NCBI GenBank assembly: GCA_963797095.1
Contig: CAWCNY010000002.1
Span: 160,001 to 224,000, forward strand
Source: an uncultured Chloroflexia bacterium
GTDB lineage: Bacteria > Chloroflexota > Chloroflexia > QHBQ01 > JADMIH01
Length of the DNA stretch: 64,000 nt
Direction: 5' to 3'
This document shows, piece by piece, positions 1 to 64,000 of the stretch (the first letter of the stretch is position 1; every line of letters begins with the position of its first letter). The notes beneath the pieces were generated by a model. The model had not been told where the DNA came from and did not search any database. It was given only the letters and a program-made list of their open reading frames with translations. The translations under genes and the position numbers were made by a program.

Positions 1-1935
1 GTGGGCACAAGCTCTGCTGCCCTGCGCGCCGACGGCACACTTGCCGGACCTGAGCCGGGTGCTCAAGTGCCCAATGGAGGTGATTGTTGGACGGAAATCG
101 ATGTCCAGAATGTCCTAACAGGAGGCAACTACGTGATGGGCATGGACAGCGACCCTGAGACGGGTAACATCCTCGCCGGAGGTTACTACACCGGTACAGG
201 GATCGGTGAAGGTGCTCAACTGGTAGAGTACCAAAGCGGGAGTAGCTTCCAAATTGTGCCTAACCCGGCAGATATCGGCACGCAGAGCGTTATCAATGGG
301 GTTGGGTCTATCCCATCCACGGACAACGAGTTTTGGCTGGTCGGTAATAGCTTCGTAACGACAGCCACCCTGCCGCTGATCGAGAGATTCGACGGCACCA
401 GCCTGACACACGTACAAAATCCCGACGTTCACCCGTTAAGTTTCCTGAAGGATGTTGACGCCGCCAGCCCTGACTTTGCTATCGCGGTGGGCAGGGAACT
501 GTACGGGCCGGAGAAACCACTTATCGAGGAGTGGGATGGCAGCGATTGGACGTCGGTGCCACCGCCTAATAGCGAGGTTAGCTCACTAACCGGGGTGGTG
601 GCGTTCCCGGATGGGAGGGCTGTAGCCGTTGGTCAAGTGAACTCCCCCGAAACCTATCAATTGGTGTTGAGCCGAAGCACGAGTGGGGTATGGAGTGAGG
701 TGTCTGCCCAGCTTCCAGGTAGTTTCGCCCAGCTCACAGCGGTGGATGCAAGCGGCCCGACCGACGTGTGGGCAGTAGGGTATTACATCAATGCGAGCAA
801 TAACCGCGTGCCCTACTCCCTTCATGGGAATCTCGACACCGCCACATGGACTGTTGTGTCTATGCCGATCCCCACCGGAGCAGGTGTGAGCAGCCAGCCT
901 AGCACGAATGGGGATACGCAGGCTAACACCATAAACTGCCCATCACCCTCTCAGTGCTTTGCAGCAGGTGGGACCACTGATGGTGCCGTTGACAAAACAA
1001 CAGCATGGGAAAGACTTCGGGACGAGTGGAACACATTGCCAGACCCTGCCAACAGTTTCCTTGTTGCGTTCGTGGCATTAAGCTGGTACGGGAATGGTAG
1101 CCCAAAAGGCATGCCGGGAGATGCGACGCAACTGTATGGAGCGGGTAATTACATTGATAGCACCAGCGGATTAAGTCGGGTGGGGGTGCTGAGTTACGAT
1201 ACGTCGTGCGGCGAGCCAGAACCTACGCCCACGCCCGGCGGCCCTACATCGACTCCGGTCGGGGCTACGCCTACGCCTGCTCTTCCTACTGCTACTGCTA
1301 CACCTATAGCCTGTACTCCCGGCCAGTTCTCCGATGTGCCATCGGGCAGCACCTTCTACCCCTTCATCACCTGCCTGGTGAACCGGAATGTTATATCAGG
1401 TTATTCTGATTGCACGTTCCGTCCAGGTAACAATGTTACGCGGGGGCAACTGGCAAAGGTGGTGTCCAATGCCGCGAACTTCCAGGAGCCGGAGACCGGC
1501 CAGACGTTCGAGGACATACCCGTTGGTTCTACATACCATGACTTTATCGAGAGACTGTTTGCACGGGGCATCATAGGCGGATACCCATGCGGAGGGGCGG
1601 GGGAGCCTTGCGTTGGGCCTGGGAACAGGCCATACTTCAGGCCGAACGCCAACTCTACGCGGGGGCAGATATCGAAGATAGTGGCGATAGCTGCCGGGTA
1701 TCAAGACCCCACCAGCAGCCAGACGTTCGAGGACGTGCCTGGAGGCTCCACGTTCCATCTATGGATAGAGAACCTTGCCTCGCGAGGGATCATGTCGGGG
1801 TATGCGTGTGGAGGTGCTGGAGAGCCATGTGTCGGGCCTGGGAACAGGCCATACTTCAGGCCAGCTAACAATGCCACGAGGGGGCAGACTTCCAAGATAG
1901 TGGCCAACACTTTCTTCCCTAGCTGTAACCCTTAG
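1..1935 (+). CDS. Secreted beta-propeller-repeat protein with Pro/Thr linker and C-terminal Cys-containing SLH domains (5' end probably outside the window)
   Basis: WDG..W / DVWAVG repeats, PTPTP linker, three FxDV...TRGQ SLH repeats with [11 protein letters not shown] inserts. Confidence 0.8.
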   Translation: MGTSSAALRADGTLAGPEPGAQVPNGGDCWTEIDVQNVLTGGNYVMGMDSDPETGNILAGGYYTGTGIGEGAQLVEYQSGSSFQIVPNPADIGTQSVINGVGSIPSTDNEFWLVGNSFVTTATLPLIERFDGTSLTHVQNPDVHPLSFLKDVDAASPDFAIAVGRELYGPEKPLIEEWDGSDWTSVPPPNSEVSSLTGVVAFPDGRAVAVGQVNSPETYQLVLSRSTSGVWSEVSAQLPGSFAQLTAVDASGPTDVWAVGYYINASNNRVPYSLHGNLDTATWTVVSMPIPTGAGVSSQPSTNGDTQANTINCPSPSQCFAAGGTTDGAVDKTTAWERLRDEWNTLPDPANSFLVAFVALSWYGNGSPKGMPGDATQLYGAGNYIDSTSGLSRVGVLSYDTSCGEPEPTPTPGGPTSTPVGATPTPALPTATATPIACTPGQFSDVPSGSTFYPFITCLVNRNVISGYSDCTFRPGNNVTRGQLAKVVSNAANFQEPETGQTFEDIPVGSTYHDFIERLFARGIIGGYPCGGAGEPCVGPGNRPYFRPNANSTRGQISKIVAIAAGYQDPTSSQTFEDVPGGSTFHLWIENLASRGIMSGYACGGAGEPCVGPGNRPYFRPANNATRGQTSKIVANTFFPSCNP

Positions 1936-1947
1936 GAATCTGGAAAC

Positions 1948-1995
1948 GGTATGAAGAGGAGAGGTGGCACGTAAGCCACCTCTCCTCTTCATACC
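1948..1995. terminator. Bidirectional intrinsic terminator hairpin between convergent genes
   Basis: Perfect 21-bp inverted repeat GGTATGAAGAGGAGAGGTGGC / GCCACCTCTCCTCTTCATACC with 6-nt loop. Confidence 0.8.
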
Positions 1996-2003
1996 TGATA
2001 TGG

Positions 2004-4389
<2,386 letters not shown>

Positions 4390-4764
4390 CTACGCTGCTA
4401 TCGCCTGTACCTTCTGCTTGGGGGCCAGTATTATGCTTACGCCCGCAGAAACGTGCAGGTCCCCCAGCTTGGTATCTACTATATCGAGTATGCGCTTGAA
4501 CTCATTGGTTGCCGTGTACACCTCAGTATACACGCCGAGCGGGTTCGTGCCTATGTAGCTGACGAACTCTGCCTCAGGAAAGACCTCGCGTACGGCGCGG
4601 GTAATGCGCCCGATGGCGTCCTGCACCCGCTCGTCACGCAAGTCGATATACACTAACTGCTCGTTGATGATGGGCTTGGTGTTGATGGGGGTCGGCTCTC
4701 CGACCTCCGAAAGGTCAAACTCCGCTACCGCTCCTACTTCGATGCCTGCTCCTACCGGTTCCAT
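4390..4764 (-). CDS. Hypothetical protein (possible degenerate nucleotidyltransferase-like alpha/beta fold)
   Basis: 124-aa ORF with AGGAGG RBS, co-oriented with neighbours; the fold assignment is a guess. Confidence 0.6.
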   Translation of the reverse strand: MEPVGAGIEVGAVAEFDLSEVGEPTPINTKPIINEQLVYIDLRDERVQDAIGRITRAVREVFPEAEFVSYIGTNPLGVYTEVYTATNEFKRILDIVDTKLGDLHVSAGVSIILAPKQKVQAIAA

Positions 4765-4786
4765 TTCGGGCCTCCTGTGCCTGTAC

Positions 4787-4865
4787 GAAGTTCCTGGTTT
4801 CTGGTTCCAAGTTCCTGGTTGGATAGCTAATAACTAGGAACCAGGAACTAGCAACTTGGAACTTC
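4787..4865. repeat. Palindromic period-7 repeat (GTTCCTG/CAGGAAC family)
   Basis: GTTCCTG-GTTTCTG-GTTCCAA-GTTCCTG arm and complementary GAACCAG arm. Confidence 0.75.
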
Positions 4866-4870
4866 CGTGC

Positions 4871-5512
4871 CTAGGTCCTTGCTTCGAGCACTACCACCTG
4901 CATAGGGCCTTCATCATCGGAGCCTTTGACCGTGAGCTTCTCCTGAGGGGTCCACTCTTTTATGCCTATCTCCTTCATAAACCTGTCCAGCGCATCCAGT
5001 TCGACCAATTCTTTGCCTGTTGAATAGTGCATGGGTATAACGATGTGCGGTTCGATCTGGCTTATGACTTCGCTGGCCTTGTTCGCGCTGAGTGCGTTGT
5101 GGCCGCCTACCGGTACCATCAGCACATCGACATCGCCCAGGGCCTCGAGCTGGTGCGAGTTGAGTGTGTGGCCCAGCGCGCCAAGATGGCACACTACCGC
5201 GTCGTCCAGGTGAAAGATGAAGATATTGTTTCTACCTAGCTCCTTACCCTCTTTGCTGTCTGCGAAGGACCAGACGCCTGTAACAAATACACCCCGGACT
5301 TCGTATTCGCCGGGGCCTCTTACCACGAAGGGTTCGCCCTTCACGCCTGGTGTCGCGCTGTGGTGTGGGTGTTCGTGAGAAATGGTGACGATTTCGGCCT
5401 TCTGGTTTAGCGTGCCCAGACCGAGGCTTTTATCGTAGGGGTCGGTGATAACGGTGGCGTCGCGGCTCTTGATGCGGAAGCAGGCGTGTCCCAGCCATGT
5501 GATTTCTGCCAA
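4871..5512 (-). CDS. MBL-fold metallo-hydrolase (Lactamase_B_3-like)
   Basis: ITWLGHACF, ITDPY, SHEHPHH, GPGEYE, IPMHY. Confidence 0.9.
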   Translation of the reverse strand: MAEITWLGHACFRIKSRDATVITDPYDKSLGLGTLNQKAEIVTISHEHPHHSATPGVKGEPFVVRGPGEYEVRGVFVTGVWSFADSKEGKELGRNNIFIFHLDDAVVCHLGALGHTLNSHQLEALGDVDVLMVPVGGHNALSANKASEVISQIEPHIVIPMHYSTGKELVELDALDRFMKEIGIKEWTPQEKLTVKGSDDEGPMQVVVLEART

Positions 5513-6019
5513 TAGATTTACCTTCTTTCATAGGCAGAAGGCCGGCCATTTCGGCTTCGGCCTTCCGCAAAAATACCATGTAATTGTACCAAAATGACCG
5601 TTTTGCACGCAAATGTGGAAAAGTGCAAAAATGGAAGGCCTCTTGGCAATAACCTCCTATTATACGAATCAGGTTCAATTCACCTGACACAGAAGACTAT
5701 GCTACAAACCTGCAAGTCTGTTTCATGCCTTTGATAGTCCAGAAGGTACAGGGCATTGTCAGGATGGTAACTGGGCGGGTAGTAATTTCGTGACGAATTT
5801 GCCGCGTCCAGTTCGAGGTTTGGTGAAAAATGGAGGTTGTTCATTTTCGACCTCGGAATATAGAATTATTACAGATGCGCCCAGTAGTCTACAGTCTTAC
5901 TCACCACAGTACTTCGGTTATCACGCTTGGACGCCCACAGAGACCTCCCATCCACAAGGAGAGATCAATGTCGACCTCTATCAACTCAATCCAAGTGATG
6001 ACCCTGTAACCGGTACGAG

Positions 6020-6737
6020 GGATAGCGGTTGAGGCCGATAAGCGCCAGGTAAGGTCCGAACGCGTGCCAGTTGAGCATGGTGGCGAGGGTGAACTCGCCG
6101 ATCACGATGGCGAACGTCAGGAACGCTCCGCTGAGGAGTGCTACTCGCAAGTTGGGGAAGGTCACCCGAAATAGTATAGTGACCCAGTTTGCCCCCAGGC
6201 TCTGGGCGCCTCGGTGAGCGCCCGCACGTCCATTGCCCGCAATCCTGTATCGACCGCGCGATACATATAAGGGAGGGCGAGCACCACGTAGCCCGCTACG
6301 AGGAGCGCCGGGCTGGAGACAAGAGGGAGCGGGCCTCCGCTATAATTCCGGATCAGCCCGAACACCGGCACGATGGCGGGCACCACGAAAGGCAACAGCG
6401 TGATGAACTCGATCAGCGGGCGCAGTCGCGGCAGCTTGAGATGCACCCAGTAGGCCGTCGGCACGATCAGCACCAGGCTTACCACTATTGTGGATACGGC
6501 CATCAACGTCGAAAAGAGGAAGGTGTCGCGGAACTGCGTGTCGGCGAGCACGTTGGCATAGGCGTCAAAGCCGTACTTATCGCGTCCAGCCGCCCGCAGC
6601 GAGAACTCGAACGTGCCGTACAGAGGCACCAGAAAATAGAGCGCGCCCACAATGATAATGCGCCACGACCAGAAGGGCACCCAGAACTTGCCGCTCAGCT
6701 TCCCCGCAGCCACCTCGCGCTCCAGCGCTGAAGCCAC
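6020..6737 (-). pseudogene. ABC importer permease (PotC/FbpB-like), frameshifted near 6205 and 3'-truncated
   Basis: ITLLPFVVPAIV, LPYMYRAVD; EAA loop broken by a 1-nt loss; continuation LGANWVTILFRV..PNLRVALLSGAFLTFAIVIGEF in the next frame. Confidence 0.8.
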
Positions 6738-7604
6738 GAGTATGCGCCTATGGAGATCGCCATGATCACCACCATACCGAGGGCGAGCGCGTAGCCCAGG
6801 TTAGGGTTATGCAGCACATCGCCGCGAATTTGTGCCCCGATCTGGATGGTTATGAGGTTGAGCGAGCCGCCCGTGAGGGCGAAGGCGGTGGCATACGCCC
6901 CGAATGCGTTCCCAAAGAGGAGGATCATCGTGCCGAGCAGCGAAGGCATGAGGATGGGGAGGGCAATGTGTCGCCAGTACTGCGAGGGAGTGGCCCTCAG
7001 GTTCTCCGATGCCTCGCGCCACTCCCTTTTGAGGCCGTCGAGCGCGGGGGCGATGATCAGCACCATATGGGGAACTGGAAATAGAGGTAGGTGAGGCTCA
7101 GGCCCCAGAACGTATAGAGGCTGAACCCGCCGTTGTAGACGTCCAGGCCGATGTTCTTCAACAGTACAGTGAGGAACCCTGTACGCTCCAGGGTGGCTAT
7201 GAAGGCGAAGGCGAGGGGCACGCCCGCGAAGTTGGAGGCCACCCCGAAAAGGTCATCAGCGCCGAGCGCACCCATTGCGGTAGTCCACCTATCACCACGG
7301 CATACGCCAGCAGGAAGCCGAATATGCCGCCGCCAAGAGCGGTAACGGCGCTAACTTCGACGCTCAGAATATACGAATTGAGGATAAACGGCTGGAACAG
7401 ATCGCCTATGTTGGCGAGGGTGACGTTGCCCGCATCGTCCTGAAAGCTGCCGATCAAGAGGTAGGCGCTGGGCAAGATGAGAAAGAGGAAGGCAAACGCT
7501 ATGAAAGGCATGACACCCAGCCATGCCCATGTGCCTGTGCGCACCAGCCTGCGGGCCTGTGGCGCTTCGGCGGTCGCGATAGGTCTATCTAAAGCCTGTG
7601 CCAA
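6695..7604 (-). pseudogene. ABC importer permease (PotB-like), two frameshifts (about 7243 and 7068)
   Basis: Three consecutive ORF pieces join into one permease (SNFAGVPLAFAF; WREASENLRA EAA motif). Confidence 0.85.
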
Positions 7605-7695
7605 ATGCTAAATCTCCCGCCCCTGCGCCGGCCCTCCCCTCGCGGGGAAGACCGGCGACAATAAGGATTGGAGGAAAGGAACCGAGATGTATGCT

Positions 7696-8945
7696 TTACT
7701 CTACGTCAGCACCGACCAAGCTGTCCCAGTTCTTGGTGATCGTTTCGTTGGCCTTGCTGAGTTGGCCGAGGGTGGGGAACTGGGCCTTGGCATATACATC
7801 GGCGGGAGGGAGCTTGGCTGCCAGGTCTGCGGGGATCGCGTTCCTGCTCGCCAGGTCGTTATAGTGGATCGGGTGGCAGTAGCCGTTCAGCCATGCTAGC
7901 TGGCCTTCGTCCGAGTAGAGGTACTCCATCCAGAGCTGAGCGGCGTTGGGTGAGGCGCATAGGCGCCGATCGCCTGCACGTACACTCCCGCCGGCACGCC
8001 ATTGGACGGCACGATCACATCAACCTTGGGATTGTCCTTGAGGGCATCCTTGTCGGCCAGCGCGTTGTAGTCCCAGCGCAGCACGATGAGGGTCTCGCCC
8101 TTGGCGACCGTTCCTTGCTTGGCGATCACGGGCACGAAGATGCCGCCCTTGTTCAGGGTAGCGAAGAAGTTGAGGCCCGGCTGCACGTTGTCGAGTGAGC
8201 CACCGGTGCCGAGGGCAACAGCGGTCACGCCGTTGATCGCGTGGCTGGATGTACGAGGGTCGCCCGCGAGGGCCACCTGGCCCTTGTACTCAGGCTTGTT
8301 CAGGTCGGACCACTCCTGGGGGACGTTCGTCACCACATCGGCGTTCACTTCAAGAGCCATAACACCATAGTAGTCGCCGTACCAGTAGCCGTCGGCGTCT
8401 TTGGCGCTGTCGGGGATGGTGTCCCACGTAGATACCTTGTAAGGCTGGATCAACTGGTCGGTCTTGGCCGAAGGGCCGAACGATAGGCCAACGTCGATCA
8501 CGTCGGGGGCTTGTGGGCCTTTGTTGTCCTTGTTTGCCTTGATTGCCTCGACCTCATCGCCCGATCCGGCGTCGGGGGTTAGCTCATTGACCGAAAGGCC
8601 GTACTTGGCCTTGAGGCCATCGATCACCGCGCCGTAGCCGCACCAATCGTGCGGTAGCGCGATGGTGGTCAGAGTGCCTTCCGCCTTGGCGTCTGATACC
8701 AGCTTATCCATATCGGCTGACATCGAGGAGTCTGTGCCTGATGACGAGCTACTTGCGGTGGTGGCCGTCGGCGCGACCGGCGTGGCGGTGGGCGTATCGC
8801 CGCAGGCCGACAGCAGGGCGCTGCCCCCAAGCAGCAAAGCCATAGCCATTCCCGTTAATTTGCGACTTGTTGTTTTCAATGTAGAAGATCCTCCTCCTGG
8901 TATAAGGTACCAGCAACGGCAGCTCAGTCGTAACGCACCTACCAA
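7696..8945 (-). pseudogene. ABC importer substrate-binding lipoprotein (PotD/iron-thiamine family), frameshift near 7938
   Basis: Lipobox LSAC; APDVIDVG, WYGDYYG; APHP(N)AAQLWMEYLYSDEGQ split across frames; true start probably downstream of 8945. Confidence 0.85.
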
Positions 8946-9020
8946 ATGCCGCTTGACAGACTACTAGCAGCCGGATGTTAGGGGGTTGTTATTTGGCCTT
9001 TAACCAGTGTTAACAACATC

Positions 9021-9091
9021 TTTTCCACAGGTCATGTGGAATAGTGCAAACATGCGCATGTTTCGAACAATAAACATAAGATTGTGGAAAA
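9021..9091. promoter_or_regulatory. Cluster of DnaA-type boxes plus a 16-bp palindrome
   Basis: TTTTCCACA 9021-9029, TGTGGAATA 9035-9043 (1 mismatch), TGTGGAAAA 9083-9091 against TTWTNCACA; AAACATGCGCATGTTT at 9048-9063. Confidence 0.5.
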
Positions 9092-9096
9092 CCCAC

Positions 9097-9126
9097 TTGA
9101 CATATCATCCAGGCTGCGGATATAAG
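9097..9126 (+). promoter_or_regulatory. Sigma70-type promoter of the CHAP-like gene
   Basis: TTGACA-18 bp-TATAAG. Confidence 0.65.
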
Positions 9127-9131
9127 GTAAT

Positions 9132-9145
9132 AGAACATAAGTTCT
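9132..9145. promoter_or_regulatory. LexA (SOS) operator, Gram-positive/Dehalococcoides type
   Basis: AGAAC-ATAA-GTTCT, perfect GAAC-N4-GTTC, lying over the expected transcription start. Confidence 0.75.
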
Positions 9146-9192
9146 GATAGGTAATTGAAGCTGTATTTAGAGAAGTTTCAGGAGTTAGAGAG

Positions 9193-10140
9193 ATGTTCAA
9201 GAGCATAGTAGCGAGGAAGTTGGCACTGGCGACAATAAGCATTACATTCATCGCGCTGGGAGTTGGCTCGGCGCATGCAGAGAGCACCACACCCGGCGGG
9301 CACACCAACCCTTATCCCTATGGTACAGAGCAATACTGGGCGTGGCAGAACAGACCGGATCTTCCGGGCAACCTGGGTGAGCCTTACACCTGGGACGACA
9401 ACGCGGGCAGGCTTGGCTGGCCCGTGAGCGAGTACCCGCGCAGGGGCGACGTGGCGGTGTTCGAGCCGGGGGTGCTTGGTGTCGATGTAACACGGGGGCA
9501 GGTGGCTTTCGTGGAGCAGGTGCTGGCCGATGGCAAGTTCACGGTCAGTTTGATGGACGACACAGAGTGCAGCGCGTGCGGGCGCATTGACCGGAGAGAT
9601 TACGAGCTTGCCCCGGGCACCAGCTTTATCCACTACCAGAAGGACACGCGCACAACCTGGGGATTCCAGAGCGGGCAGTCTGGTTGGACGGCGAGCGACG
9701 TCGATGCGGGCAACCTGGGAGGGCCAGGGTGGTATTATCCTCTGGCGGGTGCCGACCCCAATCTGGTTAGCCCCGACCTTGAGATACCGCTCGATTACTA
9801 CAACACTATCGAAGTGGATATCGCCCAGGGCATACCGGTTAGCGATCCTACGATGCAGGTCTATTTCGCGACGGATGCGCAGTCCGAATTCACCGAAGCC
9901 AACTCGGTCACGGTGCGCGGGCTTGCGGATGGCGAGCTACACCGCTACAGCTTCTTCTTCGGCGGCAACCCCAACTGGAAAGGCACTCTCGTCCGGCTCA
10001 GGCTCGACCCGGCGGGCGCGGGCACGAAGGGTGGGGTGCGCATTGACCGCGTGCGCCTGGTCCAATCCGAAGGCCAACCGCCTGTATACACCGCGCTAAA
10101 CGAGACACCGTTGGATACGCACGGCGGGCGGCAGCGATAG
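9193..10140 (+). CDS. Secreted CHAP-like domain protein (catalytic Cys and His replaced) with C-terminal beta-sandwich/CBM-like domain
   Basis: Signal peptide ending AHA; NPYPYGTEQYWA, PRRGDVAVF, GQVAFVEQV; C-terminal WKG..RLRLDP. Confidence 0.8.
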   Translation: MFKSIVARKLALATISITFIALGVGSAHAESTTPGGHTNPYPYGTEQYWAWQNRPDLPGNLGEPYTWDDNAGRLGWPVSEYPRRGDVAVFEPGVLGVDVTRGQVAFVEQVLADGKFTVSLMDDTECSACGRIDRRDYELAPGTSFIHYQKDTRTTWGFQSGQSGWTASDVDAGNLGGPGWYYPLAGADPNLVSPDLEIPLDYYNTIEVDIAQGIPVSDPTMQVYFATDAQSEFTEANSVTVRGLADGELHRYSFFFGGNPNWKGTLVRLRLDPAGAGTKGGVRIDRVRLVQSEGQPPVYTALNETPLDTHGGRQR

Positions 10141-10156
10141 TGGTTCAAAACAAGTC

Positions 10157-11410
10157 TCACTCTTGCCATTCGCGCAGCACCAGCACTCCGTTCTGGCCGC
10201 CGAAGCCGAAGCCGTTTACGAGGGCTGCGCGTATCTTCATGGCGCGGGCTTCGTTCGGCACATAGTCGAGGTCGCATTCGGGGTCGGGGTACTGGTAATT
10301 GATCGTTGGCGGGGCGATCCCCTCTTTGATGGCGAGGGTTGCCGCCACCGCCGAGAACGCCCCTGCTGCGCCCAGCGCGTGCCCTACCATGCTTTTGTTG
10401 GAGGACACAGGCACTTTGTAGGCCAGGTCGCCGAGGGCCTTCTTGATGGCCGCCGTTTCCGCCACATCGTTGAGTGGTGTGGACGTGCCGTGCGCCGCTA
10501 TATAGTCAATATCGTCGGGAGTAAGTCCTGTGTATTTGAGGGCGCGGGTGATCGCCTTGGCTGCGCCTACGCCGCCCGGTGCCGGGGCCGTCACATGGTA
10601 AGCATCGGCCGTCAATGCGCCCCCAAGCACTTCGGCGTAGATCTTCGCGCCGCGTGCGATGGCGCTCTCGGCGCTTTCTAGGATGGCGCAGGCTGCCCCT
10701 TCGCTGTAGACAAAGCCGTCGCGCTTCAAGTCGAACGGGCGGCTTACCTGTTCGGGTGGTAATTCACTGTTCTTCGATAGAGCCTGCATGTTGGCTAGAG
10801 AGGCTATCGCCAGGTCGGTGATGAACAACTCGGTGCCGCCGGTGATAGCCATCTCGGCCTCGCCTCGCATGATGAAATGGTAGGCATCCACGAAGGAGAA
10901 GATGCCGCTGGCACAGGCTGCCACGCTGGTGGTGGCGGGGCCATGTGTGCCCAATTGCAGCGACACCTGGCACGAGGCCATGTTGGAGATCATTGCAGGC
11001 AGCACCATCGGCGTGACCGAGCGCATCCCCTTGTCGCGCACGATCAGGCTTGCCTCTTGCATCACGTCGAGGCCGCCCCCGCCCGTCGCCATCACCACCG
11101 CCACATCGTCAGAGTTCTCCTCGGTTATCACATAGCCCGAGTCGTCAAGTGCCTGCTTTGCCACGGCCACAGCGTAATGCGCGAAGCGAGCCATCCGGCG
11201 CGCGGCCTTCGGCTCGATGTATTCGTCGGCGTTGAAGCCCTTCACCTCGCCTGCGATCTTTACAGGCGAGTTGGTGATATCGAATCGCGTGATATACGAA
11301 ATACCCGATTTCCCAGCTATCAGGTTGCGCCAGAACTCCTCTGTCGTGTTGCCAATAGGCGTCACGGCGCCAAGCCCGGTGATCACCACTCTTCTATTGC
11401 TATAAGCCAA
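10157..11410 (-). CDS. fabF: Beta-ketoacyl-ACP synthase II (copy 2)
   Basis: RRVVITGLG, AACASG, AHGTST, GHALGA, NGFGFGG; Cys-His-His intact. Confidence 0.93.
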   Translation of the reverse strand: MAYSNRRVVITGLGAVTPIGNTTEEFWRNLIAGKSGISYITRFDITNSPVKIAGEVKGFNADEYIEPKAARRMARFAHYAVAVAKQALDDSGYVITEENSDDVAVVMATGGGGLDVMQEASLIVRDKGMRSVTPMVLPAMISNMASCQVSLQLGTHGPATTSVAACASGIFSFVDAYHFIMRGEAEMAITGGTELFITDLAIASLANMQALSKNSELPPEQVSRPFDLKRDGFVYSEGAACAILESAESAIARGAKIYAEVLGGALTADAYHVTAPAPGGVGAAKAITRALKYTGLTPDDIDYIAAHGTSTPLNDVAETAAIKKALGDLAYKVPVSSNKSMVGHALGAAGAFSAVAATLAIKEGIAPPTINYQYPDPECDLDYVPNEARAMKIRAALVNGFGFGGQNGVLVLREWQE

Positions 11411-11525
11411 TTCTATCTCCTCTTGCTTATTTATTTCAGGGGTACAGGGATAAGGTAACAGTCAGAAGTATGACTTCACACGATCCGCTGATGAAAATGT
11501 GGCGGGAAAATCTCCCTGTTCCTCC

Positions 11526-11637
11526 TGTCATCCTGGACGAAGTGAAGGATCTCGCTCTCCAGGATCATCTACAGGAGAGTACCAAGCCAAAAGGTATTTC
11601 GAAAGGATCGAGATCCTTCACTTCGTCCAGGATGACA
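11526..11637. repeat. REP-like inverted-repeat element
   Basis: 29-bp perfect inverted arms TGTCATCCTGGACGAAGTGAAGGATCTCG / CGAGATCCTTCACTTCGTCCAGGATGACA around a 54-nt spacer. Confidence 0.8.
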
Positions 11638-11725
11638 ACCTCCTTGTTGGTTCGTTTCCTGGGGCATTTTCGTTAGTACTCTACTGACTAATCTCCACAC
11701 CTCTGCGTCTCTGCGGTAAATCCCT

Positions 11726-12955
11726 TCAGACTTTCTTCAAGATGATCGATGAATTATGCCCACCAAGCCCTATAGAGTTGGACAGCGCATACTCTACATT
11801 CAACTTGCGGGCCTCATTGGGAGTATAGTCAAGGTCGCATTCGGGGTCGGGATCTCGGTAGTTGATAGTTGGGGGTATTGTCCCATCGCGGATGGCGAGC
11901 GCACACGCTATTGCTTCTGTGGCTCCTGCCGCGCCCATCATGTGGCCCGTCATGCTCTTGGTGGACGAAATAGCCAGCTTGTAGGCATAATCTCCGAACA
12001 CCTTCTTGATTGCCATCGTCTCCACCCGGTCGTTGATAGGCGTGGACGTGCCGTGAGCGTTAATATAGTCGATCTTGAAGGGTGTGATACCCGCCTTGTG
12101 CAGCGCACGCTCCATAGTACGTGCCGCGCCTGCGCCCGTTTCCAACTGGGCAGCCATGTGGAATGCATCGTTGGTCGAGCCGTATCCGATGACCTCTGCA
12201 TAAATCGGCGCGCCCCTGTGCACGGCGCGCTCATATTCCTCCAGCACAAGCACAGCCGCACCCTCAGACAGCACGAACCCTGAGCGATTCTTGTCGAACG
12301 GTTTGCTTGCCGTCAATGGGTCAGGGTCGGTCGCCAGGGCGCGCATATTGATAAATCCCGCGATGATCACGGGCACTATCACCGTGTCGGTGCCTCCAGC
12401 GATCATTACATCGGCATCTCCCCTCAGGATCGTCTCCATCAACTCGCCAATAGCGTGCCCTCCGGTGGCGCAGGCCGAGACAACCGCCATGTTGGGGCCT
12501 TTAGCGCCTGTGGCGATGGCGACCTGCCCCGAAGCGGAGTCGGCCAGGAAGTTGGGCAGGAAGTGGGGCGAGACACGCCGGGGGCCGCGCTCTTCGAGCA
12601 CTTTTTGCTGGGAGATCAGCGTACCGACACCCGCCGCAGCGGTGCCGAAGATGATCCCGACACGGTCGGGGTCCTCCTGCCCCATGTGAAGGTGGGCATC
12701 CTTGAGGGCTTGCTCGGTGGCGGCGATGGCGAACTGGACCGAGCGGTCCATGTGGCGCGCTTCTTTGGGGTCGATCCAGTCCTCAGGGACGAAGCCTTTG
12801 ACCTCCCCGGCGGTCTTGATGGCGAAGTCAGTGGTGTCGAAAAGGGTGATCTCCGAAATGCCCGACTTACCCGCGATCAGGTTGGCCCACATCTCCGTCG
12901 GGTTATTCCCCACCGGCGACAGCCCGCCCACACCTGTTATCACTACCCTGCGCAT
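11726..12955 (-). CDS. fabF: Beta-ketoacyl-ACP synthase II (copy 1)
   Basis: MRRVVITG, SACATG, NAHGTST, SSTKSMTGH. Confidence 0.95.
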   Translation of the reverse strand: MRRVVITGVGGLSPVGNNPTEMWANLIAGKSGISEITLFDTTDFAIKTAGEVKGFVPEDWIDPKEARHMDRSVQFAIAATEQALKDAHLHMGQEDPDRVGIIFGTAAAGVGTLISQQKVLEERGPRRVSPHFLPNFLADSASGQVAIATGAKGPNMAVVSACATGGHAIGELMETILRGDADVMIAGGTDTVIVPVIIAGFINMRALATDPDPLTASKPFDKNRSGFVLSEGAAVLVLEEYERAVHRGAPIYAEVIGYGSTNDAFHMAAQLETGAGAARTMERALHKAGITPFKIDYINAHGTSTPINDRVETMAIKKVFGDYAYKLAISSTKSMTGHMMGAAGATEAIACALAIRDGTIPPTINYRDPDPECDLDYTPNEARKLNVEYALSNSIGLGGHNSSIILKKV

Positions 12956-13010
12956 GTTTTCATAGCCCTCAACTTTCTAAACACTGAATGTTAGCTCTCT
13001 ATAGTCTATT

Positions 13011-13913
13011 TTACGAAAAGAACGGCGGACTGGTGAATATGTAATTCTGATATGACCCGCACGGCTCATCGCTCATGAAGAAGGCGAGGAAGGCATCGAT
13101 CTGGCAGCCCCGCCCAAGCAAGTGATCGACCGCATGGGTGTTGATGAGAGGCACTTCGACGCCGAAATTATGCCCTGCTGCGGCTGCCAGCTTTTCCGCG
13201 TGGGCCAGCACAGCGGGATAATCCTCCGCATTTAGCAGGGCGAATGGCCCGTTGCTGCGCCCCGTATAACCGTAGCCCGCGATTTGCTCTCCGCGCTTGT
13301 AGAGATACCCTTGCCTCGTCGCAGCCAGCCATACATGGCCAACATCACGACCATATCCTAGCACAAAACGGTCAACCGCGCGGATCGCCGCCAGGTTGTT
13401 GGCTATAGGTGACACCGGCTCAAATGTGAGGTCGGATTCCAGGCTCACGTCCTCCGGTGTGCGCGAAAAGTAGTAGATGGGAGTGCGGGGGTAGACTTTT
13501 TGCTTGAGGTAGCGGGCGATGGCTCGCGTGTCGGTGGTGGCGACGACTACCCGGTGCCTGGCCCCTTCCGCCGGAAATGCGCGTGACAGCAATTCGCGCC
13601 CGACCCCCGCCGATTGGCGGCCCGGCAACACAAAGAACTCGGTCAGTTGCCGAACGTCTTCGCGCAGGATCGATTGGGCATAGCCGATTATACTGCCATC
13701 CTGCTCGGCCACCCACAGCTGGTACGACGTGCGCTCCAGGTGCTCGAAAAGGGGGCGGCGCTCCTCCCACAACTTCTGCATCACGGCAGGGTCGTTGCCG
13801 CCCGTGATCGCCATGGTGCCCATGCGCCTGCCCAGGTCGATTATAGTCTCCTGGAAGACCAGAAATAGGGAGTACGTATCGTCGGGCGTGCCCCGGCGGA
13901 AATTTACGCTCAT
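13011..13913 (-). CDS. GNAT-family N-acetyltransferase (tandem GNAT fold)
   Basis: WVAEQDG.IIGY, FFVLPGRQSAGVGRELL acetyl-CoA-binding motif. Confidence 0.8.
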   Translation of the reverse strand: MSVNFRRGTPDDTYSLFLVFQETIIDLGRRMGTMAITGGNDPAVMQKLWEERRPLFEHLERTSYQLWVAEQDGSIIGYAQSILREDVRQLTEFFVLPGRQSAGVGRELLSRAFPAEGARHRVVVATTDTRAIARYLKQKVYPRTPIYYFSRTPEDVSLESDLTFEPVSPIANNLAAIRAVDRFVLGYGRDVGHVWLAATRQGYLYKRGEQIAGYGYTGRSNGPFALLNAEDYPAVLAHAEKLAAAAGHNFGVEVPLINTHAVDHLLGRGCQIDAFLAFFMSDEPCGSYQNYIFTSPPFFS

Positions 13914-13921
13914 CTCACGGC

Positions 13922-14854
13922 TTACGCATCCGCGCCGCGCATGACATCATCCAGCTTGAGCACCTGTACTTCGTCTGAGATGCGCCTGATCAAGCCCGAA
14001 AGCACCTGGCCGGGACCGACTTCGATAAATGTGCCAACGCCTTCTTCCACCATCTGGCGCACCGAAGCGACCCATGCGACCGGCTTGCAAAGATGGTCCG
14101 CAAGCTCGGTCTTCACGTCCTCGGCGGTCCTGAGCACGGTGCCGGTCACATTAGCGACAAGAGGCACCAGCGGATCGGTCAGGTGGATGTTGCTGATAAG
14201 CTGGTTGAGATGCTCGCCTGCCTGCTGCATGAGCGGCGAATGGGAGGCGATGCTGATGGCGAGGCGTGCCACGCGGGCCGCGCCATCTTTGCGCGCAAGG
14301 TCCATAGCCTTCAGGAGCGCATCAACCTCGCCCGAAATCACTGTTTGAATAGGCGAGTTGGAGTTGGCGATCACCACTATGCCCACGGAGCCTGCTTCTT
14401 CTACCACGCGCTGCAATCGTTCGAGCGCGAGGCCGATCACGGCGGCCATGCCGCCCGGCTTCTTATCCCCTTCTTCCTTCATGAGGCGGCCACGCTCTTG
14501 CACAAGGCGCAAGCCGTCGGCGAAAGAGAGCGAGCCTGCCGCCACCAGCGCCGTATACTCGCCCAGCGAGTGCCCCGCCACGAAGGCAGGCTCGATCTCC
14601 TGCCCCGATATACGCAACCGTTCGCGCAACGCCTCAAGGTAGGCGATGCTTACGGTCAGGATGGCAGGCTGCGCGTACTGAGTGTCGTTGAGCATATCCT
14701 CAGGCCCCTCGAAGCATATCTTGCTCAGAGAATACCCAAGCACGCTATCGGCCTCATCGAACACCGCCCGCGCGGCAGGCGAACTGATATACGCTTCGCG
14801 GCCCATGCCGACGAACTGCGAACCCTGCCCTGGAAAAACGAAGCTTGTTTTCAT
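13922..14854 (-). CDS. fabD: Malonyl-CoA:ACP transacylase
   Basis: FVFPGQGSQ, AQPAI, GHSLGEY, ASHSPLM, EVGPG. Confidence 0.97.
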   Translation of the reverse strand: MKTSFVFPGQGSQFVGMGREAYISSPAARAVFDEADSVLGYSLSKICFEGPEDMLNDTQYAQPAILTVSIAYLEALRERLRISGQEIEPAFVAGHSLGEYTALVAAGSLSFADGLRLVQERGRLMKEEGDKKPGGMAAVIGLALERLQRVVEEAGSVGIVVIANSNSPIQTVISGEVDALLKAMDLARKDGAARVARLAISIASHSPLMQQAGEHLNQLISNIHLTDPLVPLVANVTGTVLRTAEDVKTELADHLCKPVAWVASVRQMVEEGVGTFIEVGPGQVLSGLIRRISDEVQVLKLDDVMRGADA

Positions 14855-14868
14855 AGTCCCTGCTGCGT

Positions 14869-14961
14869 GCTACGCACTACGTACTACGTACCGCGTATTG
14901 TGTATTGCGTACTGCGCGATCATGCAAACAACGAAGTACGAAATACGCAGTACGCAATATG
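14869..14961. repeat. Palindromic period-7 repeat (TACGCAC/TACGCAG family) at the fabG-fabD junction
   Basis: TACGCAC-TACGTAC..., TGCGTAC..., TACGAAA-TACGCAG-TACGCAA. Confidence 0.75.
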
Positions 14962-14962
14962 T

Positions 14963-15721
14963 CTAAAACATCACCATTCCACCATCTACATTAACGACCT
15001 GACCATTGACATAGGAAGCCATGTCAGAGGCTAGGAAAACGATTGTGTTTGCCACATCGTTGGGTTGGCCGTAACGCTCGGCGGGAATGGTTTTCAGCAT
15101 CTCCGCTTTGAGGGTGTCGGGAAGGCTCGCTGTTATATCTGTTTCGATGAAGCCGGGCGCGATGGCATTAGCAGTTATATTACGCCCGCCAACTTCACGC
15201 GCTATCGACTTTGTGAATCCGATAATGCCCGCCTTAGCCGCCGCATAGTTGGCTTGCCCGGCATTTCCGGTAAGGCCCACTACGCTGGCTATACTAATTA
15301 TACGCCCCCACCTGTTCCTGAGCATAGGCCGCAGCACGGCTCGCGTGCAGAAGTATGCTGAGCGCAGATTGGTGTCCATCACCGCGTCCCATTCTGCCTG
15401 CGACATGCGCATCATCAGGTTGTCGCGTGTGATACCCGCGTTATTGACCAGGATATCGATCTTGCCCCAGTCTTTGACAAGGCCGCTTACCATAGCGTCT
15501 ACTTCGTCGGCCTTGCTCACATCGGCTTTGATCGCGATTGCCTCGCCGCCCGCCCCGGTGATTGCCTCGACAACCTCCTGGGCAGCCGCTTCGCTTGAGT
15601 TGTAGTTGACGGCTACTTTCGCACCCGCCTCACCCAGCTTGAGGGCGGTAGCCCGCCCAATACCACGCCCAGCTCCTGTGACCAGCGCTACTTTTCCCAT
15701 AAGGTCAAGCGTGATTGGCAA
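14963..15721 (-). CDS. fabG: 3-oxoacyl-ACP reductase
   Basis: TGAGRGIG, NNAGITRD, YAAAK, VDGGM. Confidence 0.97.
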   Translation of the reverse strand: MPITLDLMGKVALVTGAGRGIGRATALKLGEAGAKVAVNYNSSEAAAQEVVEAITGAGGEAIAIKADVSKADEVDAMVSGLVKDWGKIDILVNNAGITRDNLMMRMSQAEWDAVMDTNLRSAYFCTRAVLRPMLRNRWGRIISIASVVGLTGNAGQANYAAAKAGIIGFTKSIAREVGGRNITANAIAPGFIETDITASLPDTLKAEMLKTIPAERYGQPNDVANTIVFLASDMASYVNGQVVNVDGGMVMF

Positions 15722-15880
15722 TCTCGCCTCCGTTTGACGCGAGACAGCCGCCCATTGGCGACCGCATTATCTCTTTAGCGTCTACCATCGTTTCTTTCAT
15801 ATCTTTCGACAAAAAAAGCACCCTCACGGCTGAACAATACTCTCAACGCTGAGGATACTCCACTCTAAGTATACCGAGAA

Positions 15881-15909
15881 TATATACCAGATGGCAAGTG
15901 CCCTGTCAA
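15881..15909 (-). promoter_or_regulatory. Putative fab operon promoter
   Basis: TTGACA-17 bp-TATATA with TGn extension, immediately next to the IS insertion site. Confidence 0.4.
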
Positions 15910-15937
15910 CAGGTTGCTTCGGGGTGCGCGCCATCGT

Positions 15938-17513
15938 TTAGGCGACTTTTCTGAGAGGGCGAGTTTTGGGCCAGCATTGCTCCCACCTCTCACTGAGCAG
16001 TTCGGCTCTCAGTGTCAGCACCCCTTGTGCTCCTGGTTTGCTCCAACACATGCCTGCTCCCTTGAGACGGGCACCAATCAGCCGCTTGCATGCACTCTCC
16101 ACCGTGCCTGAACCAACTGGGAAGCCCAATGCCCGGTACTCGGAGTAGCGCATCCTCTCTTTGTTCGTCTGGAAGTAATGAATCTGCTCTCGTGCCGCTT
16201 CTCCCGCCTCCCCTTCACGTTTGCTCTCTCTGTGTAGAGCCACAATGACTGCTTCTACCCTTCCCTCCCATAATTCCTTCTCCCAACGCTTCACCCATCT
16301 TGCGGCGTCTGGTGTGCCCTGCCCGAAGATACCATTACCTGCTTGCCACAGGTGCTCCATGGCGTGATACCAGTCGAGTACCTCTACCCTGTTGGCAAAG
16401 TGCTCATCGAACTGTATCCAGTTGGTGGGTGCCCCATCTCCCAGACATACAACCTGCTCCTCAGGGCCTATCCCTCTCCTCCATGCTTCAGCACTCAACC
16501 GCTTTCCTGCCCGCTCCATCGAGCCGACCTCCGCCACATAGCTCTGATGGGTGGCTCTTGCCCCCTCTATCTCTCCTGCTTCGTTGTATGCAGGCTCGGC
16601 CCAAAACACCACTCCCGCTTTAGCGTCATGCCACCCATCTTCGTAGCGCACCTTGCCAGCGTCCAGCGTCGCCGCCCATGTGCCCAAGCCCAATGCTCCA
16701 TCTGCAACCTTTGAACCTTTCTGAGAGGTGGGACTTGCCCCTAGCGTTTGATCTTCTGCTTGCAAGCTCTCCTCTCCTCTTGCAAGCTCTCCTCTTGCAA
16801 GCTCTCCTCTTGCAAGCTCTCCTCTTGCAAGCTCTCCTCTCCTCTTGCAAGCTCTCCTCTCCTCTTGCAAGCTCTCCTCTCCTCTTGCAAGCTCTCCTCT
16901 TCTCTCCTCTTGCAAGCTCTCCTCTAATGTAAGCCCCCTCCTCTAATGTAAGCCCCCTCTGTTCAGTCATGCGCTCGGCTTCTCTTGGAGAGACCGACAT
17001 GCCAGTGAGTACCTCCACTGCATGTGCAGCCTGCTCGAAAGGCATCTGCACACCCAGCAGGCACACTCCTTGTTGCACTCCGTCCGAGAAGTGTTCCCGT
17101 GCGGGTATGCCTAGAGCCTCATCCAGCGGGTAGCGTCCGGTGCCACACCCTTTACAGTAGAAGTAACCTCTCTCCAATGTGACCGTGCCTACCCATGTTT
17201 GCACAGTGCGCCGCTGCTTACCCTTGTACTGGGGTGTCTGCCCGCAGTCACACTGCTTGTGCCCAAGCAGCCATTCTTCCTCTATCATGGCACGATGCAG
17301 TTGGGCTGCGGCTTCTAAGGCTGAGGCGAAACAGTCCGAGCGCAGTTGACGTGCTCTTTCTTCGAGACTGCTCAAAGTAGCATCCGGGTTGCGTTGAGCA
17401 TATATCCAAAGTTGTTTGACGAGCCCCTCAAATTCCTTCACAATACTAGTGAGGGAGGTACTAGTGAGGGCAGGTGACAGGTCGCAAACGGCCTGAAACT
17501 CGCTACTCTGCAT
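15938..17513 (-). pseudogene. ISKra4/ISLre2-type DDE transposase split by tandem-repeat expansion
   Basis: RGYFYCKGCG.GRYPLDEALG; GDGA, LDWYHA, YFQTN..RM.Y, PVGSGTVESACK; two frames joined across 16761-16958. Confidence 0.9.
16761..16958. repeat. Tandem array inside the transposase
   Basis: Nine TGCAAGCTCTCCTCT units (spacing 15, 20 or 25 bp) plus a 19-bp duplication CCTCTAATGTAAGCCCCCT x2. Confidence 0.95.
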
Positions 17514-17837
17514 GATACCCTCCAGGATTTCGGCCTTAGCCGGGATGTCTTCACCTAGAGGGTATCATTTTTCTTTCCTTCCTAAAAGATGGCGCGCACC
17601 CGTTGCTTCGTTGCTTCGCAGGGTCTATTCAAAGTCGGAGCAGGAGGGCGTTCTCCTTTAGAATAAGGTTGCAAGACCACAAAACTAAGGGAGAAATGCT
17701 TGAACACCTCATCGTCGGCAAGGGCCAACATCAAAGGCCCCGTCTTGATGGAGATTTTAGCTGGGATGCCTGATTTCCGCAAAGCTAAGTGAAGTTGAAG
17801 CTGAAGTAAGCAGACGCAAGCGTGCACTGAAGATCGT

Positions 17838-17880
17838 TCAACAAGAGAGGGACCGCAGTTGGCGGTCCCTCTCTTGTTGA
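17838..17880. terminator. Intrinsic terminator hairpin downstream of the gene fragment
   Basis: 19-bp perfect IR TCAACAAGAGAGGGACCGC / GCGGTCCCTCTCTTGTTGA. Confidence 0.8.
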
Positions 17881-17896
17881 TTTCGGGCGATACTCT

Positions 17897-18476
17897 TTAT
17901 TTCAGTGTAACCATCACAGGGATAGTGCCTGTGCCGCTGTCGAGTGCGCCAAGGGCCTTACCGATTGTAGCTCCTGATGCCAGTACGCGGTCGTTACCTT
18001 TGATCGCGTAGCCGGGGTTGGTGCTGGCTTTCTTCACAGTTACCACAGGGATTGAGCCCAGCACCGGTGGGCCGTTGCCTACGATTGTAACTATATCCCC
18101 GGCTTCCAGGGTATCCGTACCGGCGTTTTGCATAACGTCGACAACGTAACCGGCTTTGGAACCCGCCACATAGAGATTACCTTCCATCCTTACAGAGCCG
18201 TTTACCTCAAGGCCCGATGTGGGTTGCGTTGGGCCCAACGCAGTATCGACGAAAAGTGAATATGTGCCAGCATTATTCGACTTGATGTAACCGCCTCGGT
18301 AGTTACCGCTAGTCGCTTCAACGCCATATGAGCTGTCGCCGGAAGCAGAGCCCTTTAGAGCGGAGCGTGCTGCATCGGTGCTGCTGGAGTAAAGCCCCTT
18401 TCCGCCAATGAAATAACCCCCATAATCACCGGAAGGGCTGACTCCCGGGCGTGTTCCATTATAGTGTTTAGGAACG
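17897..18476 (-). pseudogene. 3' fragment of a Gly-rich surface/secreted protein
   Basis: Frame stays open upstream of 18238 (GVSPSGDYGGYFIGGKGLYSSS...YGVEATSG) with no start or RBS; C-terminus LEAGDIV...GATIGKALGALDSG.GTIPVMVTLK. Confidence 0.6.
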
Positions 18477-19771
18477 GATTATGGTACTGCAAAAGGCGGA
18501 GGTTACTGTCCCAGAAGCGGTTGATGAGTTTTGCAGAAGATGCAGCACCACACACTATGAAGGCAGCAAGCACTCCCCCTTCGCTCTTGTAGCCCCGTAC
18601 TGTATGAGAGCGCACTTTGCCGTTGCCTATCATCTGCTCAGTCAGGTTGTTGGTGGCAGGCACTCCCAATTGTACTCCCTTCTCGGTCAGATAGAGGCGA
18701 TACTTGCGCCAATTCTCCATCAGTTGCACGATCAGCCTGGCCAAGCTCTGTAACGGTGTGTCTTGTTCCCGACGCTTGCGGTGTCCGCACTCCTTTTGGA
18801 CTGTTTGCCACAACTCCAACAGCCGCTCATCCCCCTTCTGGGGCATCTCCTCCACTAACCATCTCACTTCAGCTAGCACTCCCGGCCACACGGGCCAATC
18901 CTCCTCCACAGATAGTTTCTTCTCCAGGTCAAGCAGTGCCTTGCCTACCCACCTCAGCATATGGAAACGGCACAACTGCCTGCCCACCTGCAGTTCTTCT
19001 TCTACAGTGTTGTAGGTGGTCAGATCATCGGTGACAATCACCTCTACCCCTAACTCTGAGACCAGCGGGCGGAGCCAGCGGCACACTGCCTGTGGGTCAT
19101 TCTCATCTACTACTTCCATAGAGACCATCTGCCCGTTAGAGACCATCTGCCCGTTAGAGACCATCTGCCCGTTGCCCATGTCCACAGCCACCATTACCCC
19201 TGTGGTCTCCCCATTCAGGCGTATCCATGCCCCATCTACTCCAAGTACTCGCACCTTGTGCTTTTGTTGCTGGGCTTTGGCTCTGTGGCGTAGCTTCTTC
19301 CCTTTCTCCTTCCCTTTCTCCTTCCCTTTCTCCTTCCCTTTCTCCTTCCCTTTCTCCTGCACTACTCGCCAACCACTCATCCTACCTATCCTCATGCCCT
19401 CGCCAAAAGCTGAGAAGATGACGCCTACTCCCCGCAAACTCAACCCCATCGCCCAAGCCATTGCTGCCAGGCATCTCAGCCTTTGGCTCATGTCCGCTTT
19501 ATCTACACCTTGTGGATACCAGCGGAAGGTGTGCTTACACTGTGCATTGGTACACCTGTAGCGATTAGCGATACACCTGTAGCTCTTCCCATTCGGTGTC
19601 TCTTAGTGGTTTGGAGGCGATGCCCCACTTTTGCAATATCTCACATGAGCACTTGGGACACTGACGAGGACGACCACAAGAGGCCGGATTGAGATTGACA
19701 CAGGGTAGCTGAATGCGGACAATTGCCATGAGCAGGTGCTCCTTGTACTGGTTTGGTTTGGTCACCTCCAT
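18355..19771 (-). pseudogene. DDE transposase interrupted by a 7-bp duplication; frame reads through the IR
   Basis: CPKC...YRC..C zinc ribbon; LGVDG, IVTDD, QLCRFH, TNNLTE; TAGCGAT x2 at 19559-19572 creates a stop. Confidence 0.85.
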
Positions 19772-19860
19772 ATTACAAGGCTCCTGCTCGTTTCTCTACC
19801 CTTTCTTTTCTCGCTTTTCTGCCTCTTTCCTTACACTTCCACCGCTCCTGGGACAGTTAC
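18502..19860 (-). mobile_element. Insertion sequence with Zn-ribbon + DDE transposase (IS6/ISH6-like; family uncertain)
   Basis: 20-bp IRs GT(T/A)ACTGTCCCAG(A/G)AGCGGT (18/20) at 18502-18521 and 19841-19860. Confidence 0.85.
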
Positions 19861-20000
19861 GTTGCTTCTTGCGCATTTATCTGTTGAATCACAGAGGCAT
19901 AGAGGTTTTGTTGGGAACACGAAGGTATGAAGGTAGGCGAAGGACACGAAGGGTTCTTTTGGTCGCTTTGTAAGAGTGGACCGCACCGATAGGTGTACCC

Positions 20001-21788
20001 CTACAATTGCGTGAGGTATGCCTCGAACAGGGAGGGCCGTTCCAGGACGTAGCCTTCGAGCACGGGCAGGAGGGACTTTACGTCTACTCGGCCAGTGCCG
20101 AGGGCTGATGCTGCCAGTTGTTCGGCTTCGCGCAGGTCTATTCTCTTTTCGGGGGCTGCCTCCAGCGCCCGAGCGAGTGTGGCGCGTACGATTTCGATTG
20201 CCGCTTTGGATAGGAGGCCCACGCCGGGGACGTAGGTACAGTCGTCTACGTCCAGTTTCTGTGCCAGATTTAGGAGTTCGGTGCGCGAATAGGCTTGCAA
20301 TCGCTCCGCTACTTCTGTTTCAGGCACGAAGCCGCTCGCCCTGGCCTCGGTGCGAATCGCTTCCAGCTGACCATGCGCTGCTTGCTGGCGGGCCTCAACA
20401 GTGCCGTAATCGCGGTCAAGCAAATTGAGCAGATCGGTCGCCACCACTTTGTTCTTATAGGGCACCACGGGGAAAGGCAGCCCCTCGAATATGGCAAGCG
20501 CCTCCTGGGGCACAGCAAGGATCATCGGCTCGTATCCTTCGTGAGCGGCCAGCGACTTCAACTTGGCGACCTTGCGCTCGCGGTAGCCGGGCGACCAGAA
20601 CCCCGCTATCTCCATGAAAACATGCGTGTCGCCTCGCCTGAAACCGAAATCGGGTATAAGCACCACACCCGGCGCGAGCAGCGGCTCAGGCTCGCGCTGT
20701 AGCATCCAACCATGCGTGTAGCCGCCCTTCTGAAGCGATATATATTCCTTATAGAGCCGGGCTTCTACAAGGCTGTCGAATGTCGGCTCTTCCGCTGCGC
20801 TCACCTCGTCGTGGGTTATAGCTGTTCCGACTGAATATGCCGCCGTAGTTTCGGCCACACGACCTTTATTCATCTCGGCATCCTGGGGCGCGTAGCCTAG
20901 CCTGGCAAGCATTTCGGGCGTGACGTGGAAGCGATAGTTACGGTCATACAGGATCAGGTAGGCAGTAGCCGTCACTTCCGCGCCGTCAGGCATAGTCAGG
21001 AGGGTGCGCACCAGGTCGAGCGCCACGTCTGCCAGGCGTCTGCCGTATTTGTCGGCTGTGCCGAACGCCTGCTCAGGTCCGTAGAGGGTGAGCAGGAACC
21101 CGCCCGCCGACTGCTCGATATCGACAAGCACTCCACGCCGCTTCGCCAGGAAGTAGACCCGCTTCAGCGCCGCGCCCGGCAGCCTGCTCATGGCTACCTC
21201 AACACGGGTGGCGTGTGCCAGCAGGGTCTTGACCGCACCCCGATTGTACTGGGTGAGCACATCGCGCGGTTCGGGACGCTCGCCTGTGCGCGTGAGCACC
21301 GCCACGCCTTCCGAATCGAGGTTCGCCAGCGCGTCTACCAGATTTGGGTCGGGGGGAAGGCCCCACTTGCCCGCCAGCGTCGCCAGCAAGAGGTCGCGCT
21401 TACCGGGTGAAGCGAACCCTCCATAGGTGGTATTCGCCTCGTCCCAGATCGCGAACCGCACATCAGAGGCGCTTTCGATCCCCTGCCCTTTGAGCGCCGC
21501 TATCTGCGCCGCGGTGAGCACATCCGCGAAGGTGGGCTGGACGAAAGAGTAGCGCGTGAAAAGGCATGCTTCCACGCAACGCCCCAGCCTGTAGTCGCCC
21601 ATCACGGCTTCCAGCGCGCCTGTATCGTACTCGCTACGCATCTTGCCAACAGAATCTTCGCACAGGTTGGTCGCCTGCTCTAGCTCTCGCAGGGCCGCGC
21701 GCCCGTGCAACAGCTTCGGCACAACCGCGAATTCGCCATAGGGGTCGCGCACTGTGCGGCGCTTGAGGTTGGTGAGTGAAAAGAGCAT
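20001..21788 (-). CDS. DUF790 family (Bax1-like) endonuclease
   Basis: YNR...TLL, LYGP..F...KYG..LA, TFDSLVE, REPEPL, IPDF, EIAGFWSPGY..RK. Confidence 0.88.
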   Translation of the reverse strand: MLFSLTNLKRRTVRDPYGEFAVVPKLLHGRAALRELEQATNLCEDSVGKMRSEYDTGALEAVMGDYRLGRCVEACLFTRYSFVQPTFADVLTAAQIAALKGQGIESASDVRFAIWDEANTTYGGFASPGKRDLLLATLAGKWGLPPDPNLVDALANLDSEGVAVLTRTGERPEPRDVLTQYNRGAVKTLLAHATRVEVAMSRLPGAALKRVYFLAKRRGVLVDIEQSAGGFLLTLYGPEQAFGTADKYGRRLADVALDLVRTLLTMPDGAEVTATAYLILYDRNYRFHVTPEMLARLGYAPQDAEMNKGRVAETTAAYSVGTAITHDEVSAAEEPTFDSLVEARLYKEYISLQKGGYTHGWMLQREPEPLLAPGVVLIPDFGFRRGDTHVFMEIAGFWSPGYRERKVAKLKSLAAHEGYEPMILAVPQEALAIFEGLPFPVVPYKNKVVATDLLNLLDRDYGTVEARQQAAHGQLEAIRTEARASGFVPETEVAERLQAYSRTELLNLAQKLDVDDCTYVPGVGLLSKAAIEIVRATLARALEAAPEKRIDLREAEQLAASALGTGRVDVKSLLPVLEGYVLERPSLFEAYLTQL

Positions 21789-23200
21789 TACGACTTGCGC
21801 CTGCTGGCGATGTTTTCCTCGGTAGTTTCCTCTGTCACTACCTCATAGAGGACCGCTTGCGATTGCTTGGGGCGGAGGATGCGGCCCAGCCTCTGTATGA
21901 ACTCGCGCTTGGTGGCGCTGCCGCTCAATATGATCGCTACATTGGCGTCGGGTATATCGACCCCCTCGTTCAGCACACGGCCCGTCGCCAGCTTGGTGAA
22001 GCGTCCCGACCTGAAGCCGTCGAGGATCGCTTTGCGCTCGGCTGGCGGTGTCTTATGCGTCACCGAGGGCACGCAGTAGCGGTCGGATACCGTGTCGACC
22101 AGCGCATTGTACTCTGAGAAGACAAGCACCCGGTCGTCGCTGTGCCTTTCCAGCAGTTCGCCCACTATGTTGAGCTTGCCGCTAGCGCTGAGGGCGATCT
22201 TGCGCGCTGCCTGGTGCGCCAGCAGTGCTTCGCGGGCGGCGGGGTCGTTGCCGCTCCTCAGGATCAGGTGGCGCTCGTAATCGCTGCCGGACCTCATGCT
22301 GATATGATGCCTTCGCAGAAAGTTCCTGTATATCCCGGCGGCCTGCTCGTAGCGTGCGCGCTCCTCGTCGCTCAGGGCCACCGGGATGCGCTCGGTGCGG
22401 TAATCCGCGATGTGGCGTCCCTCGCGCAGGTGGGCGGGGAGGCGCTCGTACACTACAGGCCCCACGAGGCGATCCAGGTCGGCGTGACGCAGGTCGCTTC
22501 GCTCAGGGGTGGCGCTCAGGCCGAGGCGGGCGGTGGCGATTGAGCCTTCAGCCACTGTGCGATAGGTGTCCGCCGGCAGGTGGTGTACCTCGTCGAACAC
22601 GAGCAGCCCGAACCCTTGCAATGAGCGCATGTGTATGGCCGCCGAGTCGTATGTGACCACCGTCACGGGGCGCAACTCTTTATCGCCGCCTCCCCACACG
22701 CCGACCTCTTCTTCAGTGAGATTAGTGTTCGACAGCAGAGATGCGCGCCACTGCGCCAGCAGATCGAGGGTGGGCACGCAAATTAGGGTGGTGGTATTGA
22801 GCGCCGCCAGAGCCGTGAACGCCACCAGTGTCTTGCCCGCGCCCGTTGGTAGCACGACCACGCCCTTATAGGCGGCTGCCTTCCACGCCTCCAACGCCTC
22901 CGCCTGGTATGGCCTCGGCTGCATGTCTACTTCTACGGCGTGGGGTAGGGGCGGGCGTAAATCGAAGCTCTTCTTGAGCGCGTAATGGGCGCGCAAGGCT
23001 GCGCAGATGGCTAGATAATCAATAGGTAGGGCGCGCAGGCACTTACGCCGCGTGTCATGCACGATGCGACCGCGCCAGCCCATTTCGCTCAATTCCGCGT
23101 GCAACTCTTCGGGCGTGATACCTTCGGGCGGGAAGAGCAGGAGGTCGTTGGCGGCGAGCGCCAGCGTGATTGCGGGTTTGGGGTTCTTGCCTGCTGTCAT
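21788..23200 (-). CDS. XPB/Rad25-like superfamily 2 DNA helicase
   Basis: RPYQ Q-motif, LPTGAGKT, DEVHH, LSATP, NEGVDIP, QRLGRILR; stop overlaps the DUF790 start. Confidence 0.92.
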   Translation of the reverse strand: MTAGKNPKPAITLALAANDLLLFPPEGITPEELHAELSEMGWRGRIVHDTRRKCLRALPIDYLAICAALRAHYALKKSFDLRPPLPHAVEVDMQPRPYQAEALEAWKAAAYKGVVVLPTGAGKTLVAFTALAALNTTTLICVPTLDLLAQWRASLLSNTNLTEEEVGVWGGGDKELRPVTVVTYDSAAIHMRSLQGFGLLVFDEVHHLPADTYRTVAEGSIATARLGLSATPERSDLRHADLDRLVGPVVYERLPAHLREGRHIADYRTERIPVALSDEERARYEQAAGIYRNFLRRHHISMRSGSDYERHLILRSGNDPAAREALLAHQAARKIALSASGKLNIVGELLERHSDDRVLVFSEYNALVDTVSDRYCVPSVTHKTPPAERKAILDGFRSGRFTKLATGRVLNEGVDIPDANVAIILSGSATKREFIQRLGRILRPKQSQAVLYEVVTEETTEENIASRRKS

Positions 23201-24081
23201 AGTTCGTGGATGGCGGGGATGATCTCCTGCCGGAACGGGTCGAGCGTGGCGGGATCATCGATGTTGGGCACGCTGAGGTGGAAGTAGTCGAAGCCGAGCG
23301 CGGCCAACTGGCGGGCGTGTTCGATTACCAACTCGGAGGAGAGTTTGCCCGAATCGTCCCGCATCGCTTTCTGGTCGGCGATCACTGTTTTGCTGATGGC
23401 GGAGTAGGGGCGGCCTTCGGCCTCGCAATGGCCGCGCAACACATCAAGCTTGTGAGTGAGCCATTCGCTGCCGTGGTTGGCGAAGAAGTTGCAGGCGTTG
23501 GCGTACTTCGCTACATAGCGAAGGGTTTTGGTTTCGCCGTGTCCGCCCACCAGGATTGGAGGGTGGGGCCCGGTGATGGGCTGGGGTGAGCAGAGGGTTT
23601 CGGTGAGGGTGTAGTGCTTGCCTTCAAAGCCGACGGCGCGACCTGACCACATGAGATGTGCGATTTGCAGCGTTTCTTCGAGGCGTTCGAGGCGGTCTTT
23701 GACGGGGGGGAAAGGCACGCCGAGGCCCAGGTGCTCACGCTCGAACCAACCCGCGCCGAGGCCGAGCCACGCCCTCCCGCCTGAAAGGACATCCAGCGTC
23801 GTGACGATCTTGATCAATATGCCGGGGTGGCGGTAGGTGACGCCCGACACCATGACACCCAATTCGATGCGCGATGTCTGCCCAGCGATGAAGCCGAGCG
23901 TGGTGTAGGCTTCGGGCATGGGGTCTCTCAGGTTGCCGAGCGTCTGGAAAAAGTGGTCCATGACCCAGATGCTATCGAAACCCGCTTCTTCTGCACGCTT
24001 GGCGATTGCCCCTGTTATGGGGCCGATTCGTGCTGGGCCGCCATCCCAGGCGAATTGTACGAGTTGTAAGCCGATCTTCAT
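23197..24081 (-). CDS. LLM-class F420-dependent oxidoreductase
   Basis: GFDSIWVMDHFFQ, TYRHPG, TTLDVLSGGRAWLGLGAGW, PPILVGG. Confidence 0.92.
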   Translation of the reverse strand: MKIGLQLVQFAWDGGPARIGPITGAIAKRAEEAGFDSIWVMDHFFQTLGNLRDPMPEAYTTLGFIAGQTSRIELGVMVSGVTYRHPGILIKIVTTLDVLSGGRAWLGLGAGWFEREHLGLGVPFPPVKDRLERLEETLQIAHLMWSGRAVGFEGKHYTLTETLCSPQPITGPHPPILVGGHGETKTLRYVAKYANACNFFANHGSEWLTHKLDVLRGHCEAEGRPYSAISKTVIADQKAMRDDSGKLSSELVIEHARQLAALGFDYFHLSVPNIDDPATLDPFRQEIIPAIHEL

Positions 24082-24094
24082 GGTGGGAAGTTTG

Positions 24095-24156
24095 TCGGTA
24101 GTCGGTAGTCGGTAGTCAGGAACCAGGAACTTGGGACTTCCGGCTACCGGCTACCC
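24095..24156. repeat. Composite period-7 repeat (GTCGGTA + GAACCAG families)
   Basis: GTCGGTA x3, CAGGAAC units, CGGCTAC x2. Confidence 0.7.
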
Positions 24157-25502
24157 TCCATCCGCCTGGCTTTCGCCTGCACACGCAGGAGCCTGTGCTC
24201 CAACTCTGCCCGCTCAACCGCGTTGGTGGCTCGTGTCTGGGCCATCAGGGTGTACTCGATGGCGGTCATATAGTTGCGGGCGCGATGCTCGTAGTGCTTG
24301 GCAAGCTCCAGGTAGGGGAACATCAGGTGCGTGCCCTCGGAGGCCAGCCGCGCCCAGATCGCCACGGCTTCGTCGCGCTGTTGGAGGTGCTTATACAGGT
24401 AACTGAGGCGGCGCAGTATCGCGTTGCGTATCTCAGGTGAGGGACGCAGCGACAAGGCCCGCTCGAAGGCTCGCAGGCTATCGGTGTACTTGCCCATGTC
24501 CTCGTACAGCTTGCCCAGCCCGAATAGCTCGCTGGCCTCCAGGTCGGCCTCGTCCGGCCTGTCCAGTATGCGCGACACGTGCCCGGTCAGCGCCACCAGC
24601 GTCAGCAAGTCATGCTCATTGTGCTCAAACACTGGCAGCACATGCCCTACGTGGTTCGCCCGTAGGTACTGGAAATAGAGGGATGGTATGCGCCACCCCG
24701 GCACATCAAACCCGCGCCGGAAGCCAAGCACGTTGCTCTCCAGCGTTTCCAGAGAGCACGACTCGAACCTGTCGCGCCACAGCCTGCGCGATGGGTGTAG
24801 CATATCGAGGTGTGGTGGGTCGCGCAGCACGCATTTCAAGCGCGTGTAAATATAGCGCGTCTCAAGCAGAGGCCAGTCGAACGTCTTGCCATTGAACGTG
24901 ACCACCGCCTCGAACCGCGTAAAAAGGTCGTTGAGAGCGCGTAAGAGGGCTCTTTCGGCGGATACATCGCTCAGGAAATACTGGCGTACTACCAGTTCAT
25001 CACCCGTGTCTGAGAAGAAGGCCACCCCCACCAGGAACACATAGGTGCCTGTGCCCCCCGATAGCCCTGTTGTCTCCGTATCGAGGAAAAGGAGCTTGCG
25101 CGGGTGGATATCGCGTAGGGAGGGGGCTTTGCCTACCTCCCACAACATGGTGGGGCGAGCGTGCAGGAGAGCCCCGAGATACACAGGTCCGCGAGTCAGC
25201 GTGACCGCGAATTTGCGCTCCACGTAGTAGCAAGGCCCATCGTCAGTTTCGTGCCATTGTCCGGGTAAAGCTTTGTCGATCGTGCTTGCAGAGCGGACGA
25301 AGGACGAGGGCCGAAGGACGGACGACGACAATTCTGGTGTGAAGCGTGGACCGACGAAAGGCGAAGTAACGTCGTCTTTCGTCTTTCGGCCTTCGTCCTC
25401 CAGCCCAGGCTCGTACTCGGCCACGCCATCAGGTGGCAAGGGGGTCGCGCCCGGTACACGAGGGCGCACACCCATAGCTTTTAGCCGTTCTCGAAGGTCC
25501 AT
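24144..25502 (-). CDS. YprB/MrfB-like RNase H-fold exonuclease with TPR repeats
   Basis: FLDTETTGL, TFNGKTFDWP, HLDMLH, HNEHDL, ELAKHYEH; TPR-like helices. Confidence 0.9.
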   Translation of the reverse strand: MDLRERLKAMGVRPRVPGATPLPPDGVAEYEPGLEDEGRKTKDDVTSPFVGPRFTPELSSSVLRPSSFVRSASTIDKALPGQWHETDDGPCYYVERKFAVTLTRGPVYLGALLHARPTMLWEVGKAPSLRDIHPRKLLFLDTETTGLSGGTGTYVFLVGVAFFSDTGDELVVRQYFLSDVSAERALLRALNDLFTRFEAVVTFNGKTFDWPLLETRYIYTRLKCVLRDPPHLDMLHPSRRLWRDRFESCSLETLESNVLGFRRGFDVPGWRIPSLYFQYLRANHVGHVLPVFEHNEHDLLTLVALTGHVSRILDRPDEADLEASELFGLGKLYEDMGKYTDSLRAFERALSLRPSPEIRNAILRRLSYLYKHLQQRDEAVAIWARLASEGTHLMFPYLELAKHYEHRARNYMTAIEYTLMAQTRATNAVERAELEHRLLRVQAKARRMEGSR

Positions 25503-25834
25503 CGGTCAGGGATCGGAAATAACGAGTGACGAGTGACGAGCGGTGTTGCTCGCCATTGTGGTAAGTGTAGCACAAATGACCGAAAAAGAGCAAAGGTTAT
25601 CCACACTATGGGTGTTCTTATCGGGTGTTCTCATCGCGTGCGTATTCTCCAGCCACAAGCGATAACGCTGTCGCATGAAGCCCCTGAAATATGCTCCCTA
25701 CTCCCTGAGTCCCATTCCGCATTCCACACTTCGCACTCCGAACCAGGAAAAACTGTACCAAAGCACACCCAAAACCTGTCCAGTTTTGCCCCACCAATGT
25801 CATTGAGTTAATGGAGGCCAAGAATGACCATATT

Positions 25835-25863
25835 TTGACTCACTCATGTTGATCTGGTACAAC
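25835..25863 (+). promoter_or_regulatory. Putative sigma70 promoter
   Basis: TTGACT-17 bp-TACAAC with TGn extension. Confidence 0.5.
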
Positions 25864-25918
25864 AGGGCGAACCTATTGGTACGTCCTGGCATACCTACGC
25901 AGCAGGAGAGGAATAATC

Positions 25919-28855
25919 ATGCGAATTAGAAAACTCACCATAGTGCTTGTCACTATGGCCTTGCTATCGGCTCTGGCCCCTGTGTTGGCCGGGCGCTTCA
26001 CCGTCTCGGCATCTCCCGATACGGGCAGCCCCTGGACCCGCTATCAGCTTTCGGGCGGCACAATCAACGACATAGACGCCATCTCCGCTACCGATGCATG
26101 GGCGGGAGGCAACGACGGCATCCTGGCCCACTGGGATGGCTCCTCCTGGCAGGCGGTCGATGCCAGCAAGACGATCGAAGCTAATCAAGTCAGTACCCTC
26201 GATATGCTTGCCTCCAATAGTGTGTGGGCATACGCGGGTGGCCTCTTTATCCTCTACGATGGCTCAGCCTGGACGACCGTCCCTGATAGCGTCAGTTCGA
26301 CTATGTACTCTATATCTATGCTCTCCTCCACCGACGGTTGGACCTCCGGCACCGATGCCCACTTCGGCCACTGGGATGGCTCCAATTGGTCCGAGATCAC
26401 CGCCAGCCCGTCAGTCACTGAGACGATGTACTCTATATCTATGCTCTCATCCACAGATGGCTGGGCCGTGGGCGGCACCGTCATCCCCAACGTTGGCATG
26501 CAGGGCAAGATCGCCCGCTGGAACGGCACATCCTGGGATGCCTTCCCCTCGCCCGTCACCAATCGCATCTTCTACGGCGTCGATTTCTCCTCGCCCACGG
26601 AAGGGTGGGTGGTTGGCGTGGGCGGCACTACCGAGCACTGGAACGGCACAAACTGGACCCTCGTGCCCCCTCCCGGCTCTTGCCAGCTTTCATGCGGAGC
26701 CGTCAACCTCAGCGCGATCTACTCTATAAACGCCAACGACGCGTGGGCTGTAGGTTCTACCAATGGCTGGACATCCAACACCTGGCACTGGGATGGCTTG
26801 GTGTGGACCGAGATCAACGCTCCTACCGGCGCGCCCCTCCACAGCGTAGTTATGCTTGCACCGAACAATGGGTGGTCGGTGGCAGACCGAGGCACGATTT
26901 ACCACTGGGATGGCACCTCATGGTCGGTAGCAACTACACAATGGCTCACCAACGGCCTCTACGCGCTCGATTTCGTCTCCCCAGACGATGGTTGGGCCGT
27001 GGGCGTGCTCAACCAGAGCACCCCTCCCGCCTGGGGCCTCCAGCACTGGAACGGTTCTGCCTGGACCGAATACCAGCCCCCTTCGTACACACCAGGACCC
27101 ATGAAAGATGTTGATATGCTCGCCAGCGACCAGGTGTGGGCCGTCGGCTCGCAAGCTGTCTTCTACTGGCACGGCTCGACCTGGACCCAGCAGAGCGCCA
27201 CCGGCAACTTCATGGACGCGCTCTCGATGGTGTCACCTACCGATGGGTGGGCCGTCGGCTCGTCGGGCAAAATAGTGCATTTCGACGGCACCTCATGGAC
27301 CAACTACACCAGCCCCACCACCACCAACCTGTGGTCCCTCGATATGGTGAACGCCGATGAGGGGTGGGCAGGCGGCACGCTTGGCCTCATGCTTCACTAC
27401 CAAAGCGGCACCTGGAGTCAGGTTGCCCCTAATCCCGGTACCACCACAATCGAGGCGATCCAGATGCTGGATGCCAACGAAGGGTGGGCGGTTGGCTACA
27501 ACGGCGAGATCCTCCACTACACGGGAGGCACGTGGTCGCCCGTATCAAGCCCTGTAACCACCAACCTGCTAGGCATTGATATGCTGGACGCCAACGAAGG
27601 ATGGGCTGTAGGTGCATCGGCTGCCGGCGGCACGTCGGCCATCCTCCACTATTCAGGGGGCACATGGTCGGTGGTAGATAGCCCGACGCGCAACAACCTG
27701 CGCGACGTGTATGTGTTCCCCGACGGCCGGGGTTGGGCGGTCGGAGAATCGCCGGGCGTCAAGCTCTACATGGGGGATGTGTTCGGGGGTGGCACGCCAA
27801 CGCCCACCCCCACAGGCGCGCCCGCTACCAATACTCCCACATCAACCTTGACAGCTACCAATACGCCTACGCCCACTACGATAGCAACAAATACAAATAC
27901 CCCCACCGGCACCTCAGCTCCTCCTACAAGCACAAATACGCCTTCACCATCTTCAACCGCACCTCCAGCTACAGCCACAGCCACAGCCACAGGCAACACG
28001 CCAACATCTACTGCAACCACTATGGCCGCAAGTGCCACCCCCACCAATGAGGCCACTGCTACTGCTACTGCGGTCTCTACTTCTGAGGCTACCCCCTCCT
28101 CTACGTCATCTGCCACCCCCACCGCGCAGAATACCTCCACGCCCGGTGCGACCAACACAGCAGCCCCCACGAATACGCCGGGAGAGGTGACAGCTACCCC
28201 CACAGCATGTACCCTTGAGTTCACCGATGTGCTGCCTGGCTCAACGTTCTACGACAACATCAAGTGCCTGGCTTGTAGAGGCATTATCAACGGCTACTCG
28301 TCAGGCTGTGATACAGGTAACCCTTGCTTCAAGCCTGCTAACCTGGTCACCAGGGGACAACTCGCAAAGATAGCCTCCAATGCTGCTGGCTTCAACGACC
28401 CAACAGGTCCTCAGCAGTATGAAGATGTGCCTCTTGGCTCTACCTTCTTTGAGTACATCTGGCAGCTGACCATCAGAGGGTATGTCAACGGCTACCCTTG
28501 TGGTGGAGCAGGAGAACCGTGTGGTGCAGGCAACCTGCCGTACTTCAGACCTAATGCGAACATCACGAGAGGGCAAATCTCGAAGATAATCTCGAATGCA
28601 GCAGGGCTGACAGCACCGGCAGGCTCTCAGCAGTTCCAGGACGTGCTGCCAGGGTCAACATTCTACGAGTACATCTGGAGGCTGACAGCATTGGGAGTGA
28701 TGAACGGGTACGCATGTGGAGGAGTGGGAGAGCCATGTGTAGGCCCTGCCAACCTGCCATACTTCAGGCCAGGCTCCAATGCCACCAGAGGACAGGCGAG
28801 TAAGATAGTGGCTAACACATTCTTACCCGGTTGCCAGACACCCTACTCACCGTGA
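25919..28855 (+). CDS. Secreted beta-propeller-repeat protein with Thr/Pro linker and SLH domains
   Basis: Signal peptide; about 14 repeats of M(L/V)S..DGWAVG..G.I.HW(D/N)G..W; SLH cassette. Confidence 0.88.
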   Translation: MRIRKLTIVLVTMALLSALAPVLAGRFTVSASPDTGSPWTRYQLSGGTINDIDAISATDAWAGGNDGILAHWDGSSWQAVDASKTIEANQVSTLDMLASNSVWAYAGGLFILYDGSAWTTVPDSVSSTMYSISMLSSTDGWTSGTDAHFGHWDGSNWSEITASPSVTETMYSISMLSSTDGWAVGGTVIPNVGMQGKIARWNGTSWDAFPSPVTNRIFYGVDFSSPTEGWVVGVGGTTEHWNGTNWTLVPPPGSCQLSCGAVNLSAIYSINANDAWAVGSTNGWTSNTWHWDGLVWTEINAPTGAPLHSVVMLAPNNGWSVADRGTIYHWDGTSWSVATTQWLTNGLYALDFVSPDDGWAVGVLNQSTPPAWGLQHWNGSAWTEYQPPSYTPGPMKDVDMLASDQVWAVGSQAVFYWHGSTWTQQSATGNFMDALSMVSPTDGWAVGSSGKIVHFDGTSWTNYTSPTTTNLWSLDMVNADEGWAGGTLGLMLHYQSGTWSQVAPNPGTTTIEAIQMLDANEGWAVGYNGEILHYTGGTWSPVSSPVTTNLLGIDMLDANEGWAVGASAAGGTSAILHYSGGTWSVVDSPTRNNLRDVYVFPDGRGWAVGESPGVKLYMGDVFGGGTPTPTPTGAPATNTPTSTLTATNTPTPTTIATNTNTPTGTSAPPTSTNTPSPSSTAPPATATATATGNTPTSTATTMAASATPTNEATATATAVSTSEATPSSTSSATPTAQNTSTPGATNTAAPTNTPGEVTATPTACTLEFTDVLPGSTFYDNIKCLACRGIINGYSSGCDTGNPCFKPANLVTRGQLAKIASNAAGFNDPTGPQQYEDVPLGSTFFEYIWQLTIRGYVNGYPCGGAGEPCGAGNLPYFRPNANITRGQISKIISNAAGLTAPAGSQQFQDVLPGSTFYEYIWRLTALGVMNGYACGGVGEPCVGPANLPYFRPGSNATRGQASKIVANTFLPGCQTPYSP
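28138..28842 (+). repeat. 705-bp SLH-encoding cassette, copy 1
   Basis: Matches 32204-32908; one synonymous difference seen (28468 G vs 32534 A). Confidence 0.92.
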
Positions 28856-28897
28856 AGATATTTATCAAACGAATCAAGAAAACTACTCGTTTTATCG

Positions 28898-28927
28898 TTG
28901 ACATCTACTAGCAGCGGTTGCTACAAT
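28898..28927 (+). promoter_or_regulatory. Putative sigma70 promoter
   Basis: TTGACA-18 bp-TACAAT with TGn extension. Confidence 0.6.
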
Positions 28928-29138
28928 AGACATACTTTGCCGCTGACAGGTATGCGGACGCGGATGTTCCTATTTTGGGCAGGCTGAAGATCCTCCCATT
29001 GTCTTAAGCCTGCTTGATATGCATCAGCATGCATTGCTTGCATTTCGTTACCTGTTACTTCACTTATTATGTGTTACCTCACGCGGCATGTCTGTTTGTT
29101 CGTTGCACATGTAGGAAAGGATAGGAGAGAATACGGTA

Positions 29139-32100
29139 ATGGCATACAAACCCAGAACCACCGCCCCTGGCGACGGGCAGGGCATTGAGCGACCGGCAGA
29201 GAAGGGCACCCGGCGTGCTTTCTACCTGCTGGCCGCGTTGTTGCTCGCCATCGGCGGCATAGCCATAGCGATCCGCATGACCACCTCCCAGGCCGGCGTG
29301 CAAGTTTCCCAGCCTCCGCGCGTCGCAGGCGACGTGCCGAAGGACGAAGATGGAGATAATGCCTACTCTGCCAACCCGGGGCAAGTGCCCGTCGGCGGTG
29401 ATGAAAGCGCATCCCTCCATAATATCGAGGACTACTGGCTAACTCGTATCAGCTACCCGACCGGCAAGTTCGACACCCGGTGGGTGGTCCAGGCCTCCGA
29501 GCAGGACAAGAACATACAGGCACGCGTGCCCGCAGGCCAGGTTGTCTACCAGCGCGGCGAGTCGCCCCTGGCGCTCGACCCCAACGCCTGGATCTCGCTC
29601 GGCCCTCAGCCTGAGCAGAGTGATGGATGTATCAACTGTTATGCTTATGGGCACGTTTCAGGCCGCGTGAACGACATCAGGATTGACCCGGTCAACACCA
29701 ACGTGGCCTATCTCATCCCTGTTGGTGGAGGCGTCTGGAAGACGACAAACTGCTGTTCTTCTTCCACCACCTGGGCCCCTGTCACCGATGACCCCCTTAT
29801 CTCGGTGGTCACCGTTGACGACCTTTCTATCGACCCCAACGACCACAACACCATCTATGTCGGCACGGGCGACCTCAACTATGGCTCCTTCTCGATGGGC
29901 AGCGCCGGTATCCTCAAGAGCACCGACGCTGGCGCGACCTGGGCTATCAAGGGCGCTGATGTTTTCACCCCCTACTTCCCTGAGCCCGCTGGCCAGTTCC
30001 CACAATACCAGGCAGTGGGCAAGGTAGAGGCCGATCCCAACAACTCCAATACCGTGATTGCGGGCACCAAGACCGGCGTCTTCATGTCGTATAACGGCGG
30101 AGATACCTGGACAGGGCCCTGCGTTACGAACGCATATACCACCCAGCGCCAGGACGTTACTGGCCTGATCCTCAGCGATTCGGGTGCGTTTACAGATATG
30201 TATGTGGCGGTTGGCACGCGTGGCTTCAGCACCACCGTCCAGTACAACCTGGCCGAAAACGGCGCTAACGGTATCTACAAGGCGCAGGTCCCGACGAGCG
30301 GTTGCCCGAGCGGCTGGAACCTCATTACCCGCTCTGACAACGGCTGGCCCACCGGCACAGGATCAGGCATCCCAGTTTACCAGTCAGGCGGCGACACTCT
30401 TGGCCGTATCGATATGGCCATAGCCCCCAGCGATCCCAACTACCTGTACGCTATCGTGCAGGCTATCAACCCCACCAATAACCGCGGTGGCGTGCTCGGC
30501 GTGTGGCGCACTACCGATGCTGGAACCACCTGGAACCAGCAGGCAGGCGCGGGCAACTCCTCCTCCGAGTGGCAAGGTTGTGCAACTGCGGGCACCCAGA
30601 ACTGGTACAACCAGCACATAGCGGTTGATCCACTCGACCCCAATACGGTGCTCGCGGATACGATAGACATATTCAAATCCACAAACGGGGCCGACACATT
30701 CACCAACCTCAGTTGCGGCTACAATGGAGGGCGCGTCCACGTAGACCAACATGCCCTTGAATACGTTCCAGGCCAGTCCAGCGTGCTGCTGTCCGGTAGT
30801 GACGGTGGGGTCTATGTCTGGACCGGCATGAACACGGGCAGTCCCAGCTACACTCAGGTAAACGACTCGCTCAATACGATCGAGTTCTACTCAGGCGACA
30901 TTACTGCCAACTTCGCCAACTCCAGCACCCCTGGTGCTAACGCGGGCGCTCAGGACAACGGTTCGTCCGTCTACGTGTGGCCGAGCAACAATGTAGGTCC
31001 CGCCGTGTGGCAGTTGCGTAAAGGCGGTGACGGTATGTTCGCCCGCATCGAGCCTGTGCTAGGCCAGCGATGGTACCAGGAGAGCCAGAACGGTTCTCTG
31101 GCGGTTACCACGGCGGGCGCGTATAGTTCACAGGTGAACGCTACCGGCGGCTGGGGCGGCGACCGCCTCAGCTTCGTATTCCCTTATGAGATCTTCAAAG
31201 GGAATCCTAGCGGCCCTGCTTCTCAGGACTGCGCTCCCACAGGCTGCACCCACATGATCGCGGGCAGCTACCGTGTATGGGAGACTATTCAGGGAGCCCA
31301 GCCGACTTCAAGCTGGCTGATCAACAGCCCCGACCTGACCAAGAACACATTGGCCGACCGCTCCATAATCAACCAGTTGGCCTACTCGCCGAGCATCTCA
31401 ACCACAGCCATCGTCGGCACCAACGACGGTAATGTGCAGTACGGTTTCAACCTCGGCCAGGGTGTCGCCAACTCCGCTACCTGGGTCAATGTGACGGGCA
31501 GTAACTCCGTCCTCCCCAACAGGCCCATGCTCGACGTAGCCATCGACCCTTCCAATCCTCTAATCGGCTACGCTGCGGTTGGCGGTTTCGATGAGAACAC
31601 ACCAGCAACCCCCGGCCATGTCTACAAGGTGACCTGCTCGGCAAACTGTGGCTCTTTCACGTGGGAGAATAAGAGCGGCAACCTGCCCAACATCCCTGTA
31701 GATTCGATCATCGCCAATCCCAACTATCCACAGCAGGTGTTTGCCGGTACCGACTGGGGCTTCTACTTCACGGACGATATCACGGTAGGTTCGCCTGTGT
31801 GGTACAAGTTCAATAGCAATCTGCCTAACACCATGATCTGGGACATGTCAATCGACCGTGGTGCTACCACCCTTGCCATCTTCACACGCGGTCGCGGTGC
31901 TTACGTATGGCCTCTGCCCACAGGCCCGTTCGGCGCGACCCCCACCCCCGGCGCGGCTACACCAACCTCTACCCGCACCAATACACCCACCAACACTATT
32001 GCGCCCACCAGCACGCGCACAAACACCCCGGTGCCTACCGGCGTCGCAACCGATACGCCCACCAATACTCCGGTTGGAGCAACCAGTACCTCAACTAACA

Positions 32101-32918
32101 CACCGAGCAATACTGATACACCGCTGCCTACGCAAACTCCAGGCGGCCCAACGGCCACTCCTGAACCGTCCAACACCTCTACGAATACGCCTGTGGCGTC
32201 CAGCACGCCCGGTGCGACCAACACAGCAGCCCCCACGAATACGCCGGGAGAGGTGACAGCTACCCCCACAGCATGTACCCTTGAGTTCACCGATGTGCTG
32301 CCTGGCTCAACGTTCTACGACAACATCAAGTGCCTGGCTTGTAGAGGCATTATCAACGGCTACTCGTCAGGCTGTGATACAGGTAACCCTTGCTTCAAGC
32401 CTGCTAACCTGGTCACCAGGGGACAACTCGCAAAGATAGCCTCCAATGCTGCTGGCTTCAACGACCCAACAGGTCCTCAGCAGTATGAAGATGTGCCTCT
32501 TGGCTCTACCTTCTTTGAGTACATCTGGCAGCTAACCATCAGAGGGTATGTCAACGGCTACCCTTGTGGTGGAGCAGGAGAACCGTGTGGTGCAGGCAAC
32601 CTGCCGTACTTCAGACCTAATGCGAACATCACGAGAGGGCAAATCTCGAAGATAATCTCGAATGCAGCAGGGCTGACAGCACCGGCAGGCTCTCAGCAGT
32701 TCCAGGACGTGCTGCCAGGGTCAACATTCTACGAGTACATCTGGAGGCTGACAGCATTGGGAGTGATGAACGGGTACGCATGTGGAGGAGTGGGAGAGCC
32801 ATGTGTAGGCCCTGCCAACCTGCCATACTTCAGGCCAGGCTCCAATGCCACCAGAGGACAGGCGAGTAAGATAGTGGCTAACACATTCTTACCCGGTTGC
32901 CAGACACCATCGAGGTAG
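29139..32918 (+). CDS. Surface protein with BNR/Asp-box (GH74/sortilin-like) beta-propellers, Thr/Pro linker and SLH domains
   Basis: [40 protein letters not shown]; SLH cassette. Confidence 0.88.
32204..32908 (+). repeat. 705-bp SLH-encoding cassette, copy 2
   Basis: Direct repeat of 28138-28842 at an offset of 4066 bp. Confidence 0.92.
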
Positions 32919-32965
32919 CATGAGGTAAGATGGGGTAGCATCTTGTAGCTACTTCTACTAGGGAC

Positions 32966-33011
32966 AAAGAGGAAGGACGAAGGCATCAGCACCTTCGTCC
33001 TTCCTCTTTTT
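32966..33011. terminator. Intrinsic terminator between convergent genes
   Basis: AAAGAGGAAGGACGAAGG / CCTTCGTCCTTCCTCTTT followed by a T run. Confidence 0.8.
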
Positions 33012-33031
33012 ATCCTTTCTCGTACTTTGTC

Positions 33032-33463
33032 TTATGCCTGGGCCTCTTCCTCAACCTCTGCTTCGGTTTCCGACTCTGCCAGTACGCTGCTCATGTGCGC
33101 AAGGCCCTCATCGATCCATTGGCGTAAGTGGTCGGCGGGCATGGATCCAACGCCCTGTGCGTACACCGTTCGCCCGGAGATGAGCATGAAGGTCGGGATG
33201 CTCTCTATACGCAAGGCCCCGGCGACGCCTGGGCTTTCATCTACATCAAGCTTGGCGAACTTGACCTTGCCCTCATAGTCGGGGGCTACTTCAGCGAAGA
33301 TAGGACCCATGATTTTACATGGCCCACACCACTGCGCCCAGAAATCGACCAGCACCGGAGTACCTGTTTCCAGCACCTCCGGTATGAAGTCTTCGTCTGT
33401 TACGATATGGATCTTGCCGTCGGCGGTGCTCGTTGGAGCAAAATCGGTATTATTGGTTTCCAT
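33032..33463 (-). CDS. trxA: Thioredoxin
   Basis: PVLVDFWAQWCGPCK, KLDVD, SIPT. Confidence 0.9.
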   Translation of the reverse strand: METNNTDFAPTSTADGKIHIVTDEDFIPEVLETGTPVLVDFWAQWCGPCKIMGPIFAEVAPDYEGKVKFAKLDVDESPGVAGALRIESIPTFMLISGRTVYAQGVGSMPADHLRQWIDEGLAHMSSVLAESETEAEVEEEAQA

Positions 33464-33596
33464 TTTCTATATACTTCCTTTCTTTTATACAGGCTTCTAA
33501 TATATCGCTTTACCAGAGCGAATTATGTCCATACTAGATTATAATACTCCTGCCCTTAAAAACCAAAGAAGAAGAATCTGAAAGGAGATTCAAATC

Positions 33597-34322
33597 ATGG
33601 CAGGTATTGGCAGAGATCTCAAGATCACCTGGTATGGTCACGCTACCTTCGTATATGAAACTCCCGGCGGCAAGCGCATCATGATCGATCCCTGGGTGCG
33701 GGGCAACCCTTCTTGTCCCGATGACCTTAAGCATGTCGAAAACCTCGACGCCATACTTATTACTCACGGTCACTTCGACCACATACAAGACCTCCCCGAA
33801 GTTGCACGCACCTCCGAGCCTGACACGGTGGCCTGTATATTCGATATGAACCCGTGGCTGGAAAAGAAAGGCGTCAAGAACGTTGTCGGCTTCAACAAGG
33901 GCGGAACCGTTGACGTAGTTGGAGTGAAAGTTACTATGGTGCACGCCGATCACTCGTGCGGCATCACCGACGATGATGGCTCCATTATCTACGGCGGTGA
34001 GCCTGTAGGATACCTCCTGGAGTTGGAAAACGGCCTCAAGGTCTACCAGTCGGGCGATACGATGCTTTTCGGCGATATGCGCCTGTACGGCGAGTATTTC
34101 CGCCCCGATATAGCGGTCCTCCCAATAGGGGATTTCTTCACAATGGACCCGCGACAGGCCGCCTATGCCTGTGAGATGCTGGGCATCCGGCAGGTGATCC
34201 CTAGCCACTACGGCACTTTTCCTGTCCTCACCGGCACGCCCGACAAACTCCGCGAGCAACTTCAGGCCAGGAATTACGCGTGCGAGGTGCTCACGACCAC
34301 TCCCGGCGGGACCATAGAATAG
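33597..34322 (+). CDS. UPF0173-like MBL-fold metal-dependent hydrolase
   Basis: ITWYGHA, IDPW, THGHFDH, SGDT, LPIGD..TM, IPSHYGTF. Confidence 0.92.
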   Translation: MAGIGRDLKITWYGHATFVYETPGGKRIMIDPWVRGNPSCPDDLKHVENLDAILITHGHFDHIQDLPEVARTSEPDTVACIFDMNPWLEKKGVKNVVGFNKGGTVDVVGVKVTMVHADHSCGITDDDGSIIYGGEPVGYLLELENGLKVYQSGDTMLFGDMRLYGEYFRPDIAVLPIGDFFTMDPRQAAYACEMLGIRQVIPSHYGTFPVLTGTPDKLREQLQARNYACEVLTTTPGGTIE

Positions 34323-34330
34323 TGCGGGAG

Positions 34331-35431
34331 CTACCGCAACACGACAGGTAAGCCGATAAATTTGCCGTAACGCTCTGCCGCGACGGCCAGGGCCTGGGTT
34401 TCGGCCTCGTTCAACGGTGCGTACATCTTCGTTTCGATACTAACCTGGCTCCTATTCAAGGTACGCTTCCAGAAGCCCACGCCCTGGCCGTCGACCACGA
34501 TCAAATTGCCGAAAGGCACATGCTCGCGCGAGGTAGCCACCCTTTCGGCCTGCTGCGCATCGAAAAACGCGCTGCGGTCCTTATAAGCAACCCCGTATTC
34601 GTCATAGTTGGGCAATAAGTACGCAACCGGAGATGCACCCTTTGCCCTCGCAGGCGGGGCTGGCGCATGCCGTGAAAACCAGTAGGTCTGTTCATCTATG
34701 TCCTCGCTCACAAGTTCAGGCTCCAGTATCCGGACCCCGGCCTTCGCATCGGCCATAGTCAGCCCCGACCACCAGACGAAGTCCTGCAACGTGGCGGGTC
34801 CATGGCTAATGAAATACCTCCTGGTGAGTTCGGATAACGCTTCCTCGCGCTCCAGGGTTCTGGCGTTGGGCGCTCGCTCCTCGAGCAACGCGTATGTGAA
34901 ATCTTTGCCCCGCCTGGCACCACTGCAAATGATCCCATCCACTTCGGCGCGTACCAGCATGTGAACAGCGCGCATGCCCTCCGAATCGATCCCTGCTTGC
35001 TTGAGTGCTGCAATCAATTCGGGGCGGGTGAACTGTTTACCGCCCTGTAGAGCCTTCGCCAGCACCTCGTTGCTTCGCATGAACAGGGCATCATCCAATC
35101 CAAACTGCCTGTAATAGTAGGCGGTAGCGGCGTGAACACGCGGGCCGGTTAGGGCGAGCAGCCAGCGTATATCGGAGGGGGTGACAAAGTGCCAGGTGGG
35201 ACGCATGACGTGCGTGCGCAGTATATCACCACGGGTAAATGCCTGCTCGAGATCGTGGTCGGTGATGCCCAGGCTCTCCGGCAAGCGCTGGCCGACCGCC
35301 CATTTTGCCGCTGCGTAGTCCTGGGATTGGACAGCCCCCAGCCATTCCACCACTTGGTGCGGCTTATCGAACGCTTGCAGGGTGAGTTGATGGTTATGCA
35401 GCCGCCGGTGAGTTATGTCGGAGTTTGTCAT
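34331..35431 (-). CDS. AlkZ/YcaQ (HTH_42) family DNA glycosylase
   Basis: AVQSQD (QxQ), RTHVMRPTWH, HGPATLQDF.WWSG, LLPNYDEY; start moved past the heptamer repeat. Confidence 0.9.
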   Translation of the reverse strand: MTNSDITHRRLHNHQLTLQAFDKPHQVVEWLGAVQSQDYAAAKWAVGQRLPESLGITDHDLEQAFTRGDILRTHVMRPTWHFVTPSDIRWLLALTGPRVHAATAYYYRQFGLDDALFMRSNEVLAKALQGGKQFTRPELIAALKQAGIDSEGMRAVHMLVRAEVDGIICSGARRGKDFTYALLEERAPNARTLEREEALSELTRRYFISHGPATLQDFVWWSGLTMADAKAGVRILEPELVSEDIDEQTYWFSRHAPAPPARAKGASPVAYLLPNYDEYGVAYKDRSAFFDAQQAERVATSREHVPFGNLIVVDGQGVGFWKRTLNRSQVSIETKMYAPLNEAETQALAVAAERYGKFIGLPVVLR

Positions 35432-35638
35432 CTGCGAGTTCCTGGTTCCTGGTTCCTGATTTCTATGTTTTATGTGAGATTTCTTATGCGCTTTGGATAT
35501 CAATGTCCAATGATTGTGACATCTCTAACATGATATATGACATCCATGACCGTCCGCAATACAGGCAATGTAGGTAACAGTTCAGAGTTAGGATAGAGCG
35601 TACCGGAGTAGGGGCACCCTTTATGGCATTGACTCCAA

Positions 35639-37152
35639 CTAATTCCTGAGGACAGGGCGAGGAGCACAATTACGGTGGGCATAACGAGGGGGCCGCAGGA
35701 GCACCAAATCGGTGGGCATTGGCACCAATTGCTTGGGATCAACGGTAGGAGCACTTACTTTGGTGCGAGTAGAGGCACGGATGAAGCCCAACTCTCGTCC
35801 ATGCTCTACGAACACACGCACAGGGTCCTCTCCCGTGTATGCATACTGCGGCAGGTAGCGCACCAACAACTCCATGCTCACTTCGTATGGGTCTACTTCC
35901 GCTCGGCCTGCCATCTCCAACCTCAAGCCTTGCAGCACCTGAGAGATAATCAGTACTGCCAACACCTGCTGCTGTACCACTATCGGTTTTGCTCCCCACA
36001 GCATGTGCAATCCCAAATGGCGCTTCACCAACTTGAAGGCCAACTCGATGTCCCACCTCCTTGCGTACAAGCCAGCTATCTGCCCTATGGTCAACTTGGT
36101 GGGGTCCAGCACCGAGGTGATGTAGCGATACTCGGTGTTGCCCACTACAAAGCGCACCGGCCGCACAGCATGTGCCGCTCAATCCGCTCTGTATGCCCCA
36201 AGCCACACTACTCCATCCAACACCTCGATATTGCCTGCTCGGTCTGTGCTCTCAAAGAAGGTATGCACTACCTCATAAGAAGTGCGCTCTAGAGGTGCGC
36301 TCTCGCATGCGGCTAATCCACTGCGGCTAATCCACTGCGGCTAATCTACCACACCTTGCGTTGGGTCAACCAGTCGAACAGTTCAAAGCCAAGGCAGCCC
36401 AAGTCCATCAACACCAGGCTCTCTCTTGGAAGCTCTTCCAACATGTCGCGTGCTGCCACTTTGCTGTTCTGGTGCGGGTCCTCTGCGGGTCCTCAATGTG
36501 TTGTATCCGCTCCCACTGTTGATGACGCAGGTTGAACAAAGCAGCCACTTTACCCCCAACAACTCCTTGCTTGTATTGGGCTGGGTTCGCAAGGCAGGGA
36601 GCAGGCGGGCTACTTTGTCAAGGGTAGTCTCATCGAGCCACAGCACCGCACTGGCAAAGGGGGCCAAGCCTTTCTCCTGGTAGGGAGCCAGCTCCTGGTA
36701 GGGAGCCAGGCGGTGAGCCAATACCGAGTGTACCTGAGTAAAGAGGCGTTGCAACGGCTCAGTACCCTCCTGCTCCAGTCGTTTGTATACAGCCTGGTCA
36801 GAAAGTGCAAACCTGGGGTAGAACCAGAAATTGCCCGCAGAGAGGAGCCGCCACAGATCGACGCCACAGATCGACGCCACAGATCGACGCCACAGATCGA
36901 CGCCACAGATCGACGCCACAGATCGAGTTGACTGCTCAAGCCCCTGGCCACACATGTCAGCAATCCAGCCCACAAGCACATCGAAGGGAGCACTCGTGGA
37001 CGGCCTGGACCATCATGTGCCATCTCTGCCTCGTCAGGAGGCATTTGGCGTATCATTTGCTCCAAGAACGCCTCAATTTGGCCTATTACTTGTTGGTTTT
37101 GTTGGTTTTGCTTATCAGGCTGATTGTTTTCTCTGTTTGTCTTCACCCCCAA
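35639..37152 (-). pseudogene. IS4-family transposase, multiply frameshifted
   Basis: GPGRP..LPS..LWAG, LDETTLD, YARRWDIELAFK (YREK motif); 13-, 14- and 18-bp tandem duplications. Confidence 0.88.
36849..36926. repeat. 13-bp tandem repeat x6 inside the IS4 transposase
   Basis: CGCCACAGATCGA x6, no spacers. Confidence 0.95.
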
Positions 37153-37481
37153 ACTATACCAAAATGCTCTTCTTTGAATTAGTTGGAGTCAATGCCACCA
37201 GGGGTGCCCCTACTCTTCTTCTTACCCCCAATCCGAGCTGTAACTATATAGGTGGGGAACTGGACTGGTGGGTGGTAACGCGCCTCTATGCCTGAAAGGT
37301 GCGCCTCCCAGTGTATGGGTGAGTGGGCGCACTCTTATGAGTGAGCGTTGAGGTGCATGGTGCATACCTTTGCATCATGGCCCCCATTTATCTCATAATA
37401 GGATAGTTCCCGTCTCCGCATCTGCTAGGGTCCAACCTACCCTCACCTATCTACTTCTCTACTTTTTCCTCGATTGACACA

Positions 37482-37973
37482 ATGCCTTTATCAGATTTCT
37501 ACGCTACAGCCGCACAGCTTTTCTTTGCCCTCCTCGGTTTCTGGTGGGTGGTTGTGCAGTTCAAACACTACCGGTGGTCGCGTGACCCCATCCTCCGGCG
37601 TATGTCCTTCGTCGTATCGCTCCACTTCCTCTTGCCTGGTGTCATGTCTGTGGTTTCTCTTCTCTCCGAACAGGCTCAACTGATATGGAATGTAGCCTTT
37701 GCCCTCTCCGGGTTGTGTGGTGTCATAGCTACCGGTTTCGCCGCGGTAGGCTCTAGCTCCGGGTCCGAGAAAGGCCCGCAATACGAACTCTTTACTCAGG
37801 GAGTGGCAATCGCCCTCTATGCCCTCATCACCATACTCGCCATATTCCCGAATTTGCCCTCAGCCTTCGGCCTTGACGTAACGCCACTCTTGATCGAGGC
37901 TATTCTTATCACCCTTCTCGCCATATTGGGTTCCACCATGGCCTGGTTCCTCTTCATGGAGCCTGAACAGTAG
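37482..37973 (+). CDS. Hypothetical integral membrane protein
   Basis: About 5 hydrophobic segments; DFYATAAQ.FFALLGFWWVVVQ. Confidence 0.75.
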   Translation: MPLSDFYATAAQLFFALLGFWWVVVQFKHYRWSRDPILRRMSFVVSLHFLLPGVMSVVSLLSEQAQLIWNVAFALSGLCGVIATGFAAVGSSSGSEKGPQYELFTQGVAIALYALITILAIFPNLPSAFGLDVTPLLIEAILITLLAILGSTMAWFLFMEPEQ

Positions 37974-37979
37974 CAGTCC

Positions 37980-40163
37980 ATGCAATCTCCCCCACCCCGC
38001 CGTTTTCTCGTTTCTGCCATCACCTTTCTTCTCGCGATTGTCATCCTCGTTCTGGCTACCGTCAACTATCTGCGTATTACCAGGATAGATTATTCGCCGG
38101 ACGAGGGGGTGACGCAGGTCTACGTGCCGCCCACCTCTACATCCACCCCTCCTATCGAGGAGGCAACGCCGCTTCCCGCTACCTCTACTGCAACCGGCGG
38201 CTCCAACGGTCTTGATGGCCCGCAACCGTTGCCGACCTTCACTTCCCAATCCGTTCCTACCAGCACCACAGCTCCGCCGACCCCCACCCCTACACTACAG
38301 CCGTCATTCACCGCTCTCCCCACGTCCACCATTGATCTCACGCCGACGCCTTCCACCCCCGCCGGGCAGACCCTCCTGACCCTTACACGCGCCGAGGTGC
38401 CCGTTCGCGACCTTTATTCCATCGCGGCCCGGTTGCGCCTCAAGACCACGGACCCCATCCCGCGCACAACCGATCAGCCGCCCGGCAACTATCCGATAGG
38501 CCATAGCGATCCCTTCTATATAGCCGACCTACCGGCCAAGCGGTATTACACCATCACCGCCACCATCAGGAATGTCACCGAGCATGCCTACTGGTACGCG
38601 CAGGATGGCCGTTCTGTGGACCTCAACGCTATCAAGCGTGCGGCCAACACCTTCGAAAGCTCTATCTACCCAACCAATCAGCGTATCTTCGGCTCCGAGT
38701 GGACCCTTGGTGTAGATAACGACCCGCGCATCACCGTCCTGTTTGCTAGCATACCGGGCGCTGGAGGCTATTTCTCTTCGGCTGACGAGTATACCCGCGC
38801 CGTCAACCCGTACAGCAACCAGCGCGAGATCATCTATATCAACACAGATGGTGGTTGGGGCGGCCTGGAAAGCACTCTGGCGCACGAGTACCAGCATATG
38901 ATCCACTGGAACCAGAACCCCCACCATGATGTGTGGCTCAACGAGGGTGCTTCGATGCTTGCCCAGGCCCTCAACGGTTATACGCTAGGGGGAGTGGACG
39001 AAGATTTCATGCGCGATCCTGACACCCAGTTGAACGCCTGGCAGGCCAGCCCGAACCTTGCCCGCGCTAATTATGGGGCTGCCTTCCTCTTCCTCGATTT
39101 CCTGCGTAACTATTACGGCGGAGATGACATCATCCGGGCCGTGGTTGCCGCGCCTGGAGAAGGCTCATCGGCCATCGACGCGGCGCTGGAATCGGTGGGG
39201 GTCAAAGAGCGCTTTACCGACATATTCGATAAATGGACCCTCGCCAACCTCCTCGATGACGACCCCGGCGCGGATGCTGTCCATCTCGAATATCCGGATC
39301 GTTCGGTAAATATGTCGGTCAGCGACCAGCTATCCAGCTACCCGGCCCATGAGACCGGATCGGTGTCGCAATTCGGCACCGACTATGTAGAGCTTGCGCC
39401 CCCGCCCGATGGCTCAGCCCTTCAGGTTGATTTCGCTGGCGCTTCCGAATCGTCTGTGATCGCGTCGCGGGCCCACAGCGGGGATGGCATCTATTGGAGT
39501 AACCGGGGAGACCTGGCCAATTCAACCCTTACCCACGAACTCGACCTGCGTTCCGTGCAATCGGCTGCACTCGACTTCTATATCTGGTTCGATGCCGAGC
39601 GCGACCTCGACTATGGCTATGCCGAAGCCTCAACCGACGGTGGCGCAACATGGGATACGCTGAAAGGACAGTACACCACCGATACCAATCCCAACGGTAC
39701 GAATTTCGGCAACGGCTATACGGGCCAGAGCACGGATGTGCCGGGAGCCGATGCCGACGGCTGGCTGCACGAGACGATTGGCCTGGGTAAGTATGCGGGC
39801 AAGGAAACCCTCGTTCGCTTCGAATACATCACGGACGACGGTTACAACGCGGGTGGGATCGCCGTGGATGACCTGTCAGTTGATGCCCTGGGCTGGCATG
39901 ACGACGCTGAGAGCGACACAGGCGGCTGGGAAGCCTCAGGCTGGGTGCGCGTGGCAAATCGACTTCCACAGACCTACTACCTGGCCCTGGTGACGTTTGC
40001 GGCTGATGGCACGTTCAAGGTTGAGCCAGTGGAGGTGGAAAGTGACGGCCATGCTTCAATCAGCGTCACTGAGCCTTTCAATTCGGCGATACTTGTGGTC
40101 GCGGGCACCACACCTTACAGCATTCAGAAAGCAGACTATACGCTCGATGTAGAGACTCGCTAA
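37980..40163 (+). CDS. Secreted zinc metallopeptidase (immune inhibitor A / M6-M30-like)
   Basis: TLAHEYQHMIH, WLNEG, DYGY.E.STDGG.TW, RFEYITD. Confidence 0.85.
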   Translation: MQSPPPRRFLVSAITFLLAIVILVLATVNYLRITRIDYSPDEGVTQVYVPPTSTSTPPIEEATPLPATSTATGGSNGLDGPQPLPTFTSQSVPTSTTAPPTPTPTLQPSFTALPTSTIDLTPTPSTPAGQTLLTLTRAEVPVRDLYSIAARLRLKTTDPIPRTTDQPPGNYPIGHSDPFYIADLPAKRYYTITATIRNVTEHAYWYAQDGRSVDLNAIKRAANTFESSIYPTNQRIFGSEWTLGVDNDPRITVLFASIPGAGGYFSSADEYTRAVNPYSNQREIIYINTDGGWGGLESTLAHEYQHMIHWNQNPHHDVWLNEGASMLAQALNGYTLGGVDEDFMRDPDTQLNAWQASPNLARANYGAAFLFLDFLRNYYGGDDIIRAVVAAPGEGSSAIDAALESVGVKERFTDIFDKWTLANLLDDDPGADAVHLEYPDRSVNMSVSDQLSSYPAHETGSVSQFGTDYVELAPPPDGSALQVDFAGASESSVIASRAHSGDGIYWSNRGDLANSTLTHELDLRSVQSAALDFYIWFDAERDLDYGYAEASTDGGATWDTLKGQYTTDTNPNGTNFGNGYTGQSTDVPGADADGWLHETIGLGKYAGKETLVRFEYITDDGYNAGGIAVDDLSVDALGWHDDAESDTGGWEASGWVRVANRLPQTYYLALVTFAADGTFKVEPVEVESDGHASISVTEPFNSAILVVAGTTPYSIQKADYTLDVETR

Positions 40164-40192
40164 ACGGCGCGCCAACAAGGAATAGAGGAATA

Positions 40193-40226
40193 GAAAAGGC
40201 GGATTGCCGAAGCGACCCGCCTTTTC
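40193..40226. terminator. Bidirectional terminator
   Basis: GAAAAGGCGG...CCGCCTTTTC hairpin between convergent genes. Confidence 0.7.
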
Positions 40227-40262
40227 GCGTTCTTCCTTCTCAAATCTTCTGGGCGAAAGCCC

Positions 40263-41957
40263 TTAATCCTCGAAGATCGATATCTCGGAGAAGAAGCCTG
40301 TGGTGATGTCATCACCCGATAGGACCAGCACGCCCCACGCTCCTTCCTTGACGCTGTTGTCTGTGAAGCTGCCTACCTTTACCCCATTGATCTCGAACGT
40401 CCACCTGCTTCCCTTACCCGTAAGGGTAATAGTGTTCTGACCACTCGGATCAATACTGTCGGTTTCGCCGTGCAGCAACTCCTTGAAGTTGATGATGCCG
40501 CTGGCCGCCATAGATAGCCTGTCGCAGCTATAAACGCCCGCGACGCTGATCCCACAGAATATCTGAGACCAGTCTTCGAAATCGCTTGCAAACTCCTGGC
40601 TGCGGGCAGACACTCCTACGAAGCCGGGATTGTCCTCGGAGCCATCTTCGATTCGGAGAGTGGCTTCGATACGGCCATCGGTGATATCCAACGCTTCATC
40701 GGCGCTGGTTGCTACCACGCCATTAGGGCTGTCCGACTCTACGGCAAGCTCACCATCTTCTACGCTGACGGAGTATCCAATGCCTGAGCCTGTATACCAG
40801 GTGCCTTCATCCTGGCTGAAGTCGGTGCTTACGATAGCATTCTCGCTCGTACCGGCGGTGGGTGTGGCGGTAGCTTCCTCCTCTTCAACGGTGGCGGTGG
40901 CTGTAGCCTCTCCTTCTTCGGTGGTGGCTGTAGCTGTAGGCTCGCTTGGCTCCTCGCCCGGCGCCATAAAGAGGATGCGGCTGAACGCTCCGGTGGTGGT
41001 ATCACCGGTAGGCGATTCTACGTAGGTGCCCCATGCGCCTTCTTCAACATCGCCTCCGCTGAAGGTCTTGATAGCTTTACCGTTGACAAAGAATGTGAAA
41101 TCCTGCCCGTCGCCAAGCACAGCTAGCTCGTTGACATCGTTCTTCTTGATGGCTGTGTTGCGGCCACTTGCCACTCTCTGGCTTCCACCATCCAATTCCA
41201 CGTAGATGGAATAGTTGCCGCTTGCGGAAATCAGGCAGAGGACATCGTTCCAATTGCCGTCGATCTTGCTTGCCCGCGCCGCCAGGCCTACAACACCTGA
41301 CCCGTCGATCTCAACGGTGGCGCTGATGTAGCCATTGTCCCAGTTATCGGTCTCGTCGGCCCAGTTGAAGAAGCCATAGCCGCCCTGAGCGGTCATAACG
41401 AGCTTGCCATCTTCGAGGTCTGTGGAGAAGTTACCGGCATCACCGACAATCCATGTGCCCGAGTCGCCCTGGCTGAAGTCGTCATCCAGCACGACCGTCC
41501 AGCCGTCCGGCACATTGCCGTTCTGGGTGGACACTTCCTCGGTGGGCGTAGGCTCAGGCGTGGTGGTTGGCGTCTTGCGAGCTTCCAACTCTTCGAGTGG
41601 GGTATCGTGCTTTGCTACACTAAGGTCATGTTTGGCGAGGTCGCCCTTGGGTGCAGGCCTGGTGATCTGGCTGATCGTGCCTGCCTTGGCCCCACCTAGC
41701 GAGCCTTTTGGTGCGGGAGTAGGCTGGTTGTTTGCGGCAGTGGTGGCCGTTGGGTTAGTGTTGGCCTGCGTGGGGGTCGTAGCCGTTGGTGCCACACTCT
41801 GGACTGTGGTCGCGGTGGCTGGCACGCTTTGGGCGGTGGTGGCTGTTGGTACGGGCACGGTGGGCGTATTATCGCTGTCGCACGCCGAAATCAACAGCAT
41901 CGACACCATGATCAACACCAGCAATACGGATTTACGCGCGTGTAGTACTCCTCTCAT
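40263..41957 (-). CDS. Lipoprotein with two concanavalin-like (DUF1080-type) beta-sandwich domains and Thr/Pro linkers
   Basis: Lipobox ISAC; duplicated DFSQ..G.W ... G..(F/W)TF.(V/I)NG....F......GAWG domain. Confidence 0.7.
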   Translation of the reverse strand: MRGVLHARKSVLLVLIMVSMLLISACDSDNTPTVPVPTATTAQSVPATATTVQSVAPTATTPTQANTNPTATTAANNQPTPAPKGSLGGAKAGTISQITRPAPKGDLAKHDLSVAKHDTPLEELEARKTPTTTPEPTPTEEVSTQNGNVPDGWTVVLDDDFSQGDSGTWIVGDAGNFSTDLEDGKLVMTAQGGYGFFNWADETDNWDNGYISATVEIDGSGVVGLAARASKIDGNWNDVLCLISASGNYSIYVELDGGSQRVASGRNTAIKKNDVNELAVLGDGQDFTFFVNGKAIKTFSGGDVEEGAWGTYVESPTGDTTTGAFSRILFMAPGEEPSEPTATATTEEGEATATATVEEEEATATPTAGTSENAIVSTDFSQDEGTWYTGSGIGYSVSVEDGELAVESDSPNGVVATSADEALDITDGRIEATLRIEDGSEDNPGFVGVSARSQEFASDFEDWSQIFCGISVAGVYSCDRLSMAASGIINFKELLHGETDSIDPSGQNTITLTGKGSRWTFEINGVKVGSFTDNSVKEGAWGVLVLSGDDITTGFFSEISIFED

Positions 41958-42427
41958 TGGTTGACCTTCCTCTTTTACTTAACACCTGGTAGGCCCGACA
42001 ATGCCGTTAGTACGTGCATAGCAACGTCATACCCGTCTGCCAGTGGCACAGCCTTGTTCTACCTACCTGGATAGGCTTCTTCAGATGACGCTGAAGGCTA
42101 ACCCTTACCCGGCGTAACAACCTGGGCTGACCATACTTGGCCTGCTCACAGGCATGTTTGCCAGTCTCTCTCCGGTTAGCATAATAATTCTACGTGAATC
42201 GATCTTGTGATCGCAAGAGAAAGAAGGGCGGATATCTATCAATTCTTTCAACAATTGAACAACTTATGCAGCAATTGTGCTGCTCATCCTGGTATAATTT
42301 TGTGTGGCGATGGTCGGGTCCGGTCCTTTATGGTCCCCTCGCGTGGCTGCGTGCCCCTGCGTGGAAGGGTGATAGTACCTGTCAGGGCGTGATAATTAGG
42401 CGTGATAACTAAAGGGAGTTCTACGTT

Positions 42428-44434
42428 ATGATGGAGAAAATCGAGAAGAGCTATTTGTTTCTTATTGCCGCTGCTTTGTTCATGGGCGTCTTACTATTGA
42501 GCGCCTGCGGCGACGAACAAGCGACTTCCACTCCTGTGCAACCTACCATCACGCCCGCACAAGCAGGACTTGGGGTCGATTCCACTTTCCCACCATTTGC
42601 CACAAAGACGGATGTGCCGATCCCAATAGATAGAGAGTCCGCCACTCCCACCACCATAGGGATACCCGGTGGTATCCTGACGGCCATCGCCAGGACGACG
42701 CCTACTACTGAGGTGCTGGGGCAGATCATGGCCGATATAGATTTCCGCCCCAATCCGGACGGCTATAGCTTTGAGAACTACGCAGGCAAGAAGAAGAACG
42801 GCAAGCCCGTACCGGAGCTATTTGTTGACGACCTCCAGAAGATGTTCGGTGATGCTGAAGTGTGCGTCAAGGTCGAGAACGGCATATGTACCCCCAGGCA
42901 AGAAGCGCTCGATTGGCTTGCCATGGTGAACTCTCAGGTTCCCGGCGGGCACTGCGAAGGTATGGCGGTGTCGAGCTTGCTCTTTTTCAAGGACCTGGAT
43001 ACGCCCTCTAATTACGGTGATGCGGCAGAAACTACCTACGACCTACAGTTCGCCGACCCGATAAAAAGGGTCATAAGCTACTATTATTACTTGCAATACG
43101 TCGATCCCGTAGCAACTGACTACTTTAATGAGCAGCAGATCAAGCCGTCAGAGGTCCTGGACAAAGTTATAGCTTCAATGCAGAACGGCGATCCTGACCC
43201 TGTCAATCTGGGGTTTTATGGTGGACCGCTCGATAAGGACGGCTATCAAGCAGGGCACTCGATTACACCTTATTCAGTAGAGGATAGGGGCAATGGCATC
43301 TACTGGATACATGTTTATGACAATAACTGGCCTAATCTCGCAACTGCTTACATGGAAATAAATCGCAATAACGAGACCTGGGCGTACGACCTGAGCGCCA
43401 AGAACCCTGACTATAAGCCTGAGGTGTGGGAGGGCGATGCAGACACCAAGACGCTGGCGGCCCTTCCGCTCTCCGACCGCACCGGCACTCTGATTTGCCC
43501 CTGGTGCGATGATAGCTCGGGGGGTGGTTTGCCCGGCACTTCCAGCAGTTCGACAGAAGTGTTCGGATCGGCGCTTAAGACTTTGGCCCCCAATCTATCG
43601 CTGGTCAATTCAACTGTATGGAGCGGCCAGGGAAGCACGGCACAAGGGAGCTCAGATATGCAAGTAATCCTGCAAGGAGATGGCAGCCTGCTTATTGAGA
43701 ACAGCAAAGGCCAGAAGCTTGGGTATGACGGTACAAAGCTGGTCAAAGATATACCGGGAGGCCGGGTAATCATCCCCAGGGCGGGGCCGGGAGTGGCGGT
43801 CCAGCCGGTTTACTTCGTTCCCAGGGGAGATGCTTACAATATTACGCTGAATGGGCAGGCGGTTCAGGCGGGAGCTACGGGCACCAGCAGCCTGTCGCTG
43901 TTCGGGCAGGGGATGGCCGTCACAGTGCAGGATATCCAGTTGAACCGGGGCGACCAGCACAAACTCAGCATCTCGGCGGATTCTCAGACGCTCAGCTTTG
44001 TGTCGGGCAACAATAGTTCGGCAGCGCTCAAGCCCACCTTCCGTATTTCTACTACAGTGAAGTCAGGGGCGGGCGCGCTGCTGGGAGGCACCACCAGCTA
44101 CCAGTTCCAGTTGGGTAATGTTGACCTCACGAAGGGCCAGCAACTGGACTTTTCGCTGAGTAAGCCGACGGGCGAGTTGGATGTCAAGGCTACAGGAGGC
44201 TCATCCAGCGGAAGCAGATATGACCTGGATATCATCAGGGCGGCTGAGAACGGCACACAAGCGTTCAGCCAGAAGAATGTGAGCCTAAATACGAACGATA
44301 CACACCAATTCAACTTCGGCAACTGGAAGACCCAGCCGGTGAGCATCGATATAGATCACGGCAGCACGGGCAAGATCATGGAGAAGCAGCCTGTACCATC
44401 CGCTCCTCTGCCTACGCCCACACCTGAGCAGTAA
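42428..44434 (+). CDS. Lipoprotein with a probable papain-like Cys-His-Asp domain
   Basis: Lipobox LSAC; F.P..DGYSFENY, GGHCEGMA, GHSITPY, VYDNNWP. Confidence 0.7.
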   Translation: MMEKIEKSYLFLIAAALFMGVLLLSACGDEQATSTPVQPTITPAQAGLGVDSTFPPFATKTDVPIPIDRESATPTTIGIPGGILTAIARTTPTTEVLGQIMADIDFRPNPDGYSFENYAGKKKNGKPVPELFVDDLQKMFGDAEVCVKVENGICTPRQEALDWLAMVNSQVPGGHCEGMAVSSLLFFKDLDTPSNYGDAAETTYDLQFADPIKRVISYYYYLQYVDPVATDYFNEQQIKPSEVLDKVIASMQNGDPDPVNLGFYGGPLDKDGYQAGHSITPYSVEDRGNGIYWIHVYDNNWPNLATAYMEINRNNETWAYDLSAKNPDYKPEVWEGDADTKTLAALPLSDRTGTLICPWCDDSSGGGLPGTSSSSTEVFGSALKTLAPNLSLVNSTVWSGQGSTAQGSSDMQVILQGDGSLLIENSKGQKLGYDGTKLVKDIPGGRVIIPRAGPGVAVQPVYFVPRGDAYNITLNGQAVQAGATGTSSLSLFGQGMAVTVQDIQLNRGDQHKLSISADSQTLSFVSGNNSSAALKPTFRISTTVKSGAGALLGGTTSYQFQLGNVDLTKGQQLDFSLSKPTGELDVKATGGSSSGSRYDLDIIRAAENGTQAFSQKNVSLNTNDTHQFNFGNWKTQPVSIDIDHGSTGKIMEKQPVPSAPLPTPTPEQ

Positions 44435-44441
44435 TGTCCGG

Positions 44442-44975
44442 ATGTCACGTGACGTTTGTCCATCGAGATTCTGGACCAGCCCGCGAGTCATCCCGTGTCC
44501 GTCACCTCTGGGCGGCACGGGTGGCTTCGCGGCAGCGCCTATCAAGGCCGGTGAGATAGTACAGGTGATAGGCGGCACTCTGCTGACCACGCAGCAGTTG
44601 TTGGACGCCTTCAAGGAGCGCGACGCTACAGGACGCTATCTGAATTGCGTGCAGCTAGATGAAGACCTGCACCTGGCCGACCTGGACGATACGCTGGATG
44701 TGCCCTTCAACCACTCCTGCGAGCCTAACCTCTGGATGGCCGACGAGATAAAGGTGGTGGCTCGCCGCGACATCGCCCCCGGTGAGGAGTTGACGCTAGA
44801 TTACGCTCTGCAAACGGCGCAGCCGGTACCGTTACTTGAAGTCATGTGTCGATGCGGGTCTCCACTGTGCCGAGGTATCATTACGGGCAATGACTGGCGG
44901 TTACCTGAGTTGCAAGAGCGTTACCAGGGGCATTTCTCGCCTTTCATCAACAGGCGCATAGCTTCCGCCAGATAA
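44442..44975 (+). CDS. SET domain protein (putative lysine methyltransferase) with post-SET motif
   Basis: GTGGFA..I..GE, FNHSCEPN, RDIAPGEELTLDY, CRCGSPLCRG. Confidence 0.92.
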   Translation: MSRDVCPSRFWTSPRVIPCPSPLGGTGGFAAAPIKAGEIVQVIGGTLLTTQQLLDAFKERDATGRYLNCVQLDEDLHLADLDDTLDVPFNHSCEPNLWMADEIKVVARRDIAPGEELTLDYALQTAQPVPLLEVMCRCGSPLCRGIITGNDWRLPELQERYQGHFSPFINRRIASAR

Positions 44976-45021
44976 TATTTGTATCTTGCTCGGATAAGGT
45001 CCGATGCTCATAGATGCGCTT

Positions 45022-45795
45022 TTAGCGTCCGAACAGGCTACCGAAAAGCCCCCTGCGCCGTGCAGGCTCTATCGGCTCAGGTACGATCTCCCGGTTTGCA
45101 AGCAGCAACTCTGGGTTCGTCTGGACCATGAGGCCGACCAACTCTCTACCCACCATATCTTCAGCCGTTCGCAACGCTTCGCGCACCCTTGGGCTGCGCC
45201 ATCTTACGCTATGCGAATCGGTGGCGATAAACTGCACCAGATTATGCCTGAGCAACGCCTCGGCGCACTTCTCGGTTGGCCCGCCGTGCTCGCCCAACAA
45301 AGCTGCCGCCGTTACCTGAGCCAGGACACCTCTCTCGGCAAGCTCGTACATCTTGTGCAGATCGGATTGGATGGCGGTATATCGCTCCGGGTGCGCCAGT
45401 ATGGGGACATATCCCGCAAGCTGTAATGCGAACAGAGCATCATCGGCGTATGTGGGCCACGGCTGGTATGGCACCTCCACCAGCACGTACTTGCTGCCCG
45501 CCAGGGTCCATAGCCACCCTGCTTTCAAGTCGTCAACGGTATCGGGCCGCAGGAAAATCTCGACCCCTAATTCCAGCCTGACCTCTGCACCTGCCTCGTA
45601 CCAGGCGGCTCTGACCTGCTCCAACCGGGCCTTCATACCTGTGTGCCCAACCTGAGACGCCTCTGCGCTGTGTGAGGTGGAGATAACTACCCCGATCCCC
45701 TCTTCCGCCATAAGAAGTCCCATGCCTACGGATGTTTCCATATCGGTCGGACCATCGTCCAGTGCCGGAATTATGTGGGTGTGAATATCAATCAT
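45022..45795 (-). CDS. PHP-family tyrosine-protein phosphatase (CpsB/YwqE/CapC)
   Basis: MIDIHTHIIP..DDG, AHPERY, IATDSH; start moved past the heptamer repeats. Confidence 0.93.
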   Translation of the reverse strand: MIDIHTHIIPALDDGPTDMETSVGMGLLMAEEGIGVVISTSHSAEASQVGHTGMKARLEQVRAAWYEAGAEVRLELGVEIFLRPDTVDDLKAGWLWTLAGSKYVLVEVPYQPWPTYADDALFALQLAGYVPILAHPERYTAIQSDLHKMYELAERGVLAQVTAAALLGEHGGPTEKCAEALLRHNLVQFIATDSHSVRWRSPRVREALRTAEDMVGRELVGLMVQTNPELLLANREIVPEPIEPARRRGLFGSLFGR

Positions 45796-45796
45796 A

Positions 45797-45936
45797 GACG
45801 AGGGACGAAGGATGAAGGATGAAGGACGAAAGTAGTCGGTAGTCGGTAGTCGGAGGACGAGTGACCAGTGACCAATGACGAATGACGAGTGACCAATGAC
45901 GAGTGAATAAGCAGTACGCAATACACAATAGGCAGT
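45797..45936. repeat. Composite period-7 array of four different heptamer families
   Basis: GACGAAG/GATGAAG, GTCGGTA, GACCAAT/GACGAGT and TACGCAA blocks in succession. Confidence 0.8.
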
Positions 45937-45952
45937 AAATCACGTATCACAT

Positions 45953-46654
45953 TTATCCATAGTATGCGTAGGCGCTTTTGTCTATTTGGGCGTTGTTCAG
46001 CACCACACCCAGGATGTTTGCGTTTACCTGGCGGAGCATATCGCGGGCCTTTACTGCCAGGTCGCGTTTTGTCTTGCCCGCGTTGATCACGATCAGCACG
46101 CCATCCACTCTGGACGCTAGCACCGCTGCATCTGTGACGGCAATAATAGGTGGAGTGTCAATCAAAACGTACTCGGCTCCTCCCCTGATTAGAGCCAGCA
46201 CCTCCGCCATCCTTTGCGAGGCGAGTATCTCCGCCGGGTTGGGTGGCACCGGGCCGCCGGTCAGCACCTGGAGGTTTTCGACCTGTGTCGCCTGGAGGGG
46301 CAGCTTTGGCACCTCGCCCGCCTTGATGCGAGCCATCTCGGCTACCAGGGTGGTTAGCCCTGTCTCGTTCGATAGGCCGAATATGGTGTGCAGGTGTGGT
46401 CTGCGCAGGTCGGCATCTACCAGCACCGTGGGCGACCCTGCCGCCGCGAATGTGATCGCGAGGTTGGCGATCGTGGTGGATTTGCCGTCGTCCGGACTGG
46501 TGGAGGTCACCAACATTGTATGCACAGGCTTATCGGGACTTGCAAAGGTAATGTTCGTCCGCAGGGTCCGATACGCCTCGGCTGCCGCCGATTTCGGCTC
46601 GGAGTAAGCCACCAGGCCCGCCTCGCTCTCTTTTGTTGCTCTCACTTTAGCCAA
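45953..46654 (-). CDS. BY-kinase, CpsD/CapB family tyrosine-protein kinase
   Basis: AEAYRTLRTN, TS..PDDGKST, VDADLRRP, IDTPP, C-terminal YAYY. Confidence 0.95.
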   Translation of the reverse strand: MAKVRATKESEAGLVAYSEPKSAAAEAYRTLRTNITFASPDKPVHTMLVTSTSPDDGKSTTIANLAITFAAAGSPTVLVDADLRRPHLHTIFGLSNETGLTTLVAEMARIKAGEVPKLPLQATQVENLQVLTGGPVPPNPAEILASQRMAEVLALIRGGAEYVLIDTPPIIAVTDAAVLASRVDGVLIVINAGKTKRDLAVKARDMLRQVNANILGVVLNNAQIDKSAYAYYG

Positions 46655-46723
46655 TTGTGTCTCCCTTTTCCCTGTAGGCTTGTTCTACTTGCTCTTGGTT
46701 GATACTGCGTGTACTGACGGCGC

Positions 46724-47398
46724 TCAAACTTTGCCCTTCGGAATAATACCAACCGTGTTGACCCCGACATACTTCTGAACGTCCGACGCTGTTTTCAGGG
46801 TTGTATCCAACAATTCCAACCCGATCGCCAACAACAGGCCAAGCATAAGGCCGAATAGCCCCGCTGCTATTCCGTACAGTTTGGGGCGGGGCTGGTATGG
46901 CTCCTGGGGCACAGAAGCGGGTTGGGTTACCACCCACTCCACGCGCTGGCCTGTGGCGTTGGCCTGCTGGTTCTGCGATGCCTGCACCTCAATAAACGCG
47001 TTTGATACCGCCTCGGCCACCTGGGCGGCCACCAGTCCGTCGGCATGGTCCACGGTCATCACTATAGATTGGTTGTTGGGGAGCGCCTGCGTTTTGAGCA
47101 CCAGCGTGTTGGGATCGACATCGGCAATCGGATCTCCGTATCTGCCGTCTATCACCGAAGCGATGAACGTAGAGCTTGCCATCTGGCTCGCGTTGGTCGC
47201 CAACTGCTTCTGGATCGCCTCAATGGTGCCGTTGTCGGGCGGCACAAACTCGGCTGCAATAGTAACCTGCGCCTGGTAGATACGCGGCTGCATATCGCTG
47301 GCGATATAGGCGGCTGCGGCTGCGGCAATCGTCACGATCACTACCAGCCACCACCGCTTCCTCAGCCCATTCAGGATTTGTTGAAAGTCAAGCTGCAT
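46724..47398 (-). CDS. Wzz/CpsC-like polysaccharide co-polymerase (kinase modulator)
   Basis: LRKRWWLV, PRIYQA, P.QPRP, ELLDTTLK...DV...LG-like tail. Confidence 0.85.
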   Translation of the reverse strand: MQLDFQQILNGLRKRWWLVVIVTIAAAAAAYIASDMQPRIYQAQVTIAAEFVPPDNGTIEAIQKQLATNASQMASSTFIASVIDGRYGDPIADVDPNTLVLKTQALPNNQSIVMTVDHADGLVAAQVAEAVSNAFIEVQASQNQQANATGQRVEWVVTQPASVPQEPYQPRPKLYGIAAGLFGLMLGLLLAIGLELLDTTLKTASDVQKYVGVNTVGIIPKGKV

Positions 47399-47405
47399 TT
47401 TTATA

Positions 47406-47461
47406 ACGAAAGACAAAGGACGAGTGACGAAGGACGGTTCGTTTACATTAGTCCTTCGTCT
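47406..47461. repeat. Period-7 repeat at the gene junction
   Basis: ACGAAAG-ACAAAGG-ACGAGTG-ACGAAGG ... CCTTCGTC. Confidence 0.7.
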
Positions 47462-47465
47462 ACTA

Positions 47466-48302
47466 CTACGTGCGTGGTATGGCTCCCAGCACCGGCAAGT
47501 CCAGCACTCTGGTTGCATCGTGCTCATCGCGTACGCTGCTATCCAGGTATTCCAGCAAGAAGGCCACCGCAAGCGCTATCGCCACTCCTATGATCACGCG
47601 GATCGCCGCATTGAGAATATCTTTGCTTCGACTCGATTCGATATTGAAGATGCCTACAGTGTCTATCTGAGTGAAAACGCCCTCATCATCGACCATTGTG
47701 CCCTGTATCGGCTTCATTTTGGCATCGGCCAATACAGTTCCCGAAGCATCCGCGATTGCCTTGGCGACGTCGGGATCGTTCGCCGTGATTAGCAGCCTAA
47801 GCTCTCGGTGGCGTCTATCCGATCCGATCCCCTGCTTGATATCCTGCGCCGTTAGCTTGCTGATGTTGTCTTCTAGCTGCTCTGTTGCTTCCGATCCCCT
47901 CAAGGTAGGTGTTTCGCCCGGCTTGGCGGCAGCTTTGATCTGGTTGTTCAGATCCTCAATTTCCTTCTGGGCAAAGAACGGCTCATTCATCGTGGCGAGC
48001 ACGCTATTGGCAAAAGCGTCGCTGGTGGTGATCTGTGTGTAATCGTCTACCAGGAACTCTGAGCCGAACCAATTGTAGTATCTGTTGAACGTAAATACGA
48101 GGTCGCCCGGCTCGCCGTATAATCCAGGTGTGCTGGTATTGTCGGGTGTAGGCTCCTGGCGAGTGATGAACCTGACCTGCGTGTCAAAGCTCTTTTTGGT
48201 GGTCAGCAGCAGGTAACTGCTGAACGCTGCTGCAATAACGATGATTGCAAGCACCAGCCAGCGCCTTTTCCATATAACGTTCCAATACTGTCGCAGTTCC
48301 AT
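47466..48302 (-). CDS. Second Wzz/CpsC-like protein
   Basis: MELRQYWNVIWKRRWLV; EYLDSSVR...LDLPVLGAIP. Confidence 0.85.
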   Translation of the reverse strand: MELRQYWNVIWKRRWLVLAIIVIAAAFSSYLLLTTKKSFDTQVRFITRQEPTPDNTSTPGLYGEPGDLVFTFNRYYNWFGSEFLVDDYTQITTSDAFANSVLATMNEPFFAQKEIEDLNNQIKAAAKPGETPTLRGSEATEQLEDNISKLTAQDIKQGIGSDRRHRELRLLITANDPDVAKAIADASGTVLADAKMKPIQGTMVDDEGVFTQIDTVGIFNIESSRSKDILNAAIRVIIGVAIALAVAFLLEYLDSSVRDEHDATRVLDLPVLGAIPRT

Positions 48303-48336
48303 GTTTCTCCTTGGATCCTGAAACGTGATAACTTTG

Positions 48337-48404
48337 AACGAGTGACGAGTGGGAGAGAGATTAGATAAGCAGTACGCACTACGCACTACGCACTACGCAC
48401 TACG
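48337..48404. repeat. Period-7 repeat at the gene junction
   Basis: ACGAGTG x2 and TACGCAC x4. Confidence 0.75.
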
Positions 48405-48418
48405 TCACCTATCGCATT

Positions 48419-49012
48419 TCACTCTTTGTTCTCCGGTATCAGCGAGAATACCAGCGTATTTCTTGCGGTTCCATCCGGAGCCAGGAATTCGTTGCGAAGG
48501 AGACCTTCTTGTTTGTATCCGAGCCTGCGGGCGACGTTCGCGCTACGGATGTTTCGCTCGTCACATTGTATCTCAACTCGTTTCGCGCCCAGCTTGTTGA
48601 ACGCGAAGTTCGTCAGGAGCTGCACAGCTTCCATCATATAGCCGTGTCCCTCGGCGGATGCGCGCAGCCAGTAACCTATCTCGAACGAGGGTATGCTCCA
48701 CTCGCGTGGGTGCAGCCCTGTGCCGCCGAGATAGCGCCCTGTTGCCGCGTCAAGTATCGCGCAGTTCATGCTCTGGCGCAATATCCATTTTGCGCGCTGC
48801 TCAATGATCCAGATAAGGCTCTCTTCCACCGTCTGGTGGAAGTCGGCGAAGGGGAGCCACGGGCGGATATGCTCGCGTGACTCGGCCACCGACTCATACA
48901 GAGCAGGCGCGTCCTCCTCCCGATATGGGCGAACAATCACCCTCTCGCCGCGCAACTCCTCAAAAAACGGTATAAGCAGAGGGTTGGTTGTTTTCTCTTG
49001 ATCTTCGGCCAT
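48419..49012 (-). CDS. RimJ/RimL-type GNAT acetyltransferase
   Basis: HIRPWLPF, FEIGYWL....GHGYMMEA, N.RS..VARRLG...EG. Confidence 0.9.
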   Translation of the reverse strand: MAEDQEKTTNPLLIPFFEELRGERVIVRPYREEDAPALYESVAESREHIRPWLPFADFHQTVEESLIWIIEQRAKWILRQSMNCAILDAATGRYLGGTGLHPREWSIPSFEIGYWLRASAEGHGYMMEAVQLLTNFAFNKLGAKRVEIQCDERNIRSANVARRLGYKQEGLLRNEFLAPDGTARNTLVFSLIPENKE

Positions 49013-49047
49013 AGTTGGTCTTAGAGAGGCAAGTTTCAGGCCTGCCT

Positions 49048-50217
49048 TTACCTGCTGTCCTGGTTCTCCATCTGGGACAGGCATGCATCTATGAACGCGA
49101 CCACCTTGCCCTTGAACACCTCGGTATCGAATCCCTTGGCATGCTGCCTGATGGCACGTGGGTTGTACCTGCTGTCGTCGAATTTGCTAACGGTTTCGGC
49201 CAGGCACTCAACAGACTGAGTTTTGAAGAACTCGCCTGTGACGCCGGGCACTATTGTTTCGAGCGCGCCGCCTGCCTCGTAAGCGATCACTGGACGCCCG
49301 GAAGCGTGGGCCTCTAGAGGGGTGATCCCGAAGTCCTCAACGCCGGGGAAGATGAACGCCCGGCAGTTGGCGTATAACTCCTTTAGTTTACCATCGTTTA
49401 CCGATCCGAGGAACTCGATGTTCGAGCCTGCCCTGGCCCTCAACTGGGCCTCCTGCCTCCCCTTTCCAACCACTTTCAGCGGCAGCTTGAGGCGAGTGAA
49501 GGCATCGATCACTATATCGAGCCGCTTGTACGGGATCATTCGTGATACTACCAGGAAGTAGTCGGCGTGACTGCCATCCTCGTGTGGCCTGTAGAGCTTC
49601 GTATTGACAGGAGGGTTGATGACGGTGGCCTGTCGCCCGTACCTCTTGCGTATTCTGCGCGCCACCATTCGTGAATTCGCCAGAAATGCATCCACGCGCC
49701 GAGATGAAACTTCGTCCCACATCCTGATGAAGGTCATCATAAAGGGCAAAACAAATCTCACCCTCCGGACCCAACTCTCACGCTGCACATAATCATGGTA
49801 GTTCCACGCGAAGCGCATCGGTGTATGGCAGTAGCAAACGTGCAGAGCGTTGGGTTCAGTGATGACTCCCTTGGCGAAGGCGCTGCTGCTGCTCAGGATT
49901 ACCCTGTATTGAGATAGATCGAACTTCTCGAACGCTACAGGGTAGAGCGGCAAGTATATCTGGTGCAACTCCTCGACCTTTGGCAGCCTTTGCATGAAAG
50001 AGGTGCGTATCTTCCAGTTTTGGTACTGCTCAGGCATCTTTTGTGGCGCGTAAACTGAGGTGTAGACAGGAGCGGATGGGTAAATATCGTGCAGCGCTTC
50101 CAGCACGCGTTCGGCCCCGCCGTACTGGTTTAAATAATCATGGACCAGCGCCACGTTTGATTGTGGATCGCCCATTTCGGGCGATGCCCAGGAGCTTGCG
50201 GTTTGCGGATTGATCAT
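49048..50217 (-). CDS. Glycosyltransferase family 4
   Basis: VALVHDYL.QYGGAERVL, CYCHTPMR, VINPPV, EDFGITPLEA. Confidence 0.93.
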   Translation of the reverse strand: MINPQTASSWASPEMGDPQSNVALVHDYLNQYGGAERVLEALHDIYPSAPVYTSVYAPQKMPEQYQNWKIRTSFMQRLPKVEELHQIYLPLYPVAFEKFDLSQYRVILSSSSAFAKGVITEPNALHVCYCHTPMRFAWNYHDYVQRESWVRRVRFVLPFMMTFIRMWDEVSSRRVDAFLANSRMVARRIRKRYGRQATVINPPVNTKLYRPHEDGSHADYFLVVSRMIPYKRLDIVIDAFTRLKLPLKVVGKGRQEAQLRARAGSNIEFLGSVNDGKLKELYANCRAFIFPGVEDFGITPLEAHASGRPVIAYEAGGALETIVPGVTGEFFKTQSVECLAETVSKFDDSRYNPRAIRQHAKGFDTEVFKGKVVAFIDACLSQMENQDSR

Positions 50218-50298
50218 AATTGCTCGATGTATTTCGTCCTTCCCGGTTAGTTTGCCACTGCTAGGGGTGGCATAAAACAGTTTTAGCTGTCTAAAGTA

Positions 50299-50327
50299 TT
50301 GAAAATAAGTGAGTTATGCGCTATAAT
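50299..50327 (+). promoter_or_regulatory. Sigma70 promoter of sufB
   Basis: TTGAAA-17 bp-TATAAT. Confidence 0.65.
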
Positions 50328-50447
50328 TATCATAGAGGAAGAGTCTCCAGGACATAGAGATTGCTCCTATAACACACATTGTACTACAAAAGGCGCGAGG
50401 TGACAGAGCTAACCCAACAGCCGCACCAGGATGGAGGAAAAATCATA

Positions 50448-51860
50448 ATGGCAGATACAAGCACAATCCAGACAGCTACAGGCGCAGACGAGTACCGCTT
50501 CGGGTTCTCCATGCCGGAGAACTATACCTTCAAGTCGCGCAAAGGACTTGATGAGAGGGTGGTACGCGAGATTTCGGCGCTCAAGAATGAACCTGCCTGG
50601 ATGACTAACTTCCGCGTGCGCGCCCTCAAGCTGTTCGAGGCCAAGCCGATCCCGCAGTGGGGCGGTTGGCTGAACGATATCGACTTCAACGACATCTTCT
50701 ACTTCGTGCGCGCTACCGACCGCCAGGGTTCGACCTGGGAGGATGTGCCCTCTGAGGTAAAGGATACCTTCGACAGGTTGGGCATCCCGGAGGCCGAGAA
50801 GAAGTACCTCGCGGGCGTGGGCGCTCAATACGAGTCGGAAGTGGTTTACCACTCGCTTCGTGAGGACCTGCAAAAGCAGGGCGTGATCTTCGCGGATATG
50901 GACACGGCGGTGCGTGACTACCCCGACATTGTGCGCCAGTATTTCAGTACAATTATACCGGCAGGCGACAATAAGTTCGCTTCGCTCAATTCGGCGGTGT
51001 GGTCGGGCGGCTCGTTCGTGTACATACCTGAGGGGGTGCACGTCGACATACCGTTGCAGGCTTACTTCCGCATCAACGCCCAGAACATGGGGCAATTCGA
51101 GCGGACGCTGATTATCGCCGAGCCTGGGTCTTACGTACACTATATCGAGGGATGCACCGCGCCCACGTATTCCACCAACTCGCTGCACTCGGCTGTGGTC
51201 GAGATCATCGTGAAGGAAGGCGCTCGAGTGCGCTACACGACGATCCAGAACTGGTCGCACAACGTTTATAACCTGGTGACCAAGAGGGCCGCCGCTTACA
51301 GGGATGCGACGATGGAGTGGGTGGACGGCAACCTTGGCTCCAAGCTGACGATGAAGTACCCTGCGGTATGGCTGATGGAGCCGGGCGCGAGAGGCGATGT
51401 ACTTTCGATTGCGTTCGCGGGCAACGGCCAGCACCAGGATGCGGGTGCGAAGATGGTACACAAGGCCCCGCACACGACCTCGAACGTAGTGTCGAAGTCG
51501 ATCAGCAAGGGCACGGGCCGGGCCACTTATCGTGGTCTGCTCGAAGTGGCCGACGACGCCAGCGGCTGCAAGGCCAACGTGAAGTGCGACGCACTCCTTA
51601 TCGGCGAGGACGCCCGCTCTGATACCTACCCGACGATCAATGTGGCCAACAACTCCACCACGATCCAGCACGAGGCGACCGTGTCGAAGGTTGGCGAGGA
51701 CCAGTTGTTCTACCTGATGTCGCGTGGTATCTCTGAGAACGAGGCTACCGCGATGGTGGTGAACGGGTTCGTAGAGCCTATCACGAAGGAGATCCCGCTG
51801 GAATACGCAGTCGAGTTGAACAGGCTGATCGAGTTGCAAATGGAAGGCTCTATCGGCTAA
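50448..51860 (+). CDS. sufB: Fe-S cluster assembly protein SufB
   Basis: [46 protein letters not shown]; GGAGG RBS before 50448. Confidence 0.97.
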
Positions 51861-51885
51861 GACGCATCTGAGTCCGAGATGTTGG

Positions 51886-51919
51886 GAAGAGAGATACCAC
51901 ACTCGTGGTATCTCTCTTC
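51886..51919 (+). terminator. Hairpin/terminator after sufB
   Basis: 15-bp perfect IR GAAGAGAGATACCAC / GTGGTATCTCTCTTC. Confidence 0.7.
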
Positions 51920-51930
51920 GCTGTAATAAA

Positions 51931-52860
51931 ATGCCTATATCAGAAGAAAGTCAGCAATTGGCGCGTTTAGCCCACACGATCGAACCTACAAGTAGGCTAC
52001 TTCGACATTGGCCTTTGACGGGCGGTGTGTCCGCGCAGGTCACGGCGGTTGAGATCGAGTTGCCAGATGGCACGACCAGGAAATTGGTAGTACGGCGCTA
52101 CGGCGAGACCGATTCAGGGCGCGACTCGCCCACAATGGCAAACGAGTTCAGGCTCATGCAAGCCGCCCTCTCAGCAGGAATACCGGCACCCGCACCTTAT
52201 TACTGCGACCAATCGGGCGTGATTTTTTCCACGCCGTTTCTGGTGATGGAATACGTCGAAGGTGACACGGTATTCGCACCCTCAGAGGTGCCGGACATAA
52301 TCCCCCGGCTAGCTACGCAACTAGCAAGCATCAATAGGATAGACCCTTTGGTCTTCAATCTGGACTTCCTGCCTCGCCAGGAAGAAGTAATCGCAGGCAT
52401 GCTTGCCAACAGGCCCACGCAGCTTGACGAATCGCTGGCTGAGGGCCGAATCCGCGATGCGCTGGGGGCGGTGTGGCCTCTGCATCAGCACAACCGCTTG
52501 GCCCTGCTGCATGGCGATTACTGGCCGGGTAACATCCTATGGCGGGATGGGACGTTGGTTGCCGTCCTCGATTGGGAAGACGCGGCCGTAGGGGACCCGC
52601 TCGCTGACCTCGCCAACAGCAGGCTTGAAATCCTGTGGGCGTTCGGGATGGACGCTACGCTTGATTTCACCCGTTATTACCTGTCCTTGGTGGAGATAGA
52701 TACCACAAAGCTCCCCTACTGGGACCTGTACGCCGCCTTGCGCCCCGCCGGTAAACTTGCAGATTGGGCCGTCGATGCTGACGAAGAGAAGATGATGCGC
52801 GAAAGGCACAGGTTGTTCGTCGAGCGGGCGTTCAAGAAGCTGTCGGCAAATGTAAGCTAG
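51931..52860 (+). CDS. APH/choline-kinase-like phosphotransferase
   Basis: LTGGVS, LVMEYVEG, LLHGDYWPGNIL, VLDWE...GDP..DLA. Confidence 0.9.
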   Translation: MPISEESQQLARLAHTIEPTSRLLRHWPLTGGVSAQVTAVEIELPDGTTRKLVVRRYGETDSGRDSPTMANEFRLMQAALSAGIPAPAPYYCDQSGVIFSTPFLVMEYVEGDTVFAPSEVPDIIPRLATQLASINRIDPLVFNLDFLPRQEEVIAGMLANRPTQLDESLAEGRIRDALGAVWPLHQHNRLALLHGDYWPGNILWRDGTLVAVLDWEDAAVGDPLADLANSRLEILWAFGMDATLDFTRYYLSLVEIDTTKLPYWDLYAALRPAGKLADWAVDADEEKMMRERHRLFVERAFKKLSANVS

Positions 52861-52953
52861 GACTAAGAGCCTATACACAGGCAAACCCAGCAGACAGTAT
52901 ACTCTTTCCATGACCAAGTAACGCAACGCGAAGTGTTGGTTGCAGTGTGAATT

Positions 52954-54855
52954 GTGGAAGTGTGTGTCGTGAGACCTTGTTTGGCTCTTATCCTTTGCCT
53001 TCTACTGGTCGGTGCAGTGATCGACAAATCAGGCGCTGCTTCGTCGCCCGAAGCCCTGTCCGGTTGTGCTGTCCTGTCAGCGCCTTCTGGGACAATTGTC
53101 CATGTGTCTACCGTGGCGCAGTTGCAGGATGCCGTTGCCAACCTGCAATCGAACACCACCATCTTGATCGCGGACGGCGATTACCCGCTTGAGAACACGC
53201 TGGTCATACGCAATGGTGTGCAGAACGTCGCTTTGCGTGGCGCGAGCAGCAACCGTGATGCGGTGGTTATTCGGGGGCATGGCATGAGCAACCCCGACTA
53301 TGGGAATGTGCCTCACGGCGTGCTGGTGCAGACATCCTCCAACGTCCTGATCGCCAACCTGACTATCAAGGATGTCGATTACCACGACATACAGATACAG
53401 GGCGAGCAGAACGCGCAGAGTCCCCACATATACAATGTGCACCTTTTAGATAGTGGCGAGCAGTTCGTGAAGGTATCGACCGGGCCTGGCGGCCCTTATG
53501 CGGACAACGGTGAAGTGGCTTGCTCGGTGATCGAGTACACAGACCGGGCGCGCAGTGACTATACGAACGGCGTGGACGCGCTGGCCGTGTCAGGTTGGGT
53601 GATCCGGGACAACGTGTTCCGCAACATCCGCGCCCCCGAAGGCTCGCTGGCCGGGCCTGCGGTGCTGATGTGGCGCAACTCGCTCAACACATTGGTGGAG
53701 CGCAACCAGTTCATCGAGTGCGACCGGGCGATTGCCCTGGGCCTCAGCGCACCTGACGCCAACTCGCGTGGTGGTGAAACCACTTACGACCACCAGGGCG
53801 GGATCATTCGCAACAACTTCGTGGACCGCGCTGCCGGAAGCCTCACAGGCGATGTTGGGATCACTGTGAATTACGCGCGCCACTTCAAGGTGTACAACAA
53901 TACAGTGGTGCTGAACGATACATTTCCATGGGCCATAGAGTACAGATTCGATGTGAGCAGTGGCGACATCCGGTACAACCTGTCGGATGGTCCCATTCAG
54001 CAGCGCGACGGCGCATCGGCAACAGTGGTTGGCAATCTCACGAACGCCCAACCCGGCTGGTTCGCCAACGCAGGCGCGGGCGACCTGCACCTCGTAGCGG
54101 GCGCTACCCAGGCTATAGACCATGCGGCGACCCTGGCCGACGTGCCAGACGATTACGATGGCACTACTAGGCCCGTGAACGGAGTGCCAGACGTAGGGGC
54201 AGACGAATATGGGGGCACGGGCGAATGCCTGGTGCAGTTCAGCGATGTTGTGCCCGGCTCGACCTTCTATGATTATGTGCACTGCCTGGCTTGCCGTAAC
54301 ATCTTATCCGGTTACGGGGATGGCACATTCCGCCCCAACAACCCTGTGACGCGTGGGCAACTGGCGAAGATAGTGTCCAACTCGGCGGGGTTCACCGATC
54401 CGCCCGGAGGCCAGATGTTCCAGGACGTGCCGTCGGGCAGCACTTTCTTCCAGTGGGTGAATAGGCTTGCAAGCCGTGGGTACTTATCAGGCTATGCGTG
54501 TGGCGGGCCGGGAGAGCCTTGCGGGTCGGGCAACCTGCCATATTTCAGACCGGGCGCATCGGTGACGAGGGGACAGACCTCGAAGATAGTAGCAAGCGCG
54601 GCCCAACTGCCAGATCCACCATCAGGACAGCATACATTCCAGGATGTGCCTGTGGGGAGCACCTTCTGGGCATGGGTGGAGGCGCTTGCAACTTCGGGGG
54701 CGATAAACGGCTATCCGTGCGGCGGGACGGGCGAACCATGTGGGCCGGGGAATCGCTCCTACTTCAGGGTCAATGCCTCGGTGACGAGGGGACAGTCGGC
54801 CAAGATCGTGTCAAGCACCTTCTTCCCGGAGTGCGCGAGCTATGGCGCGCACTGA
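52954..54855 (+). CDS. Secreted right-handed beta-helix (pectate-lyase-like) protein with SLH domains
   Basis: TILIADGDY, IRDNVF.NI, VERNQF, PDVGADE; C-terminal Cys-containing SLH repeats; exact start uncertain. Confidence 0.82.
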   Translation: MEVCVVRPCLALILCLLLVGAVIDKSGAASSPEALSGCAVLSAPSGTIVHVSTVAQLQDAVANLQSNTTILIADGDYPLENTLVIRNGVQNVALRGASSNRDAVVIRGHGMSNPDYGNVPHGVLVQTSSNVLIANLTIKDVDYHDIQIQGEQNAQSPHIYNVHLLDSGEQFVKVSTGPGGPYADNGEVACSVIEYTDRARSDYTNGVDALAVSGWVIRDNVFRNIRAPEGSLAGPAVLMWRNSLNTLVERNQFIECDRAIALGLSAPDANSRGGETTYDHQGGIIRNNFVDRAAGSLTGDVGITVNYARHFKVYNNTVVLNDTFPWAIEYRFDVSSGDIRYNLSDGPIQQRDGASATVVGNLTNAQPGWFANAGAGDLHLVAGATQAIDHAATLADVPDDYDGTTRPVNGVPDVGADEYGGTGECLVQFSDVVPGSTFYDYVHCLACRNILSGYGDGTFRPNNPVTRGQLAKIVSNSAGFTDPPGGQMFQDVPSGSTFFQWVNRLASRGYLSGYACGGPGEPCGSGNLPYFRPGASVTRGQTSKIVASAAQLPDPPSGQHTFQDVPVGSTFWAWVEALATSGAINGYPCGGTGEPCGPGNRSYFRVNASVTRGQSAKIVSSTFFPECASYGAH

Positions 54856-54864
54856 TGTTATTCT

Positions 54865-55962
54865 TTACCCCTCGGTCGCGCGCAAATATCGCTCCACCGA
54901 CCGTCGCACGGCGTTCTTCGCGTCCGGCATAACTACTTTTTCTTTCCAACTGCTATACAGGCGGTCGTATTGGAATGGTTCGACCGCATTGGCTATGTGG
55001 CGCACTTCGCCCGCGTTCAGTGGGATCAGGTTGGGATAGCTGTACATGAAGCTCACCCAGCGCCTGTCTTGCACCACGTAGATTGTATCGCCTGTGAGCA
55101 GCACGCCTTTGCCTTCGACCCCGCCTGCCCAGTGTAATACCGACGAGCCGGGAAAGTGCCCCCCACAGCGCGCCAGGGTCAACCCGTTTCCCAGGTCACG
55201 GTGTTCGCCCGACCAGAATACGATATTGGGGTGAGGGCGCATCGCCCACCGGCGGTCGTCCTCGTGCAGATATATAGGAGCGTTGTCGAAGGCTTTGCTC
55301 CACTCTACGACCGATGAATAGAAATGCGGGTGGGAAATGGCTATGGCCGATATGCCCCCAAGCTCTCGGACCGCTTGCACCGTTGCGTCATCCAGCAGAC
55401 TGATGCACTCCCACAGCACGTTGCCGCCCGGCGAAAGGATGAGGCGTGCCCTCTGGCCGATTGCGAATTGCGGCTCGGTGGTGATACCGATAAGCCCAGG
55501 CTCATCCTCCGAGAGCGCATTCTTGTGGTCAGTCCTCATCTCATCCAGGGTGGTCCACTTCTGGCCGCCCCAACCGATGTACTGCCTTTCGTCCTCGCAA
55601 ATAGGGCAGCTATTGGGCGGATCTTCCGACTCGGCATATTGTGTGCCGCATGTTACGCAAATATAGTTCTTCATCGTTTCTCCTCTGAACTTCTCGTCTA
55701 GCGAACATCGCCTTACCAGTTCCTTACTGCTCACCTCCTGCGCACCCCACTCGATAGCCAGGGCGCGCAGGTCGGGGTGCAAGTCGTAGTGAGGGTGGCG
55801 CGGGTGGTCCTGAAATCCTCGTCTTGGGATGCCCAATCGCCGCGCCATTTCGTGCAACTGCTCGAACCCCTCTTCGGAGAGATCGTCGGTTGCCATATGG
55901 CACCAGTAGCGCCAGCCGCGCGGCCCGGTCTTGTATTCACGGATAGGGTCTACGAGGATCAT
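54865..55962 (-). CDS. DUF4031-like domain in frame with an MBL-fold hydrolase
   Basis: WCHM..D...LH..A...G.....FQ....PHYDL; then MKNYICVTCG.QY, C.ICEDERQY, AISHPHFY, GGHFPG, SFMYSYPN. Confidence 0.82.
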   Translation of the reverse strand: MILVDPIREYKTGPRGWRYWCHMATDDLSEEGFEQLHEMARRLGIPRRGFQDHPRHPHYDLHPDLRALAIEWGAQEVSSKELVRRCSLDEKFRGETMKNYICVTCGTQYAESEDPPNSCPICEDERQYIGWGGQKWTTLDEMRTDHKNALSEDEPGLIGITTEPQFAIGQRARLILSPGGNVLWECISLLDDATVQAVRELGGISAIAISHPHFYSSVVEWSKAFDNAPIYLHEDDRRWAMRPHPNIVFWSGEHRDLGNGLTLARCGGHFPGSSVLHWAGGVEGKGVLLTGDTIYVVQDRRWVSFMYSYPNLIPLNAGEVRHIANAVEPFQYDRLYSSWKEKVVMPDAKNAVRRSVERYLRATEG

Positions 55963-56288
55963 AGAAATGGATCTGGAGAATAATGTACGCAGGGATCAGC
56001 AAACTGCAATGGCTACGATTATATCAAATCGAGCACCGGCGTCGTGGGGCGGGGCCTACAGTTGCCATGGATATGAAGCCGGGCATGTGATTTGCTCAGG
56101 TATTCGGGGCGGCGAAAAAGCCTGGGTATTCGGTATACTGGCTTAAGGGCAAGGAATGTAAGGGAAAATGCATCTATTATGAAGCCAATCGGCTTGCCGG
56201 ATCGTATGTTTACCACCCGATCAGGCGCGCGGTTCCTCCGGCAACAGCGCAAGCGTCCCAACCAACCGGCAGATAAGGTGGAGTCCCA

Positions 56289-58049
56289 ATGTCAGTGCAA
56301 GATCTCAACGGTTTGGTTCGCAAGGGCGAGCCAGGCGGCAATGTTAGGGTGGTATTGCCGTCGCAGGCTTACACCTCCTTGTTCAAGCTGGCCGTTGATA
56401 GATTGCCTTCGGAGACAATCGGCGTATTAATTGGCGAGACTCTTTTGCTTGATACTGAGGGTGGTAATCAGAACTGGATCACAATTCGTGATGCGGTACC
56501 CCTTACTCTTGTCAGTACGCCACATGGCCTCGGTGTGGACAGAGCCGCGTGGCAGGGCCTCTATAACAGGCTGAGCAACTCGTATAACGAGGGCTACGAC
56601 ACATTACAGGTGGTGGGTTGGTTTTACGCGGCCCCAGGCGTCGGCATGCTTAGCCCGATTGTGAGTTTCGACGATCTGACCCAGGCGATCGGCTTTCAGG
56701 CCAACTTGCTGCTGCTGGTAAATCCCCTCACCAACGAAGGAGCTTTCTACAGCGTTTATGATGACGGGTGGGAGCCGGTGGGTGGCTTCTATGAAGTTGT
56801 CTCCGACGAAGGTCAGAGGAAAGGGAGGCGAGCGAAAAGTAAGGGAAGTAGCGATATTATTCCGTGGCATAGTGAGGTGAAGAACGCCACGGAGTGGCTC
56901 GATACTCTGGTAGGCTGTTCTGCCGCACCCGATCCGGCAGAGCCGGAAGATACCTCAGCGCAAACTTCGACACTTCCGGTTGCCGATACTAATGCCAATG
57001 CTCCTTTAGACAGTGAACCTGGTGCCAATGCTCCTTTAGACAGTGAACCTGGTGCCAATGCTCCTTTAGACAGTGAACCTGGACGGGAACCCATAGGGAC
57101 CGAATCCCCACCTGAGTATAGAGATAACCGGCCGGAGCAAGAAACCCAATACGGGTCGCCTACGGTGGCCCTGCCGTTGACCACACAGCGTATGCCCGGC
57201 CCGGCCAGGTGGGTCGCTGCTGAGGAGGTCGGGCCTGCTCCTTCGCGCGTGACGATCAGCCTGATCTGGAAAGTGGCGCTTGCCTGCCTGGCTCTGGTTC
57301 TGCTCGTTGCGCTGGTGATGAATATCGCGTCAGGGGGTTCTTCCGGCTTGCCTGCCGAGTCAAGTGGGCCGACTATTACGCCCCTTAGTCAATCAGACGT
57401 CCCAACTGCGCCAACTGCGGTCGGAGTGCTGCCGGGTGGTATGCCCCAATCGACAGGTGTGCTGGAGACAGCTATAACGGGTACTCCGTCTGCTACACCC
57501 TCTCCCACTTCGATCCGCGCTACTGCAACCGCTACAGCAGTGCCCCCCAGTGCGACGGCAACACCGGGAACGCCTTTTGTACCGACAGTGGTGACGGGAT
57601 CGCACGAGTTTCGGTTTGAGGAGGGAGATTTTACGGGTGGGTACAGGCCGAGCGGCGATCTCTACCGGGGGCGAACGGCACGCCTTCTTTATGCAACGCG
57701 CACCCAGGAGAGCACGATCACGGTCAAGTTCAACCTGAACCTCCAGGCGGGCGGGCCTATAGATGGCGCCGATCTGGTGCTAACTGGGATGGACTCTGCG
57801 GATGCTGTTAAGGCGTCTGTAAGGATTACCCTCAATAATGTAGTTGTCTTCGAAGGGGCGGACCCCCTGGCAAACGAATTGCTTAACACCCCGGCAGACT
57901 CTGCTAACTGGACCACGCACACCTGGCGAGTGCCCGGCAGTGCGTTCCGGCAAGGTGCTAATACTCTCACCATTACCAATCTATCAGCGAGCGTTAGGGG
58001 CTCAACACAACCCTTCGTCGTGTTCGACTACGCTTCGATCTCGTGGTAA
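56289..58049 (+). CDS. Membrane protein: degenerate JAB/MPN domain, disordered linker, TM helix, Pro/Thr linker, extracellular beta-sandwich
   Basis: ETIGVLIG, VVGWFYAAPG, S.DD; TM at IWKVALACLALVLLVALV. Confidence 0.65.
   Translation: MSVQDLNGLVRKGEPGGNVRVVLPSQAYTSLFKLAVDRLPSETIGVLIGETLLLDTEGGNQNWITIRDAVPLTLVSTPHGLGVDRAAWQGLYNRLSNSYNEGYDTLQVVGWFYAAPGVGMLSPIVSFDDLTQAIGFQANLLLLVNPLTNEGAFYSVYDDGWEPVGGFYEVVSDEGQRKGRRAKSKGSSDIIPWHSEVKNATEWLDTLVGCSAAPDPAEPEDTSAQTSTLPVADTNANAPLDSEPGANAPLDSEPGANAPLDSEPGREPIGTESPPEYRDNRPEQETQYGSPTVALPLTTQRMPGPARWVAAEEVGPAPSRVTISLIWKVALACLALVLLVALVMNIASGGSSGLPAESSGPTITPLSQSDVPTAPTAVGVLPGGMPQSTGVLETAITGTPSATPSPTSIRATATATAVPPSATATPGTPFVPTVVTGSHEFRFEEGDFTGGYRPSGDLYRGRTARLLYATRTQESTITVKFNLNLQAGGPIDGADLVLTGMDSADAVKASVRITLNNVVVFEGADPLANELLNTPADSANWTTHTWRVPGSAFRQGANTLTITNLSASVRGSTQPFVVFDYASISW
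56993..57082 (+). repeat. In-frame 30-bp tandem repeat x3
   Basis: TGCCAATGCTCCTTTAGACAGTGAACCTGG x3, encoding (ANAPLDSEPG)3. Confidence 0.95.
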
Positions 58050-58185
58050 CAGGCGCTACCGCGGGTCGAGCAGTCAGGGTTCTACCTGCACAGGTGGCCC
58101 GGTACTTGTAGTATTCGGGTTGAGAGTATGCCGGCTCGGTGCATGGTCCCATGCACCAACCTATCACCCCCGGAGGAGGTATGAC

Positions 58186-59052
58186 ATGTTAGGCAATCAG
58201 AGCTGTAGGACTTTCCTTGCCGTATTCGCCGCAGCATTGCTGGCAATTGCCTGTTTGGCTGCTCCCGTCCCCGCAGCAGCCAAACAGGCATCAAGCGCCC
58301 AGTTTCGCGTGCTACATACCGTTTTCGATGCGCCCGGTATCGATATTTACTTGAACGGCAGCAAGGCAATCACCGACCTGGAGTATAAGGGCGTAACTCC
58401 ACGTACATCTCTCGACGCAGGTACATACACCGTCAAGATTACACGCACAGGTGAGAGCGACAGCATTTTCAGTACCGAGTTGAACCTGGAAGCCGGTAAG
58501 AACTACACCCTGGTGGTCGTGGGCAAGCTGGCTAATGTCAGCGCAAAGCTGCTTGAGGACGATCTGAGCAAGCTTGACGCGGGCAAAGTGCGGGTGCGCC
58601 TCATGCATACCTCGCCCGATACGCCAGCCATAGATGTAGCTTTACAAAACGGCAAGATTCTGGTGCCCAACCTGGGCTTCGCGGAATTTAGCGATTACCT
58701 GACGGTGGATGCAGCTACCATCACCGTGGAGTTGCGGCCGGCGGGCAGCACGACAGTTGCTTTGACGGTGCCCAACGTGGAGTTGGTGGCGGGCACTGTT
58801 TACACGGTAGTAGTAGTGGGTACGTCGAGCGGCGCGCCGGGCTTGGCTCCTGTGGTGCTATCTGACAAGGTACAGGTCGCCGAGGCTCTACCGGCGACGG
58901 GTGGGCCCGGTGGTGCTTCTTCGTCGCCACCCGATACGGTGCCAACCACCGGGGCCGGTACAGACCCATTGGAGGTTTTCTCGCTGGCGGCCTTGCTGGC
59001 GATGGCGCTCATAGCTAGTGGGTCCATTTTGCGCAAGCTTTCCAGCAAGTAG
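58186..59052 (+). CDS. DUF4397 domain protein with C-terminal sortase-type signal
   Basis: RVLH...DAPGID, RVRLMHTSPDTPAID; LPATG and VPTTG followed by TM helix and RK tail; GGAGGAGG RBS. Confidence 0.85.
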   Translation: MLGNQSCRTFLAVFAAALLAIACLAAPVPAAAKQASSAQFRVLHTVFDAPGIDIYLNGSKAITDLEYKGVTPRTSLDAGTYTVKITRTGESDSIFSTELNLEAGKNYTLVVVGKLANVSAKLLEDDLSKLDAGKVRVRLMHTSPDTPAIDVALQNGKILVPNLGFAEFSDYLTVDAATITVELRPAGSTTVALTVPNVELVAGTVYTVVVVGTSSGAPGLAPVVLSDKVQVAEALPATGGPGGASSSPPDTVPTTGAGTDPLEVFSLAALLAMALIASGSILRKLSSK

Positions 59053-59061
59053 TTCTCACTC

Positions 59062-59101
59062 CGGGACGAGAAGGATGGGTCACGACGCATCCTTCTCATC
59101 C
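59062..59101. terminator. Terminator hairpin between convergent genes
   Basis: GAGAAGGATG...CATCCTTCTC. Confidence 0.6.
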
Positions 59102-59116
59102 GCGTCGGTGCGAGTC

Positions 59117-61921
59117 TTACTTCTTCGAGGCTATGTAATTGTCTACAAGCGTTTCGAGCACCTCCAGTGGCACTGTTCCGTTCTGGAGCACCACATCGTG
59201 GAACTCCTTGATATCGAACTTGGAGCCTAATGCTTTCTTGGCCTTCTCTCTTAGCTCAACTATCTTAAGCTCCCCAATCTTGTAGCCCAGAGCTTGGCCG
59301 GGCCATGCAATATACCGGTCAACTTCGCTGGCGTAGGAGCCTGGCGGCGTGCCGAGGGTGTCTTCCATATACTTGTTGGCCTGAGCACGCGTCCAGCGCT
59401 TCCAGTGGATACCTGTATCAACTACCAGGCGGGCGGACCTGAACAACTCGGCCTGCAAGCGTCCCAGGTTGCCGTAGGGATCGTCTTTGTAAAAGCCCGC
59501 CTCGTAGGCCAGTTGCTCGGCGTAGAGACCCCACCCTTCCGTGTAGCCTGTGGAGGTAGGGAAGATGCCGGAGCGCTGGAAGGTTGGCACGTTTGTCAGT
59601 TCGGTCTGGATGCCAAGCTGGAAGTGATGGCCGGGGATGGCTTCATGGTAGGCCAGGGTGGGCATCTGGTACTTGGGGAAGGTGGGCCTCCCCAAGTTGA
59701 CGTAGAATATGCCGGGCCTCGACCCATCGAGCGCGGGCGCGAAGTAGTAGCCGCCGGGCGACCCGGCTTCTTTTTCAGTGGGCACGGCTCGCACCTCCAC
59801 ACCTATTGTTGGCTTGATGTCGAACTGGCTCGCGATCCTGTTATTGGCATCGATGATCAGCGCTTGGAAAGCATCGAGCACCTGCTCTTTTTGGGCCTGG
59901 GTGCGGGTCTGGTATGAGCCACTGTCTTCGGCCACTTTATTCATGGCGTCTGCGAAGCCCAAACCCTTGTAACCCAGGCCATCGAGTATAGTCTGCATTT
60001 CGCCTCTTACCCTGGCGACCTCGCTCAGACCGAGGTTGTAGATCTCCTCAGGGGTCATATCCGTGGTTGTGTAGTGGTGGATGGCGTACTGGTAATAGGC
60101 ATCGCCGTTGGGCAAATCCCATACTCCGTCTGTGATGCGCCCCTTCGGTAGCAGGTCCGTGAGGTAGTCGATCACGAGCTGGTAGGCCGGGTAGACGGTT
60201 TCGCGGACCGCCTTCTCAGCCGATGCAAGCAGGCTTTGCCTATCCGCCGCACTGAGGTTGTTTATCTCATCGAGGCGGGTTTTGAAGTAGGTGTATAGCT
60301 CGTTTTGCGTGGGGTCCTGGTTCACGAAGAAGCGCATCTGGTTAAGGGTGCTCTGGACCATCCATTGTGGCGGGACGATCCCTTTCTGCTCCCGCAGGCG
60401 CAACTGCTCCATTACCCCATCAAATTTGGTCCCATACTCTCCAAGCCGTGCCACGTAGTCCTGGGCGTCCTGCTTGTTGTCCAGGGGCTGGAGGTTCACC
60501 ATCAGGTCTTCGAGGTTGTTTTGCACCCCCGTGACCGGGTTGACGATATAGTCGTCGTACATGAACTCCTGCCCATGCAGCACGTCATCGAGGTGCCATT
60601 CCATGATGGCAGTTGAGACCAGTTGTTGCGGGGTTTGCAATTTGGGATCGTAGGTCTTCAACTGTTGAAGGTATTGCTTCGCAAGTGCGTAGGTCTGTTG
60701 CAGATAGGCGTCGTGTACGTTGGTCAATTTGTCGTTGTGAAAATCCGGCGCGTAGCTGTCGGGGAGGCCCACGCCTGTAAAGGTTTCGGGGTCTCTCAGT
60801 AGGAGGTTTCGGAATACCTGCTCGTAGAAGTCGTTCAGGTTGAGATTAGCGGGCAGTTGCCCCGCCTCGTACTTAGCCTTATAGCGGAAGGTGCCTAGCT
60901 GCGAGAGTAGCACATCGTATGGGGGTTGGTTTTCGGGGTGCTTCTCGAAGACGGCGCGCTCGAAGTATTGGACTGTGTAGGTTTTGCCGTCGAGGTCAGA
61001 CTTCTCGGCAAATTCGCGGCTGATCGGGTAGCCCTGCTGGGCGAGGCCGCCGTGTCGTTTCCAGTAATCAAGGAAGGCCCCGCATACCGCCTGCCCGCTC
61101 TCCTGGAAGACGAGGCAGTTGGGGTCAGGCACCAGCACGATGTTGAATGTGCCTTCGGCCTGCCCCGGCGCGGGGTGGTAGGCGTTGGAGTAGATGGTCT
61201 TGTAGCCGGGGGCCGAGATGTGCATATGGATGTGTTCGGGGGGCCTGCTCTCGAACCGGTAAGCGCCCGTGGCATCGGTCAGCACGGCAGCCCGGTCGTT
61301 TGGATCGTGACCTATGCCTGCTATTTCGGGCCACATTTCCACTTTTGCCCCGGCGATTGGCAGGCAGCCATCGGTGGACAGGACAAAGCCCCGGACGATA
61401 TGGCCTTTGCCCACCGAGTTCTTGATTGGAGGGTTCGGCTCATATGGGCCAGGCGGGTCATCGGTGGTGGCTGTGCATGGAGTCTGTGCTGCGCTCGCCG
61501 GGAGGGTTAGCGATGCGCCTCCCGGCTCGCCGTCGGGGTATTTGGCCTTGAAGAGTAACGTGCCCAACTGTGTAAGAAGTACGTTGTACGGGGCCCGGTT
61601 CTCAGGGTGGTATTCGAAAACGGCGCGCTCGAAATACTGGACTGTGTAGGTTTTGCCATTCAGATCGCTTGTCTCTTGCATTTCGTCGGAGATGGGATAG
61701 CCTTGCTGGGGTAGGCCGCCATTGTTGTTCCAGTAGTCGAGGAAAAGCCCATTGACGGTCTTGCCCGTTTCGGGGAAGGTGCGTGTGCCGTCGCCTGGGA
61801 CCGGCACCGGAGTAGCCTGGGCCTGTATGCTTGCCGGTTCTCCTATTCGCGATCCCGACCCGAAGCCCAGTATGATTATCAATGCGGCCAATGCTGTTGA
61901 TTTTCCGGCTTTGCGTTGCAT
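59117..61921 (-). CDS. Secreted multidomain protein: FPETG-type surface repeats, intradiol-dioxygenase-like domain and DUF885 metallopeptidase-like domain
   Basis: Two YW..GGL.QQGYPIS..YTVQYFERAVFE.HPEN repeats; TDATGAYRF..HIH; YHEAIPGHHFQ, EGWGLYAE, RLVVDTGIH, PGQALGYKIG. Confidence 0.85.
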   Translation of the reverse strand: MQRKAGKSTALAALIIILGFGSGSRIGEPASIQAQATPVPVPGDGTRTFPETGKTVNGLFLDYWNNNGGLPQQGYPISDEMQETSDLNGKTYTVQYFERAVFEYHPENRAPYNVLLTQLGTLLFKAKYPDGEPGGASLTLPASAAQTPCTATTDDPPGPYEPNPPIKNSVGKGHIVRGFVLSTDGCLPIAGAKVEMWPEIAGIGHDPNDRAAVLTDATGAYRFESRPPEHIHMHISAPGYKTIYSNAYHPAPGQAEGTFNIVLVPDPNCLVFQESGQAVCGAFLDYWKRHGGLAQQGYPISREFAEKSDLDGKTYTVQYFERAVFEKHPENQPPYDVLLSQLGTFRYKAKYEAGQLPANLNLNDFYEQVFRNLLLRDPETFTGVGLPDSYAPDFHNDKLTNVHDAYLQQTYALAKQYLQQLKTYDPKLQTPQQLVSTAIMEWHLDDVLHGQEFMYDDYIVNPVTGVQNNLEDLMVNLQPLDNKQDAQDYVARLGEYGTKFDGVMEQLRLREQKGIVPPQWMVQSTLNQMRFFVNQDPTQNELYTYFKTRLDEINNLSAADRQSLLASAEKAVRETVYPAYQLVIDYLTDLLPKGRITDGVWDLPNGDAYYQYAIHHYTTTDMTPEEIYNLGLSEVARVRGEMQTILDGLGYKGLGFADAMNKVAEDSGSYQTRTQAQKEQVLDAFQALIIDANNRIASQFDIKPTIGVEVRAVPTEKEAGSPGGYYFAPALDGSRPGIFYVNLGRPTFPKYQMPTLAYHEAIPGHHFQLGIQTELTNVPTFQRSGIFPTSTGYTEGWGLYAEQLAYEAGFYKDDPYGNLGRLQAELFRSARLVVDTGIHWKRWTRAQANKYMEDTLGTPPGSYASEVDRYIAWPGQALGYKIGELKIVELREKAKKALGSKFDIKEFHDVVLQNGTVPLEVLETLVDNYIASKK

Positions 61922-62271
61922 TGTTCCTACCTCCTCGACATGCGGTGCGTAGCCTGGGCGCAACCGGCTCGCTATTGCTCAGTATTACCCCACAGGTAGA
62001 GCGTGGGTTCCAACTTGATTCGCCTGTGATGGGCTTGAAATGTATACCTTTGGCTGTGTCAGCGTTGGTTTTGGCGGCCTTTGTTGGTGGCAAGGTTTAC
62101 TTCCCCTCACTTACTAAATGACATTAGTGAGACAAAACGGGACAGGTTTTGGGGTGTACTTAAGGGTGGTTTTTCGGGTAAAATAACAATTACCCCATAT
62201 AAGGCAACCGTCGGTGTGCGGCAAGTGATAGCTGTGCGCCGTCTGCCAATAGATAAAATAGAAGGAGCTAT

Positions 62272-62895
62272 ATGGAAGGCATCTGGCTTATCAGCTATAT
62301 CGTACTCTGGCTCGTAGTGGTAGCCCTCATTGTGCTGGTGCTTCTCCTCTACCGCCAGCTTGGAATTATGTACCTCGGCACAGCCGAGGGTGTATCTCGC
62401 GACGGGCTGGCTCGTGGCTCGGTCGCGCCCGATTTCGCGCTTACCGATCAATACGGGCAGACGCAGCGATTGTCGGACTATCGCGGCCAGCCCACGGCTG
62501 TGATTTTCGGGTCGCCTAGCTGCGGCCCATGCCGCCTGCTAATCCCGCAGTTGCACGAATGGGCCAAAAAGCACCAGGATATGGCGGTGCTGTGGCTCAA
62601 CGCGGCTACGCCTGAAGAGAGCTTGCGGTTCGTTTCAGATGTGGGCGCGAGCCTGCCGGTGGCCCCGTACTCGCCCGACACGAAACTGCTGGACAAGTAC
62701 AAGGTGCGCGTTACTCCGTTCATCTTCATGGTGGATGAAGTAGGAGTGATCCGCGCCAAGGGCTTGGTGAACAACAAGGGTGGGCTTGATCTCTATTACA
62801 GGGAGTTGAAAACGGGCAAGTTCGAAGCCACGCCGGAGGAGGAAGGAGCGGCAGAAGAGGAAGCCACGCTTCAGGAAGCTACCAGCAGTCATTGA
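62272..62895 (+). CDS. MauD-like membrane-anchored thioredoxin-fold protein
   Basis: LW......LL.LYRQLG N-terminal anchor, G..APDF.L.D, SPSCGPC, TPF...VDE.GVIRAKGLVN. Confidence 0.85.
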   Translation: MEGIWLISYIVLWLVVVALIVLVLLLYRQLGIMYLGTAEGVSRDGLARGSVAPDFALTDQYGQTQRLSDYRGQPTAVIFGSPSCGPCRLLIPQLHEWAKKHQDMAVLWLNAATPEESLRFVSDVGASLPVAPYSPDTKLLDKYKVRVTPFIFMVDEVGVIRAKGLVNNKGGLDLYYRELKTGKFEATPEEEGAAEEEATLQEATSSH

Positions 62896-62896
62896 T

Positions 62897-62923
62897 GAGT
62901 TCCTGGTTCCTGGTTTCTGGTTG
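62897..62923. repeat. Period-7 repeat (GTTCCTG family)
   Basis: GTTCCTG-GTTCCTG-GTTTCTG; the same family occurs at 35436-35458 and 4787-4865. Confidence 0.7.
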
Positions 62924-62965
62924 GTGGCTTTAGTGCTGTAGATAACATACAAGGAGGTATTTGCC

Positions 62966-63460
62966 ATGCTGGAAGATAGAGTCAAGTTGGTTAGCGAGAC
63001 TTTCGCCCGCACTACGGACAGGCGCGGTTTCTTACAGAGAGCAGGCACTACCGCCTTCGCGGGTATGGTTGCCCTCGCGACGGGGCATCTGTTCAGGGGT
63101 CAGGCGGCAGCCGACGGGAGGGGTGAGCCGGGACGGCTTCCTTTGGTACCACAGTGCAGCCCTCCCGGTCCTTATTGCAATATCAACGGGGTGAACGAGC
63201 CTAACGGCTGCCTCAACGCCCACCCCGGCGGCCCTTACAGCGCCCGCTGTTTCCAGTTCAAGAACGGTTCGGAGATTATTCAGTGTCGCGTCTATTACGA
63301 TTATTACCCCTCGGGGTGCTGGACACGAGCAACCGGCACGGGATATTGGACCTGTTGTGACTGCGAATGTGGCAATCCGGTGGTTGCACATTGCGGCTGT
63401 GCGGGTTGGTCGCTTACACCTGTTCCCGACCCGGATGGGCCCGTCGGCGCGAAATCCTAG
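62966..63460 (+). CDS. Tat-exported small Cys-rich protein (amine dehydrogenase light-chain-like leader)
   Basis: DRRGFL twin-arginine motif; 12 Cys and 3 Trp in the mature region; AAGGAGGT RBS. Confidence 0.8.
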   Translation: MLEDRVKLVSETFARTTDRRGFLQRAGTTAFAGMVALATGHLFRGQAAADGRGEPGRLPLVPQCSPPGPYCNINGVNEPNGCLNAHPGGPYSARCFQFKNGSEIIQCRVYYDYYPSGCWTRATGTGYWTCCDCECGNPVVAHCGCAGWSLTPVPDPDGPVGAKS

Positions 63461-63556
63461 TCATATTTTGGGGCGCGCGTTGTTGGCATAAGTATTAAGT
63501 GCCAGGAGCGCGCGCCTTTGCAATGCCAACCCTAATATGCATGGAAGGACGGCCTT

Positions 63557-64000
63557 ATGACAAAGCGCTTCTTTATCTCTGCGATCCTGGCGAGTGTGCT
63601 TACTGCGCTGTTACTTGGCGCAACGGCCCTGTTCGCTGGCGGCGCGACGGCGGGGACACAGCCCACAACAGGTAATATTGCTCAGACAGAGGGCAAACAG
63701 GGCAGCGCCAAACAGCCCTATGGCACGTGGTCAGACATCGCGCCCCTGCCTACGATCTCAGTTGACGAATTCTATCCATGTAGCCCTACCCCCTGCACTC
63801 CTCAAGGTCTTAATGTTCCGGCCCGTATAAAGCGTGGCGCGGGGGCCGCTTACCCGCCCAACGGTAAGGTATACCTGTTCGGCGGCAGGCATGGCCTCGA
63901 CGGCAGCGAGGACTTCCCTTTACGTTGGATATTCGAGTATGACCCGGTGGCCGACACCTGGACCCAGAAGAGCGCTCTGCTGGACGGCTCGGATACCCGA
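63557..64000 (+). CDS. Secreted Kelch-repeat beta-propeller protein (truncated by the window end)
   Basis: My translation: MTKRFFISAILASVL...WSDIAPLP...NGKVYLFGG...FEYDPVADTWTQK. Confidence 0.75.
   Translation, partial: MTKRFFISAILASVLTALLLGATALFAGGATAGTQPTTGNIAQTEGKQGSAKQPYGTWSDIAPLPTISVDEFYPCSPTPCTPQGLNVPARIKRGAGAAYPPNGKVYLFGGRHGLDGSEDFPLRWIFEYDPVADTWTQKSALLDGSDTR

Follow-up and report, generated by a model that had tools for sequence, protein, structure and literature searches.

The question raised by this locus is how a gene for an exported protein with the fold of a cell wall hydrolase is regulated, and what such a protein would do for a Chloroflexia cell. The gene lies in a window of 64,000 nucleotides, which is the whole stretch of DNA analysed here, and encodes a CHAP domain whose catalytic residues are replaced, behind a promoter with LexA- and DnaA-type sites (Table 1). 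The best overall explanation, to which we give a probability of roughly 0.45, is that the gene is repressed by LexA and tuned by DnaA, and that its product is an exported, non-cutting envelope binder which would slow septum splitting or wall turnover. Judged by its sequence, the gene may be regarded as a promising, still hypothetical link between DNA damage and the cell wall. To our knowledge, SOS-induced division inhibitors are non-homologous between phyla, and we know of none for Chloroflexota.

Table 1. Features of the pseudo-CHAP gene and its promoter, in positions of the window.
Feature	Position	Strand	Basis
Distal DnaA-type box, TTTTCCACA, strict TTWTNCACA	9021-9029	+	
Near-consensus DnaA-type box, TATTCCACA, 1 mismatch	9035-9043	-	
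Degenerate second LexA-like element, GAAC-AATA-AACA, half-site only in this genome	9065-9076	.	
Proximal DnaA-type box, TGTGGAAAA on the + strand = TTTTCCACA, exactly 5 bp upstream of the -35	9083-9091	-	
-35 hexamer, TTGACA	9097-9102	+	Direct reading; TTGAC after the proximal box in 23/23 orthologue promoters
-10 hexamer, TATAAG, 5/6 match, 18-nt spacer from the -35	9121-9126	+	Direct reading
LexA operator, AGAAC-ATAA-GTTCT = AGAACATAAGTTCT, over the predicted transcription start, just past the -10	9132-9145	.	
Ribosome-binding site, AGGAG, 8 nt before the ATG	9180-9184	+	Direct reading
ORF, 315 aa, predicted exported protein, ATG at 9193	9193-10140	+	
Signal peptide, aa 1-29, ...GSAHA/EST, Sec type, without lipobox	9193-9279	+	Read from sequence
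Degenerate CHAP (NlpC/P60-superfamily) domain, aa ~38-146	9304-9630	+	Pfam, PDB sequence search, fold
E46 at the catalytic Cys position	9328-9330	+	
Q103 at the catalytic His position	9499-9501	+	
CBM-like beta-sandwich (galactose-binding-domain-like), aa ~150-292	9640-10068	+	AF2 model, Foldseek
Low-confidence C-terminal tail with conserved basic GGR(R/Q/S)R motif, and stop codon	10069-10140	+	pLDDT <50

The gene is present in 23 of the 24 same-genus genomes and appears to be a stand-alone unit with its own sigma-70-type promoter. Downstream, fabF is the neighbour at 17 of 21 orthologue loci, and the SBP gene is found as upstream neighbour at none of these 21. The promoter TTGACA-18-TATAAG, the AGAAC-N4-GTTCT box and the two consensus and one near-consensus DnaA boxes of the original prediction were all located as claimed. 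A generic sigma-70 scanner called no promoter at the -10/-35 pair (9097-9126), since TATAAG is without the final T; in orthologue promoters, hexamers resembling TATTAT or TATAAT occupy the -10 place.

With regard to LexA, the host gene was found at G000:C2:271047-271745 and its promoter reads TTGACA-C-GAACCTATGTTC-TATGAT. Together with the presence of GAAC-N4-GTTC between -35 and -10 in all 18 same-genus lexA promoters (16/16 once the unpublished genomes G016 and G021 are left out), this agrees with the earlier assumption that the host LexA recognizes a motif of this type. When the 6-Mb genome was scanned with a matrix derived from the lexA operators of 21 relatives, own genome excluded, 67 positions scored above 10, with the genome's own lexA operator at rank 2 and the pseudo-CHAP operator at rank 6. 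Further perfect boxes were found at the promoters of dinB, of a PIN-type cassette upstream of uvrA and of a PolX-like gene. The proposed conservation of the box also held across orthologues, where it is perfect in 22 of 23 promoters, serving proteins down to 51% identical, and always lies 35-37 nt after the start of the -35 (for the LexA box and the proximal DnaA box alike, the count becomes 20/21 without the unpublished G021 and G022). At the second LexA-like position, nine of the 23 orthologue promoters carry GAA[AC]-N4-GTTC. It is thus very probable, as far as sequence can tell, that LexA represses the pseudo-CHAP gene and that DNA damage would de-repress it. In the assembly recA, at G000:C6:978919-979708, is split over two frames, and if this is real, SOS induction would fail in the strain.

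Concerning DnaA, 193 strict boxes were counted in the 6.02 Mb of the genome, and two or more of them fall within 100 bp at seven places, versus about 0.6 expected by Poisson arithmetic. These places lie upstream of dnaA, dnaN, nrdR, mraZ, a yegS-like kinase gene, one unknown locus and the pseudo-CHAP gene, and the pairs at dnaN and at dnaA, the latter gene located at G000:C2:768124-769842, support the motif within this genome. Nowhere else in the genome do three TNTTCCACA boxes cluster as in the pseudo-CHAP promoter, where the gaps are at most 100 bp. Of the 23 orthologue promoters, 22 keep a strict proximal box with identical spacing to the -35. The distal box is only partly conserved, because just 15 of the 23 have one or more additional TGTGGAA/TTCCACA cores on the upstream side of the proximal box; another strict box is present upstream in nine. 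A comparable module precedes nrdR, which here carries TGTGGAAAA-N5-TTGAC and, unlike the pseudo-CHAP gene, has no LexA box. The nrdR module, written as TGTG-N-A-W-AA, 4-6 nt and TTGAC, is kept in 21 of 22 same-genus genomes, and its variation is confined to N and W in the DnaA consensus. In E. coli, nrdAB is under DnaA control. DnaA next to the -35 would match promoter strength to the state of replication, most likely by co-activation in the manner of nrd-type promoters. We consider it fairly probable that DnaA acts at the pseudo-CHAP promoter, whichever the direction of its effect.

Dual control of the pseudo-enzyme by LexA and DnaA is well supported by sequence, on account of an operator of the own-lexA type, its genome rank, the boxes at dnaA, dnaN and nrdR, and conservation at fixed spacing. 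Dual DnaA/LexA control has been described for the E. coli uvrB, recN and dinJ promoters, which also combine both kinds of box and add a replication-initiator input to SOS control (PMC6015884; also reviewed in PMC8203912). In E. coli the boxes overlap or compete and both proteins repress. Here, in contrast, the DnaA box lies beyond the core promoter and keeps a constant distance of 5 bp to the -35, and a predicted exported pseudo-enzyme takes the place of a repair gene as the target. The sda gene of B. subtilis had also been put forward as a precedent that integrates DnaA and LexA; its LexA input could not be confirmed, as the portions of the literature consulted mention DnaA only.

Two further accounts of the promoter have to be weighed against dual control. 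It is hardly credible that an AT-rich intergenic region matches the boxes by chance and that the gene stands outside LexA/DnaA control. Motif counts in the window taken by themselves are not unusual and stand at chance level (one GAAC-N4-GTTC, with at least one in 53 of 100 shuffles, and four TTWTNCACA, with at least four in 18 of 100), and the 55 copies of GAAC-N4-GTTC genome-wide are not above a simple composition estimate. What carries the case beyond chance is the match to the host's own lexA operator, the high rank in the genome obtained with an independent matrix, and a conservation fixed in position, seen in 22 of the 23 orthologue promoters against a background of differing upstream genes and flanking intergenic sequence. 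In the other account LexA alone regulates, and TGTGGAAAA by the -35 would be UP-like or be recognized by a transcription factor other than DnaA. The 9-mer is indeed A-rich where a proximal UP subsite would be. It also occurs as half of a different palindrome in another promoter class, CCTTCCA-N15-TGGAAAAC, represented by six other promoters, and within repeats of 10-nt period ahead of mraZ that may be bound by MraZ, so some copies need not be DnaA sites. Moreover, at the place of the proximal box the lexA promoters of the genus carry a strict box in 4 of 18 cases and one with 1-2 mismatches in the rest (by eye). However, paired strict boxes precede dnaA and dnaN in the same genome, the nrdR box differs between species at no positions other than the two degenerate ones of the DnaA consensus, and TGTGG, besides the A-run, is invariant in 22 of the 23 orthologue promoters. 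Regulation by LexA alone is therefore rather unlikely in our opinion. A reading of the proximal box itself as half of the CCTTCCA-N15-TGGAAAAC palindrome was rejected, the upstream half being absent here and in the orthologues (by eye).

Turning to the protein, it is predicted to be exported; the N-termini of its orthologues are hydrophobic, with a sequence that is not conserved. By both profile and fold it belongs to the CHAP family. Pfam CHAP (PF05257) scored 30.9 bits against a cut-off of 26 and was the only Pfam domain found, a sequence search matched the S. aureus CHAP hydrolase SAOUHSC_02979 (PDB 5t1q) with an E-value of 1.3e-9, and Foldseek gave a match to the CHAP fold with probability 1.00, E 4.5e-8, 31% identity and an rmsd of 2.3 over 114 columns. 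While the domain resembles CHAP hydrolases such as 5t1q and PcsB in sequence and fold, it departs from them in the catalytic Cys, His and third polar residue, all of which are replaced. Alignment to 5t1q sets GTEQYW against GQCTWY and GQVAFVE against GHVAFVE, L120 occupies the third polar position, and E, Q and L at the three places leave this protein with no triad. The predicted loss of both catalytic residues was confirmed in this way, and none of the 85 homologues with a residue at the position has Cys there. At the same time, the flanks N39-P42 and W49-R54 are at least 90% conserved. GNC(T/V)WW and the His are kept in all five distant proteins with CHAP and sandwich that were inspected, and all six sister-genus CHAPs keep GQCTY and GHV, with a LexA box in none of them. 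Taken together, the domain is best described as a CHAP fold in which the catalytic triad is missing (E46/Q103/L120).

The CBM-like domain expected after the CHAP domain was borne out by the AF2 model of the protein (pLDDT 87.4). Foldseek placed the sandwich with CBM6, CBM86 and CBM4 structures (1gmm, 6sgf, 1uy1 and 1gui; E 1e-6 to 3e-5, TM on target 0.5-0.65), and its Atlas feature matches were galactose-binding-like and CBM clusters. No Pfam or NCBIfam match assigns residues 150-292 to a curated CBM family. The domain recurs in many large multi-domain proteins, and the GGR(R/Q/S)R motif of the tail recurs in the orthologues.

Based on these features, the protein would bind envelope material without cutting it, peptidoglycan stem peptides through the dead CHAP groove and glycan through the sandwich, and binding without cleavage seems to us fairly probable. 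By masking the substrate from true hydrolases, or by titrating one of them, it might delay wall turnover or the splitting of the septum for as long as DNA repair lasts, a step that we put forward tentatively and regard as rather doubtful. A division-checkpoint role is an inference on our part. In its most specific form, which is improbable as a whole, the proposal would be that a soluble, anchorless exported pseudo-hydrolase acts as damage and replication checkpoint effector of this Chloroflexia lineage, with an AND-type promoter (LexA off, DnaA on) and a dead CHAP domain coating septal peptidoglycan, so that hydrolases are kept from splitting the septum. It would be one case of a more general arrangement, with a DnaA box at about -45 in the SOS promoters of the lineage; such a box is found at the pseudo-CHAP gene and at two other LexA-box promoters, and lexA has a near-match. 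The checkpoint effector might instead be one of three other LexA-box units, namely a 74-aa ORF beside minC, and a 91-aa ORF plus a 274-aa TM protein; as effectors, other SOS-box genes are equally plausible.

Catalytically dead cell wall hydrolase domains, as in the degenerate LytM factors EnvC and NlpD and the mycobacterial NlpC/P60 protein RipD, act as binders or regulators. Like these, the pseudo-CHAP protein keeps the fold, has lost the catalytic residues and is strongly conserved around the former site, while EnvC, NlpD and RipD belong to other families or sub-families; we know of none among them that is SOS- or DnaA-controlled. A full-text literature search found no inactive natural CHAP by title or abstract. 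The mycobacterial ChiZ is a LexA-controlled division inhibitor with an extracytoplasmic peptidoglycan-binding LysM domain. The analogy to ChiZ and to YneA of B. subtilis drawn in the original prediction stands in part: all share a LexA-type operator and an extracytoplasmic product (here by prediction) that has a wall-related domain and no obvious enzymatic role. It does not extend to the TM anchor and LysM domain, as the pseudo-CHAP protein has a non-conserved, cleavable-looking signal peptide, no conserved TM anchor and no LysM, combines a dead CHAP domain with a CBM-like sandwich whose relatives sit on glycan-related and giant surface proteins, and is about three times larger and non-homologous. 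In the published account of YneA, PG binding is required for action and the TM helix is needed to target FtsW, with the contact at TM7 (PMC13396833). No match to the SulA family was found in the genome and none of the five LysM-protein loci lies near a perfect GAAC-N4-GTTC, so these queries revealed no YneA/ChiZ-like gene.

Other roles for the protein also deserve attention. It could still be an enzyme that works through other residues, a Ser in the orthologues and Glu46 here as general acid/base, and in this respect 57 of 85 homologues have Ser where the Cys would be, 48 of 87 retain the His and the surroundings of the site are highly conserved. Nevertheless, the nucleophile position is occupied by A, P, Q or E in the remaining 28 of 85 (A 10, P 9, Q 8, E 1), the His position is substituted in 39 of 87 by Q (16), R (15) or one of G, E, N, D and S (8), and 21 of 87 have one of L, A, V, I and T at the third position. 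With the S/H/Q combination found in 23 of 85, a serine-type activity is conceivable in part of the family; it cannot apply to this protein, where the three residues read E/Q/L. Its sole cysteines, the loop pair C126/C129, offer no way out either. An ECSAC cysteine had been named as a possible occupant of the active site, and this candidate was rejected on sequence grounds, since the two co-vary (both present in 75 and both absent from 10 of 85 CHAP domains) and, with the pair deleted in those 10, neither can serve as a conserved nucleophile. Overall, residual enzymatic activity is very improbable. It is possible, if still unlikely, that the regulation is as described and the role either has nothing to do with arrest or runs counter to it, with the dead CHAP domain as an adaptor or activator of a true hydrolase or an envelope- or sheath-binding factor, in which case SOS would promote autolysis, filament breakage, DNA release or envelope repair. 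Degenerate LytM proteins of the EnvC/NlpD type do activate amidases. The genome keeps an SH3-NlpC/P60 hydrolase, and no other CHAP match above the cut-off was found in it. Further in favour of such a role, the N-terminus is without a TM anchor, and a PMT/TMEM260-like polytopic membrane protein carries a relative of the sandwich, as do very large multi-domain surface proteins, which suggests glycan or surface binding rather than a divisome target. On the other hand, no hydrolase gene adjoins the locus, and the features observed fit activation and masking alike.

If the non-cutting binder does slow septum splitting, SOS division control would have a mechanism of a new kind, at work outside the membrane, and action on the wall from outside without a membrane anchor would widen the range of chromosome-to-envelope coupling. 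The gene is a conserved and cloneable candidate, with both inputs, damage via LexA and replication state via DnaA, readable from its promoter. It also offers a natural example of a CHAP domain that appears to have lost catalysis with the neighbourhood of the former active site preserved, and active relatives can serve for comparison. If the proposed role is not true, a LexA operator, part of an SOS regulon and a DnaA-dependent promoter module would still be defined for an uncultivated soil lineage.

Finally, some minor observations concern the surroundings and distribution of the gene. Among sequencing runs, a search listed no RNA run and four soil DNA runs of one study, with small word shares. 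A prophage-lysin origin was dropped, given the conserved position beside fabF and the PHROGs search, which returned no phage family for the pseudo-CHAP protein or the 74-aa SOS ORF. Rfam gave no match in positions 4800-10300 of the window, nor downstream of the twin DnaA boxes at G000:C4:132481.

All promoter and gene features of the original prediction were found as placed by direct reading of the region. The focal gene stands alone, with both flanking genes on the opposite strand.

Features of the focal gene and its surroundings (window positions)
Feature	Position	Strand	Basis
Solute-binding protein gene, upstream of focal gene	7896-8945	-	
TTTTCCACA, DnaA-type box	9021-9029	+	sequence read
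TGTGGAATA (= TATTCCACA on minus strand), one mismatch to DnaA box	9035-9043	-	sequence read
TGTGGAAAA (= TTTTCCACA on minus strand), proximal DnaA-type box	9083-9091	-	sequence read
-35 TTGACA	9097-9102	+	sequence read
-10 TATAAG, spacer to -35 of 18 nt	9121-9126	+	sequence read
AGAACATAAGTTCT, predicted LexA box	9132-9145		sequence read
AGGAG (ATG at 9193)	9180-9184	+	
Focal ORF, 315 aa	9193-10140	+	
fabF, downstream of focal gene	10157-11410	-	

In the 64-kb window GAAC-N4-GTTC occurs once and TTWTNCACA four times; at least one copy of the former was also present in 53 of 100 shuffles and at least four of the latter in 18 of 100, and motif counts within the window alone are not beyond chance. 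Furthermore, a generic promoter scanner gave no call at the focal promoter, because TATAAG lacks the final T. The argument must therefore rest on the genome and its relatives.

The genome under study (G000; 6.02 Mb in 8 contigs, 58% G+C), in which the window spans C2:160001-224000, carries lexA at C2:271047-271745, with the promoter TTGACA-C-GAACCTATGTTC-TATGAT. The arrangement TTGACA-N-GAAC-N4-GTTC-TATG was found in 18/18 same-genus lexA promoters (16/16 without the unpublished G016 and G021), and together these support GAAC-N4-GTTC as the host operator type, as originally assumed. A weight matrix was derived from lexA operators in 21 relatives, the own genome excluded; by its scores the focal site (window 9133) ranked sixth genome-wide, in keeping with the predicted LexA box, and the own lexA operator second, with 67 positions above 10. 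There are 55 perfect GAAC-N4-GTTC copies in G000, many within coding DNA, and the AT-rich intergenic ones lie within or just 3' of recognisable -35/-10 pairs. Genes 3' of the intergenic boxes are dinB, a PolX-like gene, a PIN-type cassette upstream of uvrA and the focal gene, as well as glyoxalase, alpha/beta hydrolase, and sigma and LuxR-type regulator genes. At the uvrA locus (L024:4497-5260; G000:C6:358572-359335), a promoter whose -10 is closely followed by a perfect LexA box leads to a 90-aa ORF and a PIN-domain gene split into two ORFs, placed directly 5' of uvrA; this cassette may be SOS-controlled, toxin-antitoxin-like and co-transcribed with uvrA. The recA gene (L023:1501-2290; G000:C6:978919-979708) contains a one-base frame shift, Pfam RecA being matched in two consecutive frames (1-137, then 137-262), which reflects either an error of assembly or a genuine pseudogene. 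In its promoter TTTTCCACA directly abuts the -35 and the LexA site is only half.

Focal orthologues (50-81% identity) were found in 23/24 same-genus genomes, and the sister genus gave only 36-39% matches, to the CHAP part. The expectation that the boxes would be conserved held among 23 orthologous promoters of the gene (own one included): 22 have a perfect LexA box, against one mismatch in the remaining promoter, and the proximal DnaA box is strict in 22 (20/21 in each case without the unpublished G021 and G022). All 23 carry [G/T]GTG[G/C]AWAA-N5-TTGAC, with the start of the LexA box invariably 35-37 nt past the -35. The remaining intergenic DNA is not conserved and the upstream neighbour varies, the solute-binding protein gene being present at 0/21 orthologous loci; fabF lies downstream at 17/21. 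Another TGTGGAA/TTCCACA core is located further upstream in 15/23 promoters, and a second LexA-like site, GAA[AC]-N4-GTTC, in 9/23, with only a half-site in G000. The unpublished genomes G016, G021, G022 and G032 form part of the promoter counts and contribute one protein fragment; no conclusion hinges on them, and counts are given with and without them.

Strict TTWTNCACA boxes number 193 in G000, and at least two of them fall within 100 bp at only 7 places, where about 0.6 would be expected by our own Poisson estimate from this number and the 6.02 Mb. These places are found 5' of dnaA, dnaN (where the region is box-rich and origin-like), nrdR, mraZ, a yegS-like lipid kinase gene, one locus without recognisable gene and the focal gene, and among them three TNTTCCACA boxes come together at the focal locus only. 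TGTGGAWAA is followed by TTGAC at 3-7 nt in 5 of its 94 copies: at the focal gene, at nrdR, at one more promoter, and on the minus strand at C2:410101 and C6:684619, the last two combining the DnaA-type box-TTGAC module with a perfect LexA box. The nrdR module is kept in 21/22 same-genus genomes (18/19 without G016, G021 and G022), with the box variants TGTGGAAAA, TGTGCAAAA, TGTGTAAAA, TGTGTATAA, TGTGCATAA and TGTGGATAA. Since these differ only at the two degenerate positions of the DnaA consensus, there is good evidence that the factor acting at the module would be DnaA. As caveats on this identity, six G000 promoters contain this 9-mer as one half of another palindrome, and it also occurs among 10-nt periodic GTGG-repeats upstream of mraZ. 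The former (G000:C1:109700, C1:213076, C3:1060794, C4:543015, C5:90032 and C5:599916) read CCTTCCA-N15-TGGAAAAC, about 20 nt, TTGAC, 17 nt, TATACT, and represent an unrecognised palindromic operator class. The latter (L074:3613-3710; G000:C6:689613-689710), 5' of mraZ-rsmH at the start of the division/cell-wall cluster, comprise three TGTGGAA cores within five GTGGnnAAA repeats spaced by about 10 nt, and may represent binding sites for DnaA, for MraZ or for both.

The nrdR promoter of G000 (L075:3208-3270; G000:C6:800208-800270) has two strict DnaA boxes, of which the proximal one is 5 bp from the -35, and the nrdR module was also seen in 2 sister-genus genomes. Same-genus lexA promoters carry a DnaA-type box at the corresponding place, strict in 4/18 and with 1-2 mismatches in the rest, as judged by eye. 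At L073:3481-3540 (G000:C4:132481-132540) twin TTTTCCACA boxes precede a TTGACA promoter, followed by no convincing ORF for about 500 bp and no Rfam match, which may point to an RNA or small gene missing from the annotation.

Regarding the protein, Pfam CHAP matched aa 40-119, and NCBIfam yielded nothing beyond weak and partial hits on staphylococcal amidase and PcsB-type models. Against PDB 5t1q, G44-T45-E46-Q47-Y48 aligned with G-Q-C-T-W and G102-Q103-V104 with G-H-V. The 90 homologues found are all metagenomic or MAG sequences, the named ones being Chloroflexia or Chloroflexota MAGs. The Cys position holds S 57, A 10, P 9, Q 8 and E 1 (n=85), the His position H 48, Q 16, R 15, G 3, E 2 and N, D and S 1 each (n=87), and the third position Q 56, E 10, L 8, A 7, V 4, I 1 and T 1 (n=87). 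Of the two catalytic residues originally proposed as replaced, Cys is absent in 85/85 homologues and His is kept in 48/87. Neighbours of these positions conserved at 90% or more are N39-P42, W49-R54, G102, V104-A105 and V107. The triad state S/H/Q occurs in 23/85 homologues, and this part of the family might retain serine-type activity. C126 and C129 were rejected as nucleophile, being present together in 75 of 85 CHAP domains and missing together in 10; they form a loop pair.

The AF2 model (pLDDT 87.4, pTM 0.78) has an N-terminal domain that matches 5t1q and a region, aa about 150-292, resembling CBM6, CBM86 and CBM4-type sandwiches; Atlas features agree with a galactose-binding-like domain. 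A profile search of 1.84 billion representatives showed that the C-terminal domain recurs as repeats in numerous very large proteins (up to 8 repeats in 800-3800-aa proteins of the global library), and some proteins matched both domains. Of six proteins inspected, five are of this two-domain kind, 5/5 with GNC(T/V)WW and the His, and the remaining one, P0089, is a member of the dead family. In G003 (L108:1034-3091) the CBM-like domain also forms the C-terminal end of a polytopic membrane protein of 686 aa, whose TMEM260/PMT-like match is weak. Sister-genus CHAPs (L066-L071) have GQCTY and GHV intact in 6/6, long Ala/Lys/Thr-rich low-complexity tails, and no GAAC-N4-GTTC within 200 nt upstream at the 6 loci; two show an in-frame TAG in the matched frame and two a TGTGGATAA box upstream. 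Since the distant two-domain and sister-genus CHAPs keep the motifs, and no second CHAP above cut-off was found in G000, only an SH3-NlpC/P60 protein, this genus has a degenerate form derived from a catalytically active CHAP+sandwich architecture, and the focal protein retains none of the three catalytic residues.

Bound to 9132-9145, directly 3' of the -10, a LexA dimer would prevent either formation of the open complex or promoter escape, as is usual for Gram-positive-type operators. DnaA, at a fixed 5 bp from the -35, could touch RNA polymerase, and co-activation is the favoured form of its predicted input, since the box lies outside the core promoter at the same fixed distance as in nrdR. 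According to PMC6015884 and the review PMC8203912, E. coli uvrB, recN and dinJ are under dual LexA/DnaA control with both proteins repressing, and the latter reports DnaA binding at B. subtilis ftsL and sda. The LexA input to sda that had been invoked as precedent was not found in the parts of the literature checked, including PMC8203912.

The best reading of the focal protein is a damage-induced, non-catalytic wall or glycan binder, which would mask substrate from hydrolases or titrate one; a role as EnvC-like activator is nearly as likely. According to PMC13396833, YneA requires its TM helix, contacting FtsW TM7, and LysM peptidoglycan binding, whereas the focal protein has no conserved TM segment and so cannot share this mode of action. 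At the level of titles and abstracts, a full-text search on inactive natural CHAPs and searches on Chloroflexi LexA regulons and SOS division inhibitors returned no description of such a protein. The checkpoint effector could also be, in place of this wall or glycan binder, any of three other units with a LexA box. A 74-aa ORF (MFLGWFDD...; L017:2300-2627, G000:C6:684300-684627, minus strand), convergent with minC, has the promoter TGTGGAAAA-N5-TTGACA followed by a LexA box, as at the focal gene; the box is perfect in 19/21 same-genus promoters (17/19 without G021 and G022), homologues occur in 36/41 relatives, and no Pfam or PHROG family was found, making it a candidate small SOS effector. 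At L004:855-2110 (G000:C2:408855-410110, minus strand), a third promoter of this kind, TGTGGAAAA-N5-TTGACT with its LexA box in the -35/-10 spacer, leads to a 91-aa ORF and to a protein of 274 aa that has a single TM segment and matches FG-GAP weakly.

Finally, a module ATTGTACCA...TGTGGAAAAGTGCAAAAA (window 5560-5640) precedes a divergent MBL-fold hydrolase gene (4871-5512, minus strand), and a similar ATTGTACCA...TGTGGAA-GTGCA module lies directly 5' of the CHAP promoter at many orthologous loci; given this resemblance, the ABC-transporter genes (about 5986-8945, minus strand) may have been inserted between module and CHAP promoter in G000.

Follow-up and report, generated by a model that had tools for sequence, protein, structure and literature searches.

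Three insertion sequences (IS) lie in the 64,000-nt stretch of DNA analyzed here (the window), each carrying perfect short tandem duplications, and the question arises whether such arrays are directed at mobile DNA, act as selected switches of transposase genes, or express a tendency of the whole genome. The host is a soil Chloroflexia bacterium with a 6.0-Mb genome, 93% complete and assembled from a metagenome, and all array copy numbers are given as assembled. We labeled the elements IS1, IS2, and IS3 in coordinate order, and located arrays by Tandem Repeats Finder (TRF), plus a separate list of perfect repeats. Every array named in a preliminary description of the window was found where it had been placed, with 100% matches (by TRF, or by the perfect-repeat list for a 7-bp pair). 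Judged by sequence comparison, the arrays are derived insertions, because relatives and homologs are without them. As our analysis below suggests, they probably stem from a duplication tendency that is genome-wide, typical of the lineage, and visible wherever purifying selection is weak.

Results

IS1 (15922-17601, reverse strand) is an ISKra4-family insertion sequence, as had been proposed; on NF033572 (cut-off 205), one of its intact sister copies reached 269.7 bits. In the window copy, two overlapping frames of 312 and 334 aa stand in place of a single one. The genome holds nine full, nearly identical copies, every one with the terminal inverted repeat and its own flanks, and all but one with an 8-9-bp target duplication, and these are independent insertions. 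In the window, an identical 9 bases abut both element ends (15913-15921 and 17602-17610), and beyond the right-hand duplication TRF reports an additional 8-bp repeat (17601-17618). The transposase linker contains, on the reverse strand, a hypervariable minisatellite built of 15-bp and 20-bp units (16759-16918; TRF complex array 16759-16925, of which 16772-16840 is 15 bp × 4.6), adjoined on the same strand by a 19-bp tandem duplication (16919-16959; 2.2 copies, 100% by TRF). The array excess computed for this copy, 198 − 29 = 169 bp, reproduces the number of extra bases reported earlier. The 19-bp duplication is present in four of the nine copies (those of the window, C5, C1, and C4), absent from four, and ambiguous in the copy at C6:22358. 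Also on the reverse strand, a near-perfect 15-bp duplication (17444-17475; TRF period 15, 2.1 copies, 94%), absent from the preliminary list, forms in the nine-copy alignment a 15-column insertion private to the window copy and missing from the other eight.

Alignment of the nine copies also revealed that the minisatellite differs among them, with eight alleles in copies that otherwise vary at only eight substitution columns. Array length sets the reading frame, and only the two 149-bp alleles, each with 6 × 20 bp, give a single open frame, an intact transposase of 503 aa. In a descriptive sense only, the IS1 array is thus a de facto frame toggle, and the in-frame copies would presumably be the active ones. 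The earlier suggestion of on/off switching holds to that extent and for IS1 only; two in-frame copies of nine are no more than the third expected by chance. The 40-aa repeat encoded by the minisatellite is absent from 7/7 ISKra4 homologs, among which the linker that follows the insert is of variable length, and a search of 25 further genomes of the family did not recover the element; the array is therefore young and not conserved. A comparable difference was seen in an IS110-family pair, where the same in-frame 15-bp unit occurs 15 times in one copy and four times in the other; this pair is already broken.

IS2 (18502-19860, reverse strand) is the relic of a DDE transposon whose transposase has an N-terminal zinc ribbon. 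Its inverted repeat arms (18502-18529 and 19833-19860) match over 28 nt at 82%; together with the repeats of IS1 and IS3, they agree with the preservation of termini noted previously. The genome contains no further IS2 copy. The transposase has 153 homologs, typically of 364 aa, and resembled the IS66, IS6, ISL3, and IS1-family models only below their cut-offs; no IS family model was matched above its threshold, and none of these assignments was adopted. Two in-frame arrays on the reverse strand, both 100% by TRF, are insertions absent from 6/6 aligned homologs: 18 bp × 3.1 (19119-19173), adding 12 aa, and 12 bp × 5.2 (19297-19358), adding 16 aa. A 7-bp tandem duplication (19559-19572, reverse strand; C2:179559 in genome coordinates of the perfect-repeat list) splits the frame, as the preliminary description had it: dropping one unit joins the frames and extends the product from 415 to 477 aa, and six homologs (364 aa, 77-85% identical) read through at this point. 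The IS2 frame continues beyond the end of all six, so its stop looks lost.

IS3 (35627-37195, reverse strand) is a decayed IS4-family element with perfect 19-bp terminal inverted repeats and a DDE_Tnp_1 match on a fragment; it too has no further copy in the genome. A relative in a same-genus genome (G066) is ~71% identical and retains an intact 473-aa frame, and the score of this frame (130.4 bits on NF033592, cut-off 115) upholds the original IS4 assignment. The relative is without all five IS3 arrays, all listed here for the reverse strand. Its alignment shows a 41-bp gap at 36278-36346, where TRF places an imperfect 13 bp × 2 (36278-36303) and 14 bp × 2.8 (36308-36346), an 11-bp gap at a frame-shifting 11 bp × 2 (36473-36494), 18 bp of gaps at an in-frame 18 bp × 2 (36674-36709), and a 65-bp gap at a frame-shifting 13 bp × 6 (36849-36926), the last three arrays being 100% by TRF. 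The 11-bp pair and the imperfect 13-bp pair had not been listed before. By tblastn, the frame changes across the 13 bp × 6 array. Removal of all five arrays in silico still left one frameshift and two in-frame stops. Duplications alone thus do not account for the inactivation of IS3, which has other lesions besides its arrays. With arrays at the average density of IS DNA, four perfect ones within the 1569 bp of IS3 would hardly be expected (Poisson p = 5e-4).

Genome-wide, perfect tandem duplications with units of at least 10 bp number 419, vs. 6 in a genome simulated by a second-order Markov model, and perfect 7-bp arrays number 1518, vs. 339 simulated. Multicopy DNA accounts for 57 of the 325 non-heptamer loci; of those in single-copy DNA, 151 are coding and 117 intergenic. 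On an IS map built from eight transposase families (127 matches), IS DNA carries 55 non-heptamer arrays in 237 kb (232/Mb), non-IS intergenic DNA 113 in 788 kb (143/Mb), and non-IS coding DNA 157 in 4.99 Mb (31/Mb), with 270 of the 325 falling outside IS DNA. IS density is 1.6-fold that of non-IS intergenic DNA (binomial p = 0.004, with arrays inherited by sister copies counted as independent), and the excess shrinks when such inheritance is counted once, which by hand leaves ~41 distinct IS arrays. Units that are multiples of 3 make up 115/151 arrays in coding DNA vs. 41/117 in intergenic DNA (Fisher p = 1.7e-11), a signature of selection.

Arrays are unevenly spread over the 105 merged IS loci: 65 have none, 31 have one, six have two, and three have four, and two of these three richest loci lie within this window. 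Four arrays are likewise present in a set of nested dead IS at C6:792427-795876, and dead IS DNA looks about ten times denser in arrays than average intergenic DNA. The window also contains a decayed ABC operon, represented by fragments of a binding protein and permease pieces; TRF found no array in the stretch that holds it (4863-8528), where ~0.3 would be expected at intergenic density.

Among related genomes, non-heptamer arrays per 400 kb amount to 14-35 in the host, 9 in a same-genus genome, and 2 and 0 in two class members of other families; the same-genus sample is also rich in 7-bp arrays. With regard to origin, 78 of 248 two-copy arrays show at least 3 bases of extra periodicity, vs. 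~5% expected by chance, although partial third copies confound this figure. The other 170 have 0-2 extra bases, near chance, and the window's arrays mostly have 0-3; microhomology is therefore not evident for the majority. An inventory of repair genes found MutS, MutL, RecJ, the ExoVII large subunit, and the Pol I 5′ nuclease all present, and thus no gene loss among them as a cause; Ku for end-joining repair was not found in the 93% complete genome.

Discussion

We consider it probable that the arrays come from a genome-wide, lineage-typical tendency to duplicate short stretches in tandem. Such duplications would then be extended by slipped-strand expansion; as to the molecular route, we suppose slippage during replication, or duplication in tandem with short microhomology or none, after which existing arrays expand and contract. 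Arrays would persist in intergenic DNA, in tolerant proteins as multiple-of-3 units, and in dead or dispensable IS. A genome-wide slippage bias under relaxed selection had been offered as an alternative in the preliminary description, and it fits the low coding density of 31/Mb, the multiple-of-3 bias, and the excess in the same-genus genome. IS2 and IS3 are solitary relics that gathered several duplication lesions along with other damage, and IS1 is a young element in which the 15/20-bp minisatellite arose within a length-variable transposase linker. This minisatellite appears to change faster than base substitution, so that each IS1 copy would find itself at random in or out of frame. The 1.6-fold IS excess, the improbable array density of IS3, the cluster at C6:792427-795876, the absence of any repair-gene loss in our inventory, and the array-free decayed operon are observations that sit less easily with a general tendency.

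Could the arrays, or at least the IS1 minisatellite, instead be selected as reversible switches that hold transposition in check, much like contingency loci? The eight alleles in nine near-identical copies, the dependence of the frame on array length, and the location of the array in a length-tolerant linker are what such a switch would offer. Moreover, the two in-frame copies, inserted at separate sites and flanked by separate target duplications, have one array allele in common, which is compatible with that allele having moved. Nevertheless, the in-frame share does not exceed chance, the array is young rather than conserved, the IS3 arrays are accompanied by other lesions, arrays expand also in the already broken IS110 pair, and arrays of the same kind occur throughout the genome, making a selected switch unlikely. 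A duplication process acting preferentially on IS DNA, such as a mutator directed against transposons, or error-prone repair at breaks in or near them, seems to us at least as unlikely. It would account for the higher density in IS than in intergenic DNA, for the four arrays in each of the three richest IS loci, and for clusters of at least two arrays with non-multiple-of-3 units, about half of which fall in IS DNA in our reading of 32 listed clusters (12 in the IS map). Among recent duplicates, the two new duplications of at least 10 bp (of 19 bp and of 15 bp) both belong to IS1, and 130 kb of duplicated non-IS sequence has none, but with 265 and 194 mismatch sites alongside, counts of 2 vs. 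0 are much too low to be informative. The focus on mobile or multicopy DNA put forward earlier is not supported by the genome-wide comparison: most arrays lie outside IS DNA, most IS loci are empty, and a trigger that depends on multiple copies is excluded by IS2 and IS3, each present only once. Furthermore, inherited arrays enter the 1.6-fold excess more than once, relaxed selection would lead to the same enrichment, transposases cut the ends of elements rather than their interiors, and Ku was not among the repair genes found in the 93% complete genome.

That the arrays are artefacts of assembly or polishing is very improbable, even though the genome derives from a metagenome assembly and a search of a metagenome collection for two array junctions found no independent contig with either. 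An artefact would ignore reading frames, and the multiple-of-3 bias of coding arrays argues against it. Additionally, mutations have occurred in some arrays after they formed (36278-36303 and 17444-17475), the IS1 alleles share sub-patterns among copies as descent predicts, and the independently assembled same-genus genome also has an excess, which two other class members do not.

The tendency that we favor has partial counterparts in known systems. With hyper-mutable repeats, VNTRs, and contingency loci, IS1 shares a repeat located within a reading frame that changes faster than point mutation and alters the frame or length of the product; in Acetobacter pasteurianus, for example, the repeat number of HTRs alters the frame of the C-terminal part (PMC2761278). 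In contrast to contingency loci, the repeat of IS1 lies in the transposase gene of a mobile element with multiple copies, so that a single genome holds many allelic states side by side, and the units mix 15 and 20 bp. The IS1 differences come from comparison of copies, and switching within a lineage, like any benefit, is putative. A limited search of literature listings returned no description of such a tandem repeat in a transposase gene. Transposases of the established IS1 and IS3 families (not the elements so labeled here) use programmed -1 frameshifting. As in those families, the amount of full-length transposase depends on passing between two frames, one upstream and one downstream; here, however, what sets the frame appears to be a heritable change in DNA length rather than slippage of the ribosome on a conserved signal.

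A recent preprint (bioRxiv 10.64898/2026.02.28.708716) describes tandem repeats throughout life as seeded by tandem duplications. With the microhomology-mediated duplication treated there, the host shares the duplication of single-copy segments, some of them then expanded, and the 78/248 arrays with at least 3 extra bases; most of its two-copy arrays (170/248), in contrast, have only 0-2. At the level of the lineage, among the bacteria in one part of a published table of short-repeat satellites, Chloroflexus aurantiacus ranks first (PMC6749651). The host shares a lineage-level richness in short tandem repeats with the satellite-rich, STRR-like, heptamer-rich genomes of Chloroflexia and cyanobacteria (PMC6749651), but the arrays studied here are unique, non-heptamer units of 10-45 bp drawn from local sequence and not recurring heptamers.

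Results

Tandem Repeats Finder recovered, with 100% matches, all of the arrays that the preliminary description had listed in three insertion sequences (IS) of the window, designated here IS1, IS2, and IS3 as labels rather than family names. It added an 11 bp x2 array (36473-36494) and an imperfect 13 bp x2 array (36278-36303) in IS3, and a near-perfect 15-bp duplication in IS1 (17444-17475). Copy numbers are those of the assembly, which comprises 6.02 Mb in eight contigs (C1 to C8) with 58% G+C and in which the window spans C2:160001-224000. Comparison with homologs indicates that the arrays are derived insertions. A relative of IS3 in a genome of the same genus (G066) is ~71% identical in DNA and has an intact 473-aa frame, and its gaps of 65, 18, 11, and 41 bp coincide with the 13 bp x6, 18 bp x2, 11 bp x2, and 14-bp plus imperfect 13-bp arrays of IS3, respectively. 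The 16-aa and 12-aa repeats of IS2 are missing from all six aligned homologs (364 aa, 77-85% identical), which were chosen from 153 matches and which read through the point where a 7-bp pair splits the IS2 frame. Similarly, none of seven ISKra4 homologs, one of them a 464-aa paralog encoded in the same genome, has the 40-aa repeat of IS1. Neither the left junction of the IS3 13-bp array nor that of the IS1 array had an exact match in the metagenome collection, and of the words sampled from 15800-20000, fractions of 0.42 and 0.41 occurred in the two best public read runs.

IS1 (15922-17601) is a young element of the ISKra4 family. An intact sister copy (L083:174-1685) scored 269.7 bits against the ISKra4 model NF033572 (cut-off 205), and an N-terminal fragment of the window's copy matches PF06782. 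Nine full copies with common ends and distinct flanks were found in the genome, all but one flanked by an 8-9-bp target duplication, so that both terminal inverted repeats and target site duplications are present. Substitutions separate the nine copies at eight alignment columns outside the array, where the window's copy also has its private 15-bp duplication. Within the array, which is hypervariable, the copies carry eight different arrangements of 15-bp and 20-bp units spanning 94-213 bp, and a 19-bp duplication beside the array is present in four copies, absent from four, and ambiguous in one. The insert immediately precedes a linker that is of different length in different homologs. A single open frame (520 aa stop to stop, 503 aa from the first ATG) occurs only in C6:890785-892400 and C6:53110-54725, each with six 20-bp units, and the frame of the remaining seven copies is split in two; two in nine is not above the one third expected by chance. 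In 25 other genomes of the family, only short end fragments of IS1 were found, in one genome. Three 640-bp left-end fragments (C1:518920-519560, C2:907525-908160, and C3:1-640), 99.7-100% identical to the window's copy, share one internal end point (window ~16560), as would be expected if a truncated or chimeric derivative of the element had itself spread. A further 8-bp copy of the target sequence comes after the right target duplication of IS1 (17601-17618), so that the insertion site was apparently a small tandem duplication that already existed, or a position beside one.

IS2 and IS3, each present as one copy in the genome, are, to judge from their sequences, old relics. IS2 (18502-19860) carries a 28-nt inverted repeat (82%) and encodes a predicted zinc-ribbon DDE transposase, which matched no IS family model above the cut-off of that model. 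A close homolog of its protein (P0001) scored 53.6 bits against the IS66 model NF033517, below the cut-off of 180 for membership, and matched the IS6, ISL3, IS256-variant, and IS1 family models likewise weakly. The window frame itself was just at the cut-off of 23.1 bits for PF03050. The stop codon of IS2 appears to have been lost, since its frame continues beyond the end point of all six aligned homologs. IS3 (35627-37195) is bounded by 19-bp perfect inverted repeats (35627-35645 and 37177-37195), in keeping with the terminal inverted repeats of the IS4 family; a target duplication was not identified. The copy is too broken for whole-length scoring, but it is putatively IS4-like, on the basis of one fragment matching PF01609 (27.4 bits, cut-off 23) and of the intact frame of its same-genus relative, which scored 130.4 bits against NF033592 (cut-off 115). 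When the five arrays of IS3 were removed in silico, one further frame change was needed near 36557-36617 and two in-frame stops remained. A gene for an AlkZ-like DNA glycosylase (34331-35503; 224 bits) directly adjoins IS3.

Perfect tandem duplications with units of at least 10 bp numbered 419 in the genome vs. six in a second-order Markov simulation, which was scanned only to 40-bp units. After overlapping rows were merged and units composed of similar heptamers were set aside, 325 loci remained. Multicopy DNA holds 57 of them; the others lie in single-copy DNA, 151 in coding and 117 in intergenic sequence as delimited by our own rough gene caller. Unit lengths were multiples of three at 115 of the 151 coding loci vs. 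41 of the 117 intergenic loci (p = 1.7e-11), a bias that purifying selection acting on a uniform input would leave and that an assembly artefact would not produce. An IS map was built from 127 matches to eight transposase Pfam families, each extended by 800 bp. By this map, IS DNA carries 55 arrays in 237 kb (232 per Mb), non-IS intergenic DNA 113 in 788 kb (143 per Mb), and non-IS coding DNA 157 in 4.99 Mb (31 per Mb). The 1.6-fold excess of IS over intergenic DNA has p = 0.004 if all arrays are counted as independent; however, several IS arrays were inherited by sister copies, and a hand count of ~41 distinct arrays brings the density of IS DNA close to that of intergenic DNA.

Among 105 merged IS loci, 65 have no array, 31 have one, six have two, and three have four. 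Two of the three four-array loci are in the window, indicating that the preliminary description had seen an extreme of the genome. Dead IS DNA, in IS3 and in a nested IS group at C6:792427-795876, is roughly tenfold denser in arrays than intergenic DNA is on average. In the segment around the latter (L087, C6:790300-796100), nested IS fragments with IS66-like, ISKra4-like, IS110, and rve matches carry four to five different duplications (11, 10, 18, 14, and 17 bp). Apart from this segment, no locus outside the window matches the density of the window's loci. The window's decayed ABC transporter genes are free of arrays, against an expectation of only ~0.3. In recently duplicated DNA (at most 0.5% mismatches), two new duplications of at least 10 bp were seen in IS DNA vs. 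none in non-IS DNA, too few to compare, and events in duplicated DNA of at least 95% identity are dominated by the IS1 array. In a genome-wide screen, deletion of an array fused two frames in 108 cases, 19 of them in IS DNA. Heptamer arrays at gene boundaries dominate these cases, and random deletions pass at 35 in 1500; the screen was used only for units of at least 10 bp and for the IS2 7-bp pair.

The periodicity continues for 0-2 extra bases, near the chance level, in 170 of the 248 arrays with two whole copies genome-wide, and for three or more, vs. ~5% expected, in 78; the window arrays have 0-3, except for 14 bp x2.8. These counts point to a mixture, with evident microhomology in a minority of arrays. 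Purine/pyrimidine asymmetry of the units, a hint of triplex-prone sequence, showed no clear excess (mean 0.25-0.26 vs. 0.22 in random segments). The genome encodes MutS and MutL and has two ATP-dependent ligase loci, and Ku was not found in it (93% complete). All 121 genomes of the class that were counted have the Pol I 5′ nuclease, and RecJ and the ExoVII large subunit occur in 17 of 17 relatives; both tallies include the unpublished genomes G013 and G031, and the former also G097. The searches for IS3 relatives and for IS1 also covered G013 and G031, and only the repair-gene tallies rest on unpublished genomes. Hence, among the genes checked (those for Ku, MutS, MutL, the ligases, the Pol I nuclease, RecJ, and ExoVII), no loss explains the duplication bias. 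End-joining of staggered breaks, as a source of duplications lacking microhomology, was set aside because Ku was not found and a third of the arrays show extra periodicity. The profile match of the ExoVII large subunit is split in 11 of 11 genomes of the genus that were searched, including the one studied here (e.g., C5:405638-406459), covering profile positions 1 to ~180 and then ~214-314; the middle segment of these proteins is thus divergent or inserted.

Discussion

The clustering of arrays in the three elements of the window had been read as a possible sign of a duplication-generating process focused on IS DNA. Our data do not support this proposal, since the arrays are spread over the whole genome and the excess in IS DNA shrinks to nearly the intergenic level. 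The alternative that the preliminary description had itself offered, a genome-wide duplication bias combined with relaxed selection, fits both the compartment densities and the frame bias of coding arrays; it is the best explanation, and quite probably the correct one. If so, there is no anti-transposon mutator in this genome, and the window illustrates the effect of a strong tandem-duplication bias on a genome, in that mobile elements decay mainly by duplication and tolerant proteins lengthen in three-base steps. Tandem duplications are known as seeds of repeats, and the mixture of arrays with and without evident microhomology is comparable to that in reference genomes, both as described in the available part of a preprint (10.64898/2026.02.28.708716). 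In Burkholderia pseudogenes, about half of the insertions form direct repeats, according to the available part of another study (PMC6054270). Existing arrays change fast, as seen from the IS1 alleles and from a pair of IS110-family copies, L085 (C1:484300-486600) and L086 (C5:324700-326800), in which an in-frame 15-bp unit occurs 15 times in one copy and four times in the other. This unit falls within the conserved motif of the C-terminal domain, in a gene whose frame is split in two in either copy.

Under the same explanation, a duplication bias can make a transposase gene a random on/off device, and the preliminary description had raised the possibility that the arrays are reversible switches. 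One part of this suggestion holds for IS1: as in contingency loci, the copy number of a repeat within a gene sets the reading frame, the array length (94-213 bp) deciding between one frame and two. The ISKra4 array is a de facto frame toggle, seen as differences between paralogous copies and not as switching at one locus. That the repeat is kept by selection is not borne out, since the array is absent from all seven homologs, the element was not found in the 25 family genomes, and functional alleles, at two of nine, are not enriched. Two related, bolder readings are that the minisatellite is a heritable, reversible throttle of transposition and that dead IS DNA is a preferred substrate for duplication. 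By the first, each IS1 copy would switch randomly from a live state with one frame to a dead state with two, and back; the family would keep a small, changing subset of active copies, and the transposon would carry a contingency locus against its own activity. The second would account for three IS loci at about ten times the intergenic density. These readings seem unlikely to be correct. Hyper-mutable tandem repeats that change the reading frame have precedents in bacterial genes, for example in Acetobacter pasteurianus according to the available part of that report (PMC2761278), and our literature search gave no account of a transposase minisatellite that sets the frame and varies among the copies of an IS family. 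The nine ISKra4-family copies in eight allelic states offer a ready test of whether frame switching limits transposition.

The tendency to duplicate seems to belong to the lineage, although the comparison, with one 400-kb sample per genome, is indicative only: non-heptamer arrays per sample numbered 14-35 in the genome studied here, nine in the same-genus G127, and two (G010) and none (G090) in two other families of the class. In the available part of a table of short-repeat satellites, Chloroflexus aurantiacus ranks first among bacteria (PMC6749651). On the explanation favoured here, the genus is a good natural system in which to measure the birth and expansion of bacterial tandem repeats.

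Other repeats of the genome were noted in passing. A perfect, in-frame 30 bp x3 array (56993-57082), within a 586-aa frame (56289-58046) with a weak CBM-like match, is an example of an in-frame duplication tolerated by an ordinary gene. Perfect arrays of 7-bp units number 1518 in the genome vs. 339 in simulation, and the heptamer arrays at gene boundaries of the window (4321-4381, 4790-4863, 14866-14959, 25295-25397, 45797-45906, 48369-48404, and 62899-62922) are an STRR-like class. A palindromic unit of 24-25 bp forms tandem arrays of up to 7.5 copies at many sites of the genome, including C2:787500, C3:797304, C3:958769, C4:557565, C8:129071, and C8:165478. Finally, arrays of 10-11-bp units at C5:288754-288838 (7.7 copies) and C8:16717-16813 (9.7 copies) adjoin TnpB-type genes with Cas12f1-like_TNB matches at C5:288424-288624 and C8:17403-17603, respectively.
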